Notes: generated from the sequence alone by a model not told the origin. A DNA stretch of 64,000 nt from Mytilus californianus (GCF_021869535.1 NW_026262745.1:32736001-32800000), one strand, 5' to 3'; positions 1 through 64,000 are shown, counted from the stretch's first letter. Program-made: numbers and translations.

Positions 1-1386
1 ATCTTATGTACAAAAATATGCCCATAAAAAATCTAATGATTAAAACAGTAAAATAAAACCGTGAATAAACATAAATCATATACACGGATGCACTTTAAAG
101 ACCTTTCAATATTGAGAATGTTCAAACAAAATTTCACTCTATTAAAATGTCTTTCTATGTCTTTAATTGAAAGTTAATGGAGCCTTCAAAATACCAGTAC
201 GAAATCGGATAATATACTTAATTCTATATGTGGCATATGTATACAAATTAGACTACTCAAAAGCTCTATTTATTTTCTATAAACGATATTTGTTTGAATG
301 TCGGGTAAACTAACACAGTTTAAACGAGAATAGATGTTGTCCCTCTACGGTTTACATTTCGTGCTTGCTTAAAAATAAAGCTTATACATGTATATGGGTC
401 CCAAATCTAGTGATCTCAGGCGCACCTGATGAAGGTTATTCCACACAAGTGTTTGCCGTGCACACTGTATGTCAGACTGATATGATATGAACAAAAAATA
501 AGAAGTTCAAAGTTAAAATGTACTCTTGAGAGCGTTGACTGTTGTATGGATATGTCAATATTCTGTATTCTATAATTAATTAATTACGCCACTTTTCTAT
601 ATTCTTTACATTTTTTGCCCATTGTTCTCAATTCTTTATATTATAAAACCCCTTTATTCTCTATTCTTGTTTTTATTTGCCTTTTTTTCTCTACTCTTTA
701 TTTTTTGGTCCGTTATTCTTTGTTTTGTAAACCCCAGACCCTCAAACATCTTACTCGTCGGACCAAAATATACGTACAAACAAAGACGACAAGCCTGACT
801 TATTACACACAGAAAATGTGATGATTACACATGTTTTACACGCTCACGTATTTTCCCTTTGCCTATCTAGACAACGTGTACTGTCGAAGTACTGACTCAA
901 GAAAATCTTCGGTAACAATTTTCTATTCAATATACAGACATGTACAGGGTCGAAGAGTCTCAAATGATTTTCCTTTTTATGCAAAGTTGACAAAGGAGTA
1001 GAGACAGGAACCCCAATAAACGGCCCTGTAAAGGTGCATTTTTAAAATTCAATTGTTTGAGTAAATTTACTGTAAATGTTAAATGTATTGCTAAATGTAT
1101 TATTTTTGAAAGTATAATAAGAAAAAAATGTATATCTGCTTCATAGATTATGAATATATTAGTCTGAAATAAGTATAAATTTCATTTTAGTCCATTTGTT
1201 TCGACCTTATTTCATGATTTCATATGTGACGCCACCCCTTGCCCATTGAAATTTTGATTAAAAAATTAAGAATATAGTATATTTAAAATATTTCAGCAAA
1301 ACTCTATGTGGGCGAGGGGTGGCGCCACAGTTAATTTTTCAGAAAACTGACATAAATTTCACCAAATTATGCCAAAAATCAGGCGA

Positions 1387-2503
1387 AACCAAAACTTTAA
1401 TCTGCCTTAAACAATAACTTGAATCTACCTTAAACCAAAACTTTAATCTGCCTGAAACAAAAACTTTAATCTACCTTAAACCAAAACTTTAATCTACCTT
1501 AAACCAAAATTTTAATCTACCTTAAACCAAAACTTTAATCTGCCTTAAACAAAAACTTAAATCTACCTTAAACCAAAACTTTAATCTACCTTAAACCAAA
1601 ACTTTAATCTGCCTTAAACAAAAACGTTAATCTGCCTTAAACCAAAACTTAAATCTGCATTAAACAAAAACTTTAATCTACCTAAATCCAAAACTCTAAT
1701 CTGCCTTAAACCAAAACTTGAATCAACCTTAAACCAAAACTTTAATCTGCCTTAAACAAAAAATTTGACCTACCTTAAACCAAAATTTTAACCTACCTAA
1801 AACCAGAACTTTAACATACCTTAAACCAAAACTTTAATCTACCTTAAACCAAAACTTTAATCTGCCTTAAACAAAAACTTGAATCTACCTTAAACCAAAA
1901 CTTGAATCTACCTTAAACCAAAACTTTAATCTGCCTTAAACAAAAACTTGAATCTGCCTTAAACAAAAACTTTAATCTACCTTAAACCAAAACTTTAATC
2001 TGCCTTAAACAAAAACTCCAATCTACCTAAATCTAAAACTTTAATCTGCCTTAAACCAAAACTTAAATCTACCTTAAACCAAAACTTTAATCTGCCTTAA
2101 ACAAAATCTTTAACCTACCTTAAACCAAAATTTTAACCTACCTTAAACCAAAACTTTAGCCTACCTTAAACCAAAACTTTAAACTACCTTAAACCAAAAC
2201 TTTAATCTACCTTAAACCAAAACTTTAAACTACCTTACACCAAAGCTTGAATCTATCTTAAACCAAAACTTTAATCTACCTTAAACCAAACTTTAATCTA
2301 CCGTAAACAAAAATTTTAATCTACCTTAAACCAAAACTTTAATCTACCTTAAAACAAAACTTTAATCTACCGTAAACCAAAACTTTAATCTACCTTAAAC
2401 CAAACTTAAATCTACCGTAAACCAAAACTTTATTCTACCGTAAACCAAAACTTTAATCTACCTTAAACCAAAACTTTAATCTACCTTAAACCAAAATTTT
2501 AAC
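1387..2503. repeat. 23-bp tandem minisatellite (consensus AAACCAAAACTTTAATCTACCTT), roughly 48 units
   Basis: Direct periodicity, e.g. CTACCTT at 1471 and 1494. Units differ only by point changes and 1-nt indels, with no unique spacers. Confidence 0.95.
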
Positions 2504-3984
2504 CTCATCGGTCTCATCGGTAAAACGCGAAATCTGTGTCAAAACCCTAATTTGACATCATAAAAAGTTTCAAGGTGATGTTGGTAAATCCCTTTCCATC
2601 GTAGGCGGGGTACAAAGCTTTTTTCCACTCAATGTTGTTAAAATTACTGTGTACTAAACTTTTTCTTAGTTAATTACAACAATTAACATATCCCATGGCA
2701 TTGAAATGTTCTTTAACCCTATGTTGTCAATAAGTATCTGTGGTACGTACTGGAGTGAAATTTACCAAGATCGACTGATTGATTGATTGTTATCTGTTTA
2801 ATTCCAGTGGCAAATATTTCACACATTTTCAGGACGATAAAAAATTAACAAATACTACAATAGGTAGGTTTTAACGGGATGTGTTCGAGACATTTGAACT
2901 GCCACATGAAGGTATTTTTGGACAAATGATATAGGACTATTTATTTCAGATAGTCAAGACTACTTATGTTTTGTTTTATTCTAGATCTTTTATTTTACTT
3001 TATTGCTTAATTTAAAATATATAATGTTTGGTTCTTGGCAGATCTTGTGTTTACAGTCTATATTATAATTCCATACAAGACAACAAAAAAAAAAACATGA
3101 AAAAAGCGGAGTTTGTGACGATTATATTTTTCATTGAAAAACAATTAAATGATATTTGTTTTCTAAAGGACTCTTATAAAACACCCGGACATACTTTAAA
3201 TCGTTCAAAATAATACAACTAAACTACCAATCTTAAATAAATAAAATAAATTTGTTCAAACAAATACTACAAAAGAAATATCCACTCTCTTCTGTTGTAT
3301 TGGAGATTTATTTAAATCGGAGAATCAGATTTAAACAATATACCCCTTCGAGGTACTAAATTCTGCTTTTTATATACCAACCTATCTAATACCTATACGA
3401 TTAATTATTTTGCTTAGCCCGTTATTTTTGGACAAGAACTAAAGTCCTTTTTATGAGTTATTGTGAAATATATTTATTCCATTTTCAGCTTTAATCTATT
3501 ATTAAGCTCTCAATAGGGGTCGCTGAGGGATATTGATTCCATAGACAGTATATTGAATATTTGATATTGTCTTTTTAACGCGATTGCAATAAAATAAATA
3601 CAGGTTTTGTATGTTACGGTTAAATGGTTAAATATATATATTTTATTGGAAAGTTTAAAAGCATGTTTATTCGTAATTTTAACTGCCTACATTCATAAAT
3701 CCCCTGCGAACGTTAAAATGTAGTTCTACAAGACGAAAGATTCGGATTGTCACATATTTTATTTCGTGTAGGGATGTTCCGAAACAATGTGGATATATTT
3801 TGATAACACTGTTGACACAGCACCCTTCAGAGTTACGGGCGAACGGCATGATTCAATATTATTGAAACAAGAGTTTTCAAATATTTGAAAGAGAAGTACT
3901 CGTTGAAAGTGTAAATATATTGGGGGATTATGATTAAACTTTTATTAATGTGATTAGTTTGAAGTTGTACGACTGTTGGGTAAA

Positions 3985-6900
3985 ATGCCACGAAAGAAAA
4001 ACATTAAGCAATATTTGACAAATACAATGTTAGACAGGGATGTTGGCGTACCAGTATTTACACCATATTCCTCGGAAACACATCTTCCGGGTCTTTTTAC
4101 TGGGTAAGTTATTTTACTTCAATCGGTCGTATGGTCAAATTTGATAGGATAGTGTTTGATGTTACCTAAAATATCAAGCAAGAAACTAACCGGTCTTTTC
4201 TTGAAATTGATGAAGATAAGCATATTTTATACCATGTGACATAATCAACAGTGGTAAATCATGATAACCTTTACGCTTATTTTCTCATAAATGTGTCAAT
4301 GTCTTCCAATACATTGTATAACCAGACCTTTGTTTTTATTCTGTACTACAAGACAAATCGCTAACAATGTCATCGATGTGTGTTAACTATGTTTAAAATT
4401 CCTTAAAAATATATATTTTTTCGATTTAAAAAACAATGAGTGATATATTTTACTTGTTTGTTGAAAGAGCTTGTGGATAGAATTGTATCTAATTTTTAAG
4501 AGGTAATCAGTCGTATTGAGAAAAAAATCTTGAAAAATTGTTACAATTGTATTGACGGTTTAAAATAATTTGATACCAACTGAATTATTTCACACCAATA
4601 TTAATCCATTGTCCCTGTCACGATTGAAAGGTAAAAACGTACTGCAGGGTTTCAACAGATATATTTCGGTTCAAATGTTATAAGGTATCATTTCAAAATC
4701 AGTCTAAATGGACCATGTTTTGTCTGTTCATGTTTGTCTTTTTATATTCGACTAGTTTTTGGGTGTTGGTTAGTGCCATTTGTTGTACTGTCCAAAATGT
4801 TTTGCAGTTCCTGATATCTTTTTTATGTATTATTTACTCTTTCAAACGGAGCAGATTGTCAACACGTCCTTTATTTGTTTATGTTTAACAGATGCAAGAA
4901 ACCTCGTCAAGGGAGGGATGTAGAGTAGTTTTTGAGAGATTTTTCTACTGTACGCGCATCCCTAAAATGTTATTTTATGGGTTATAAGCGTCAAATTAAA
5001 ATAATAAAAAAATGTCGAGCTTGCAATATTTATTCCAAATATATCATATGATAAATGAAAATAAACAAGCACTTTCATCCTCCTTTCGGAATCTATGCAC
5101 CTCGTAAAATTTGAAAAAAAAGACTAGGAAGCAGTATTTTATAATGTATACATTATAACTATATGTTCTATGGTTATACATTGATTCTGTTGCATTGAAA
5201 CAAACAAATGTTTGAACGCAATATTCAGAGATCTTTTGTCTTTTAAGACCATCGCGTAGAAGAGACAAATACATTTTAAATTAAAAAATCAATCACTTCA
5301 CTCTTGAAACTATGCACAATTTGAAAGTTTAACAATCTTTTTTTTGTTCAGAATATTGATTCATTTGTCATCATGTGATTTTCTTCAGAAACCGATCATT
5401 TTTTCTTCTTCATTGTTTTGAAAGGTGTGATCGATTTCGTGTTGTTGAAATGAAATTGCAACATCTGAATTGATAATTTATTGTAATTTTTTTAAGCTCT
5501 CCACAGAAATAATTTCTAAAGAATATGATTAAAAAAACTTGTCATCAGTTTATTAAATACACTAAAACTAGAAACATTAACACCCTCAAACAACAACAAC
5601 AACTGAACCCCTGGCCTTTAATTGGGTACGTATACACAAACCATATAACAATTTTTGTTCTCTTCAATTAGAGTTACATAAAGTACTCAAAATAAAAATC
5701 AGATCACAATTTAATTCTGAATCAATAATTTTGGTTTGCTTTGAAATTTGGGTAATTGTTTTGATAGGTTTGTCGCGTTGTCATGGTACGTCAGTGTATT
5801 TTCGATAGTTTGCAAAACAGCGATAGTGTCATAAAAGTTAAGAACACAATGACACAGTAGGAAAGAACTCGATGCCCAGTAGTCATATAATTGATAACTG
5901 ACGGAGAAATTTTAATTTTTTGGTATAAAGTCTCAATGTTGTCATGGTTGCCTCTGTTAGAAAGTAGACAATTATGTGACAGTCGTGTTTGATGCATGCC
6001 ATGCAGATGTCATTTTAAATGAAGAACTCTTACCGTGATAAATTTTCCTGTTTAGAAGCTAAGGAATTCTGGGTAATATTTCAAAAAGCATTCACCAAAA
6101 CGTTGTGATTTCTTGAAAACGTCTTTAAGGTCAAGGAACAGAAAAATCTATGTACTAGAAATTGGAATTTATATTATTTTAAGACAAATTGGAGAACAAT
6201 TTTCGCCGATTTTACACGCTTTCTATACAAATGTTCGCTTATTTTGAGAGAATTCAATCGGTAATATTTCAGAATATAAAAGAGATAAATGCATTATTTT
6301 TTTCGATTTTCAGTTACATTTTTAACGAGCCTAATTTGTATACAAAATTTTACCAAAATCTGTGACATAGCCCATTTACTGTAACTTGACTTAAGAATTG
6401 TAAACGATATAGTTACTCCGTAAATAACAACGCCTGATTAATGTTTTTGGTCACTTTTAGCAGCGAAATTTACATAAATATCAACATAAAGTCGCTAACA
6501 GGACAACCAGACAATCAATTAAAAACCCTACATAGAAATCTTGAGATGACCCGGGTTAATAAGTTTTGTAGAATCTGTGTCAATAAATCTGACAGGTTTC
6601 ACCTATCCATCATACCCCTGATAAGCTTTTGTAAATACTAATCCATGTAAAAAGATCTATATTTAATGATTGAAATATTTTTGGAACTATAGTTCTCCTC
6701 GACATTGTCAAAAGCATTTAGATTAACTACAGAACGGCCTGGACATTCTGATTAAAACTTTTCTTAGTTGTTTACTTATGTATAATGTATGCAAAGTAAT
6801 AATTTGATAAATTGTCAAATGAGTCGATTAATTTCGACATTTTTCTGTAAGACTACATGTAGAGGGACTGATTTATAACTCTTGTAGTGGACTAGGGGAT

Positions 6901-9900
6901 GATATATTACAATAATACTTGGAAGTATAATTTAATTCATCAACATGCAAATTAATTCAGGATTTTCGGTTATTTCAGAAAACGCTAATAAAAGGTATGT
7001 CAAAACCTTGTCTTTGAAAAGGTCCTAGAAAAATACAGTTGTAATTCAAATTACTTTCGACAAAATTTTATCTGTCAAGTTTGAATTTCAGGTTGAATAA
7101 TTGGTCGTTTTTCTTAAATATTATCTAATTAATTTCATTTCTTTTTGTGTACATTTTTATATTACCTCATCAAAAGACCTTGCGGTCGCTTTTGAAGCTT
7201 ACTATACGATTTTGATTTGCTGATTGTTGTAGGCCGTACGATGATCTGTATTTGTTCACGTCTTTGTCCATTGGTCTTGTGGATAGTTGTCTCATTGGCA
7301 ATCATATCACATCTCCTTATTTTATACTGCATCTTACTTGAAGAACTCCTTGATATGATAGTCAAATAATATAATATTTTGAATGGGGCACGTATTGGGG
7401 ATGATAATTTCTATGTTGTCTATACTGTTGAACTGGGAATACATGATTTTTCTTTAAATTCTGTAAAGAGAGAAACTTTGGAATAATGGAAGTAATGAAA
7501 AATCATCTGAACATTAATTCGGGTGTATCATGAGCTGAAGTATACAGATATGATTCAAGTTGATACGATCACCCTCATTTTATACATCTTAGATCATATA
7601 ACATACACGTGATTAAAGGGGGATTTAATTTCCATATTGGATTTAAGTTACTATTAATGTATTTCAAACTATTGTACTGAATAACCATTTGTGTAGGAAT
7701 GCTACTTTGAATGAACACGGCTAAAAAACTAATCTTCTTTTGTTTCTTTTTAATCTTGTTAATCAAAAACAAATACAAATGTGTACAATTGTTTCATATT
7801 AAAGAGGTCGTGACAGGACACTGTAGGCCCTTAAAATTTTCTATTCCAACTAATCTCAATTTTTTTCGAAAAAAAGCGGATGTGCATATGAAAATACTAG
7901 ATTTAAAAGCTTTTTCCTAAGTACATTTAGAGACTCATAATCGAAGTCATTAAGAACAAATTACCTGGGTGTGATAAGCCAAGTCAATTTTAACCCCAAT
8001 TAATATATAATAAATCATTAAATTATTGACTTTTTATTATTTTGTATTTTCAGAGCTACTTCCAGGGTAGCGTCAGAATCTAGGGAAGCCATGTTCCGAA
8101 GAGCAATGGCACTTTTGTCGGCTCGATGCACTAGCGTGCTCGGGTCACAAACCGTGGAAACTCCATTCGGAACCGTAAAACAACCTACATTCGGAATACA
8201 GGTACCACAGTATTTCTACATCAAGCAGGAGAAACCACGACCAATGCCTCCTTTAAAAGTAAGTAAAATTTGTATATTCGCGAGTGATATATGCATATAA
8301 ATAAATTTATAGTTTGACTGTGTACGGATATACTTTTCTACTTTAGGAAATCGACACAGAGTGATACGACTGTTTCAAGCTTAATATATATTTTAATACT
8401 TTATACAAATAATGATTTTAAATTGTATAAGCATAATACAGTTTGTTTTGTAGTTTAACACGTGGTAGAAAATACAGAAATACTTAAAAATTATTTCTGA
8501 CTAAAATCCTCGACAAGGAGTGGAAAACGACTTCAGATACAATGTATCAGCTATATTTGGTATCCCATAACAAATGTTAAAATTAAAAAAGCAAATATTT
8601 TTTTATTATAATTAGTAACTTATCAATAAATATTGATTGTAGTAAAAATATTTCTTGTTTATTCCTGTTTTGTCAACTTAGTCTCGTTAAAAACAAAGAT
8701 TGAAGATTAATTTGATCAATGAATATTTTGAATTTGAATGCGCACTTTAAACTTCTTGGTGCAAACTATCAACATGGTTTTTGATAAGACTGTTTACCAT
8801 TGTTTATTCATACTGGCACACCTAGTCATACGTACATATGCATGTATATAAAGCAATCAGCAAATGTTTTGTTAACTATTGTATTGCAAAATAAATGTTC
8901 TATTTGGTGCATACACTTTTGCACGGAGGTCGAATCTCTCCTTTATTACAATTTATGTAAGAAAAGCATTATGCGCATTTTGATAGACATAAATTTTAAC
9001 CCAGAAAAAATGAGGAACTAAGATTTGGAGGTACACGTTTCTTTGAGCTTGTAACTTTTCTTTCTAAAACCGATATTATTTGAAAAGAGAGAGAGAAGAT
9101 AATATGGGACATTCAAAACCATTACGGTCAATAAAAACATATAAACACCATGGCCAAAAGAAAAACTATGAAAAGACAAACAACAACGATAAAACACCAC
9201 ACAGAAAACTAAAGATTGAGCAACACGAACCCTTAATAAAACGGGGTTGAACTCATCTGCTCCGGAAGGGTAAACATTTTCTGCTCTGATAGTGGCACCC
9301 GCCTGCCATTAATAAAAAAATCAAGACAGAAAAAAATCATTCGGTACAAATTTTAGACCTATCGAACAGAAAATTACCAATTCTTATCCATTTTAATTAC
9401 ACATCAATATTTATCGCATATCTCGTTTTTATAGGCCTGGCAAGGATATAATGGCAACGTTTACTTTGAACCTATATCAATTGCTGGAATGCCGAATGAT
9501 GTTTTAATGCCAAAGAGTGGCAAATCCCGTGGTTCTCATGTCAATGATCAAATAAATAGAATGACACCAGGACAAAAGAGACCAATGACAGAACCTAACA
9601 GATCTCCAGATAGCAGTAGTAACAGCAGATCTATTTCTCGTAATACAGGAAAGAGTAACAATTCAAAGAACCGACCATCAACTCGGCAGATGGCGCTATT
9701 AGACAAACGGACTGTTCTGAACAGATTCAATACTTCTTTAGATGACGATATCACGTTGATAGAAACAACAGAAACAACCGGAAGTCTGGCTGTAAGACCA
9801 AAAAGTGACAATATAATTGATTACAAAACCAGACATGATCAGATGTATAACAGAGAAAGAATATGCAAAGGATCTGTAGCACATAAACAATATATTGCTA

Positions 9901-10211
9901 AAATGCAAGGAAATAGGCCTTCTTTGAAAGTAAGTGGCGGGAAGTATTCAACCCCAGCGGTTACTTCTCCTCTACTACGCACACAAACACAGTATTCCTT
10001 AAGTAATAATCGGCTAACGACGAATAGTCCAGATTTATATGCAGCTCAACTTCCTCCTTTAGAACAGCTTCGAAATTCAGTTCGTCATATGGACAACACA
10101 AACGAAAAACAAAGCTATGGACGAGCTCGGCCAGTAACGAACGATATTAAACCTTTCATCAAATATAGTCCAGATATCAAAATCAAGCAACCAGCTGTTA
10201 ATTATGTGTAG
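3985..10211 (+). CDS. Three-exon gene, uncharacterised 366-aa protein; exons 3985-4103, 8054-8258, 9435-10211
   Basis: Exon 1 MPRKKNIKQY...GLFTG ends GG|gtaagt (phase 2). Exon 2 starts ttttcag|A, is open (ATSRVASESREAMFRR...PRPMPPLK) and ends AAA|gtaagt (phase 0). Exon 3 starts ttttatag|GCC TGG and runs in frame into the 240-aa ORF 9489-10211. 119+205+777 nt = 367 codons including the stop. Confidence 0.8.
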
Positions 10212-13200
10212 TTACGTTTCTTTTGGTCGTGTATTAGTGCTGTATTTAACTAGTAATACTCGGATGTATGCGTAAACGTGCAGTATACATATAATAATCG
10301 AAGAAAAAATCGTTGTTCTTGGATTTCATATCGGACATTACATACCTTTTTAAGCAATGTAAGTACATTTAAAAGCGTATGATGAAGGATTTCTAAGGTA
10401 TCATTTGAGTATATTAAAGCTCACATAACTTCATAAATGTGCCAAACTGAAGTTTCGAACTTACATGCAGACCATTATTGCTTAACTGAAGGTTATCGAA
10501 TATTCATACAGTAATTTAAACAACATAATTTCCGGAAGTAATTCGTGTTTATTATTTCAATTCTAATATGGATGTCAGTCTTTCACTCTGTTTCACGTGT
10601 ACATTGTAGTGCTATGGATCGTTTTTTGTTTTCGCTGGTGTTTCGTTATTTCGCAACAAAAATGTTCATCTAGAGTGTAAAATTTGGTGTAAATTCTGTT
10701 ATATAACGGCCTCTTCAGTATTACTTATAATAGTCGGTATAAGTTTATTGTGGTGATTTTGTAAAAAAGTAATTGGAAGCTTTGAAAGGACTTGAAATGT
10801 GCAACTTTCGATTTGAATCTTCCTTTTTGATTGTGAAATCTTTAAGGTATTTTCCAATGCAATATCATGAATGAATTACCAAGCAGTTCGGAATTCAAAT
10901 AACGAATTGTTGAATCAGAATTATAAGATATCAGAGCACCTGGAAAATAAACATTTTACTTCGTAGATTATAAATCTGTTGACAAGATATAAGTTACAGG
11001 AAAAGAAAATCTTTTAGTTCGTAGATTATGAAGTATAAAAAAAAATAGGTAAAAACTTTGGTAAGGAAGATTCAGACAGTATAACAATCGTTAGTGGCAA
11101 GATATCTTAAAACGAAACACAGGCACTTATGGATGATAGGAGAAGTCGAAGTCTGTATTTTATTGATACAAGAGCCTGTGATATATACCAATACATTAAA
11201 TAGCTACATACTTTTCGCTTTTAAGATTTCGTTGATCATTTACTATCATAAAATACTTATTTTATCTAACGTCATCCTTGTGCATTAGAAAATAACCTTT
11301 AAAATGTTCTGCTTAAAACAGTTGCCTTTACTTTTACACAGTTGCCTTTTCCGGTTTCAAATTAAGTGTCATTATTTTCATACTCTCCATTAAAAGTTTA
11401 AATTATTAACCTAAAATAGAGTTGACGTTAGATATGAATATTATAACTTAGGATAGATGTAGCAAAATTGTATAGGTTTATTTCCGTGAGAATTGTTACA
11501 GATCAAGTATTGGGACCATAGTCGTTTTAGATCTCATTACAGTGTTAAATTCTGAATATGTAATTTAAAAAAGGGAGCAAAAGATCCCCTATTGGGGGAT
11601 TGGGTCAATTAAAAACTATAGTCCAAGACCGGCTGACAACACCTTTGTTTAAACGTGTACAAATATTTTAAGAATGTGTCAATTATTTTCATAGCGTTCC
11701 CAAATATCACAATAACAGGACGCAAATTTAACTTGGCGATGTTTATTGTGTTGTATGAATTTAGAGAAGAATAATTTGTACTTTTTAAAATAATGATAAT
11801 TTTGAAAAATAATTTAATACCTTAGTATTGTAAAAATCGGTGACTATCTCGGTTTGTATTTAGTTGGTACAATGTGTTTCATTTGTACTGCCGTAGGGTA
11901 TTATGTTGCCAATAGTATTCAAATATATACCGGTTAATCACATCTGTCGTAACTCTTCTGCAAGTCATATATTGAAGGATGCATACCAGCATCTATTGTC
12001 TTTGAAGTAGCATATCTGTGATATTTACCCGTAAATTGTGTGTGCATTGCATCTGTTTTCTTATGAAAATTGTAATTATGTATGAAACCTAAATTAATAA
12101 AAAATTATGTAGAAACTCTAATTGTTACAAAAAACATAATGGTGATTTTAATCACTTTGTATATATTACAAAGGTAATACATATACAAATTCCAGTAGAT
12201 ATCGCAGTTCTTTACAAAAAGAAACATGCCATTTCCTGAAAAAAACATACTTTTAGATGTTGTTTTTTTTTTATTCCATGGTATTGTTGACGCTGTCTTT
12301 CAAATTATACCCAGATCTCCTTTATCAACAAACCAACAACAACAACAAAAAACTACAATAAACAGACAAGTCCAAATGATATATGTTGAAAATTGTAGAT
12401 TAAGCTTGCAAAGACGACACATACAGATATAAAAATAAGAAGATGTGGTATGATTGCCAATGAGACAACTCTCCACCAGAGACCAAATGACACAGAAGAT
12501 TTTAGTTCATTTCTAAAGCTCTTTCCATTTCCTTCCATTTTATAGTTTCTTCATTCATTTTCGTTTATCAAGTTCGTACTCAATTGATTTTTGCTCGAGG
12601 CAATGTGAAATTTTAGTTTTTCTTTTATAATTAACATATACATCCCGATCAAAAAAAGGACTGCTTATTTTCAGATTCATTTATCGACTTTTTCACGAAA
12701 CCATAACAATTTTATTGTGCATAAAGCATATTAATTTTAGTCTATTATTCAAACTGTTTTTTTAAACCAATGAAAAGCCATCGTTTAATCAATAGTTCGA
12801 GTGCCACGGATAAGTCATGTTTACACAAAAAGCGCATCTGGCGTACCAATTCATAAGCTTATGCATCGTTTATGCATTATGTTTATTTCTGGTTTGTGTT
12901 TTGTATATGAAGAAGTATTCCTGTCTACCATTTTACTGGCAAGTCAGACATGTATTAGCCAATCAACAATTGTTCTAATGAAAGATTTTCCTTAAACATT
13001 GATTAGTATTATATATAGACATTGATTCTTGAATGATCACTGAAGGAAGTTCTCGTGAAGTGTATTCCTATTCTGTGTGTATGATAATAAAAAAAATGAA
13101 ATTATTTAGCTTCTCAAGAAAAATGAAAAGAAGCTTGCATTATCCGTTAACTTCAATTTCCTCTATATGATGTCCTTTCACTGAATAATTCCAAATTTGG

Positions 13201-13325
13201 TGGCTTTGTTGTCTGTATGTATCCCAATGCACTTGAAATAAAGGATACCACAGATACAGTTAAGTCTGACTCATATCAAAACTTACATCCAATGATTGAC
13301 AATGAAGGTCGGTCAAGCACTAAAT

Positions 13326-13595
13326 TATGATTTAAATTTCCCCATTATGAACTTTCCATATCTGTATAGGAATATTCCAGCAGCGCCATTATTTGGAAAA
13401 TATATCTACAAGTTGACCAGTTAATTCAGTACTTTCGTGACCCGTCATGGTATCCTTGATAGGAGGTAACTGGTTACATGGAAGCTATTGCATCAAGGGT
13501 TCCGAGTGGTAATGTTGAAGTCATCCCCTCGAAAATTTTACGGACGCCATCATGATTTAGTTTACCGTTATTGAATATCGGTTTTACAGATCACC
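13326..13595 (+). mobile_element. Degraded Penelope-like retroelement fragment (post-RT C-terminal region)
   Basis: Broken frames resemble DFNFPIxNFP...NIPAAP...KLLxQG...LKSSxRKFYGRHHDL, typical of this region of PLE RTs. Confidence 0.65.
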
Positions 13596-15023
13596 TGGTG
13601 TATATTCCATTTGTCTTATCCATCACCCGGTGCTCTTGTCATCTATTGTGGCACTGCCGAATACAACTTATCGGATTTTTACGTGCACGAACAACGTGAC
13701 GGGTGCCAAATGGGGAGAAGGAACTGCTTACTCTGTTTTGGTAGGGTTCTTGTTGCTCACTCGTTACTTTTCTGTGATATGCTTTGTTATTGTTTTTTTT
13801 ATTTTTTTCGTCGTTTTTATTTTTATGCATTGGTGTTTTCTACTTTAATTGGTATTATGATTTATGATTGCCTCATTGGTAACTTCTCTGTCTTTAGAAA
13901 TACACAATGAAAAAAAAATGAAAAAAAAAAAATGGAAAAAGCAGTTAAGCTAGACGACTCCAAGGAATGCCCTCATTTTGACGAGGATGGATAATCCACT
14001 GTCTATATAAGTAAAAACCCTCGTTTGTTCGTCGAGTTTATGCTTTTTAACTTAAAGCATAAAAAATAAAATATACTTTTTTCATATTTTAGTTAAATAT
14101 TGAGAGAGACAGATAGTTTTTAAAAAAGCATCACAAATATTAAGTCTATAGTATAGTTACATTAAAGAAAGTGAGATAGCATTGTCTTATACGAAACGTT
14201 GTTTCACGTGGCATATCTGATCAAAATGCAATTAATATGATTAATATGTCATTTAGTCCAATAAGGTCGAAAGTTTTTTCCTGTGTATTCGATGAAACAT
14301 CTGTCTTAACTATCCTTTCTGGAGGCAAGTCCAGATGAACAATCATTGAAAATACCATTATAGCTTACTATGACAAATATGATTAATTAAATTCAACAGA
14401 ATCATCCCCACAGCGCACCATTTATTTCAATGGACTACATAAGTTTACCGGACGACTCCAGTATGATGGTATGTATCTTTTGTGCATATACCATGTATAC
14501 ATGTATGTTTGTGTTGGCATCATTTTTTATATCTAAAACCTTCTATAAGTGACAAATATAAGAATTCGAAACATTTGTTTGATATAATTTTCAAAGACGA
14601 TTAATATTAAGTGTAGTTAAGCAATAGTAGATTTAAATAACAAAAACAAAAAAATTTCAATAAAAGCAATTATACGTTCATAGCACTCATCCATACACGC
14701 TAAATAAATGATAATAAATAATTTCACAAATGATTTATAGATGATTGATTCCTAGATTTTTTTCATTTGTATGAACATACACATTATTCCTTCACAATCT
14801 CATTTCAATTGGTTTAAACCATCACTTAAGATGCAGCATTTTTAAAATATTTTCATATTTTAGGTAAACATGGTAAATTGAATGATACAACATGTTCAGA
14901 TTTGGTTAAAGTAAGTCAAAGCAAATGACTTCAATTCATCAGTATGTTCAAGCTGCCTTTTTCATATTGTTCGATCCTTAAAGCTCCTTGTAGCAGACAT
15001 TCGGTATTATTTTGTGATGAACA

Positions 15024-16691
15024 ATGTTTTTCATAATTTTTCAACGTACTCCTTACTGGATTAATATCGTAGCTGGTCCAATTATTTCTTACTTGACAAT
15101 CTGGATGAACATAATAGTGTTTGTAGCGTTTTTTGACAAGCGAATCAAAACACCTGTTACAATTCTATTGCAAGGATTAGCGATATCGGATAGCCTTACC
15201 GCATTCTGTACATACGGACTTGTGCCTTTGTTTGTTCATCAGTTTAGAGATATTGGGATAACCAACACAGATGACAACATTCAAATAGGAACACCTGTAG
15301 GTTTTGGACTGGGCGCACAGAAAAATTTTACAGTGAGTGATATTACAAATTTAGTTAATATCAAATATCCCTATTGTATTATCCACTATTGTGCTACTCA
15401 GCTGGCTGACAGTTTCCATCTTGTATCCGTGTTATTGACCGCTTCTCTTGGTTTGCAGAAACTCTTAGCTGTAGCCTTTCCAATCCGATTTCGAATAAAC
15501 ATCACCAACAGAAAATCAGTTATTGTTTGTTGGATTTGCTTTTTCACTTCGATGATGATAAATATACCGAGGATTTTTGTTGTTCGTCTAAGGTCCATAG
15601 AAAAGGACACATGTTTTGTCTCTAAGCCGAACAAATTACTAGAGAAGTATGTATTGATGTTTCATCCGTTCTTGTTTCTTTTCTTGCTGGTTTCTGCAGT
15701 AGTTATAATGACAATTTCTTCATTGTATATAGCGTTCATACTTTGCTATCAGAAAAGAATTCGGAGAAACGATTCACTCCCAATGTGTAAAACTAAAAGG
15801 AGATCGAGTATCTTGATTTTGTGCATAGTTGTTGTTTTCTTATTATCCGAGATACCGCGTTTACTTATCAATATTACCGTATTCAACACATACAAGTCTG
15901 ATATGAATAAGGAAGACATCGTTTGGAAAAAAGTGAAGTATGAGATAAGCGACAAATCTATGAAATGTCTAGACAGACGGCAGCTCAGATTCGTACAAAA
16001 AGTTAACTCTGATTTAAACTTAAATATAAGTATGTCTTGCCAACCTGATATTGATTCGTCGCACAATTATAGCGTTTGGACAAATTATGTAGTTCATACG
16101 TTGGTTGGAAATACGTATGAAGATTACAGAAAGCAACTTTCCAGTAAGATTGATCCCGAATATAAAGAAATGGTTACAACTATTATCCAAAAGCTGACTG
16201 GACTTATGAAAAATAATACTGAACGAAGTTTGACGAAACTTATTGATATAATTATCTGTAACAATATCAGCAAAGTTAATTTTGAAAAGATTAAACGCTC
16301 CTATGAAATGGCCATCTACTCGTGTGACATAAGTAAAATCCCACCTATACACAAACACTTTTCCTATCTTATTCTAGGGATCACCCCATACAGTGAACCT
16401 ATGAATTACATACTGAATATTGTATGGGGGAAATTCGACATCACTCTGGGAAAGTTGAAAATTATCATGGAGATTCTTAAAATATCAACCGTAGTCGGAT
16501 GTGTTTCTAATTTCGTCATCTATTTTTTAATGAGCAAAAAACTAAGAAGGGCACTAAAATTTTCTAGAAATTTGCCATTCCTTAATTACAAAAAAAGAGT
16601 TGTAGCATGGGAGTTACAAAGATACAAAGTGTCCACGAAATCTATAAGTACCGATGCTACTGAAACTGATACTGAGTTTGTATTGGACTAA
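15024..16691 (+). CDS. Rhodopsin-like (class A) GPCR, peptide-receptor-like (sex peptide/FMRFamide-receptor-like group), 555 aa; N-terminus uncertain
   Basis: Seven hydrophobic segments. TM2 LAISD; TM3 preceded by Cys and ending LGLQKLLAVAFP (DRY position = QKL); TM4 NIPR; TM6 FLLSEIPR; TM7 SNFVIYFLMSKKLR followed by an amphipathic helix 8. Confidence 0.88.
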   Translation: MFFIIFQRTPYWINIVAGPIISYLTIWMNIIVFVAFFDKRIKTPVTILLQGLAISDSLTAFCTYGLVPLFVHQFRDIGITNTDDNIQIGTPVGFGLGAQKNFTVSDITNLVNIKYPYCIIHYCATQLADSFHLVSVLLTASLGLQKLLAVAFPIRFRINITNRKSVIVCWICFFTSMMINIPRIFVVRLRSIEKDTCFVSKPNKLLEKYVLMFHPFLFLFLLVSAVVIMTISSLYIAFILCYQKRIRRNDSLPMCKTKRRSSILILCIVVVFLLSEIPRLLINITVFNTYKSDMNKEDIVWKKVKYEISDKSMKCLDRRQLRFVQKVNSDLNLNISMSCQPDIDSSHNYSVWTNYVVHTLVGNTYEDYRKQLSSKIDPEYKEMVTTIIQKLTGLMKNNTERSLTKLIDIIICNNISKVNFEKIKRSYEMAIYSCDISKIPPIHKHFSYLILGITPYSEPMNYILNIVWGKFDITLGKLKIIMEILKISTVVGCVSNFVIYFLMSKKLRRALKFSRNLPFLNYKKRVVAWELQRYKVSTKSISTDATETDTEFVLD

Positions 16692-19212
16692 AGTTTACAT
16701 TTAAGAAACAGTTGATAGATATATCTTTTATGTGAGGATGTCTGTATTCTATTTAATTCTGTTGAATTTACTACCACTGGGTTGACACTACAACTTGAAG
16801 ACTATTATTTCCTTAAGATTATTACCTTAATACATCTGTATATGACCCATTGTTAAAAATAATAAGGACATTTGATTATTTTTCAGCTGATATATTTTTT
16901 TCAAATAGTATGAAGTCTAAGGTTGCAGTCGCTGGTTTCTTCAGATCTTTTTTGCTTTATATGTTTTCCATATATTTATACAATATCAAAAACATATTAT
17001 TTATTTCTTAAATATTATTTCCTTCTGTCTGATGAAACTGGGTTTAAAGTTGTTTTAGCGGCGATAATGCACAATGAAATATCGATTAAGTTATGTTTGC
17101 ATATTGTTAATATGTATATGTTCCCTGCAAAATTTTGGTTTATGAGAATAAAGTATTCCTTCTTTCAATCATCCTTTCATTCATGTTACATCCACGTCGT
17201 CTGTCATTTGTATCATATGGAGAAAAAAAAAAGCATTGACATATTTCAAGTACGTCTCTGATGTACAAAATTTTAAGCCAACTTTCTATGATCAGTTTAT
17301 TATCGTAAGACAATAAAAATGTTATTGTTTCTAACATTAAGAGTACCATTGACCGTCCGTCCTTCCGTTCTTCTGTCTGTCCGTCCCATTTCGTTGCAAA
17401 GCTTGAACGGGGGCATTCGTGTCCGCCGACATATTCTTCTTTTATTTGACCCCATATACGGAGTGAAAATGGAACAAAACAAAGGTTTACTCAAAATCGT
17501 CGACAAAAATTATGAGAATTAACTAAGTGATCACAAGAAAAGACTGTCTACTATATGCGGGTTTTCTGTCTGAATACCGGGTCTGCACAGATTTTTTTGG
17601 GGAGACAATACATTCATAAGACATGTAACGAAAAGGGGTATAACAAATTATTCTGGAAACAAGTACTCTAAAAGTTATGGTATTTTTTCTTTTGTTTGTT
17701 TTGTAGAGTTTGTAATCCTAGGTTTCCATTCACTCATCAGGTCATATGTTTAATCAAATGCAATCTAATTAAACAGATTGAATCAAATGGACCTACTTTC
17801 AAAGTTATCATTAATGCATTTTTCAGCGACTTTGGATGTTGATAGCAACACAGAAGTTATGTACACTTTTCTGATATTGTCTGTTAAGTCTACATCCATT
17901 CTTCTATGTGGAACTAGATTTGCTTTTCCTTCCCGGAGCACCTAAATTCACCACCATGATTTTTGTTGTCTATGATTTTTTTTGGTTGGAACGTGATGCT
18001 GAGTCTTTAGTTTTCTGTGTTTTGTAGACTGTTGTGATGTTGAGTCTTTAGTTTTCTTTGTTTTAGTAGACTGATGTTTGTCGTTTTTCAGTTGTTTGCC
18101 ATTGTGCAGTCCTTTTTTACGACTTCTGATTTTGTTTTGTACCTTTGGTGTCTTCTGTCTTTTTTCTTCTTCTTTCTTAAACGATATGCCATGAATAGAT
18201 TTCTTTAAAACTAAATTCAAAGCGATAGTTTGTTGCTGAACACTAGCTGCAAATAATTCTATTGGTCTTTTTGTATCGTCCATTTTATGATAACTCTTCC
18301 CATAAGCACAAATGGACTGATGCGTGCGCAGATTCACTAATAGCCATTGGGATGCTTTTTCCGTTTTATGAGTATTAGACAACCACCATCAAACTTATTC
18401 ATAACTATGGAGCAAATTAATCAGTGTGCAACAGTTAATCTATTAGATAGAAAAAAGTAAACATACATAACACATTATAAGGGAAGTAATCAAATGAATA
18501 AATGGTTTAGATTCATTTAAATAAAAAAAAAATCAACTGCATATCAGAATTTTCGCTTTATCTATTTTGTTGTTTACTCAAAACAAAACAAAAATAACAA
18601 TGTAATTTATACATTATAATAAATTTTAATTATCATACATATCTATTTGAAATTCTCCCAAAGTTCATTCACAAATGAATACAATAAATAAGACACTCAA
18701 GTAAGTAAAGTATTTGGATTACATTATACTAGTGTGTATACGCTTTTTCAGGCGTATCTGTAAAATTAAAAAGATGTGGTATGATTGTCAATGAGACAAC
18801 TCTCCACCTGAGACCAAATGACATTGAAGTTAACAACTATAGGTCACCGTACGGTGAATATTGTTCTTTTTCTTGCTTTTCATCTCGCCTTACTCCTCTG
18901 AAACTAAATCAATAAATATTATAACATTTAGAATGTTAAAATGACATACATACTGACGGACCACACATTTGGTGATTATTTTTACCAAATCATGATTGAT
19001 CTTAATATAACTTCTATTCATGCTTACCATATTCTTTTCCGTATCATGACTTACCTGAGGTAATCGAACATACCGGATCATTGAAGTCGCACGAATTTCT
19101 TAAAGCGAAATTAAAAACCCATAAATGATTCCTTTTAGGGTTTTTTCTTCGTGAAACAATTCTTTCAATCCATACCCACAATTAAATCAGTGAAAAAATG
19201 TTGCATCTCCAT

Positions 19213-19710
19213 ATTGCCGAGACAGAGCAATGAAAATCTGAATCAGGCCATAAGAATATTGTAGGCAAGAAAACGTGAACGTGCTGTTGCAAGACAATTT
19301 AACGTCAGGAACTCGTCTTACTGTCGTTACAACAACGGCACAGGCAGACGGGATTTGTTGATGACCATCCATGACCTAATCAATATGTAGTGACAACGCC
19401 ACGTCAATAACATTTGAATACGCAACGTCATTTGCGAGACATGTTTACGACCGCAACGTCAACTGCTAATCAAGTCGCCAAATGCCATGGCAGACAGATT
19501 CACGCCATTAATGTTTCGCAAATACTAAATTAAACCCCATAATTGCCAAAACACACTGTAATGGGTGGGACAGGGGCAAAATCAGAAGGTACAAAACAGA
19601 ACTCAAAACATGCCCAACAGAATTGGTTGACCTTTCTGACAATCATTTTTGCGTTGGTTACAGGAAGTCATTAACTTTAACGGTGACACATACATTGTAA
19701 AGAGGAAAAC
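19213..19710 (+). mobile_element. Internally deleted, degraded Tc1/mariner transposase remnant
   Basis: Frames read PRQSNENLNQAIRIL*ARKRERAVARQFNV / LQQRHRQTGFVDDHP / RHLRDMFTTATSTA, matching the Tc1 N-terminal HTH region. LNPI-like and NGxxTY-like remnants follow. Confidence 0.7.
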
Positions 19711-19970
19711 CAGGGTCTCAGGTCATACCACATGATTTGAACATTAAAAATGACGAAATCAATTCAACTTTCAAACTGCAAACTTTTTTTAAACAATGAA
19801 GTAACAAATGAAATGTGTTTTTATAGATTTACTTTACAAAAACATCATATTTGAAAATGGTAATTAAAAAGAATAAGCTATTGTTGCACTTTTAAAGTCC
19901 GTCAGTATATATATATTTATTTCCAAATGGTAGTTCAAAATCATATTAAACATGAATAAGTATATTTATA

Positions 19971-20250
19971 AACAAGAATGTGTCCATAGTACACGGATGC
20001 CCCACTCTCACTATCATTTTCTATGTTCACTGAACAGTAAAATTGGGGGTCAAAACTCTAATTTGGCATTAAAATTAGAAAGATCATATCATAGGGAACA
20101 TGTGTACTAAGTTTCTAGTTGATTGGAATCAACTTCATCAAAAACAACCTTGACCAAAAACTTTAACCTGAAGCGAGACAGACGGACGGAAGAACGGACG
20201 AACGGACGCACAGACCGCAAAACATAATGCACCTAGGTGGAGCATAAAAA
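19971..20250. mobile_element. Short non-autonomous element with internal (GACG)n tract (HINE/MITE-like)
   Basis: Absent at the paralogous site (27281-27310 reads tatttataagaaaaaacaatattttgc, an empty site). Related pieces occur near 17340-17470 and 58170-58320. Confidence 0.7.
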
Positions 20251-20933
20251 ACAATATTTTGCATCAGGCAAAGTGGACATTGTATGAACTTGGCACAAAC
20301 ACTTGTCTCTTTTTTTCAGAGACAAGTGCCTGTGGAACTTGCATGGCTGCCTTTTGATCAGATGGCTTTTTTTTGTAAAGATTGAATGACTTTTGAAAAA
20401 CGCCCCTGGTGTGAAATAAATTAAGGAAAAATTGATTCTATCCCCAATTTAAGATTGTTGTAGAAGGGAAGTGATAAAAGATTTGATGAATATATGTTTG
20501 TCTCTAGAAAAAAAACAAGATAAATTTTTGGCTTTGAGCGTTCGTGATTAATGTAAATCCAGGAATACAACCAATATAATCCCTCAAAAAGATCTCTGGG
20601 GATTATATTGGTGTCTCGGGGTGAATACGTTGTAAAATTGAAGAAGCCACATGATATTCTCAAGATACAGATCCAGGATTTTGAACGAGGGGTGGGGCAA
20701 AACACGGCAACGGTAGGAGTGAGATTTGTAAAGTATTTCCGTTCTAGCTCTGCGGTTGATATTTGTCTCATTGGCAACCATACCACATCTGCTCATTTTT
20801 ATTTAACAATCACATATTTAGCTTCATAGGCTATGTTCTATATGTATCGTTTTTTGGTGCTAACAAAACTCAAGATCAAGTTCAGCAGACATTATCTAGC
20901 CTTTATAATAAGTTTTTATTTCAAGAAACACAA

Positions 20934-23900
20934 TCAACCTGTGAAGTTATCTCTGTAAACAAAAAGAAAGCTATACAATACCTTGAAATATAACAGAACT
21001 GACGCGCGTGTTTATCGGTTGTATTAAAACAGTAGTTCTTTTTTCAATGAGACTAACATACTTACCGTATGTAATTGACAACGAACACACCGACTAATGG
21101 GAGCAATAAAGCACACACCACCACATAAGCTATCCATATATAGTCAGGTCTTTCACCTAAATAAATAAGAATCGTATTACTTCCCTACAATATTTGTCGT
21201 AAGTATGTAAAGGGACCCTTGAACTTATTGTTTTATTTTTCTTATATGCACTACTGATACTAAATAATTATACTGAATACATAACATGTATAGCGAGCTT
21301 ATTGTTTTTTTTAAATTTTTTATACACTGTTGCTTTAAAAACCATTCATGGTCATTTTTTGGTTTATATTACAAGAAAATGACATATTAGATTTAACTTG
21401 TCGCCTAGATGTCTTTTATGGAAATTCATATCGTTGTGGTGTTGTTTCATTGATGTATACCCCACATTTAATTTCATTTCCTATAAAGATTTACTTAATT
21501 TCTGAATAAAAAATAATCATAGATGCTTTTTATGAAAAGACAAACATAAAGGTAAATTCAAAACTATTATCAACTTACGAAATACTTCGATAATGAATAT
21601 GTCCATAGGTCGTCTTTGTTTATGCCTATTATATTTGTCTTTGAATAAATTTCTTGTTCGTGACAGAATTTTGGTAGTCTTTCTTAAATTTTTGCATTTT
21701 TGATTAAATGTATTTTTGTATGTCATGGCTACCAGTTTTTATTTGCGGAGGAAGCCGGTGCTCCCTAAATAGATCCACCAACCTTCAGCAAGAAAACATC
21801 TTTGTCAATCAAGATCGGAGTCGAACATACCTCGCCACTAGCAGTGTTCGAACTCACAGACTGTGTGTTGACAGGATAGTGATTACTGTAGAAAAAACTA
21901 CCAAGACCATTCGATCACCTATTTTTATAAAATGTATAATAATAGAAACTGGCCTATCATTATTGCTAAAGAACCGTATGATTTTCCATGGCTTTTTTTT
22001 TCTGTTTTCAAATATGTTTAAGAGTTGATGTCCCTTGGGCTTACATCCTATCTGTTTTCGTCTAAATCTTTACCACTAATAAAAAATGTTACACCAAGTT
22101 GATTTATACACACAAGTGTAAATTTATGACTAGATGTATACATATATCCCTACTAAAAATTAAAGAATTTTATACTACTAATGTACTAAAGTTCATACCT
22201 TTTACTTTTGAATATACGTTTGTGATGTTTGTAGTACTGGAAACGGTGGAATTTTCTGCAATAAAATAACATAAAGTAAAACCGGGATTAAAAACCGTAT
22301 ATATAAAACTTCCAGGAATTTACTGATATAAAGACCAGCAAAACAAAAAGTACTGTTTTTTTAAGTGGATTAATTGATTGATTGATTGATAACCATGATT
22401 GATTGATTGTTGCTTTTAACACATGCAGTGTCAAACGTTTCATGTTTATTCAGGACTAGAACAAATTAACATTAAGTACAATAGGAAGGATGACTGGGAT
22501 GTAAGGTTTGAAATTTGGACTTTGATGGATACGGACAGAATTTGTACCTTGCAGCATGCAATCTACGGACCACATCAAAGGTTCTTCAACGTACAGAAAG
22601 CGTGCGTGGCGCTCATCCGTCACGGGGCATCGTATTTAATGTCCTTATTACGATCAGAAGTGGCTGCGAATTTATAAATCCCACACAACCAAACGGAGGC
22701 CCCTCTTAAGCAAAGATTTGACTGCCGGATGAAAATACCTCGTCACGAATAGGGTTCGAACTCACAAACTCTGTGTTGACAGGATAATGATTACTGTAGA
22801 AAATACTATAAAAATTAAAATTACAAAAATGCCGAACTCCAAGGAAAATTCAAAACGGAAAGTCCCTTATCAAAGGGCAAAATTAAAAGCTCAAACACAT
22901 CAAACGAATGGAAAACAACTGTCATATTTCTGACTTGGTACAGGCATTTCCTTATGTAGAAAATGGTATATTAAACCTGGTTTTATAGCTAGCTAAACCT
23001 CTCACTTGTATGACAGTCGTATAAAATTCCATTATATTGACAACAATGTGTGAACAAAACAAACAGACATAATAGGTAAAAATGTCAAAAATAGGGGTAC
23101 AGCAGTCAACAGTGTTTTATAATCTTAATCACTATAAAACCAAACAAATATGTCAACAAAGAAAAACAAAATGGCATATAGACAAAGCACATAAGCAAAC
23201 ATGAAAGACAAGAACACAAAAAATGATCAAATCACAATAACACAATGGCGGGATGTATAAATACCGAGCCACGCCAAAAGGATATTACCAAAATGGACTA
23301 AACAGTATATGTTAATCATTTACAAAGACAAATAAAATACAAAGACAAACAATATAACACTTAATTAAGATCATAAACAACATCAGTACCTAGAATCTAT
23401 ACATCAAGACCGTCCTGTATTATTTGTGAATTTGATACGGAATACTTATCAACTAGGTCTTAGTATCTTCCGATGAACTTTTCTAGAAAAAGGACGAGAC
23501 GTTCTTTGAAATAACCCTGGTTCATCAACTTTCTGCTCAAACACTGATGACGTTTTATAAAGTCTAAGTAGTAGCTGTAAGCTCTGGAATACCGAATGAG
23601 TTGGGAAATGTATATCCCATATGCAGGTGATGTTAGTATATTGCTACTAAGGTGGGGGAAATTGATAATTTCAAAATTAAAACCAAGACCATTCGATCAC
23701 CTATTTTTATTATTGCTAACGAACCATATGTTGTTCCATGAAATTTTTTTCTGTTTTCAAATGTGTTTAAAGTTGATGTCTCTTGGACTTAAATCCTATC
23801 CTTTTCCGTCTAAATTTTTACCACTATAAAATGTTAAACCAAGTTGATTTTTACACACAAGTGTAAATTTATGACTAGATGTATACATATCTCCCTACTA

Positions 23901-25249
23901 AAAATTAAAGAACTGTATACTACAATTGCATTGAAGTGCATACCTTCAACTTTTGAATTTATGGTTGTGTAGCTTGTAGTACTGGAAACAGTGGAACTTT
24001 CTGTAATGATATAGCATAAAGTTTAACCTGGACGAAAACCGTATATATAAAGCTTGACATAGGTATACTAAACAATCGTTGTTTATATAAGAATTTACTG
24101 ATATAAAGACCAGACCAGTAAACAAATTTTTTTTTCAAGTAGATTAATTAATTAATTTCTTGCTTGCTTGCTTGATTGATTTTTGCTTGTCTAACGTTCA
24201 ATGTCAAATGATGCATGCCTATGCGGGACTAGAACGAATTGATATTAATTACAATAGAAAGGTTGACCGGAATGTAACGTGGGACATTTTCGCTTTGATT
24301 GATACGGAAAGAAATTGTACCTTGCAGCATGCAACCTACGGAGCCCAGCAATTTTTCGCACGTACAGAGATCCTGCGTAACACTCATCCTTCACAAGGCT
24401 TTAGCTTTAACGTCTTCATTCCAACCAGACATTGATGTGTATTTGTACATCGCACCCAACCAAACGAACACCCTCTTTAGCAAAGGTTTTACTGCCGGAA
24501 GGGCGAATCAAGGGATGACCATATGTCTATACCCCAATCTACCCTAATTTGTTGTCACATAGTAATAATTACTTGGTGCTTCGTGTTGATTGGTTGCTGT
24601 TTCATTTATGTATACACCAAATCTATTATTTTTCATATATAGAATATTAATGTCTTCACAGTCATGTAAATAAATGCAAAATAATTTCAGATAAGTTGTT
24701 GGGTGATATCAGTGGTACTAAAGTTTGATTGATTGATTGGTGTACACGCGACTTTTAGCACTGTTGGCTATTTTGTTGCAGAAAGTTTTTATTAGTGGAG
24801 GAAGCCGGAGTGCCCGGAGAGAACCACCAACCTTCGGTTGGAAAACTGACAATCCTAGTCAGTGAATATAGGCGTCGAACGCACCTGCCACATGCGGGAC
24901 TCGAACTCACAACCTCAATGTTGACGGGCTAGTGTTACAGTAGTTGAAAACAAGTACATGGGCCACTCTTTTTAAGATAACATTTTGTTTTCATTATGAA
25001 GATTATTTAAACCAATTTTTTTAAGAAATCACATTTTTTTTAATTAGATAAATATACAGCGAAAAAAAAAATAACACATTAATATAAAAGAATTAACACC
25101 AAAGTTTGAATTTAGATTTTAATTGAATTTAAATTTTAAGTAAGATGTTAATTGAACGTACCTGTTGTAGCTCCATAGCAATTTATTATAAACGTAGATG
25201 AAAGTAATATCAGGGAGAAAGGCATATAAATTAAATCCATAGTCATCAT
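20934..25249 (-). CDS. Small type-I membrane mucin-like protein, array copy 1 (103 aa); exons 25249-25162, 24000-23944, 22255-22199, 21156-21066, 20952-20934
   Basis: All introns GT-AG, phases 1,1,1,2, 312 nt total. MMTMDLIYMPFSLILLSSTFIINCYGATT-ESSTVSSTTSYTTINSKVE-ENSTVSSTTNITNVYSKVK-GERPDYIWIAYVVVCALLLPLVGVFVVNYI-RDNFTG*. Close paralog is copy 2. Confidence 0.8.
22809..23682 (-). mobile_element. Penelope-like element 3' fragment inserted between the duplicated stalk exons of copy 1
   Basis: Near-colinear with 44070-44930 and includes the NFEIINFPHLSSNI coding remnant. It interrupts gtagaaaatacta|ccaagacc, which is contiguous at 21890-21910. Confidence 0.75.
24740..24960 (-). mobile_element. 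tRNA-derived SINE (V/Meta-like core)
   Basis: Core ggaggaagccggagtgcccggagagaaccacc and minus-strand B-box-like gtgagttcgagtccc. Related copies near 21740-21900, 30630-30710 and 62900-63110. Confidence 0.55.
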
Positions 25250-25799
25250 ATTAGAGCCATAACTGATTTAACAAAATCATAACTTCCTTATTAAATAAAT
25301 TTCTAAATATATTCTTTCCATTGTTTCTAACAAATGAGCTCTAACGTGGAAACATTCCAAAAGTTATAAAATTAAATAATCCGGTTCAAGGTAATGAGCT
25401 GGATCCATATGGAACAGATGACAAAACCGTATAATCATTTGTTGATTACGATATGAATGTGCCATATAATTTACACTTGTCTTCTTTTGTTCAAACAATG
25501 AATTCCCTCTAGCAAAATCAAACTAAATATATAAAAACGATAATGCATTTCATTTATTTTCTATTTACCTATATCCCTGTTAGGAGATTTTAATTACATT
25601 CAAGTTAACATATAGTGGTGAAAAACTTCTAAAAAGAAGTCTGTTTGTTTGGCCATTTACACACAGTGTATCTGTCAACTTGTTTGACTTTTATTTGGTA
25701 AAAGTGCTAATTCACTAAGTTTAATAGTTTATTTCAAGCTAGAAGCAATACAGCCTATAGGTTTATCAGAAATATAGACCTAACTTATTTCAAACAGAA

Positions 25800-25880
25800 T
25801 AGCACATCCTAAATTTTACGGTGATGTTGTTTACCGAGCCCGGAAATTTAGTTACGATCCGGGTAAACTTATCAATCCTT
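25800..25880 (+). mobile_element. Short Penelope-like C-terminal fragment
   Basis: Reads HPKFYGDVVYRARKFSYDPGKLINPL, similar to the 56330-56520 fragment. Confidence 0.5.
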
Positions 25881-27828
25881 TATATAATTTTTTTTGGCGC
25901 ATATACGAATAAAAAAAAACAAGGTTTACTAAAAATTAAGTCGACAAAGTGATAAGAATTATCTAGCTGATCACAAAAAAGACTATGCACTATATGAGGG
26001 TTTGGTTTCTGGTTTGTGTGCTTGAATACCGAGTCTGCACAGATGTATAGCTATATATTATTATATTTATAAGACATGTGACGAAAAGGGTATGAAAGTG
26101 AGATGTATAGAGAATAAAAGATTTTCTTGAAACAAGACTCGGAAAGTTATGTGTTCATTCCTTTTCTTTCTTATCTTCGTTTTGCTGAGTTTTGAATTGT
26201 AGGTTTTCATACAATTGTCAGGTCATAAACATAATCTAACGAAAATACTTTTTAAGTTATTATTTGTGACATTTTCAGCATCTTTAGATAGGTTGATAGC
26301 GGTACACGTTTTTTTCTGAAATTGTCAGATAATTCTTAATTTTTTCATCTATTTTTTCGCAGGATCTACTTAACCTTTCCCGAGCACCTAAAATATCCCG
26401 GCTGATTTGAGAGAGGGTCGAAAATCTGAATCTTTAATTCTCTTTGTTTTGTAGACTGTGCATCGTTTTTCTTTTTCTTTTTGCCGTTGGGCAGACTTAA
26501 AATATTTGATTGTCCTTTTGACCCTTTGATGTCTTCTGGTTCCTTTTTCTTCTTTTTGAAACAAAATTTCATGAAAAGATTTCTATAAAATAGAATTAAA
26601 AGTGATAGTTTTCTGTTGAACACCAGCTGTTAATATTTCAATTGGTCTTTCTATATCGTCCGTTTAATGATAACTCTTCATATGACACCAATGGGCTTAT
26701 GCGTGCGCATATTCACGAATACCCGTTGAAATGCTTTTTCCCGTTTTATGATTATTTGACAACTACCATCAAACTTATTCATAACTATGGAGAAAATTGA
26801 TCAGTGTGCAACAGTTAATCAATTTGATTTAAAAAAGTAAACGCGCATAGCATATTATAAGGGACATAATCAAATGAATGACTGGTTTAGATTCATTTAA
26901 AAATGTTTAAAAATCCAATCAAAATGTTCGCTTTATGCATCTTGTTCTTTACTTAAAAAAAAAACACAAATAACAATGAAATTTATACAAAATAATAAAT
27001 TTTGATTTTATTTAATACCTATTTGAAATTCTCCAAAATTTCATTCACAAATGAATACAATAAATAAGACACCCAAGTAAATAAAGTATTTGGATTACGT
27101 TACACTAGTATGTTTACGCTTTTTCAGGCGTATCTTTTTCTTGCTTGTCATCTCGCCTTACTCTGAAATAATTGAATAATTATATTACATTTATAATGTT
27201 TATAATCTTGAAATGTCATATATATATGTTTTTATTTCCAAATGGTAGTTCAAAGTCATATAAGGCATATTAAAATAAGTATATTTATAAGAAAAAACAA
27301 TATTTTGCATCAGACAAAGTTGACCTTATATGAATTAGGCTATTATTTTAGGCGCCTTTTGGTCATATAGGTCTTCATTTGTATTTGTACTAATACATCC
27401 TTGGCGTTAAAATTTTTGGTTCTGAGCGTTCGTGATGAAGGTAAATCCAGAAATTGTAATCCCTCGAACAGAGCATTGGTGATTATATTGGCGGCTCGGG
27501 GTGTATACGGTGTGAAATTGAAAAAGCCATATGAAATTCTCAAGGTACGGATTTAGGATTTTGATAAAGGGGGTGGGGCAAAAACAAGGCAACGTTAGGA
27601 GTGAGACTTGTAATAAGTGTTTGCGTTTTAGCTCTGGTGGTTAGTTGTCTCATTGGCAATCAGTTGGCACATCTCCTCATTATTATTTAACAATTATGTA
27701 TTAAGATCCATGGCCTCCTCTAAATCCGCATATGTTCTCTATTGTATTGCTTTTTGGTGCTAAAAAACTTGAGATCAAGTTCAGCAGATTTTATCTAGCC
27801 TTATAATACTTTTCAGCAAGAAACATAA

Positions 27829-30800
27829 TCAACCTGTGAAGTAGTCCCTGTAAACAAAAAGAGAGCTATACAACTACCTTGAAATATATCAGAAGTGAAG
27901 CGTGGTTACCGGCTGTATTTGAAAAAGTAGTTCCTCTGTCAAATAGACTAGCAGACTTACATTATGCAATTGACAATAAACACAACAACTAATGGGAGCA
28001 GCAAAGCACACACCACCACATAAGCTATCCATATAAAGTCAGGTCTTTCATCTGAATAAATAAGGATGATATTTCTTACCTACAATACTTGTCGTAAGGA
28101 TGTAAAGCTTTGTTTTTATTGTTCTTATATTAAATGATCTACTGCCTCTAAACAATTATTTTGAATACAAAATAAAACCTGTGTGTTTATTGTTTATTTT
28201 TCTAAAAGTGTCTGTATTGTTGCTATACAAACTGTAAATGAACATGTAATGGTTTTAAACATGCAAAAAATACACTTTTTTGTTCTTACCAAGCATTAAA
28301 ATTAGTATGACCTCGCAGATGTCTTTTTTTATTTATCTCGTTTTTTTGCTGTCTCATAGTGATGTATATACCCCAACTCTGTTTTTATTTCTTAGATAGA
28401 TTCACTCAATTTCTAAAACATAAATTCATAGAAAGTTTTTCGGGTAAAATGGCAATTCTTTGTCAATCAAGATTGGAATGAAACACACCTCGACACGATC
28501 GAGGTTCGATCGTATTCCTATAACATATGACCTCGGGGGCATTAATGTCTACATTGTATTTCTATTCATTTCTGATATTTTCTTTTCACTTATTTTGCTA
28601 TTAAATTTTTTTATTGACTATATTTTTACTATCAATGTGCACCCCATTAAAAAATGAAAATATAAAAATGAAAACGTTAAAAATTGAATAAGAATGTGAA
28701 GTCATATGTTATAGGACTAATTTCAACTCTGTATTAATTGATTTAAATCTTAGATAACATTTTTTTCCCTTTGTTAATTTTATCAGATAAAACAGACCCA
28801 TCACGGGTGAAATAAGGTCTAAGTATAGTAAAGTAAAATTATCGCTTTTTTTCCCCCGTAAAAGAGGACATAAGAACGCAAACAAAACCTTATTTATTTT
28901 ACTATTCACAAAGGCATAACCTATAAATATGATATTGTATAGTATTGTTATGGCTTTTTTCATTTGAAACAGAATTTCAAAATGCAATATCACAGCCGTT
29001 ATTCTCTTCTCATCTCACATAGGAGTAACATGATTCTAGTTACGTGTTTTCATAGTTCACATGTATGAGAAAATACAGTATGTTGCATAGGAACCAATTA
29101 ACCCTGTAGATTTTCTTAATATTGAATAGTCAAATATTAATGTAACAGATGAATTAATCAATAAATTAATAATAAAACCTATAAAACATATTTGACAGTC
29201 TGTAGGAAATCATGCCTGTTATCTGTTCTTTGGTTGTATTCAGCGTTACTTCAAGTGGTGTGAGTGTTGCTTCATGTGTTGTATTCAGCGTTACTTCAAG
29301 TGTTGCTTCATGTGTTGTATTCAGCGTTACTTCAAGTGTTGTGAGTGTTGCTTCGTGTGTTGTATTCAGCGTTACTTCAAGTGTTGTGAGTGTTGCTTCA
29401 GTTATTGTGAGTGTTGTTTCAGACTGAATAACTGAAAAGAAAATAAACGGTTATGGAAAATATGAAAATATTTTTGAGAGAAGCTTATCAATTTAATTCT
29501 TATTAAGTCAGACATTCCTTTTATAATAAATGCATTTCAGAATGCAGTTACTCTTTTTTTTCTTTCTGTTTATAGAAAACTAGGAATACAAAAACTTTTG
29601 ATTTTTTGTTTCGTTAGCTTTTTAAGTAAACGATATCAACCTGTAAAAATATATAAAATTTCGCTTTTTTTAAAAATCATTTTAATTTTAATTCACTCTC
29701 GTAACCACATAAAAAATAATGTCCACAGAATGGATCCTACGCTAACCGTACATATCCAATGTCTTTTCTAAAACTTATTTAGAATAATCTATTATGTTAG
29801 ATACGGAAGAAGGATTTTTCGTTATAACAATCTGATGTTAACAAATTATTATATTAAAGTATTGAATGAAAATTGATTTAACTAGATATAAGAAGATGTG
29901 GTATGAGTGCCAATGCATTGTACGGAATAACTAAACAATATTTTCATCATTGTACAACAGCTCCATGTGTTTTTAGAGCTCATAAGTTTTTTTAGCCTGA
30001 TAAACACCAGTAAACAAAACAGTACTGTTTTTTTCAGGCATTTGTTTGATTGATTGATTGGTGATTGTTGTTTGCACAACTTTCAATGGCAACTGTTTCA
30101 TGCCTATTCAGGACTAGAACAAATTAACACTAAGAACAATAAAAAGGTATACAGGGATATAAGGTCTGAAATTTGGAATTTGATGGATATGGACAGAAAT
30201 TGTACCTTACAGCATGCAATCTACGGCCCCTAGCCAGTTTTCGCAAAGGTTCTTCGACGTAGAGAAAGCGTGCGTGGCACTCATCCTTTACGTGGCATCG
30301 GCTTTAACGTCCTCATTTCGAACAGACGTGGCTGCGTATTTATACATCCCAAACAATTAAACGGACGCCCCACTTTAGCAAAGATTTTACTGCCGGACGG
30401 GCGAATCCAGGAATGACCATATTTCTACACCCCAATCACCCCTAAGGGTTTGTGACATAGTAATAATTATGTGGTGCTTTGTGTCGTTTGGTTGCTGTAT
30501 CATTGTTGAATACACCAAATCTATTATTTTTCATATATAGAATATAAACGTATTCACATTAATGTAAATAAATCCAAAATTATTTCAAATAAGTTTGATG
30601 TGAGATATGTATTAGACTTAAGTTTGATTGGTTGATTGGTGTTTAACGCCACTTTCAGCAGTGTTGGCTATATAGTGGCGTTTTTACTGGTGAAGGAAGC
30701 CAGAGCAAATGATTTTTCTATGTATCCGTCTATTATATTTTAATAAATAAACGCATTCAGAAGGTTAATTTTCTGTATTAAGTCAATCATTTTGTTGACT

Positions 30801-32218
30801 TTTGAAGCCCAAACTTTCTATTGCTTTAAATGCGCTAATGAGAGATGGAAAAACGATGCCAATACAGACATATAGGTTTTTGAACTTCTAACAAAAAGTT
30901 TGGGTGATGAGTGTTTTGTAGTATTAACAAGAAATTGCATTTTCTCCCTACCTCTCATTTTACCCCTTAACACTTAATTTGATATGGACTGTTTATTGTT
31001 GTTAAATCTTACGCATTTCTATTTGATGAAGTTATAATTACTTCACCATTTATCTGTTTACCTGTTCAAATTTGTCCTGTGTGTATTCTGTGAGCACGCA
31101 AAATTTTATTACGTAACAATAATTATTGTTTATGAAGACAAGGACATTAAAGGCGTCAAGGATGGCAACTCTAGATCCGAAATGTGGCCTTATTTACACC
31201 ACAAATACACTCTGAGTGCAGGCGAACCTGTGCACCTTGAAAAGTTTTAATGCATGACAGGAACTAGATAATTAAATTCTAAATGCATTTAATGTTTTGG
31301 TAAACTATAAACTTCACTTGCTTTTGAGATTCCTTTTTTTTTGTTCCCACAGAAGGTGTCAAAATAAACTAAGTTTGGAATGAAACTCATGTGTTTGTTT
31401 AATTTATCACCGTCTGTAGGCTTAAAAAAAGGAATGTCAAATTCTATGTAAGTGTTTAATTTTCTGAATCATAAAATGCATTCAGATTTTTTTAACCTAT
31501 TTCCTGCCATTCCTTTAAACTTTTCCAGGTACACAGGTTAGTCTGCACTCTGTTGTGGAGTAAACAAGGAGATATTTTACAATTCCTTCTGATGAACCTT
31601 TTTTGTTAGATAGATTAGATAAACAGTAAACAAGCCATTTTTTAAATCGTGAAGATTATATATAAAAGAATTACTCCCATAAAATTGCTACACAAATATA
31701 GAGCATACTAATGTAAAGAAGATATTTCAAATGTTTTTTTTTTACAAAAATCTGGGTGCTTGTGTTTATCTTAATAAAAAATAGGTATCTTCCTGAAGGA
31801 TTGAAATTTCCAAGAAACCAAAGTTTTGATTAGAATCTAAAATTTCGACCCCATTTATCTCTAAAAGTAGCACAAGAAGAAATATTTTCTATTACATACT
31901 GTATTTGAATTGACTCTGTGAAAAATAGAGTGTACGCAATTTTTCGTTAAAAAAATCACCGTGAGATGAAAACTGTATCGTATGCCCTTAATGAAAGTTA
32001 AGTTTGACGTATGATGTTATGGAAATTAGCTTTGACGTAGAATATTTGACGTAAGATAACAATGGAAGTTAAGTTTGAAATAAGATTTTAATGGAACTTA
32101 AATTTTACGTAAGATATTAATTGAACGTACCTGTTGTATCTCCATAGCAATTTATTATAAACGTAGATGAAAGTAATGTCAGGGAAAAGGGCATATAAAC
32201 TAAATCCATAGTCATCAT
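27829..32218 (-). CDS. Small type-I membrane mucin-like protein, array copy 2 (137 aa); exons 32218-32131, 29431-29216, 28051-27961, 27847-27829
   Basis: Phases 1,1,2, 414 nt total. MMTMDLVYMPFSLTLLSSTFIINCYGDTT-VIQSETTLTIT(EATLTTLEVTLNTTH-type repeats)...KEQIT-DERPDFIWIAYVVVCALLLPLVVVFIVNCI-MDYFTG*. Signal, TM and tail exons have the same lengths as copy 1 (88, 91, 19 nt). The stalk exon needs a GC donor (CAG|gcatga). Confidence 0.72.
29225..29420 (-). repeat. Coding 45/36-bp tandem repeat in the copy 2 stalk exon (EATLTTLEVTLNTTH)
   Basis: About 4 units, all of length divisible by 3, Thr-rich on the minus strand, with four N-T-T sequons. Confidence 0.85.
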
Positions 32219-33899
32219 ATTAGAGCCATAACTGATTGACAAAATTATAACTTCCTTTTCAAATAAAATTCTAGATACATTCTTTTCGTTGTTTCCAATA
32301 AATGAAGTCTCATTACGAGGAAAATTTCTAAAAAATTATAATATGAAATACCAAACGGTTTAACGCAATGAATATGGATAAGATGACAAAACCGTATATG
32401 TTACAATATGAATGTACCATAGAATTTAAATCTTTCTTCTATTGTTCGAACGGTGAATTATCTAAAGCAAAATCAAACTTAATATATAAATGCTGACCTT
32501 TTGGCATTTATTTTCTATTTACTTTTATCCCTTCAAGGTGATTTAAATAACAATTTAACATATTATAGTGGTGAAAAACTCCTAATAAGTGCATTTGCAT
32601 TATTCACGTATCTGGCAACATGCACGGATCGACGTATACATATCGGGCAGATTTGTATAAAATAATGATTTAGCCCCTACCTCAATTAAAACAAAATTAA
32701 AATTAAATGCATTATAAAATATCTTCATCGGGACCAACTTGACTTAATTTGTTCATATAATAAGAAGTCTGTTTGTTTGGTCATTTACTTTCAATAAATA
32801 TTCAACTTGTTTCACTTTTATTTGTTCAAGGTTTTAATTGGCTAAATATTATTCCTTCAAGGTTAAACATTTGATTGCAACCAAAATACGTTTGATAGCT
32901 TTTAATTTGTTATAACCACTCACGTTCGAACCAATAATTGGGTCTTCTGCATATTCATACTATGAAATATCAACAGAGAGTCACAATATGAAGAATTTTG
33001 TCGAGTGAGGGCAGCGAAGTTCTTCTGTACTAACATGAAAATACGGAAATTGTTGTATTGAAACTCACTGTTATGGATCTTAAAAAAATGCTTAAAATTA
33101 AGAAATGTATCTCTCTCACACATAGCTTTTATTCCTTGACCGGGTTATGCTAAAATAATTTATCATTTTAGCTATATAGGTTGTATCAGCATTTCAAAAG
33201 TTTGAATTAGGTTTTCGATTTTCCAATATTATGGCCTCGAGCACCGTTTGTGCACGCGCCAGATATGAAATATATACCTAAGTAATGTAAATCAATTATG
33301 TACAGCACATACATATGAAAGAAAACAAATAGATAAATATATTGTTTGTTTTATATGGCATGTATACCAGGGACTCGGTTTCATACTAATATTGTTCTGG
33401 GCTGCAAATTTTGGGCTAAATTTATAATGGGAAAAATGGGTTGACACCCATTATTCCTTTAAATAATATCATAATCTCAATATGAAAATGATTTTTTAAT
33501 ACAAGAAGCAAATGGAAGAACAATCTTTATTCATTTGGCTCCTGAGTTATGAAGATAAAAAATGTTTTACATGTTCGACAACCTGCGAGATTTATAACAG
33601 TAGACAACAAATCCAGAGAAGTTGGTTGCGTCTCAAACACGCTCACTTAACTGAAATTACGAGACATTTAGACAAGACGCTCAAGTCAGAAGCTAATATT
33701 TCTGTCGAGGTGGTCGAGGGGCTGGTTTCTCAGTGCTATAGAACCAGACAATTTAAAAAAAAAAGCTCGTCCAAAAAGAACAATAAATTGCTGCCAAGGG
33801 ATTTAACAATTATCAGTCAAGAAATGTTGTGAAAAAACATGCAATCTAATTAAAATTAAATCCTTGAATTGCTCTTGTTCTGATATGTCGCGCATCAAG

Positions 33900-34178
33900 A
33901 TTTAATTTTAATAAGATTGAAAAACATGGAGATCAAGAATTACACAAAGTGTTTTGAGATCTGGACGAGCAAAATACCACAATATTCTGACTCATTTTTC
34001 GTAAAAACAGTATTCGAGTGGAGCTACCTTGAAGAAACTGTAGTGCACACACCGAGCGTTGACAGTCAGCCGTTCAGAAACTGCTCTCGTGCACCGTCAA
34101 TACATCGACGGCGCTCTCTCTATCGTTGTATTAAAGCCAGTATTGGTATCCACAACGTATTCCTACAGATACAGATCT
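33900..34178 (+). mobile_element. LINE (CR1/L2-like) 3' end fragment
   Basis: YSDSFFVKTVFEWSYLEETVVHTPSVDS resembles the SFFxRTxxxWNxL ORF2 terminus. It ends in a tacagatacagat tail. Confidence 0.65.
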
Positions 34179-34896
34179 AGAATGATCATGGTACTAGATC
34201 GAAATATACTAGGAGGTGTCCCCTCTGCATGGATATTTTGTTAATGACCATGATCGTAAAACTTTGAAACTGTTTTTTTTTACTACAGGAGTCACCTACA
34301 CCTACTTTTAACCATAGTGACGCCCTACCCCTTTGACTTGTCAGAGAGAAGATCTCGCCATCTCGCTATTTGCATGACAGAAGCAATTATCTCCAATTTG
34401 CTTCCACTAATTTTATTTCTCCATGACAATATTTGCACATTATTTGGGGTTGGCCCGAGAGGTATGTCTTGGGTCATTTTTAGAGTAAAATGGAAGCCTG
34501 GGATCCTGGCTGACTGCTCGACAGAAGAGCAAGGCGGAATACAACATAGTTTGGCAATTGGATATTAGGATTATATTGTTATAAATTCATTGCAAATTAT
34601 TTTTAATTTTATTTGACATGCAAATTTCAAAAAAATAGATTTAATGATTAACATCGTGAATCATTTCGGTTAATTAACGATCCGATCGACAACATATTAG
34701 ATTTGGTAAAGTTGCCGGGCTATAAGGCGGTGTGGCACTGGGTGGGTTCATATATATCTGGAGTACTGGGTAATAAGCAGCTGTTGGGATCGAGGAAATC
34801 GGGAATATTTTGGTCTTTTCTGGTTGTAAATTTTTATAGAACGGAAATTTGGTAGCGGAATTTTTTAAGCTTCTTGACCAGAAAAATTCAGTAGGC

Positions 34897-35077
34897 ATGT
34901 ATATTAATATATATTATCCGTCTAAACATCAGCCTAACAATGTTAGATCTGTAAATTTGCGTTAGCAAATTTTTTGTTCTTACCTCGCCGGGATTCGAAC
35001 TCATGCTACTGAGATATCGTGGCACCAAATCGCATTGCACTGCGACCGACGCTCTAGACCACTCGACCACCTAAGCT
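34897..35077 (-). mobile_element. tRNA-derived SINE
   Basis: Minus strand has A-box GGTGGTCGAGTGG and B-box GAGTTCGAATCCC followed by a non-tRNA body, with no acceptor stem closure. Confidence 0.7.
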
Positions 35078-35699
35078 ATGTCAGCCCTTTCCCCTCCTGT
35101 CAGAATAAAATGGTCCGATAATAGCATTTAAGGATTAATAGAAATCATTTATTACTAGTAGTTGGGTTTTCCAGTAATGATGTAGCCTTTTATAGCCGAC
35201 TATATGGTATTAGGTTTTCTCATTGTTGAAGGCCGTAAGTTGCCTATACTTGCTTACATCGACTTTATTTGAACTTCGCTTTGGTGGATAGTTGTCTCAT
35301 TGGCAATCATACGCTTTATTACACATCTCCTTGTTTTATTTACCTGAATAATCTAGTCGTTATATTCCGCTAACCAACGACTATTTCATTAACCTCGCAT
35401 GCAATTAGGAGAGATCGATTACGTGGAGGGACTGGACTATTCGGGATGTATTTTTACATAGTTTCGGTTCTCGAACGAAACACCACATTAGAAAACAAAA
35501 TAAAACTGGGATCCTGTAAACATGCAATTGTTTTGTTTTGCTTTCATTTAGACGCATTTGCTGTACTTAATTGATTTAAATTACTTACATTGTAGGTATA
35601 CATTCCATATGGAGGTGCTCCTACTTACAGGAGGCTTATACACCGAAGGAGAAACCGAGCGTCATCCGTCGTCATGATGATCGTTAGCATAATACAACG

Positions 35700-35945
35700 A
35701 TGACTTTTCACACATCGACATTTCACACATTAACATTTAACGAATCGACATGTTACAAGTTACAAAACATCAATATACAAATTGACAATTTACGAATTAA
35801 GAATTTTGAAATAACAAAGATACAAGTTACAAATTGACAATTTACGAATTAAGAGTTTTGAAATTACAAAGATACAGGTTACAAATTGACAACTTACACA
35901 TTGGTAACTTACACATTGACAATTTACGCATTAAGAATTTTGACC
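35700..35945. repeat. Short minisatellite (acaaattgacaatttacgaattaagaattttgaaataacaaagatacaagtt-like, about 3 units plus partial units)
   Basis: Direct repeats visible at about 35778, 35830 and 35881. Confidence 0.75.
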
Positions 35946-35959
35946 CCTTTGGCTTTCCA

Positions 35960-38879
35960 TAGATATTTAGATAGCGCTTTTACATTTGGCATCCATCGTC
36001 TCCGTTTAAATCAGTTCACAAACTAGAACAAGCTGTGGTCCGCACCCCCAAATCTCCAGCAGAATTGCTCCTGCTAAATTTTGGTCCCGCGAGGCGGATG
36101 TGGAGTTTTAAAGCAACTTTTCTGGTTTGTAATTGAACTAAATTATTTTGGGGAAAATTTATAAGAAATGGAGCGGACATTTGAGTCAATGCTTGATGTA
36201 ATTGGATATGAAAGTCCTAAGCATACCAGTTTTGAAGAGTTGGGAGGATAGTTGTTCCTGGAGTATTTTATTTTCATATAGTTTGGTTCATGTAAATGTG
36301 TATTCAGTTATGATTAGGTTCGAAGAAAAACCTTGTTTGTTTGATGGTGTCAGCATTGATATCACCGATTACTTTGTTCATTTTGAGACAGTTTCTCTTT
36401 GGAATAAGTGGAATGAATTTGAGATGGCATGTCAGTTAATAATGAATTTGAGAGGTGATGCTCAAATTATTTTACGTTTCTTAAAAAGGCCACAGTTGTA
36501 TGATTATGACTGCTTGAAAAATGTTCTCATTCAGAGGTTCAATCCTTATAAGGAGAGGGTGGCATATTTTAAATTTCAACTGCGAGTTTGTAGTTTGAAA
36601 AAATATGAAAAAAAATCTGAATTTGGTCAGCGTTTTAAGATACTAGCTCACAAGGCTTATCCTGATAATTTTTCAGATTTAGATGTGTATTTTACTGACT
36701 TATTTACATCATGTTTGAATATTGAGATGGCTACATTTGTCACGTTTAAGCGCCCTTGTAGTTTAGATGAGGCTTTATCACTGGCTATTGAATATGAAGC
36801 TGTTCATTTTTCTGGTGATCCAGAGACTAATGATAAGGCAGAAAGATCAGATTTGGTTTATACTGTTCATAACAGTCTTGACATTTTGGTAAATGTTTTG
36901 AAGAGACGGGTTAAATCACGCAGGAAACGTAAACCTAAGAAGTGTTTTAAATGTCATGAGTCAGGTCATGTCAGGTCTAAGTGTCCAAATATGTCTTATC
37001 AAAGTTCACGCTATAGTTGAAAAGTCTGCAGACAATCAGATTAAATTTTCAAATGGTATATTAAAGAACGATTTGAATCACAATTTTTGTAGTTCAGATT
37101 GTGTTACCTTTGTTTAATGTTTGTTTTTGTATTGTGTTATATTTATATAATTTACTTCAGTTTTATTTCAATGTACTCATGAGATGTCACACACCTCAGT
37201 TTGGCTGTTTGGTTTTCCCTTTGCCGTGCATCTATCCTAGTTATATTATTTTTCATTTATAATACTTATTTTGTGGCTGTTCTTTTGTGTGTAGTTTGAA
37301 GTGTAGACCGTTAGCTAGTTCTATTAGGAATTGGTTTGTTTATCAGTTGTTGCTAATTTGTCTGGATTGTAATCTCTAGCTAAATATTTAGTATTTAAAG
37401 TTTATGGAAATCCGTCTTCTTGACTTTTTCAAGGCAGAAACCAATAGAGTGAAAGATAAGCTTCAAGTAAGAACACTTCTAGCTCATACAGATGGACCCG
37501 ATCCATTATTCAGTAACTTTTGCAAAGAAAGTTGGGCATTGTCCAACTTTATTTTGAGAACCTTGCATACAAATGGACCCGATCCATCTCCGGTGGTACA
37601 CCATTTGTGCTACCGTAATCAACAACGCTGTAATGTAGTAATAGGACCAGGTGGTACACGTCAAATGTGCCACTGTGAGATCAACAGTGGTGGAAGTTAC
37701 CTCGTACATCTTAAATTACAAGACTAGATCTGCTGTGCAGATCAAAAACAGTATATTTGGTTCAGCCGTATGGTGCTTTCTATCTGTGGCACGTCTGTAT
37801 TACCGTTATCAACATGCCGTTACCATATATGCCGTACCACTGAATATAAAGACTACTTACCCAGAAGACTTAAATTCGCGTCCGTTAACAAATGAACATG
37901 ATTCTGATGTGTGTTTGTGTATCTGTTACACAGTGACATTTATTTAAAAGTTAAATTTTTACATGTGTTTGAAAGATATTTAATCTGATGAACGTTGATA
38001 GATTTTTGTTAAATTTAATTGTCAAATGTTATTTCATATACATTTGTTTTCGTTAAGGAGGAGGAGTGTAGCAGATTGGAGTTGTGGTATCCTTTGAACA
38101 GTAACTTTATTTAACTTTACTGATATATATTTGTTTGGATGTTTAATCATTACTAATTATTCATACTTATTTTATATGACATTTGCATTTTGTGTGTTTA
38201 TTGTTGCAGTTACACAAATTTGATAGACATTTAAGTTTGCAGACTATATTTATGAAATTTATCGTTTGTCTTTAGGGGGGGGGGGATGTGGCAGACAGGA
38301 TTATTATGTAATTGTTATGTCCCTTTTTTAAACTCCAAATTTCATATTTCTTTATCTAATAATTTACATGAAGCTTATTCAGTACCTATTTGTTGTTAAA
38401 TTGAATAGATGTTGGTATTTTGAATTCATTAAAGGTTAAAGGTTAAAGGTATTTATTTATATTCTAAAGTTTAGTATTTGCATCGTCACAAATCATTTAT
38501 AACCTTCTTTGAAAAACTTACACATTTATATAACTGGTTTGGAATTATTATGTTGAATTGTCTGAGGACTGATGTTCAGTTCAACCTAGGAAAGCTGTGC
38601 ATTTCGCCCTTTAAGGTTGGTGCATCTGCCATATGCCTTCCTAATACCGGTAATATTGAAGTCATTGAATGCTCCATTTCTTTACTTTGGATTTCATGAT
38701 AAAAGTTGTACTTATTGAATAAATCATTTAGTGTTTTCATTGTTTTTAGTTTCATTTGCGTAGATATTTAGATAGCGCTTTTACATTTGGCATCCATCGT
38801 CTCCGTTTAAATCAGTTCACAAACTAGAACAAGCTGTGGTCCGCATACCCGAATCTCCAGCAGAATTGCTCCTGTTACA
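35960..38879 (+). mobile_element. Non-autonomous gag-only Ty3/Gypsy-type LTR element; 3' LTR 38287-38879, truncated 5' LTR 35960-36078
   Basis: 119-bp direct repeat (5 mismatches). PBS tggtcccgcgaggcgg at 36082, 13/16 match to the complement of the tRNA-Tyr 3' end. Poly-G PPT directly before TGTGGC. 3' LTR ends ...GTTACA. No pol motifs recognised in 37020-38280. Confidence 0.85.
36168..37020 (+). CDS. Retrotransposon Gag with C-terminal CCHC zinc knuckle; 5' part frameshifted (open frame 36202-37020)
   Basis: KPCLFDG...DYFVHFETV...QLIMNLRGDA...AHKAYP...SLDEALSLAIEYE...CFKCHESGHVRSKC. The ATG at 36168 is in another frame with stops. Confidence 0.8.
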
Positions 38880-39146
38880 GTTGTAAGGGTGATTCAGCGT
38901 GCTATCTTCCAACACGAGCCATCGAATAAATTCGTCCTTATTTCGACTGGACAAATGGGTCTTACTAGCGACAAGAAGTCCAAATGTCCATATATCATTA
39001 CCACAGGCAATCATTGGAGTACATAAATTTTTGCAAAGCATACCAAAAATCACGAATGATTATGGCATGCTCCACAATTCAAATATATCTCTATGGTTTA
39101 AGATTTCTCCCCTTTTCTCGTTAATGATGTGTCATCCGAGTACGAT

Positions 39147-39549
39147 TCTATACTACTAAAATAACGAGGTCCAATTTGTTAACCGGCATGACGTAAAAAC
39201 GACAAATCAAAGAATTCAACTTTATATTTAACTAATATAGGACAATGGTGTTGATAAAAAATTACACCATTCCAGACCCCTTTGTTTTCCATATAATTAA
39301 TATTACCAGTAATTTACAAGTTCCGGGTCGAATCCGATATCAATTGTATATTTCACATGTAGTTTCTGGTTGAAGTAAGAAAACAGGACGGGTTCAAACA
39401 GAAAGATTTTGAAAGCAGAGAAAACTGTGCACCTTATAAGCAGAATGACTTTGTCAGATGACAAGACGAATACTAAAAATCTAGGCTAAAAATAAGGTGT
39501 AGGTACTTTAATTCAGTCACGGACCCGCGATGTCGCGGGTGTGTTCTCG
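39147..39549 (+). mobile_element. Non-autonomous Helitron-type element
   Basis: 5' TC start (tctatactactaaaa), perfect 8-bp hairpin acccgcga-tg-tcgcgggt at 39523-39540, and a CTCG (degenerate CTRR) end a few nt later. Confidence 0.7.
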
Positions 39550-40314
39550 TAGTACCTGAATATTAACTAACAATGGATCACTACGATGTTTTATAATGTA
39601 AAGGCAACAAAGAGTTAAAGACATTCAGTTTTTAAGAGATGCAGCATAGTGTGTAGTCATTCTGAACAAGTCTTGTCTATCATGATACCATCTTAAGTTT
39701 GATTTATTTTGAGGTGTAATTTTTCAAGAGAAATGTATATATAGCTAAGGCAAATTTATAGATCTAACATTGTTGGGCTAATTTAAGACAAATTATATAT
39801 TGTTGTTGATATATTAATAACTTTTGATTATTAGGACAGTTTATATTTTGAATTAAGAAATGTACAAAGAGGTAAATAGAAATAAATAGATTTCAAAGTA
39901 ATAGACCAGAGCTCACGGTTGATTCATACCCTGATTCCTCTTATTGCATTTAAGTTGCAAAATCCATGTTTTGCAATCGGAAAGCCTAAAGATAAAGAAT
40001 AGTAGTGTTTTGGGAAGAATTTTTTCAATAAAATGACATGGTAAACACTTGTATTCTTTAAGTTCTCTTTTACGGACCTTCAAGTCTTAGGTTTTATTTG
40101 GACTTTTTCAAACTGTCACAAATCCGAATTTAGAACATAGTTCTATCTTAAAGTCAAATAATTGTAATTGATCGAATTTTGTTTTGTAAATATATTCCAT
40201 TATACTTTTAACAAAACAACAAAATGAAGATGAGAACAATAATCTACCACCAATCGAAATTTCACAAAGTTCTTTGATATGAACATCCTGATGAACGTAT
40301 GATATGTTTTTTCT

Positions 40315-43300
40315 TCATTTTGACGTCTTTGTTGTTGTCGTCATATTCTTTCCAGCTCTCCATCTTCTCCTAGAGAAATGGGGAAAAAACAGTAAAATAT
40401 GTAAAATACGCTTTCTCATTAAATAAACGTATAACTATAATTATTTGATTGCATAAAAATAGCATTGAATAAATGTATGATATCGATTTCAGTGCGCAAA
40501 ACTTTTTTTTTTATCAAAATAAAGAGATGGGTATGATTGCCAAGGAGACAACTATCCATTGGGGGTGGGGGAGGTTTACACTTTATAAAGTACGCTCGAG
40601 ACCAAAGTTTATGAAGTTAAATACATACACTTTCATTAGAATGCGCTAAAGAAAGGCCTATATTATAGCCGACTATACGGTATGAGGTTTTCCTATTGTT
40701 GAAGGCCGCACGGTTGCCAATTATTGCTTACATCCACTTCATTTGAACTTTCGTGGATCTTGTCTCATTGGTAATCATACCACATCTCATTATTTTAATA
40801 CTAAACAGAACGGCTAAAAACACGCTTTAGATTATTTTTCATAGAAGAAGTTGCAACTTTGTCGCAGTACCGTTCCATAATGAAGAAACTAAAAAATTGA
40901 ACAGTAATTGTATAACAAATTTTGCCAGGATATGGTTTGTTCGAATTAAGAATTCGTAAAAAAGTTTTTGCATTATTAGCTACCAAATTCTTATTTCATA
41001 TTATTGAATTGAAAAAAAATTAATGGCCAATTTAGGCTTCTGATTTTCATAGATTTTGCATGTTTTTATATCTTAACTTCCTCTTTATAAACAAAAGCAA
41101 AGAAGATTTATAATTATTTAAGGACAAATACTAATAGCAGGTTTATAAAGTGCCATTGGAGAATAAACATCTTAAAATTTATCTAGTGTTTTCAAAATCA
41201 GGGACGATTACTGAAGTCTTACGAATTTATCCTCTGTCTGGAAATGAGCGTTGTATCGAGGCGAATGAGATGCGACTGAGAAGATATCTCATGTTAGTTA
41301 TCATGCAATATTAGAATTTAAGCAATTAAAGTTTATGTCTCCTTGCTTCATCGTTCCTGATGAAGCCAAGTATAGAAAAGCACTTCCGACGCACGTAATT
41401 TATGAAGTGTTATTTTTATTAAATATTCACTTTCAAACATAATATGTACGTTCTTCAATATTCAAGTGAAATTTTACAATCCTTTATAAATGCATTGCTG
41501 TGGGGATTCATGTATCTTATTTAGGTACCTCAATAAATTCCAAAAATACTGCCTTAACTTACCTTCCAAGGCAAATTCCAGCTGGAATGATGATCGCCAA
41601 TAGAAATGCAGCAAGGATAACAATAATTAACCAGGATAAATCAGCACTAGAACCTGGAAACAAATAACATGGTACATATACTTTAAAGTGAATACATGTA
41701 TTAACAAAAGGCAGTCGTGATATTAAGTTTCCAACCCCCACATAAACACTTTTAACAGTTTGTCTTTGTTTCAGTGTTAATTTCATCAAAAGATCTATAT
41801 TATCCAAATCTTTTTGTATCTTTTTTATATACGAGATATAAGATGATGACAGCGGCTGTTTAACGTCCATATATATCTCACAATTTTGCTAAATGTATAT
41901 TTTTCTGATCTTTTAAGATGGTTTTGTACGAGGTCTTAGTTATATAAGTACCAGATCAAGTCAGTTAAACGGGGAGCACGAATACCGACTGAATGTTGGA
42001 ATATCAATCCATCAGACAGCATTTTGATATATTTGATCGGTGTGAATGGAGATTTTAATTTTAATAAAATTAGAAACATTTATTTTAAAACTGCCTCGTG
42101 GTCTCGCGATTCTCTGCGAAGAAGCAGCATGTAGGATTAGAAGTAAAGATTGGTCGGTGCGAAGTCATTGCCAATCATACCACATCTCTTTTCTTCTTAT
42201 TTTGAGCGTGTAAATACATGTATGTAGACTTAACAGGTTCAAATTTTACTAAGCGTGTCAGTCTGCTACAAAGCAAGTATATTCATTTTTAATTATCATG
42301 CTTTCGACTTGACTGTGCAAGGAATATTTGTCACTGGACGTTAAGCAGACATCAATCAATACATTAAACTTTTCTCTTTTAAATGTACAAATTGTTTTAT
42401 GGTTCTCGCCCTTTTAATATCATATCATTAAAGAGGAAACTGGTATAATAACTTTGTGAGCAATTAAAAAAATCAATATTTTTTTGAAAAGGTAACACAT
42501 GACATTAGAATAATGCTGAAAGAAATTTTACCTTCAACTTCCGGTGGTGCAATTGTACTTGATGTATTATAAGTAAAAGCTACAATAAAAAGTTTTATAA
42601 AATGTAATCCATATATCAATGAATGACTTTATACATTTTAAGATTGGTTTTATCGAAGGAAAAGATATGATTTACAGTGTTTAAACATTTTTAATACCAT
42701 AAACATATCTCTGTTAATATCATAAACGTAAACTATTGTCTATCTTCTTACGTATATACAATACAGCAAGTATTAGACATTGTAGTGGTGGTTGTTTGTT
42801 GCTGTATACAGGCGCTAATCCAGGATTCTTTTTAAAGGGGACGTAAACTCCAAAACAGGAGATGAGGAGAAGATATACACCGGAGCGAGGCGAACAAATT
42901 TGGATGATTTTTTTGCCAAAAAAAAATTTTTTTCCAATAAAACGGGGCGTACGCCTTCTACATCCCCCTTATTCTGCCATTAGCAGATCATATTTGTTTT
43001 ATGAATTACCCAGGCCGGCAGTTTTATATTTTTTTCACATTTGCCATATCGATGCCTTTTGTGTATAGGTTTTGCTCATTGTTGAAGGCCGTATGGTGAC
43101 CTTTAGTTGCTAACTTCTACTTCTTATTTCAGTCTCTGATGGAGAGTTTTCTCATTGGCAATCATACCACATCTTTTTATTTCTAAATTGAAGGTTTAGT
43201 TACGTATTCGTATTGTACAACACCATTTCGTAATATTATCTTTAGTTCCTGTAGGTGTTATTTTTATTTGTTTAAACATGTTAAAACAGACAACGATACT

Positions 43301-43394
43301 ATAAAACATATATATTAAAGGTAAATATAAACACGATACCTGTACTTATACAAGCTAGTATATTCCATGCAAGAATTAATTCATGATGTTCCAT
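40315..43394 (-). CDS. Small type-I membrane protein, array copy 3 (82 aa); exons 43394-43340, 42579-42532, 41653-41563, 40369-40315
   Basis: All GT-AG, phases 1,1,2, 249 nt. MEHHELILAWNILACIST-AFTYNTSSTIAPPEVE-GSSADLSWLIIVILAAFLLAIIIPAGICLG-RRRWRAGKNMTTTTKTSK*. Exon 1 is the least certain (weak signal peptide). Confidence 0.72.
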
Positions 43395-44069
43395 TGTAAT
43401 CCTTTCATTCTGTAATCTTTTCTAGTTTCTGTTTTTCTCAAGTCATAAACACATTATTTAGATAGTGTTACACGTGATTGCATATACAGTTGATCTCTTG
43501 CCATTAAATATCGAATATCGATCAATGAATTTAAAATATATCACTTTTTGTACACAATTGTGAATGATTATTGAAACGGTAAATACTAATAATGTTAACC
43601 CGTGTCTCTGTTCGCTATTACCGCACCATAGACTATTTAATAACAAAATCGTAAAAATATTATTAGTTTTACATTTGTTATTTTAATGAATTATTAATCA
43701 TACACCACAGACTTCCACTGAAATAAAGTAAATCAATGAATGCATAATCTAATTGTTATAAATTTCTCTCTTAGAGCAGGTACATATCAGGTATGGATTG
43801 CATTGGTCACATAAGCATTATAACTCTCTGTAAAATAATGAGCAGAAAATACCAAGGATACAATCAAAATCACAAATTGAAGGAAAAACAACATTATGAG
43901 AGTTCAGTACTATTTGGTAGAGGGGTCTAATGGGGTCTTAATAGTTGCTCTTGTCTTAATCATTCAATGGTTATAGCATGTTATTCTAATTCAGAACTAG
44001 TTTGAAATTCTAAACTTTTCATTGAACCGTCTACACAGTAATTATGCTTCTAAATAAATATCGGACTGA

Positions 44070-46380
44070 AAAGAAAAATAACAAAAATACCAAACTCCAA
44101 GGGAAATTCAAAACGGAAAGTTATTTATAAAATGGCAAAATCAAAAGTTCAAACACATTTAACGAATGGAAAACAACTGTCGTCATATTCCTGACTTGGT
44201 AAAGGCATTTCCTTATGTATAGAAAATGGTGGATCAATCCTGGTTTTATAGCTAGCTAAACCTCTCACTTGTGTGACAGTCGCATATAATTTCATTAAAT
44301 TGACAACAATGTGTGAACAAAACAAACAGACATAATAGGAAAAAATGTCAAAAATAGGGGTACAGCAGTCAACATTGTGTTATAATCTTAATCACTATAA
44401 AAACAAACAAATATGTCAACGAAAATGGCATATAGACAAAGCACATAAGCAAAAATTAATGCCAAGAATACAACAAATTACCATAGCACAATAACACAAT
44501 GGCGGAAACTATAAGTACCGAGCCACGCCAATAGGATATTACCTAAGATGGACTAAACAGTTAAGGTTAATAATTTACAAAGACAAATAAAAGAACACTA
44601 TAACACGTTATTAAGATAATAAACAACGTCAGTACCTAGAATATATACTGCAAGAAAATCATGTATTATTTGTGAAGTTGCTCCTGGATATTTATCAATA
44701 AGGTCTTTGTATCTTCCGATTAACTTTTGTTTAGAAAAAAGAAGAGACGTTTTTTGACATAACCCTGGTTCATCAACTTTCTGCTCAGGCACTGGTGACT
44801 TTTTGTAAAGTCTGAGTAGCAGCTGCAAGCTCTTGAATACCGAATGCGTTGGGAAATGTATAGCCATATACAGGTGAAGTTGGTATATTGCTACTAAGGT
44901 GGGGGAAATTGATAATTTCAAAATTAATATCGTCTCGTTTGTCATGGATTCTGGTACTGAGATGACCGCTTATGTCAAATTCGAGGTGTAAGTCTAAGAA
45001 TGAGGTGGAGGAAGCCGTGTCTGTTGTTTCTTTAATTTCTAGTTCCGGAGGACATATTCATGGAACCCAATCAGAAAAGTTTGGATTGTTAATGAAAAGA
45101 ACATCATCTATATATCTGAATGTGAAATTAAATGATCTGGCTTCTTTGATCTTCTTATTTTTGACAAGTGTCTGAAGGAACTCCGACTCATATAAAAATA
45201 AGAAGAGGTCGGCAAGGTGAGGCACGCAGTTCGTTTCCATATGATTGCCGACAATTTGTTGAAAAGGTATACCTCAAAATTCAACAAATATGTTGTCAAT
45301 AAGAAACTCCAGCATACTGATTACTTGTTCCTCTGTGTAGCATGTTTTACCTTTTTGTTCACTATTAACAAAATATGCCGTATGGTATCCAAAATTAAAA
45401 AAATTATAGCGAAGGCTACCATTTTTATATTGAAAGGCATTGTGGTTTTCTTTTAGACGATTTTTCAATTTCACATGGGGAATGGTGGTATACAGGGTTG
45501 AAAAATCAAAAATTTTGAAAGAAATAATTTCAGAGAAAGATCGAGATTTAAAATTATCCAAAAGTGTTTAGAATCCACATATGGTTAATAACACTACGCG
45601 AGTAAACAATTTCACAGTATTTCTTAAGACGCTCTTTCACTGCGGACAGAATTTTTGTCAATCTAATGGACAATTCCTTTGTAGAACATGCAGATGAGCC
45701 GGCAATGTACCGTTGTTGGTACGGAATTTTTGTGAAGCTTAGGTATTCAATACAAACAAGGTAAATCCTCAGATTTGCTTTTCAATATACTGTTCATTGA
45801 ATCCATGAAGGACTTATGATTCGCCTTGTCAAATGATATGTTTTTGTATGTGGGATTACCTGAGTGCTCATTTATTCTTAATTCTTTTACAAGACACTCG
45901 TAGTAGTACGATTTACATACAAAGACAATATTATCTGAAGCTTTGTCTGCAGGAACAACACCATATTTGTCGTAAGGAGATGATAGACATTTCACAGCTT
46001 CTTTGTCTTTTCTCCTTTAGTTCAACTTTTTCACAATATTTATATTTGCTCTCAAGGCCTTCTAGATAATTATAAAGCATCTGCATTTGTATGACTGCGA
46101 CCTTTTCTGAGAACGATTTCAAAATCATAATCAAAAAGCATTTTAAAGCAACAAGCTCGTTGGAGTTCCGAGTTTTTGAAGTGTTTTTTTTGCCATGATC
46201 CACTGTGAAGTGCTATATCTGTCCAGTTACAACGAAAACACTTCAGGTGTTCTACAAATGCAAATAATTCTTTACAAGTTACACAGTATGAACTTTCTGA
46301 TTTTGACAGAATTTTAATGTAACAAAGGCCTTTTCGTTTCCTTCCTGGATTTGTGAAAGTACTACACATAATCTTACATT
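44070..46380 (-). mobile_element. Degraded Penelope-like retrotransposon (RT and C-terminal region plus 3' noncoding end)
   Basis: Fragments PADKASDNIVFVCK, FDFSTLYTTIPH, ADLFLFLYESEF...FRYIDDVL, LEIKETTDT...FLDL, NFEIINFPHLSSNI. Many stops and frameshifts. Confidence 0.9.
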
Positions 46381-46399
46381 ACTTGTATCTGTATTCAAT

Positions 46400-46640
46400 A
46401 TTGAATTTCCCCTCCCTAGTAGGAAAATTCAATATCGGGGATTATGGTAATCTGCTTTTCTGTGTGTTGTGCTTCGGTACATTCAAATGATTTATAACTG
46501 CTCCAACAAAGATATGAGGAGGAAAGATTAAAAATGACACTCCGTAAATTTAATAGACACCATCACGAATTGGTTGATCTGTACGATGTGTCTGTGTCTA
46601 AACTAACTAACGACATCTTTACCACGTCTTAGATTGAGGT
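46400..46640 (+). mobile_element. Penelope-like C-terminal fragment of a different subfamily, opposite orientation
   Basis: Reads LQQRYEEERLKMTLRKFNRHHHELVDLYDVSVSKLTNDIF. Confidence 0.6.
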
Positions 46641-47499
46641 TTACCGTCTACGTCGTCTGTCAGCTAAGTACCGAACGTGACCTATTCCCGAATATGACTG
46701 TTTTGCCGAGTGTGAATTCGCATTGCTATACGACGTGTCTCGGTATTTATACATCCAACATTCATGTATTTAGTTATGATCTTTCTTTTGTAAGTACGGT
46801 TGGATATTGTGTTATGTCTTATCGTTTATAAATTCTGTATTTTCAGTACATTTCACATATGTCTTATTTGTCAGTGTAGTCGAGTTATTTTCTATTTTCC
46901 AAGGATAAAGTATTGTGTTAGTCAAAATAATTATGACGTCGTCACACATTAATTTAAAATAGCCTTTCAAGACCGTCATAATCATGATAATTATTTAGAC
47001 TAGTATTGTGAAAATAATTGTGAATTTTTGGATCTCGTTTCAAATAATCGTATCAATTTCAAGATTATATAAACGTCACAAAAATACGTCACATTTTGAC
47101 GCTGTTTGTGGTGTCCTGTGCTGGTTTCCGTTGTTATTCTGCGGTTTACATGTTGTAATGTACTATTATATTATTTATTTATGCATTTATCTGTGCTGAG
47201 TGATCTTGCGTTTGTTTGTACTGTATTCCTGTTACGTAGTGTTGTCATTTTAGCGATATGTTTTAACATTTTTTTGTTGAAGTTCAGTGTTTCTGTTGTT
47301 CCGTTGTTTTCCTCTTATCATGCTTATAGTTGATGTGTTTCCCTCGGTTTTAGTTTGTAACCCGGATTCGTTTTGTTTCTCTTAATCGATTGATGACTTT
47401 TGAACAGCGATATACTACTGTTGCCTTTATTATAATTGTGTTTCATTTGGTCTAAAGATTTTCCAATATCAACAAACCCCCGTATTAATTTTCTGCTAC

Positions 47500-48190
47500 T
47501 CAGAATTTGTAAAACGTCATCGGTGTCTGAGCGAAAACACAATGAACCAGGGTTTTGTCAAATATCGTCTCGTCCTTTTTCTCAAAAATTTCATCGGAAA
47601 GTACCAAGACCTAATAAATAAATATTCAGTGTCTACTTCACAAATGATACAATATGGTCTTGAGTTATAGATTCTAGGTGCTGAAGTTGTGTATCTTTTT
47701 TATTTACTTTACAGTTTCCCCTTTATTTGTCTTCGTGCTATTATGTTTCTTTTTGTTGTATGACTTTTGACACGACACGCATCCCGCTATAGGGTTTTAA
47801 CTTTGTGCGTTCCTGGTGCAGGTGGGTCCCGAGGTGCGATTCGGACGCTAGAGGTTATTACAGGGTTGTTTCTATTTTGTTTACCCTTGTATTTATTTAC
47901 TTAATTTGCACTTTTTCGAGAAAGTGTATACTATATACGAAATATACTATCAACTACAAAAACTGTTTTATCGACGTCTATTTGGATTGCTCATCCATTT
48001 TTTTCAATATAACTGTCATACAAGTAGGATGTTTAGCTAGCTTTAAACCCAGGTTTAACCCACCATTTTCTTTGGAAAATACCTGTACCAAGTCAGGAAT
48101 ATAACAGTTGTTTTCCACTCGTTCCGTTGGTTGAAAAAGTTTGATTTTGTCATTTTTTATAGACTTCCCCTTTTTGAATTTAGCTTTGAG
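47500..48190 (+). mobile_element. Second copy of the Penelope-like 3' end, inverted relative to 44070-44780
   Basis: tgaaccagggttttgtcaaatatcgtctcgtcc and gtttagctagctttaaacccagg are reverse complements of sequence at 44720-44770 and 44200-44260. Confidence 0.65.
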
Positions 48191-48499
48191 TTTTTAATTA
48201 TTGGACATCAAATCATGACCCTTTGATTTGAAGTCTTCTAGTTTCCCGAACGATTTATTGTATTTGCCCGTTTGGCTTTTTAACGAAAGACATCTTATCA
48301 TATTCCTGTTAAGTGTAATTTTTTTATCAGAGAAGTGGCTAAAGTCATCTGACTGGCAGCTTAATGTTTGAAAATCTAAAGTGATTTAAAAAAATTTACT
48401 TCATCTGTCAAAGATCTAACAACTTGTTTGAAACTAGAACAGACTGATTAAGTTTCATTTTCAAATGACCCTTTATCATTTATCGATCTTATTAGTTTA

Positions 48500-48900
48500 T
48501 GTTTAGCTTTGTCTGTCATCTTGTTGGTTTCTAATCTGTTATGTTATTAGGCTTGGCTTGTCTGAGCCGAGGTTTAATGTCGTGATCGTCTAGTCCATCT
48601 ATGAAATAATCTACTGAGAGAGAGTGTGTTAAGTAACTGAGTATCAGCTTTTGGGTAAGCTTGCCAATGGCGTGTTAATTTCATAATAGAACTAGCTTAA
48701 TCTGAAATAGTTTCATCTCTCTTTCTTGAGAATCCTTGTAATTTAGATATGTACCTTTGTACACAACCAAACATTCTTGATAAAGCTTCCCTTAATTTTA
48801 CAAAGTCCCTTCTGTCTTTGTCATTTGATTTGCCCAATACTGCCCTATCAACTACCTTGAGACTACTATAGCTATCCAAGGAAAGACCCTTATCTCTTTG
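48500..48900 (-). pseudogene. Degraded Ty3/Gypsy gag remnant
   Basis: Broken frames DFVKLREALSRMFG...QGFSRKRDETISD / QAYPKADTQLLNTL / DYFIDGLDDHDIKPRLRQAKP. Confidence 0.65.
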
Positions 48901-50035
48901 ATTCCAACTATTTACATCAGAAGTAATTTCATACCGTTGCTTTTTGGCATAATGAGTGCAAATGTTGTACTCGGTGCAATTTTGGTACTATTCCGTTACA
49001 TCTGATTGACATCACTGGTTTGGTAAACCTCATCACAATATTTTTGAAGACTGGCCATCTTTAAATGTAGACAGAATGGTAGTAAAAACTATAGAAAGAC
49101 ACCTAGACGACCCAGCTATATGTTTTTCTTGATAAGGATTTTTGTAAAGTTTAGTTATCCACTATAAAGACGGAAGATTTTCATCGTCCTTTTAGGTGTG
49201 TATACCAAAGGAGAGAATGATGGGTTTTTGATTTTCTTAAATCTCATTTTGCGGGAATGATGTAGCTGAGGGAATCCCAGATTTGCTGTTATTACTATAA
49301 TGTATGTTTACAGATTAAGATGCTGGATCTAAATTATTTTCACATTAACCTATTATGTCTGTTTGGGCTGCTCACGCAATTTTGTCAAGATGATGGAACT
49401 ATAAACAACTGTCATACAAGTGAGAGGTTTAGCTAGCTGTAAAACACGGTTTAATCCAACATTTTTTCGGGAAATGCATGTACCAAGTCGGGAATATAAC
49501 AGTTGTTTTTCACTCGTTCCGTTGGTTGATAACAATATTATAAGTTGGTTATAATGCCTTGCCAATATTAATTCAAGTATCCCAATGCTATGTCAAGACA
49601 GACAAACATGAAAATGTTGTAGGTGAAACAATTCCTGTATAGAACACAGGTCTATGGAAAGCAAATGAAGAAAAAGCTTGATGTGTTGTGAGAAATCTGT
49701 CCAACCTAGGATATATATCTCTAAAATTCTAAATATAGAAACGAAATTGATTGTTTTCAAATTGAAATTTTGTTCTAACCAATAACATTTAGTACTAGCA
49801 CATGGTTGGCTTAAATGGATAATAAAATTGGTAAACATTTTAATCTAAAATCAAAGCAACAATCGACGAAAGTATTTGTATAGTATCATAATGATATATC
49901 ATGATCATAAAAATGTTAAACAATAAAATATCAATACTTGTTGTAATTTTGAAATGTTACAAAAGTATTTATCTTTTAGATTTCAAATAAAGACTATTCT
50001 CTATCCTGTAGAAGATGTTGTCACATTCCTCAATG

Positions 50036-53000
50036 CTACCCGCCTCGCCTTCTCCTAGTGATAAAATTATAGAAATAAATGCAAGTTAACCTAGAATATC
50101 CCTTTGGTATCTTTTGGCCAAATGTATGAATTTACATTCTGTTCTCTAATGTATATTTAGCTATATGTTCTAGCAATCATAAAATAAAATGTTGTGTGCT
50201 GTAGGTGTTTTTTTTATATTGTGTTAATAAAGATCCTGAAATCCAGTGTTTGCCTATAGTTACTATCTGTCAACAATGTTTTTCCTTTATCCTTGTATCA
50301 CACATAAGGCTGTTTGTTTTCTCTTTTGAATTGTTTCGCATTTTATTATAACAAGAATTTTTTATAGCTTTCTATACATTGTTGATTTTTTTAGGCCTAC
50401 AGGGATCTGAAATTGTTCACATCTGTGTCGTTTGGTCTTTAATAAATAATTTTCTCATTGTCAATCATTCCAATTATTCTTTTTTTTTTTTTTACATTTT
50501 TGTTTGACTCTGTAATGTTTTGGCCAAATGCGAATACAGAAAAGCGCACCATAGTGATTATACTATCATATAGTTTCCATGCACCCGAGATAAACTAACA
50601 TTGTATTAAATCATACCAGGAGATTAAAACATTGTGATCCGGAGATTTTTTGTTTTAGACATTTTTTCGCTAAAATACTGTAACATAGTCCTCAAATATT
50701 AAACAAGGATAATCTCAGAAATAGTATTCGTCAAGCCTCGATGATAAAATATATGTCATCACAAAATGTGACAAGCTTTCAGTTTATACACTTGTAATCC
50801 TTCGGTAATCTTATAAACATGACAATTAGCCGAGGTATCCAAAGCACTTACTTCCTACCATAGACTAGTAAGGGTTTTGCTCATTGTTGAAGGCCGTACG
50901 GTGACCTATAATTGTTAATTTCTGTGTCATTTTGTCTTTTGTGGAGAGTTGTCTCGTTGGCAGTCATACCACATCTTCTTATTTTTATATAGACTAATTT
51001 TGGAAAAAATTATAAACCGATCCTTAGAGGTTTTCTTTATTTTCCTTACCATGAACCATAGAAAACATCATTTTCAACTAATATCAACTTACCTTACAAT
51101 CAAAACTACACGTGTGATCACACCAGCAATGAATAAAAGTGCAAAAATGATACCAGCAATTAGCCATGTGTGTTTGGTATTCAGAGAATCTATACAGATA
51201 AAAACAAAACAAATAATAATACAGTCTTTATATAAAGAAACTCCTACCACTTTACCCCCTTAAACAAATTTAGAATGTCCGCAGCTGTGGTAATATCAAG
51301 CTGAGTATATATGATAAGTTTTACCGTAATGAAAGATGAAATGCTATAAATTGATTCTCTGTATTGTATTTACAAAAGAGAGGCGAAAGATACCAAAGGG
51401 ACATTTAAACTCATTAGTTGAACATAAACTAACACTGACAACGCCATGGGAAAAAAATAAAGGGGAAAGACCAGCAGACAAACTTTAACTTTTATTTCTG
51501 CTACTTTTATTCGCCGAGAGAAAAGTATTTAAAATAGTAACGGATAAATAAATTATTTAATTTGCTTGAATTATTGAAGGGTAATACCTCATTGTTTTGT
51601 AAACGATAATGATATTTCAAATACATATTCATACTGGACACATACCGAATGAGAATAAAGCTGTAAAATAAATATAACACTCTATTTTCTGGTGTCTTAA
51701 GCGCTTTTCTGTAAAAACTTTAATCAGGAACATTGAAATCCAAAAATTGAAAGCCAAGGTTGTATAAGGGAACGACCATTTAACTTCAAGGGGGCTTATG
51801 GTTTTTCCTAAAAAAATATATTCTGATCCCCAATTTGATGAAAAAATATTGTGGTCAAGCAGATGACAAACAAAAAAAAATATTCTAAATCCAGATTTCC
51901 CCCATACCTTATAGTGTTAAAATTTAAAAAAAAAAATAATTTGATTGATAGCGTCGAAAAGCTAAAAAAAAAATCTGACTCGGACAAAAAACCATAACCG
52001 CCCCCCCCCCCCACCCCCCCCTGAAGTTAAATGGTTGCTCCCTAAAAACCTAAATAGGAGCTACACATAAATATTTGTTTATATGTCCGAAAGTGGAACT
52101 TAAAGGAAATGCCAAATTCGTCTACGATCAACTTTACCTGAGAGAGTGTGAACCTTTGTTCCTTAATAATGAAATTATATACCTTTAACGTGAGGTGGTG
52201 GTGGTGGTGATGTACTGGGTATGTCAGTAGTAAAAGCTACAATGAAACGCATATATGTGATAACTATTTTGAGACCTGTTATATCTACATAGATCGAGGG
52301 AAAAAAACAAAGATCGTAAGAGATGTATTTATCAAATAAAAAATCAGGTCTTTCACATTGCTCCGTTTGATTTGTTTTTATCGGCACGTTTCACAATGAC
52401 TTTACTCCGTTAGATTTGTTTGTAGCGGCATGTTTCCATGTGACTTTGCTTCGTTAGATTTGTTTTTGTAGCGGTGTGTTTCACTTTGCTTCGTTTGATT
52501 TGTTTGAAGAAGCATGTTTTACATTGCTCGGTTAGATTCATTTGTAGCGACATTGCTCGGTTAGATTCATTTGTAGCGTCATGTTTCACATTGCTCGGGT
52601 AGATTCGTTTGTAGCGGCGTGTTTCACATTGCTCCGGTAGATTCGTTTGTAGCAGTCGTGTTTCATTTTGCGTCGTTTGATTTGTTTGAGGAGGCGTGTT
52701 TTACATTGCTCTGTTAGATTCGTTTGTAGCGTCGTGTTTTACATTGCTCGGTTAGATACGTTTGTAGGGTCGTGTTTTACATTGCTCGGTTAGATTCGTT
52801 TGAAGCGTCGTGTTTCACATTGCTCCGGTAGATTTGTTTGTAGCGTCGTGTTTCACATTGCTCCGGTAGATTCGTTTGTAGCGTCGTGTTTTACATTGCT
52901 CGGTTAGATTCGTTTGTAGCGTCGTGTTTTACTTTGGTCTGTTAGATTTGTTTGTAGCGTCGTGTTTTACATTGCTCCGGTAAATTCGTTTGTAGCGGCG

Positions 53001-54047
53001 TGTTTCACTTTGCTCCATGAGATTTGTTTGTCTCGAGGTGACTTATCTATTCTGAAAGATATTGCATAAATTATGCCCCCTTTGTATATACGTTTTTTTT
53101 AATGATATTCAGATCGTTATTTGCAAAAGTACGTAAGAAACGAGTGTGTCATTTTTCTTAATTCAAAACATGTAATGAAAGCTGGTGATTGCAAATATCC
53201 GAGTTGATTCCTATTATTATAATTATTTGGTTGTGTTAAAAACTGTGTGTTCATTTAAAAAGTGCGTTTCGTCTACAAAAGACTCATCAGTAACGCTCGA
53301 TTTAAAAAAGTTGAAAAGACCAAATAAAGTACGAAGTTGAAGAGCATTAAGGACCCAAAATTCCTAAAAGTTTTGCCATATAAAGCTAAGGTAATCCATT
53401 CCTGCGGAAGAAAATCCTTAGTATTTCGAAAAATTCAAAGTTTTGTAAACAGTTAATTCATATTTATGACCATCCATATCAGTGATAATTCATGTCAATA
53501 TAGAAGTGCTGACTACTGGGCAGGCGATACCCTCGAGGAGAAAAACTCCACCAGCAGTGGCATCGACTCAGTGGTTGTAAATAAACTCATCAAAGATACC
53601 AGGATTGAAATTTTGTACGCCAGACGTGTGTTTCGTCTACAAAAAACTCATCAGTGACGCTCCAATCAAAAGAATATAACCAAATTTTCCACAATTTTTA
53701 ATATAACGTATATATGAACCTTGAACGGCTATGATTACAGTGTGGTTTGAATACTTAGAATTGCATTATATGCAAATTTACTTTAATGTAAATACAAGGA
53801 AAACCAAATAAAAAACAAGCAAATCTGAAATAAATCTACGTCAAATGTTCTGTTGCAGGCATACGCCATACCGTCATTTGCCTGATCATCAGACAGTTAA
53901 ATCAACCTAAGATAAAGACAGGCTTTCTGATATTTCACGTTACTACCATGATGTAAAAAAAAGGTTATAAGTCTTACCGTTATCCGCCAGACCACCACTT
54001 AGTAAAAATAGAAGAATTATCAAAAAGTTATAGTACACCATCATCAT
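50036..54047 (-). CDS. Small type-I membrane protein, array copy 4 (79 aa); exons 54047-53978, 52236-52183, 51189-51093, 50054-50036
   Basis: All GT-AG, phases 1,1,2, 240 nt. MMMVYYNFLIILLFLLSGGLADN-AFTTDIPSTSPPPPPHVK-DSLNTKHTWLIAGIIFALLFIAGVITRVVLIV-RRRRGG*. Exon 2 start (ttgtag|CTTTTACT) and exon 4 start (tag|GAGAAG) are identical to copy 3. Confidence 0.8.
50870..50985. repeat. Representative copy of the most abundant short interspersed repeat (ttgttgaaggccgtacggtgacc...gttgtctcattggcaatcataccacatc)
   Basis: Recognisable copies or parts near 7220, 12440, 18770, 35220, 40690, 43070, 57550 and 63350, in both orientations. Confidence 0.85.
51768..52042. mobile_element. MITE with about 25-bp TIRs and TAA target-site duplication (PIF/Harbinger-like), in intron 2 of copy 4
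   Basis: taa|gggaacgaccatttaacttcaagggg ... cccctgaagttaaatggttgctccc|taa. Confidence 0.8.
52351..53030. repeat. 38-bp tandem minisatellite (ttacattgctcggttagattcgtttgtagcgtcgtgtt), about 18 units, in intron 1 of copy 4
   Basis: Direct 38-nt periodicity, more homogeneous toward the 3' end. Confidence 0.92.
53262..53662. repeat. About 400-bp interspersed element bounded by a 37-bp direct repeat (gtgcgtttcgtctacaaaagactcatcagtgacgctc)
   Basis: Repeat copies at 53262-53298 and 53626-53662. Partial relatives near 60760-60870. Confidence 0.6.
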
Positions 54048-54864
54048 GAAATGAAAAAGTGTATTATACGTTTTATCGTATTGTTGTTCAGGAAACCAAT
54101 AATCACATGTAGGAAATATCTTGTCAATACTTTATTTTTTGCATTTTACATTGCGTTTTTTTCAATTAATGATGCAAATCAGCATAACCTGTATTTATCA
54201 TTGAAAATTTATAACAATAAAATAGTGCAGTTTTACATAGCAGTCAGATATGGGATTCAGAAACAAGTTTGGGGAAACTTTTATAAATCCGTCTCCCGAG
54301 ATCGAAATCATCTCTTAAGTTTGAATGATCACATATTTAGGAGAACGGTTACGGTTGAGTAGTTGGTTGAAATACAGTTCGTGTCCACAACTGTTACGCA
54401 TGCTTTATTCACACTAAGTCTGTTCCGCTTTACTCACAATGATCTGACAACGCTCCGTTCTATCCTCTCTGTTTTGTAATTAATATACCAGCCAATGAAA
54501 TTCTGCCTCCAAATTATATGAAGTGGTATCATTAAGACAAAATCAAAGCATTCCGAAAGGTATACCAGAAAGTAGAATGTCGTTTTATTAGATCCTTGTT
54601 AGCAAAGTGTAGACACAGGATTTGTATTTCAATAAGACAGGTACTTTCCTAACAAATCTGATCAGATCTGGAACTGATCAAGGATTTCATAGTCAGATTG
54701 TTTATCCTCGTCAATTTTCAATTCAATATATTTGCTTGAAGCACAGGTCTTCCATGTGTGACTAGACTAGATGAGATGGGAAATTTGATAAATCGAGAGA
54801 AAACAGAACAGAAAGAAAGAACAGAACAGAATAAAGAATAAGTGAGGTAGAATCAACAAATTAT

Positions 54865-55330
54865 CTTGATGATATTTTTTCGTTAAATAATCCAGAGTTC
54901 TCTAAATATACTACCGGAATTTACCCAAAGGAACTTACTTTGAATAAATCTAACATAAACAGCAGTAGTGTCCTTTTGTAGATTTAGACATTCCAATTTT
55001 TAAAGCGAAACTCCATACTAAAATTCACAACAAAAGAGACGATTTTTATTCCCTATTGTTTAATTTTCCTTTTTTAGACGGCGATGTTCCTTTGGCTCCA
55101 TCATACGGTGTTTATATATCCCAACTCGTTCGTTATGCCCGTGTGTGTAGTGATGTCATATATTTTAACGAACGTAATCAATGCATCACTGGTAAATAAT
55201 TAAGTCAGGGATTTCGTTACCATAAATTACTTAAAACTTTTACTAAATTCTTTCATAGATACAAAGAGTTGATTAGTAAATTTGGCTGTACCTGTAGAAA
55301 ACTTATTAAAAACGATATTTCACATCCTAA
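54865..55330 (+). mobile_element. Penelope-like RT C-terminal fragment; continues at about 56330-56520 after intervening insertions
   Basis: DDIFSLNNPEFSKY...YPKELTLNKSN...KRDDF...NFPFLDGDVPLAPSYGVYISQLVRYARVC...KTFTKFFHRY; continuation SNIVLKARKALCDPCKLIEPLNKLISKGY. Confidence 0.85.
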
Positions 55331-58300
55331 AGGATATTTGGCCCCGATTATAAAGTTCAATGTTGCAAGATGAAAAATGTTTTAAGTTGACTTAAAGACA
55401 TGTGAGAAAGTTAAATAGAACTTGTTGTGTCAAATATTTATTCTAAAGCGTTGATTTTTACATCCCAAATAGGTCAAGATACGAGATTTTGGCGAAATTT
55501 GACAAAATCGGTCGGTTTTCAACCAAAATTAGGAACAGGAAACATAGAGCACAGGCGTCGACAAACTAAATATTCAAGTTAGAAATGTAAAATGTCTATA
55601 CAAACATTGTTTCAAAAGATCTTTTTTGTCGACGTATGCGCTCTGTGTTTCCTGTCCAATAAGTAATGCAAATTTGCCGATTTTCTTTGATTTTTTCCTG
55701 TTGGTGACCTTCTGCTGTTGTCTGTTCTATGGTCGGGTTGTTGTCTCTTTGACACATTCCCCATTTCCATTCTCAATTTTATTTTTTACAGAGTTTGTCT
55801 TTAGTGCCGTGTGGAGACAGTAGAGTGCCTCCCCATGCTTCAGGTTTATGCTCTTATAATATACTAGATTATGGAGTGTGTGTCCGAGCGAGAACTTCTT
55901 TAGTTCATTACTTTAGGAAACCCCGCCGCATTTTTGCGCCTGTCCCAAGTCAGGAGCCTCTAGCCTTTGTTAGTCTTGTATTATTTTTAATTTTAGTTTC
56001 TTGTGTACAATTTGGAGTTTAGTATGGCGTTCATTATCACTGAACTAGTATATATATTTGTTTAGGGGCCAGCTGAAGGACGCCTCCGTGTGCGGGAATT
56101 TCTCGCTGCATTGAAGACCTGTTGGTGACCTTCTGCTGTTGTCTGTTCTATGGTCGGGTTGTTGTCTCTTTGACACATTCCCCATTTCCATTCTCAATTT
56201 TACTATTTGTGACGTCAGGAATAAAATGTAAGTACGTAATTTTTTTCAAAAGTCTTATTTCCTATCTAGTCACTGTATTAGCTATGATTATTGTGATATT
56301 GGTCAATAAATCCTTATTTGAAATTTAAGCTAAAAAACGGGGTCATTTTAGGGCCTTATCGAACCTACTCCTCTTACAGTAATATTGTACTAAAAGCGCG
56401 GAAAGCACTATGTGATCCGTGTAAACTCATCGAACCTTTAAACAAACTTATTAGTAAAGGTTATCTTACCAATGTTGTAATTAGATCTTTGAATATAGTG
56501 GCACTAACATCGATTTTGTCATCAGCAAATTAACACGTAACTAAATTTGTATTCTTTTCAACCGGTTTTTGGGATGTATAAATACACATCCACGTTCATT
56601 TTCTATATAGAGATTACTCTATCTATATATTACATTATACATATTTATCAACAGGTTAACTCCTAGCTATCCTACTTCATGTCGATACTTTTATTTTGGC
56701 ATTGCACAAGTCAAATGACGTTAAAACACTAAATCCCTGGGATGCTTTTTAGTTGATTTTAGTCTCTGCTGCATGATTTTTTATTATTAATTGTTTTTGG
56801 CTTTTAACTAGCTTTCAGTAACTGCGAGTACTCTCAAATCGTACTTTCGTGTTAATTTGACCTGTTGATACAATTTGTAATGTGTTTTTGTTATTTAATG
56901 TCTACTTATTTAGTGTTATATCTCGTCTCACTATTTTTGGTATATACCACCTTTGATAAGTGTTTAGTATGACGATAAATTTTCACTTTTGTTCTCGTAC
57001 TAGGTACAACAAAATTTTTTATTTTGTAAAAATTATTTCCGTACTCCATGTATACCTTACAACAAAAATTATTTTTATTTACCTGTGTACGTTATTTTAT
57101 TTGGCGGCATTTTGTCCAAGGTTATGGTTGTCTTTCTGATATTGTTTTACATCTAACCCCCGTGTTTTATTAATTTTGTATTTACATTGTGTCATAGATC
57201 AAATTTATTCGTTTAGTGTATGTTCACTTGTTTTTGTTAATATGTCTTTTGATTGAGTTCAGCCATTTCAATTGATATTTTATAGTGTGTCTTTCTATGT
57301 TGTGATGTTACACTATTGTTTCAGGTAGGGTGAAAGTTGGCGCCTATAAAAACGTTTAAACCCGCTGCATTTGTTTGCACCTGTCCTAAGTCAGGAACCT
57401 GATGTTCAGTGGTTGTAGTTTGTTGATGTGATTCATAAGTATTTCTCGTTTCTCGTTTTTTATATAGATTAGACTGTTGGTTTTCCTGTTTGAATGGTTT
57501 TACACTAGTCATTTTTGGGGCCCTTTATAGCTTGCTGTTTGGTGTGAGCCAAGGCTCAGTGTTGAAGGCCGTACTTTGACCTATAGTGGTTTACTTTTAC
57601 AAATTGTGACTTGGTTGGAGAGTTGTCTCGTTGGCACTCATACCACATCTTCTTATATCTAAGAATAGAATGGAAATGTTTTTCAAATATTCTCCTTGGC
57701 ATTTCGATATCTAATTTCTTTTAAATAAATGTCTATTTCTATTTAACTGAGATCAATTGCACTATTTATCAAGTCGTATTTGACATTACTCAACCAAAAA
57801 CTTGGTTGTTGATATGAATACTTCTTAAGAAAAACGCATTTTTGGAAAGAAGTTTCTTATTTACCAATTATTTGTTCTTTTCCATTTTATGTTCCAAAAC
57901 GTGATTAAACTTTCAAATAGTTTTTTTTTGCACGCCTTTACATAAAGTGTACATCTGATATATTTTCAAAATGTAATGCATACATCTATATCAACATTCT
58001 GTATTATTATCATAGCACTATTTTGTTATTTTGATTTTTAGGACATTTTATTTTTTGTATTAAGAAATGTATAAAGAGGTAAATAGAGAGGAATAGATTG
58101 CAAAGTAATAGAAAACTGTGAATAAAATAAAAAAAATATGTTTTACCATAAGATACTTAAAACCTTCTGACATGCTTATTGAAATCTACTCAGTCGGTAA
58201 GGATGAGCTGCCGATACAACACCAAAAGTGTGTGAGGACCAGCAAACGCATTAACGAACGAACGAACGGACGGACACAACTATCACTGTACATCCGATCA

Positions 58301-58999
58301 GGGAGGGGCATAGATCAATAGAAAAGAACTTGTTATCAAATAAATTACTATTTACATTTAAATACATAACAGTATGTATGATAATGAGAAACCTGACATG
58401 GTGCAGGGAAATAAATTAAGAACTTATAGACGGTTTTAAAATAATATTGGCCATGGATTATATTTACGGTATCATTACTGGTATATTTCAAGAACTTATC
58501 ATAATTTATTCAAGATTTCATTATGCATACTTAATTCTTCGTCATTTAAGTCTTCTTCTGGCATGAGTTTACTTATAAATTTATTTTCAAGGTGGAATAA
58601 ATAAGTGCAAGATTATACGTTTTGTAACTTTATGTGTTTTTCAGCTATGATACATGTAATAACTATAAATGAAAATAACTTCAACACAAGGAAAAGGTTA
58701 CTGTAAAACATTGTTCAATCCAATAATTTTATTTGCAAAGTACATATACATGTATCAAGTCAGCACTAAGAGAGTCTATCGCCAATTTTCCATTGATAGT
58801 CATTTGAGATTTTTCCAGATCTTGTACTGATACGTATTTTGGGGAAGAATATACCCATAGAATTACATAGTACACACATATATACCTTAAGTTCTCTTTT
58901 ACTGACCTTCAAGTCTTAGGCTTGTTTGACCATTTTCAAATTGTCATTAAAGCAAAATAAGAGCATGGTTCTATCTAAGAGTCAAATTATTGTAGTTGA

Positions 59000-59380
59000 T
59001 GTAAATATATTCCATTATATTTGAACAAACCAACAAAATGAAGATGAGAACAATTATCTACCACCAACCGGAATTTCACATAGTTCGATATGAATATCCA
59101 GATGAACTTATGATATGTTTTTTCTTCATTTTGACGTCTTTGTTGTTGTCATATTCTTTCCAGGATTTTTTAAAGGAGGCGTAATTCCCGAAAACAGGAA
59201 ATAAGCAGAAGATATACTGCCTACCGGAGCGAAGCGAAAAATATTTTTTTGTATTTTTAATTTTTATATTTTCCAATAAAAGGAGGCGTACGCCCTCTAC
59301 GACCCTTTGAATATACCACTGGCAGATCATATGTGTTTTTGTGGATTAATCAGGTCGGTTGTTTTGAATTGTTTCACATT
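59000..59380 (-). pseudogene. Array copy 5: remnant paralogous to copy 3, with stalk exon, TM exon and the start of the tail exon deleted
   Basis: 59000-59163 aligns to about 40190-40355 (tail GKNMTTTKTSK* retained, stop at 59126-59128). 59159-59380 aligns to about 42819-43040. The junction has TCCAG microhomology. Confidence 0.75.
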
Positions 59381-62300
59381 TTTTGACAATCGGAAAGTTG
59401 AAACCACCACGTTTGCCTTCAATAAAAGTTTGGAATCTTTTAGATCAAGATATGAAGCAGACCTTTTAGTTTTAATAGCATTCTTAATCTAAAATTAACT
59501 GGGATATATGAGATGCAAGCACTCACTGAAAAGTGGGTTATTTAGTGGTATTACATCATCAATATATCTGTAAGTGGCCAGAAGGGGTCCATACATATAG
59601 TAAGATTTCAAAGATCAAAGTCTTTTCTATATTTACAATAACTCGTAACTGTTCAACGATGACCAAAATGTCAACGAGGTTAAACTGGGTACTTTTAAAA
59701 GGATATGTGTTTTAATTTTTATTTCTGCAGAATTAAATCAATATATATATTAATTAGTAAGTATGTTTGGCATTTTCTATTAATATCTGAATGCTCACAT
59801 CTGCGTCTGATGGATAGTTGAAAATCATACCACATCTGCTTATTTTTATTAAGGTAAGAAAATACCCCAAAATGTTTTATTACATTCATATGACATTAAG
59901 AATCTATAAAATATCAACTTTAAATAATCTTTATGAATAGCAACATTTCAGCAGCTCCTGTATTATAGATTTGAATGCTGTCGGGCTTTTAAAAATATAT
60001 ATGTCATGAAATCAAGTAACTATCACATTTTTAGCTTCCACGCTTCATGCCAAATGTGAAGGTCACTAGCTTTTATTTCGTATAGATTTAAAAAAAAACC
60101 AGGTTATTCAATTCTGAATTTACAGATCTTCGTAATGAAATATATATATATGTAATTAAAAAAGAGACAGAAAATACCAAAAAGAGACATTCAAACCTCA
60201 TAAATCAAAGAGAAACTAACAACACCTTGGCAAAAAAAACAAAAACGAACGACTACGAAAAGACAAGTCCACAAAAATCTACTTAGAAAACTATATAATG
60301 AGCAATTCTGACCTAACCAAAATCTGTGGGGATCTCAGGTGCTCCTGAAGTAGATTCATTCCAAGCAGTGGCATCATGCTGCCAAAGGTAAGTACATTTA
60401 AAAACACCAAATATCGGCAGTAATTGTGTACAGAGATACAAACAGCATAATTCCAAGTGAATTTAATTCGTCGTATAATTGAATTTTAAACAATAAAGAT
60501 TTCAATTTCAAAGTATTTAGCTCATTTAATTTTAATCAAATTTCAATAATTATTATACATGTATATCATAAGATTTATAGTTTTCATAACACGTGATAAT
60601 TTGATATCAAGAGATATCCCATTATCACGAGTTTTTAAACCTATTTCTCTTATAGTAAAAACTAAAATTTAGTTGAAATATTTTTGAAATCGCTAGCTTC
60701 ACTTCAAATATAAGTTGAGAATATTATGTCATGAACCAAGACAAGTGTTCAATAACACATTCAACTTCGTACTTGTTTTGGCCTTTAACTTTTTTTTCGA
60801 GCATCACTAAATTGAACTGTTCCGTGTCTCGTGTACAAAATTATTAGTCTGGTATCTTTGATAATATTTTGTGGGCTTTAGAAATCAAATCTGATAAAAA
60901 AAAAATAGTGTCAGGTGAAACATGAAAGAGAGCACAACTATCCATTGCCAAGGATCAATTGTTACCTTTGCGAGTCATCTTTCAGCTAAGGAGTAGCCTA
61001 ACGAATGGATATGTTACCATTTTGTTACACATTGCACGATAGGCAAAACTAAATTAACGCACTTATTAATATCACACTTTCGTTCAATGTGATGCGAGAA
61101 ATATCTCTTCATGCGGGAAACAGATAACAGGCCAAACTCATAAGAGAAATCATTTCATTGTAACACATTTCTATCATTTTTCATTTACAATATATATTTT
61201 TTCAAATTTATCATTTTTAACGAAGTACACGAATAATGTGTAAAATAGTGTTGGTTAAGTAAAAGAGCAGATGTAAAAATGCTATATTGGGTTGTTTTCA
61301 TACACATAGGTTGTTTTCATACAAACTGAAACCATATGACGGAATAAAATTATTCATCTTTCAGCCAATACCAGATCAGCATTTGTGTGAAATAAACACC
61401 TACGTTAAATATATGGAGTATGTATGATACTTGATATGATATTAAATTTTTACTATTAACAGACGTTCTTTTGCCCTAACCACCATGAAAGATATACTTT
61501 AAATCCATAAAAAGAACCATAATTTCCATAACTAGAGGCTCTAAAGAGACTGTGTCGATCATCTAGGTCTATATACATCTTGCACATTGGACACTCTCCA
61601 GCATTTTGGACTACAATATAACTGATGACCAAAATCTCTTGTCTTGTTGATCATTTTTGTTTTTTTAAAGTGGCTATCTATCTATGACAGTTTTCAAGAT
61701 AATAAGCAGAACACCAAAAATTGGTAAAAATCGATATTAAAGAACAATTACTCCAATAAGGAGTGACCTGATAGTTTCTGTCTATATATAGACTTATAAA
61801 CACAAAAAGAAGCAAAGATCGTTACATTTTTGTAGCATGGTTGTTAACAAATATTTTGCGTGTTTGTCTTATATCTGATTGGGACCATGCTGACTTACTT
61901 GTAGATCTTGCTTGCTGATAATTTTTGCTTATTTAAGCTTCAATCTATCTATCTAGTATATTTTGTCAGATTTTAGGCAAAAACGCGAAATATTGGTAAA
62001 ATCCTCATTTAAGGGTGATAACTCCAATAAGGGGTCGTCAAATTATATCAACCATTCCAATTATTTGAAGATCTTGTCTTGCTGATCATTTTTGTTTATA
62101 TAAGTTTCTATCTATAATTATTGATAGTATTTTCTCTTAACGATTCAGAGGAATCAATTGAACCAGGGAAAGCTTCAATACTACAATATTTTTTACAACA
62201 ACAAAAACAATCAGAATATGAATCATCTCTTGGATCAGAACTACCAACAGTCTCTGCAATTGTATCATCTGCGATGATCTCACAATGTGCACGACGTCAA

Positions 62301-64000
62301 AACGATACATTAAAGCATATTTTGCTATGTCAAATGAATACAAAGTGTTTGTAAAACCACCCAGGGACCAATTCTCAGAACGAGCCATTTGATATGTAAA
62401 ATTTTTATGAATTTACATTTAATGAAAGTTATAGTCACACAACATATGAAATATTTAAAAGAAATATATAAAGTTGTTTAAAAACTAAAATGATTATCTT
62501 TTTTTTTTTATAAATGATGATATGGTAGAAACGTTATATCAATCTTCAAGGCAACTGCTCGTAAAGAATATATGTTTTCATTGAAAACATTATCATGAAT
62601 AACTAAGTTTGAAAAAATTAATAAAAATATTTCACTCACCAAAATTAAAATAAAGAACAATAGGCAGTCAAGCAGGTAACAGTTAACTCTTACAGTAGAA
62701 ACACAAATGTCTTCACACGAAAAAAAAATTCAAAGAAGGTTCATAAAGACTCTTATAAAGTTGTATACACTGTAACGAATACAAATTGTAATGGATAATG
62801 TTTTGTTTTAGCATACCAATTTAAGGGGCATGTGTCCATTTGAAATATTTTAAATTTTGACATATCTGTGCATTTCACAGCTGACAATACAGTATGGGTT
62901 CTGGGCATGTTGATTGATTAATTGGTGTTTAAAGCCACTTTCATCACTATTGGCTATTTCGTGGCAGTCAGTATTCATTGATGGAGGAAGCCAGATGCGT
63001 GGAGCCACCGACCGTGGCAGGATAACTGACAATCATATTCAACTAAGATTATAATTGAACACATCTGCCTTGTGCCTGGTTTGAACTAACAACCTCAGTG
63101 TTGACAGGATATGCCCATTTTTAAAAGCCTAACAGTGTCATATAGCTGCAAACATTTACATCCTCATCAGTTCATATCTTGTGGATATCTGTTTCATTTG
63201 CAATTATACCACATCATCTCATTTATATATATACAAAATTTAAAAAACAGCACCAATAACAACCCACCAAAATTACATCAATCAACAGTAGGTAAAATGA
63301 TAATACTGACATATTATATATGGGCCTGTTATACCTGACTATACATTATGGGTTTTGCTCATTGTTGAAGGTTGTACAGTGTCCTTTATATATAGTTGCT
63401 AAAATCCACATCATTTGGTCTCTTGTGGATATCTATATCTCATTTGCAATCATACCATATCTTCTCATTTATGACCTGTCAAGTTTCTATGTTTGCATTA
63501 TTTTGGACTAAACTCAATGAAACATGTCAAACTATCTTGTTACTTTCCTGTTTATTTGGTTTCTTATTGTATCATTTTATGACTTGATAAATTTGTATGT
63601 AGTTATATAGAAATTCCAAAATCTTTTGTAATATAGTTTTCAACCAGTTTAGCAATTTGTCTAGCTTTCAGATGCATACATTGCTCTTGTTTATCCATGT
63701 TATACCGAAGAAGTATGTTTTTATGCCAAAAAAAAACTTTTTTTCCAAATTCTTGCTGACTACATTAATAGAGGTGTGCTCCTCACACAAACACTGCTCC
63801 AATAGAGTTATGAGGAAGAACGAATGAAATCGACACTAAAGACGTTTTACTGTCACCATCACAAATTGGTTGACCGATTCGATGTGTAAGTATCTTAACT
63901 CACTAGCGACACGTTTTCGCTTTTGGTTCTTAAGATACCAGTAAAGTCTCATAATATTTTATTTAACCGATTGAGTCCTATTCCTGATTGTGACATATTT

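What the first reader, a model, noticed from the sequence alone, without database searches (positions are those of the whole stretch)
20934..59380. Hidden tandem family of tiny single-pass membrane glycoprotein genes with a fixed exon-phase architecture and a variable stalk
Five minus-strand loci over about 38 kb share one design: signal-peptide exon (phase 1), S/T/P-rich stalk exon(s) (phase 1-1), TM exon of 91/91/91/97 nt (phase 1-2) with a Trp at the TM start, and a tail exon of 5-17 aa. Seen directly: canonical splice sites (one GC donor), open frames, and shared junction motifs (stalk ends PPEVE|G, PPHVK|D, SKVE|E, SKVK|G). The coding exons are 19-216 nt, so the ORF track shows only incidental read-through pieces. 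The proteins (79-137 aa) have no recognisable folded domain; the design recalls glycophorin or small sialomucins. Inference: a rapidly diversifying cell-surface family (glycocalyx, self/non-self or gamete recognition, or accessory subunits) with birth-and-death turnover. I cannot assign it to a named family.
Basis: partly seen in the sequence, partly recalled or inferred. Interest (0 to 1): 0.92.

Follow-up and report, generated by a model that had tools for sequence, protein, structure and literature searches.

The report
Mussel cluster of tiny mucin-like genes
This is a real tandem cluster of four very small mussel (Mytilus) genes for single-pass, sugar-coated-looking membrane proteins plus one dead fragment; relatives are already annotated as "uncharacterized" in other mussel genomes, so it is an unstudied lineage-specific family rather than a hidden new kind of gene.

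Summary
Three of the four gene models are backed by spliced RNA. Copies A and B (a 6.9-kb tandem duplicate pair) have annotated orthologues in M. edulis, M. galloprovincialis and M. trossulus, all named "uncharacterized". Copy C (82 aa) matches Logan mRNA contigs exon for exon. Copy D (79 aa) has no transcript evidence, but its exons, splice sites, reading frame and hydrophobic segment are kept in two other Mytilus species. The fifth locus is a fragment without stalk or TM exons.

Corrections:
The real last exons lie further downstream, and A's is at 18897-18837, outside the stated range. They encode conserved charged tails.
- A/B and C/D cannot be shown to be homologous; they share only the design.
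- The Trp is not conserved in D orthologues.

No Pfam family is reached; TMEM154 scores below threshold. A profile search of 1.84 billion proteins finds only Mytilus relatives. The best reading is a fast-evolving, Mytilus-restricted set of small mucin-like type I membrane proteins. Their stalk length varies by a coding 45-nt repeat array, by exon gain or loss and by exon skipping. Function is untested. Interest is modest.

The parts
25162..25249 (-). Copy A, signal-peptide coding exon (88 nt, phase 0-1, donor GTACGT)
   Evidence: Sequence. 69-73% identical in protein to the first exons of the Mytilus orthologues. Its junction to stalk exon 1 was not seen; it rests on the M. coruscus model P0010.
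23944..24000 (-). Copy A, stalk exon 1 (57 nt, phase 1-1, ends SKVE)
   Evidence: Joints 21156|23944 (three runs) and 22255|23944.
22199..22255 (-). Copy A, stalk exon 2 (57 nt, duplicate of stalk exon 1; skipped in part of the transcripts)
   Evidence: Joints 21156|22199 and 22255|23944 were seen in run X1 only; the skipping joint 21156|23944 was seen in X1-X3.
21066..21156 (-). Copy A, TM exon (91 nt, phase 1-2)
   Evidence: A 90-nt RNA contig with no mismatch, depth about 100. 91-92% identical to M. edulis and M. trossulus gene 2.
18837..18897 (-). Copy A, true last coding exon (20-residue tail ending PYGDL, then stop).
   Evidence: The same C-terminus is found in M. trossulus, M. galloprovincialis and M. 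coruscus proteins.
32131..32218 (-). Copy B, signal-peptide coding exon. By homology to mRNA L002 the exon with its 5' UTR reaches about 32564.
   Evidence: RNA contigs join it to 29431.
29216..29431 (-). Copy B, 216-nt stalk exon built of 45-nt (15-aa) Thr-rich repeats with four NTT sequons; GC donor (GCATGA)
   Evidence: Both junctions are seen as loose ends identical to 29402-29431 and 29216-29230.
27961..28051 (-). Copy B, TM exon (91 nt, phase 1-2)
   Evidence: 95.6% identical to mRNA L002.
27114..27162 (-). Copy B, true last coding exon (tail VRRDDKQEKDTPEKA, then stop); 3' UTR to at least 27019
   Evidence: 94.5% identical to mRNA L002 positions 687-831.
43340..43468 (-). Copy C, exon 1 (5' UTR plus 55 nt coding, ATG at 43394)
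   Evidence: mRNA contigs L004-L006, 99% identical.
42532..42579 (-). Copy C, stalk exon (48 nt, ends PPEVE)
41563..41653 (-). Copy C, TM exon (91 nt)
39492..40369 (-). Copy C, last exon (17-residue tail, stop ends at 40315, then about 820 nt of 3' UTR)
53978..54047 (-). Copy D, signal-peptide exon (70 nt)
   Evidence: Conserved with its donor in M. trossulus L003:2904-2973. No RNA evidence.
52183..52236 (-). Copy D, stalk exon (54 nt, ends PPHVK)
   Evidence: Conserved with AG/GT in M. trossulus, and in M. edulis with an in-frame 3-nt deletion.
51093..51189 (-). Copy D, TM exon (97 nt)
   Evidence: Conserved in M. trossulus (97 nt) and in M. edulis (88 nt, in-frame 9-nt deletion). Hydrophobic core retained, P about 0.01 under random mutation.
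50036..50054 (-). Copy D, predicted tail exon (RRRGG, then stop). Prediction only.
   Evidence: The acceptor, a polybasic start and an early stop are kept in M. edulis and M. trossulus.
58029..59381 (-). Locus E: fragment homologous to part of C's intron 1 and to C's last exon; it has no exon 1, stalk exon or TM exon
20934..20952 (-).
   Evidence: No joint, and only background depth. Orthologues and mRNA use 18897-18837 instead.
27829..27847 (-).
   Evidence: mRNA L002 and the orthologous proteins use 27162-27114.

Best explanation
The region holds a tandem, same-strand cluster of four very small Mytilus genes, in the order D, C, B, A along the minus strand, plus one dead fragment E. Each gene has 4-5 exons: a signal-peptide exon, one or two short Thr/Ser/Pro-rich ectodomain exons, a 91-97-nt exon with the juxtamembrane residues and one TM helix, and a last exon with a short basic or charged tail.

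Shown: A, B and C are transcribed and spliced. A/B-type genes are conserved in position and sequence in four other Mytilus species. C is transcribed in a close relative, probably M. coruscus.

Inferred: the products are type I membrane proteins with a disordered, N- and O-glycosylated stalk, that is, small mucin- or glycophorin-like proteins of the secretory pathway or cell surface. Their ectodomain length is changed quickly by repeat-number change in a coding 45-nt array, by exon duplication or loss, and by exon skipping. The TM segment and the tail of A/B are kept. The A-type tail ends in a repeat-derived YGDL, which looks like a YxxO sorting motif and may direct endocytic traffic; this is speculation. 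D is probably a functional, fast-evolving paralogue of C.
For: - Exons, phases and splice sites were read directly from the sequence.
- Spliced RNA exists for A and B in three runs of the window's own organism.
- mRNA contigs exist for B-type (L002) and for C (L004-L008).
- Orthologous annotated proteins exist: P0001, P0002, P0005, P0006, P0007 and P0009.
- Synteny in the order D-like, B-like, A-like, then a gene on the opposite strand holds in M. edulis, M. trossulus and M. galloprovincialis.
- Invariant ERPDY.WIAYVVV and VRRD..QEKE blocks, with dN/dS of 0.4-0.6 for TM plus tail.
- The AlphaFold model has a signal helix, residues 27-104 below pLDDT 50, and a TM helix.
- NxS/T sequons and a high S+T content.
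- Atlas look-alikes are glycophorin A, MUC21, TMEM154, SMAGP and CRB3, all under 0.9.
- D keeps its frame, splice sites and hydrophobic core.
Against: - No protein-level, glycosylation or localisation data exist.
- No transcript or database protein was found for D.
- dN/dS is about 1.2 for both C and D, on few differences.
- C's N-terminus (MEHHE...) is a weak signal peptide.
- A's exon 1 to stalk 1 junction was not seen, and contigs run unspliced through that intron at low depth.
- Common ancestry of A/B and C/D is not demonstrable.
- The raw RNA run X21 showed no expression of A.
Confidence: 0.75

Rival explanations
1. There are two unrelated gene pairs, not one family. A/B and C/D arose independently and share only the generic design of animal type I membrane protein genes: a phase-1 intron after the signal peptide, 1-1 ectodomain exons and a separate TM exon. 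They happen to lie side by side.
For: No significant nucleotide similarity between A and C or D for the TM, signal or tail exons, whereas C versus D is highly significant. hhalign probability is 5%. From general knowledge, phase-1 introns after signal peptides and 1-1 exons are common in extracellular proteins.
Against: The pairs share strand and adjacency. A, B and C have the same 91-nt TM exon length, with Trp at the same (8th) residue and Asp at the 5th. Sub-threshold TMEM154 hits occur for both types. The stalk starts are similar: DIHSTIP in P0001 against DIPSTSP in D.
Confidence: 0.35
2. D is a decaying pseudogene or a non-coding locus. Its open frame persists by chance.
For: RNA runs of the window's organism hold only 1-3% of the locus words. 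No protein in 5.8 billion shares words with its TM exon, and no gene is called at the syntenic place in M. edulis or M. trossulus. dN/dS is about 1.2.
Against: All six splice sites are kept in M. trossulus. Both indels in the M. edulis stalk and TM exons are multiples of 3. The hydrophobic core is kept despite 14 substitutions, joint P about 0.01. The polybasic tail and early stop are kept in three species.
Confidence: 0.25
3. The exons belong to one larger gene. C, B and A are spliced into a single 368-388-aa product, as in the M. coruscus models CAC5371931.1 and CAC5371932.1.
For: P0010 and P0011 concatenate the C, B and A sequences in that order.
Against: Separate mRNA contigs exist for C, with about 820 nt of its own 3' UTR, and for B, with about 340 nt of its own 5' UTR that is contiguous with the genome. 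The M. edulis, M. trossulus and M. galloprovincialis annotations call separate 122-148-aa genes. The fused model translates B's 5' UTR and would place signal peptides inside the protein.
Confidence: 0.06
4. The proteins act in internal membranes (endosome, lysosome or Golgi), for instance as small accessory or regulatory subunits, and not as cell-surface glycocalyx components.
For: The ectodomains of C and D are very short, about 23-28 residues after the signal. The A-type C-terminus YGDL resembles a YxxO sorting signal (the motif reading rests on general knowledge). Atlas look-alikes include adaptor or anchor-type proteins such as DAP10 and PRIMA1.
Against: B-type tails lack the motif. The Thr-rich repeats with NTT sequons are typical of exposed mucin-like stalks. 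Nothing here tests location.
Confidence: 0.2

Closest known systems
Annotated but uncharacterized Mytilus proteins: M. edulis XP_071126287.1 and the 148-aa P0002; M. galloprovincialis VDI24432.1, VDI24436.1 and XP_076071804.1 (LOC143043317); M. trossulus LOC134696534; M. coruscus CAC5371931.1 and CAC5371932.1
   Same: These are orthologues of copies A and B, and for M. coruscus also of C. They have the same exon order, the same invariant juxtamembrane/TM block and tail, and the same neighbours.
   Different: Stalk composition differs. The M. edulis, M. galloprovincialis and M. trossulus genes carry the repeat-array exon plus one short S/T exon. Window A has two short exons and no array; window B has the array only. 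Repeat number differs. The M. coruscus models fuse three genes.
Glycophorin A and small sialomucins (MUC21/epiglycanin, CD164-type)
   Same: A short type I membrane protein with a signal peptide, a disordered Ser/Thr-rich glycosylatable ectodomain (in B with tandem repeats), one TM helix and a short tail. They are feature-level look-alikes in the Atlas, scoring 0.85.
   Different: No sequence or Pfam similarity. These proteins are much smaller than mucins. Glycosylation is unproven. The family is restricted to one bivalve genus as far as HMMER can see.
TMEM154 family (PF15102)
   Same: The best recurring Pfam similarity. It covers the ectodomain plus TM in A-type (23.2 bits, E 6.6e-5), P0004 (18.6 bits), P0005 (12.8 bits) and C-type (13.1 bits).
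   Different: Every single protein is below the 30.3-bit gathering score. Only the artificial triple fusion P0010 exceeds it. P0001 and P0002 give no hit. The match may reflect Thr-rich composition plus a TM helix.
SMAGP and Crumbs-3 type small type I membrane proteins
   Same: Size (80-130 aa), a short ectodomain, a single TM helix and a short tail. They are the top Atlas look-alikes for the C-type protein, scoring 0.88.
   Different: Scores are under 0.9, so these are leads only. No Pfam hit, and none of their conserved tail motifs were detected.

Membership tests
Mytilus A/B-type orthologue group (VDI24436.1, XP_071126287.1 and others) | Significant full-length sequence similarity, including the ERPDY.WIAYVVV TM block and the VRRD..QEKE tail | tested here: met
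   tblastn of P0001 and P0002 on the window hits the signal, stalk, TM and tail exons of A and B. The profile search gives E of 1e-38 to 1e-53 among members. Alignment.
Mytilus A/B-type orthologue group | Conserved genomic position (tandem pair next to an opposite-strand gene) | tested here: met
   Collinear blastn of L001 and L003 with the window. Called genes.
C-type 82-aa protein (Logan P0012-P0015; N-terminal part of M. coruscus CAC5371931.1) | Near-identical protein and identical exon junctions | tested here: met
   78 of 82 residues identical. mRNA contigs map to 43468-43340, 42579-42532, 41653-41563 and 40369-39492.
Glycophorin A (PF01102) | Match to the family profile at its gathering score | tested here: not met
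   No hit even at E<=10 for P0001, P0002, P0004, P0005, P0006 or P0012.
TMEM154 (PF15102) | Match to the family profile at its gathering score (30.3 bits) | tested here: not met
   The best single protein scores 23.2 bits (P0006). The others score 18.6, 13.1 and 12.8 bits, or give no hit.
Mucin-like type I membrane glycoprotein (functional class) | Signal peptide, Ser/Thr/Pro-rich disordered ectodomain, single TM helix, short cytosolic tail with basic stop-transfer residues | tested here: met
   Assembled proteins. AlphaFold model of P0002: helix 3-25, residues 27-104 below pLDDT 50, helix 111-147.
Mucin-like type I membrane glycoprotein (functional class) | Actual N- or O-glycosylation and surface exposure | not testable with these tools
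   Only sequons and S/T content can be counted.
   Nucleotide Smith-Waterman scores are no better than shuffles for the TM, signal and tail exons. hhalign probability 5%, P 0.0075, aligned in register. The 91-nt exon length and the Trp position are shared.

The most novel reading that the evidence does not exclude
The cluster is a Mytilus-restricted, rapidly turning-over set of surface mucin-like proteins. Their stalk length polymorphism (a coding 45-nt array, exon gain or loss, exon skipping, and copies present in some species only, such as C) would be under diversifying selection for pathogen-decoy, self/non-self or gamete recognition. That would make it part of the mussel's dispensable, presence/absence-variable gene set.
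Probability: 0.12. Interest if true: 0.55.

Novelty: new member of a known kind. Interest (0 to 1): 0.3.

Why it matters
The finding shows that very small multi-exon genes, which ORF scans miss, can be recovered from raw sequence. Three of the four models held up against RNA. It also corrects the models: it gives the true last exons of A and B, shows that the M. coruscus models fuse three genes, and identifies one locus as a fragment.

Biologically this is a compact example of how a lineage-restricted membrane protein family changes its ectodomain. The routes are a coding minisatellite, duplication or loss of a 57-nt exon, alternative skipping, a working GC donor, and a C-terminus taken from an interspersed repeat. 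Without functional data it is a modest addition to mussel genome annotation, not a new kind of system.

Tried and rejected
There is no joint and only background depth there, and the orthologues and mRNA use other exons.
- A search for a D-like signal exon upstream of C found nothing above shuffles. C's real exon 1 is unrelated in sequence to D's.
- A word-indexed protein search with D's TM exon found no candidates.
- Rfam on the whole window gave no family.
- Literature searches for the accession numbers, the run numbers and for Mytilus mucin-like transmembrane proteins found nothing relevant.
- Pfam on the ORF pieces at 44.6-46.4 kb gave no hit, so the 'Penelope-like' label of the repeat was not verified.
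- The exact look-up of P0001 and of the fused model P0010 found nothing on record.
- I did not send spliced window proteins to the database tools because they have no reference. I used stop-free read-through stretches and database orthologues instead.

Full report
**What is in the sequence**

The window is AT-rich (about 32% G+C) with no N runs. On the minus strand I found four hydrophobic exons that start with Trp. All have AG acceptors and GTAAGT donors and are phase 1-2.

Phase 1-1 stalk exons end in SKVE (24000-23944), SKVK (22255-22199), PPEVE (42579-42532) and PPHVK (52236-52183), each followed by G|GT. Copy B has a 216-nt stalk exon (29431-29216) made of 3.9 copies of a 45-nt unit, followed by GCATGA. 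Signal-peptide exons lie at 25249-25162, 32218-32131 and 54047-53978.

A and B are a roughly 6.9-kb tandem duplicate pair, 75-80% identical. Inside A, a unit carrying the stalk exon was duplicated.

**RNA evidence in the window's own organism**

RNA runs X1-X4 hold 34-42% of the words of locus A but only 1-3% of locus D. I laid 20001-26000 on X1-X3 and X21.

- Contigs join 21156|22199, 22255|23944 and, in all three runs, 21156|23944, which skips stalk exon 2. All are GT..AG on the minus strand.
- Two loose ends are letter-for-letter the start (29402-29431) and the end (29216-29230) of B's repeat exon. The first is attached to a signal exon that carries B's diagnostic differences. The second is attached to a TM exon that starts with B's A instead of A's G.
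- B is therefore spliced signal, array, TM, and its GC-AG intron is used.
Depth there is about 7, against about 100 on the TM exon.
- A's exon 1 to stalk 1 junction was not seen. Low-depth contigs run unspliced through that intron.
- X21 (raw RNA reads) shows no expression of A.

**Relatives**

A stop-free stretch around B's stalk exon found M. galloprovincialis and M. edulis proteins. Further searches added M. trossulus LOC134696534, an A-type group (VDI24432.1, XP_071126287.1, XP_076071804.1) and a Logan mRNA product, P0004. All are named uncharacterized or hypothetical.

The matching exons in the window are B 27162-27114 and A 18897-18837. mRNA contig L002 maps to B as 32564-32128, 29434-29216, 28053-27964 and 27163-27019.

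A's last exon carries a roughly 105-nt insertion relative to B. The insertion (18761-18854) belongs to an interspersed repeat with at least 15 copies in the window. It supplies the last six codons, PYGDL and the stop. The same C-terminus is present in M. trossulus, M. galloprovincialis and M. coruscus, so the insertion is old.

**Copy C**

The cluster of P0004 also contains four 82-aa Logan proteins and two M. coruscus models of 368 and 388 aa. Their mRNA contigs map to 43468-43340, 42579-42532, 41653-41563 and 40369-39492. This confirms the weak-looking first exon (MEHHE...) and the 17-residue tail.

The M. coruscus models are C+B+A run together. They translate B's 5' UTR, whereas separate transcripts with their own UTRs exist, so I take them as an annotation artefact.

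**Copy D and locus E**

M. edulis (L001) and M. trossulus (L003) are collinear with the window from D through B and A to a conserved opposite-strand gene. M. galloprovincialis has the same B-like, A-like, opposite-strand gene order.

- D's exons are present in both species with AG/GT kept.
- M. edulis has a 3-nt and a 9-nt deletion in the exons, both in frame.
- The predicted tail keeps a polybasic start and an early stop.
- The Trp is Gly in both species, and the Arg inside the window's hydrophobic run is not conserved.
- dN/dS against M. trossulus is about 1.2. However, random mutation of the TM exon keeps a stop-free, equally hydrophobic, polar-free core in only about 1% of trials.
- No gene is called there in either annotation, and no database protein shares words with D's TM exon.

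C's stalk and TM exons are significantly similar to D's (z about 8-11) but were not found in L001 or L003.

E (58029-59381) matches part of C's intron 1 and C's last exon only. It is a fragment.

**One family or two**

A/B against C/D gives no significant nucleotide similarity. hhalign gives a probability of 5%, although the alignment is in register. The shared features are strand, adjacency, exon phases, the 91-nt exon length and the Trp position. The phase pattern is generic for animal secreted and membrane proteins (general knowledge). I leave common ancestry open.

**What the proteins look like**

The assembled products are A 117 aa (98 aa when stalk exon 2 is skipped), B 147 aa, C 82 aa and D 79 aa. 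NxS/T sequons are present in A, B and C, and S+T content is high.

AlphaFold on P0002 gives a signal helix, a low-confidence segment at 27-104 and a TM helix. No Pfam family reaches its threshold. TMEM154 recurs below threshold, with a maximum of 23.2 bits against a cutoff of 30.3. Atlas look-alikes are glycophorin A, MUC21, TMEM154, SMAGP and CRB3, all under 0.9. A profile search of 1.84 billion representatives finds only three Mytilus proteins. dN/dS for the TM plus tail of A/B is 0.4-0.6 and for the signal exons 0.5-0.9.

**Verdict**

This is a real cluster of small mucin-like type I membrane protein genes, restricted to Mytilus as far as can be seen. It is already present in public annotations as uncharacterized proteins. 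Function is inferred from design only.

The window's species is a Mytilus close to M. coruscus. This is an inference from 97-99% identity of the coding exons.

Noticed in passing
window 18761-18854 (also 50894-50987, 43089-43185, 12430-12498, 7234-7323, 57569-57655 and others): A short interspersed repeat with at least 15 copies in the 64-kb window, in both orientations. One copy sits inside copy A's last exon and provides its last six codons and the stop. The insertion is flanked by sequence that is contiguous in copy B.
   Followed up: partly
window 20001-20230: Very high, strand-biased RNA read depth (about 420 against 4.5 in X21; word depth above 13,000 in X1-X3). About 95% of the reads run on into unlike sequence. 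This looks like a copy of a highly expressed repeat, or a fragment of a gene located elsewhere, lying in A's last intron. Two tandem copies exist in M. edulis (L001:22345-22741).
   Followed up: no
window 52405-53031: A 38-nt minisatellite of 16.5 copies in D's first intron. The array is also present at the syntenic place in M. edulis (L001:5-1065). The period is not a multiple of 3 and the array is not coding.
   Followed up: partly
window 22811-23680 and 44069-44927: An element of about 870 nt, 86% identical between its two copies. One copy lies between A's two stalk exons and the other upstream of C. RNA word depth is very high at 22801-23200.
   Followed up: partly
window 36202-37020 (+): A 272-aa ORF with a weak, sub-threshold Ty3 capsid-like match and a CCHC-like end. 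It is probably an LTR-retroelement gag remnant between B and C.
   Followed up: partly
window 15186-16951: The stretch best conserved with M. trossulus (88.6% over 1766 nt, L003:28981-30726). M. galloprovincialis has an opposite-strand gene of 432-524 aa at this position.
   Followed up: no
window 21517-21726 (-), and joint 21918|22199 in run X1: A minor alternative exon between A's stalk exon 2 and its TM exon. The M. coruscus model CAC5371932.1 includes the corresponding 21 residues (DKYNRHKQRRP...). One low-depth contig splices stalk exon 2 to 21918.
   Followed up: partly
M. coruscus CAC5371931.1 and CAC5371932.1 (P0010, P0011): These public gene models fuse three neighbouring small genes (C, B and A) into one 368-388-aa product. 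This also inflates the product's TMEM154 Pfam score above threshold.
   Followed up: yes
window 28711-28419 against L001:14700-18395: Window copy B lacks the short S/T stalk exon that M. edulis gene 1 has at L001:15841-15885. About 3.7 kb of the M. edulis intron has no counterpart in the window.
   Followed up: partly
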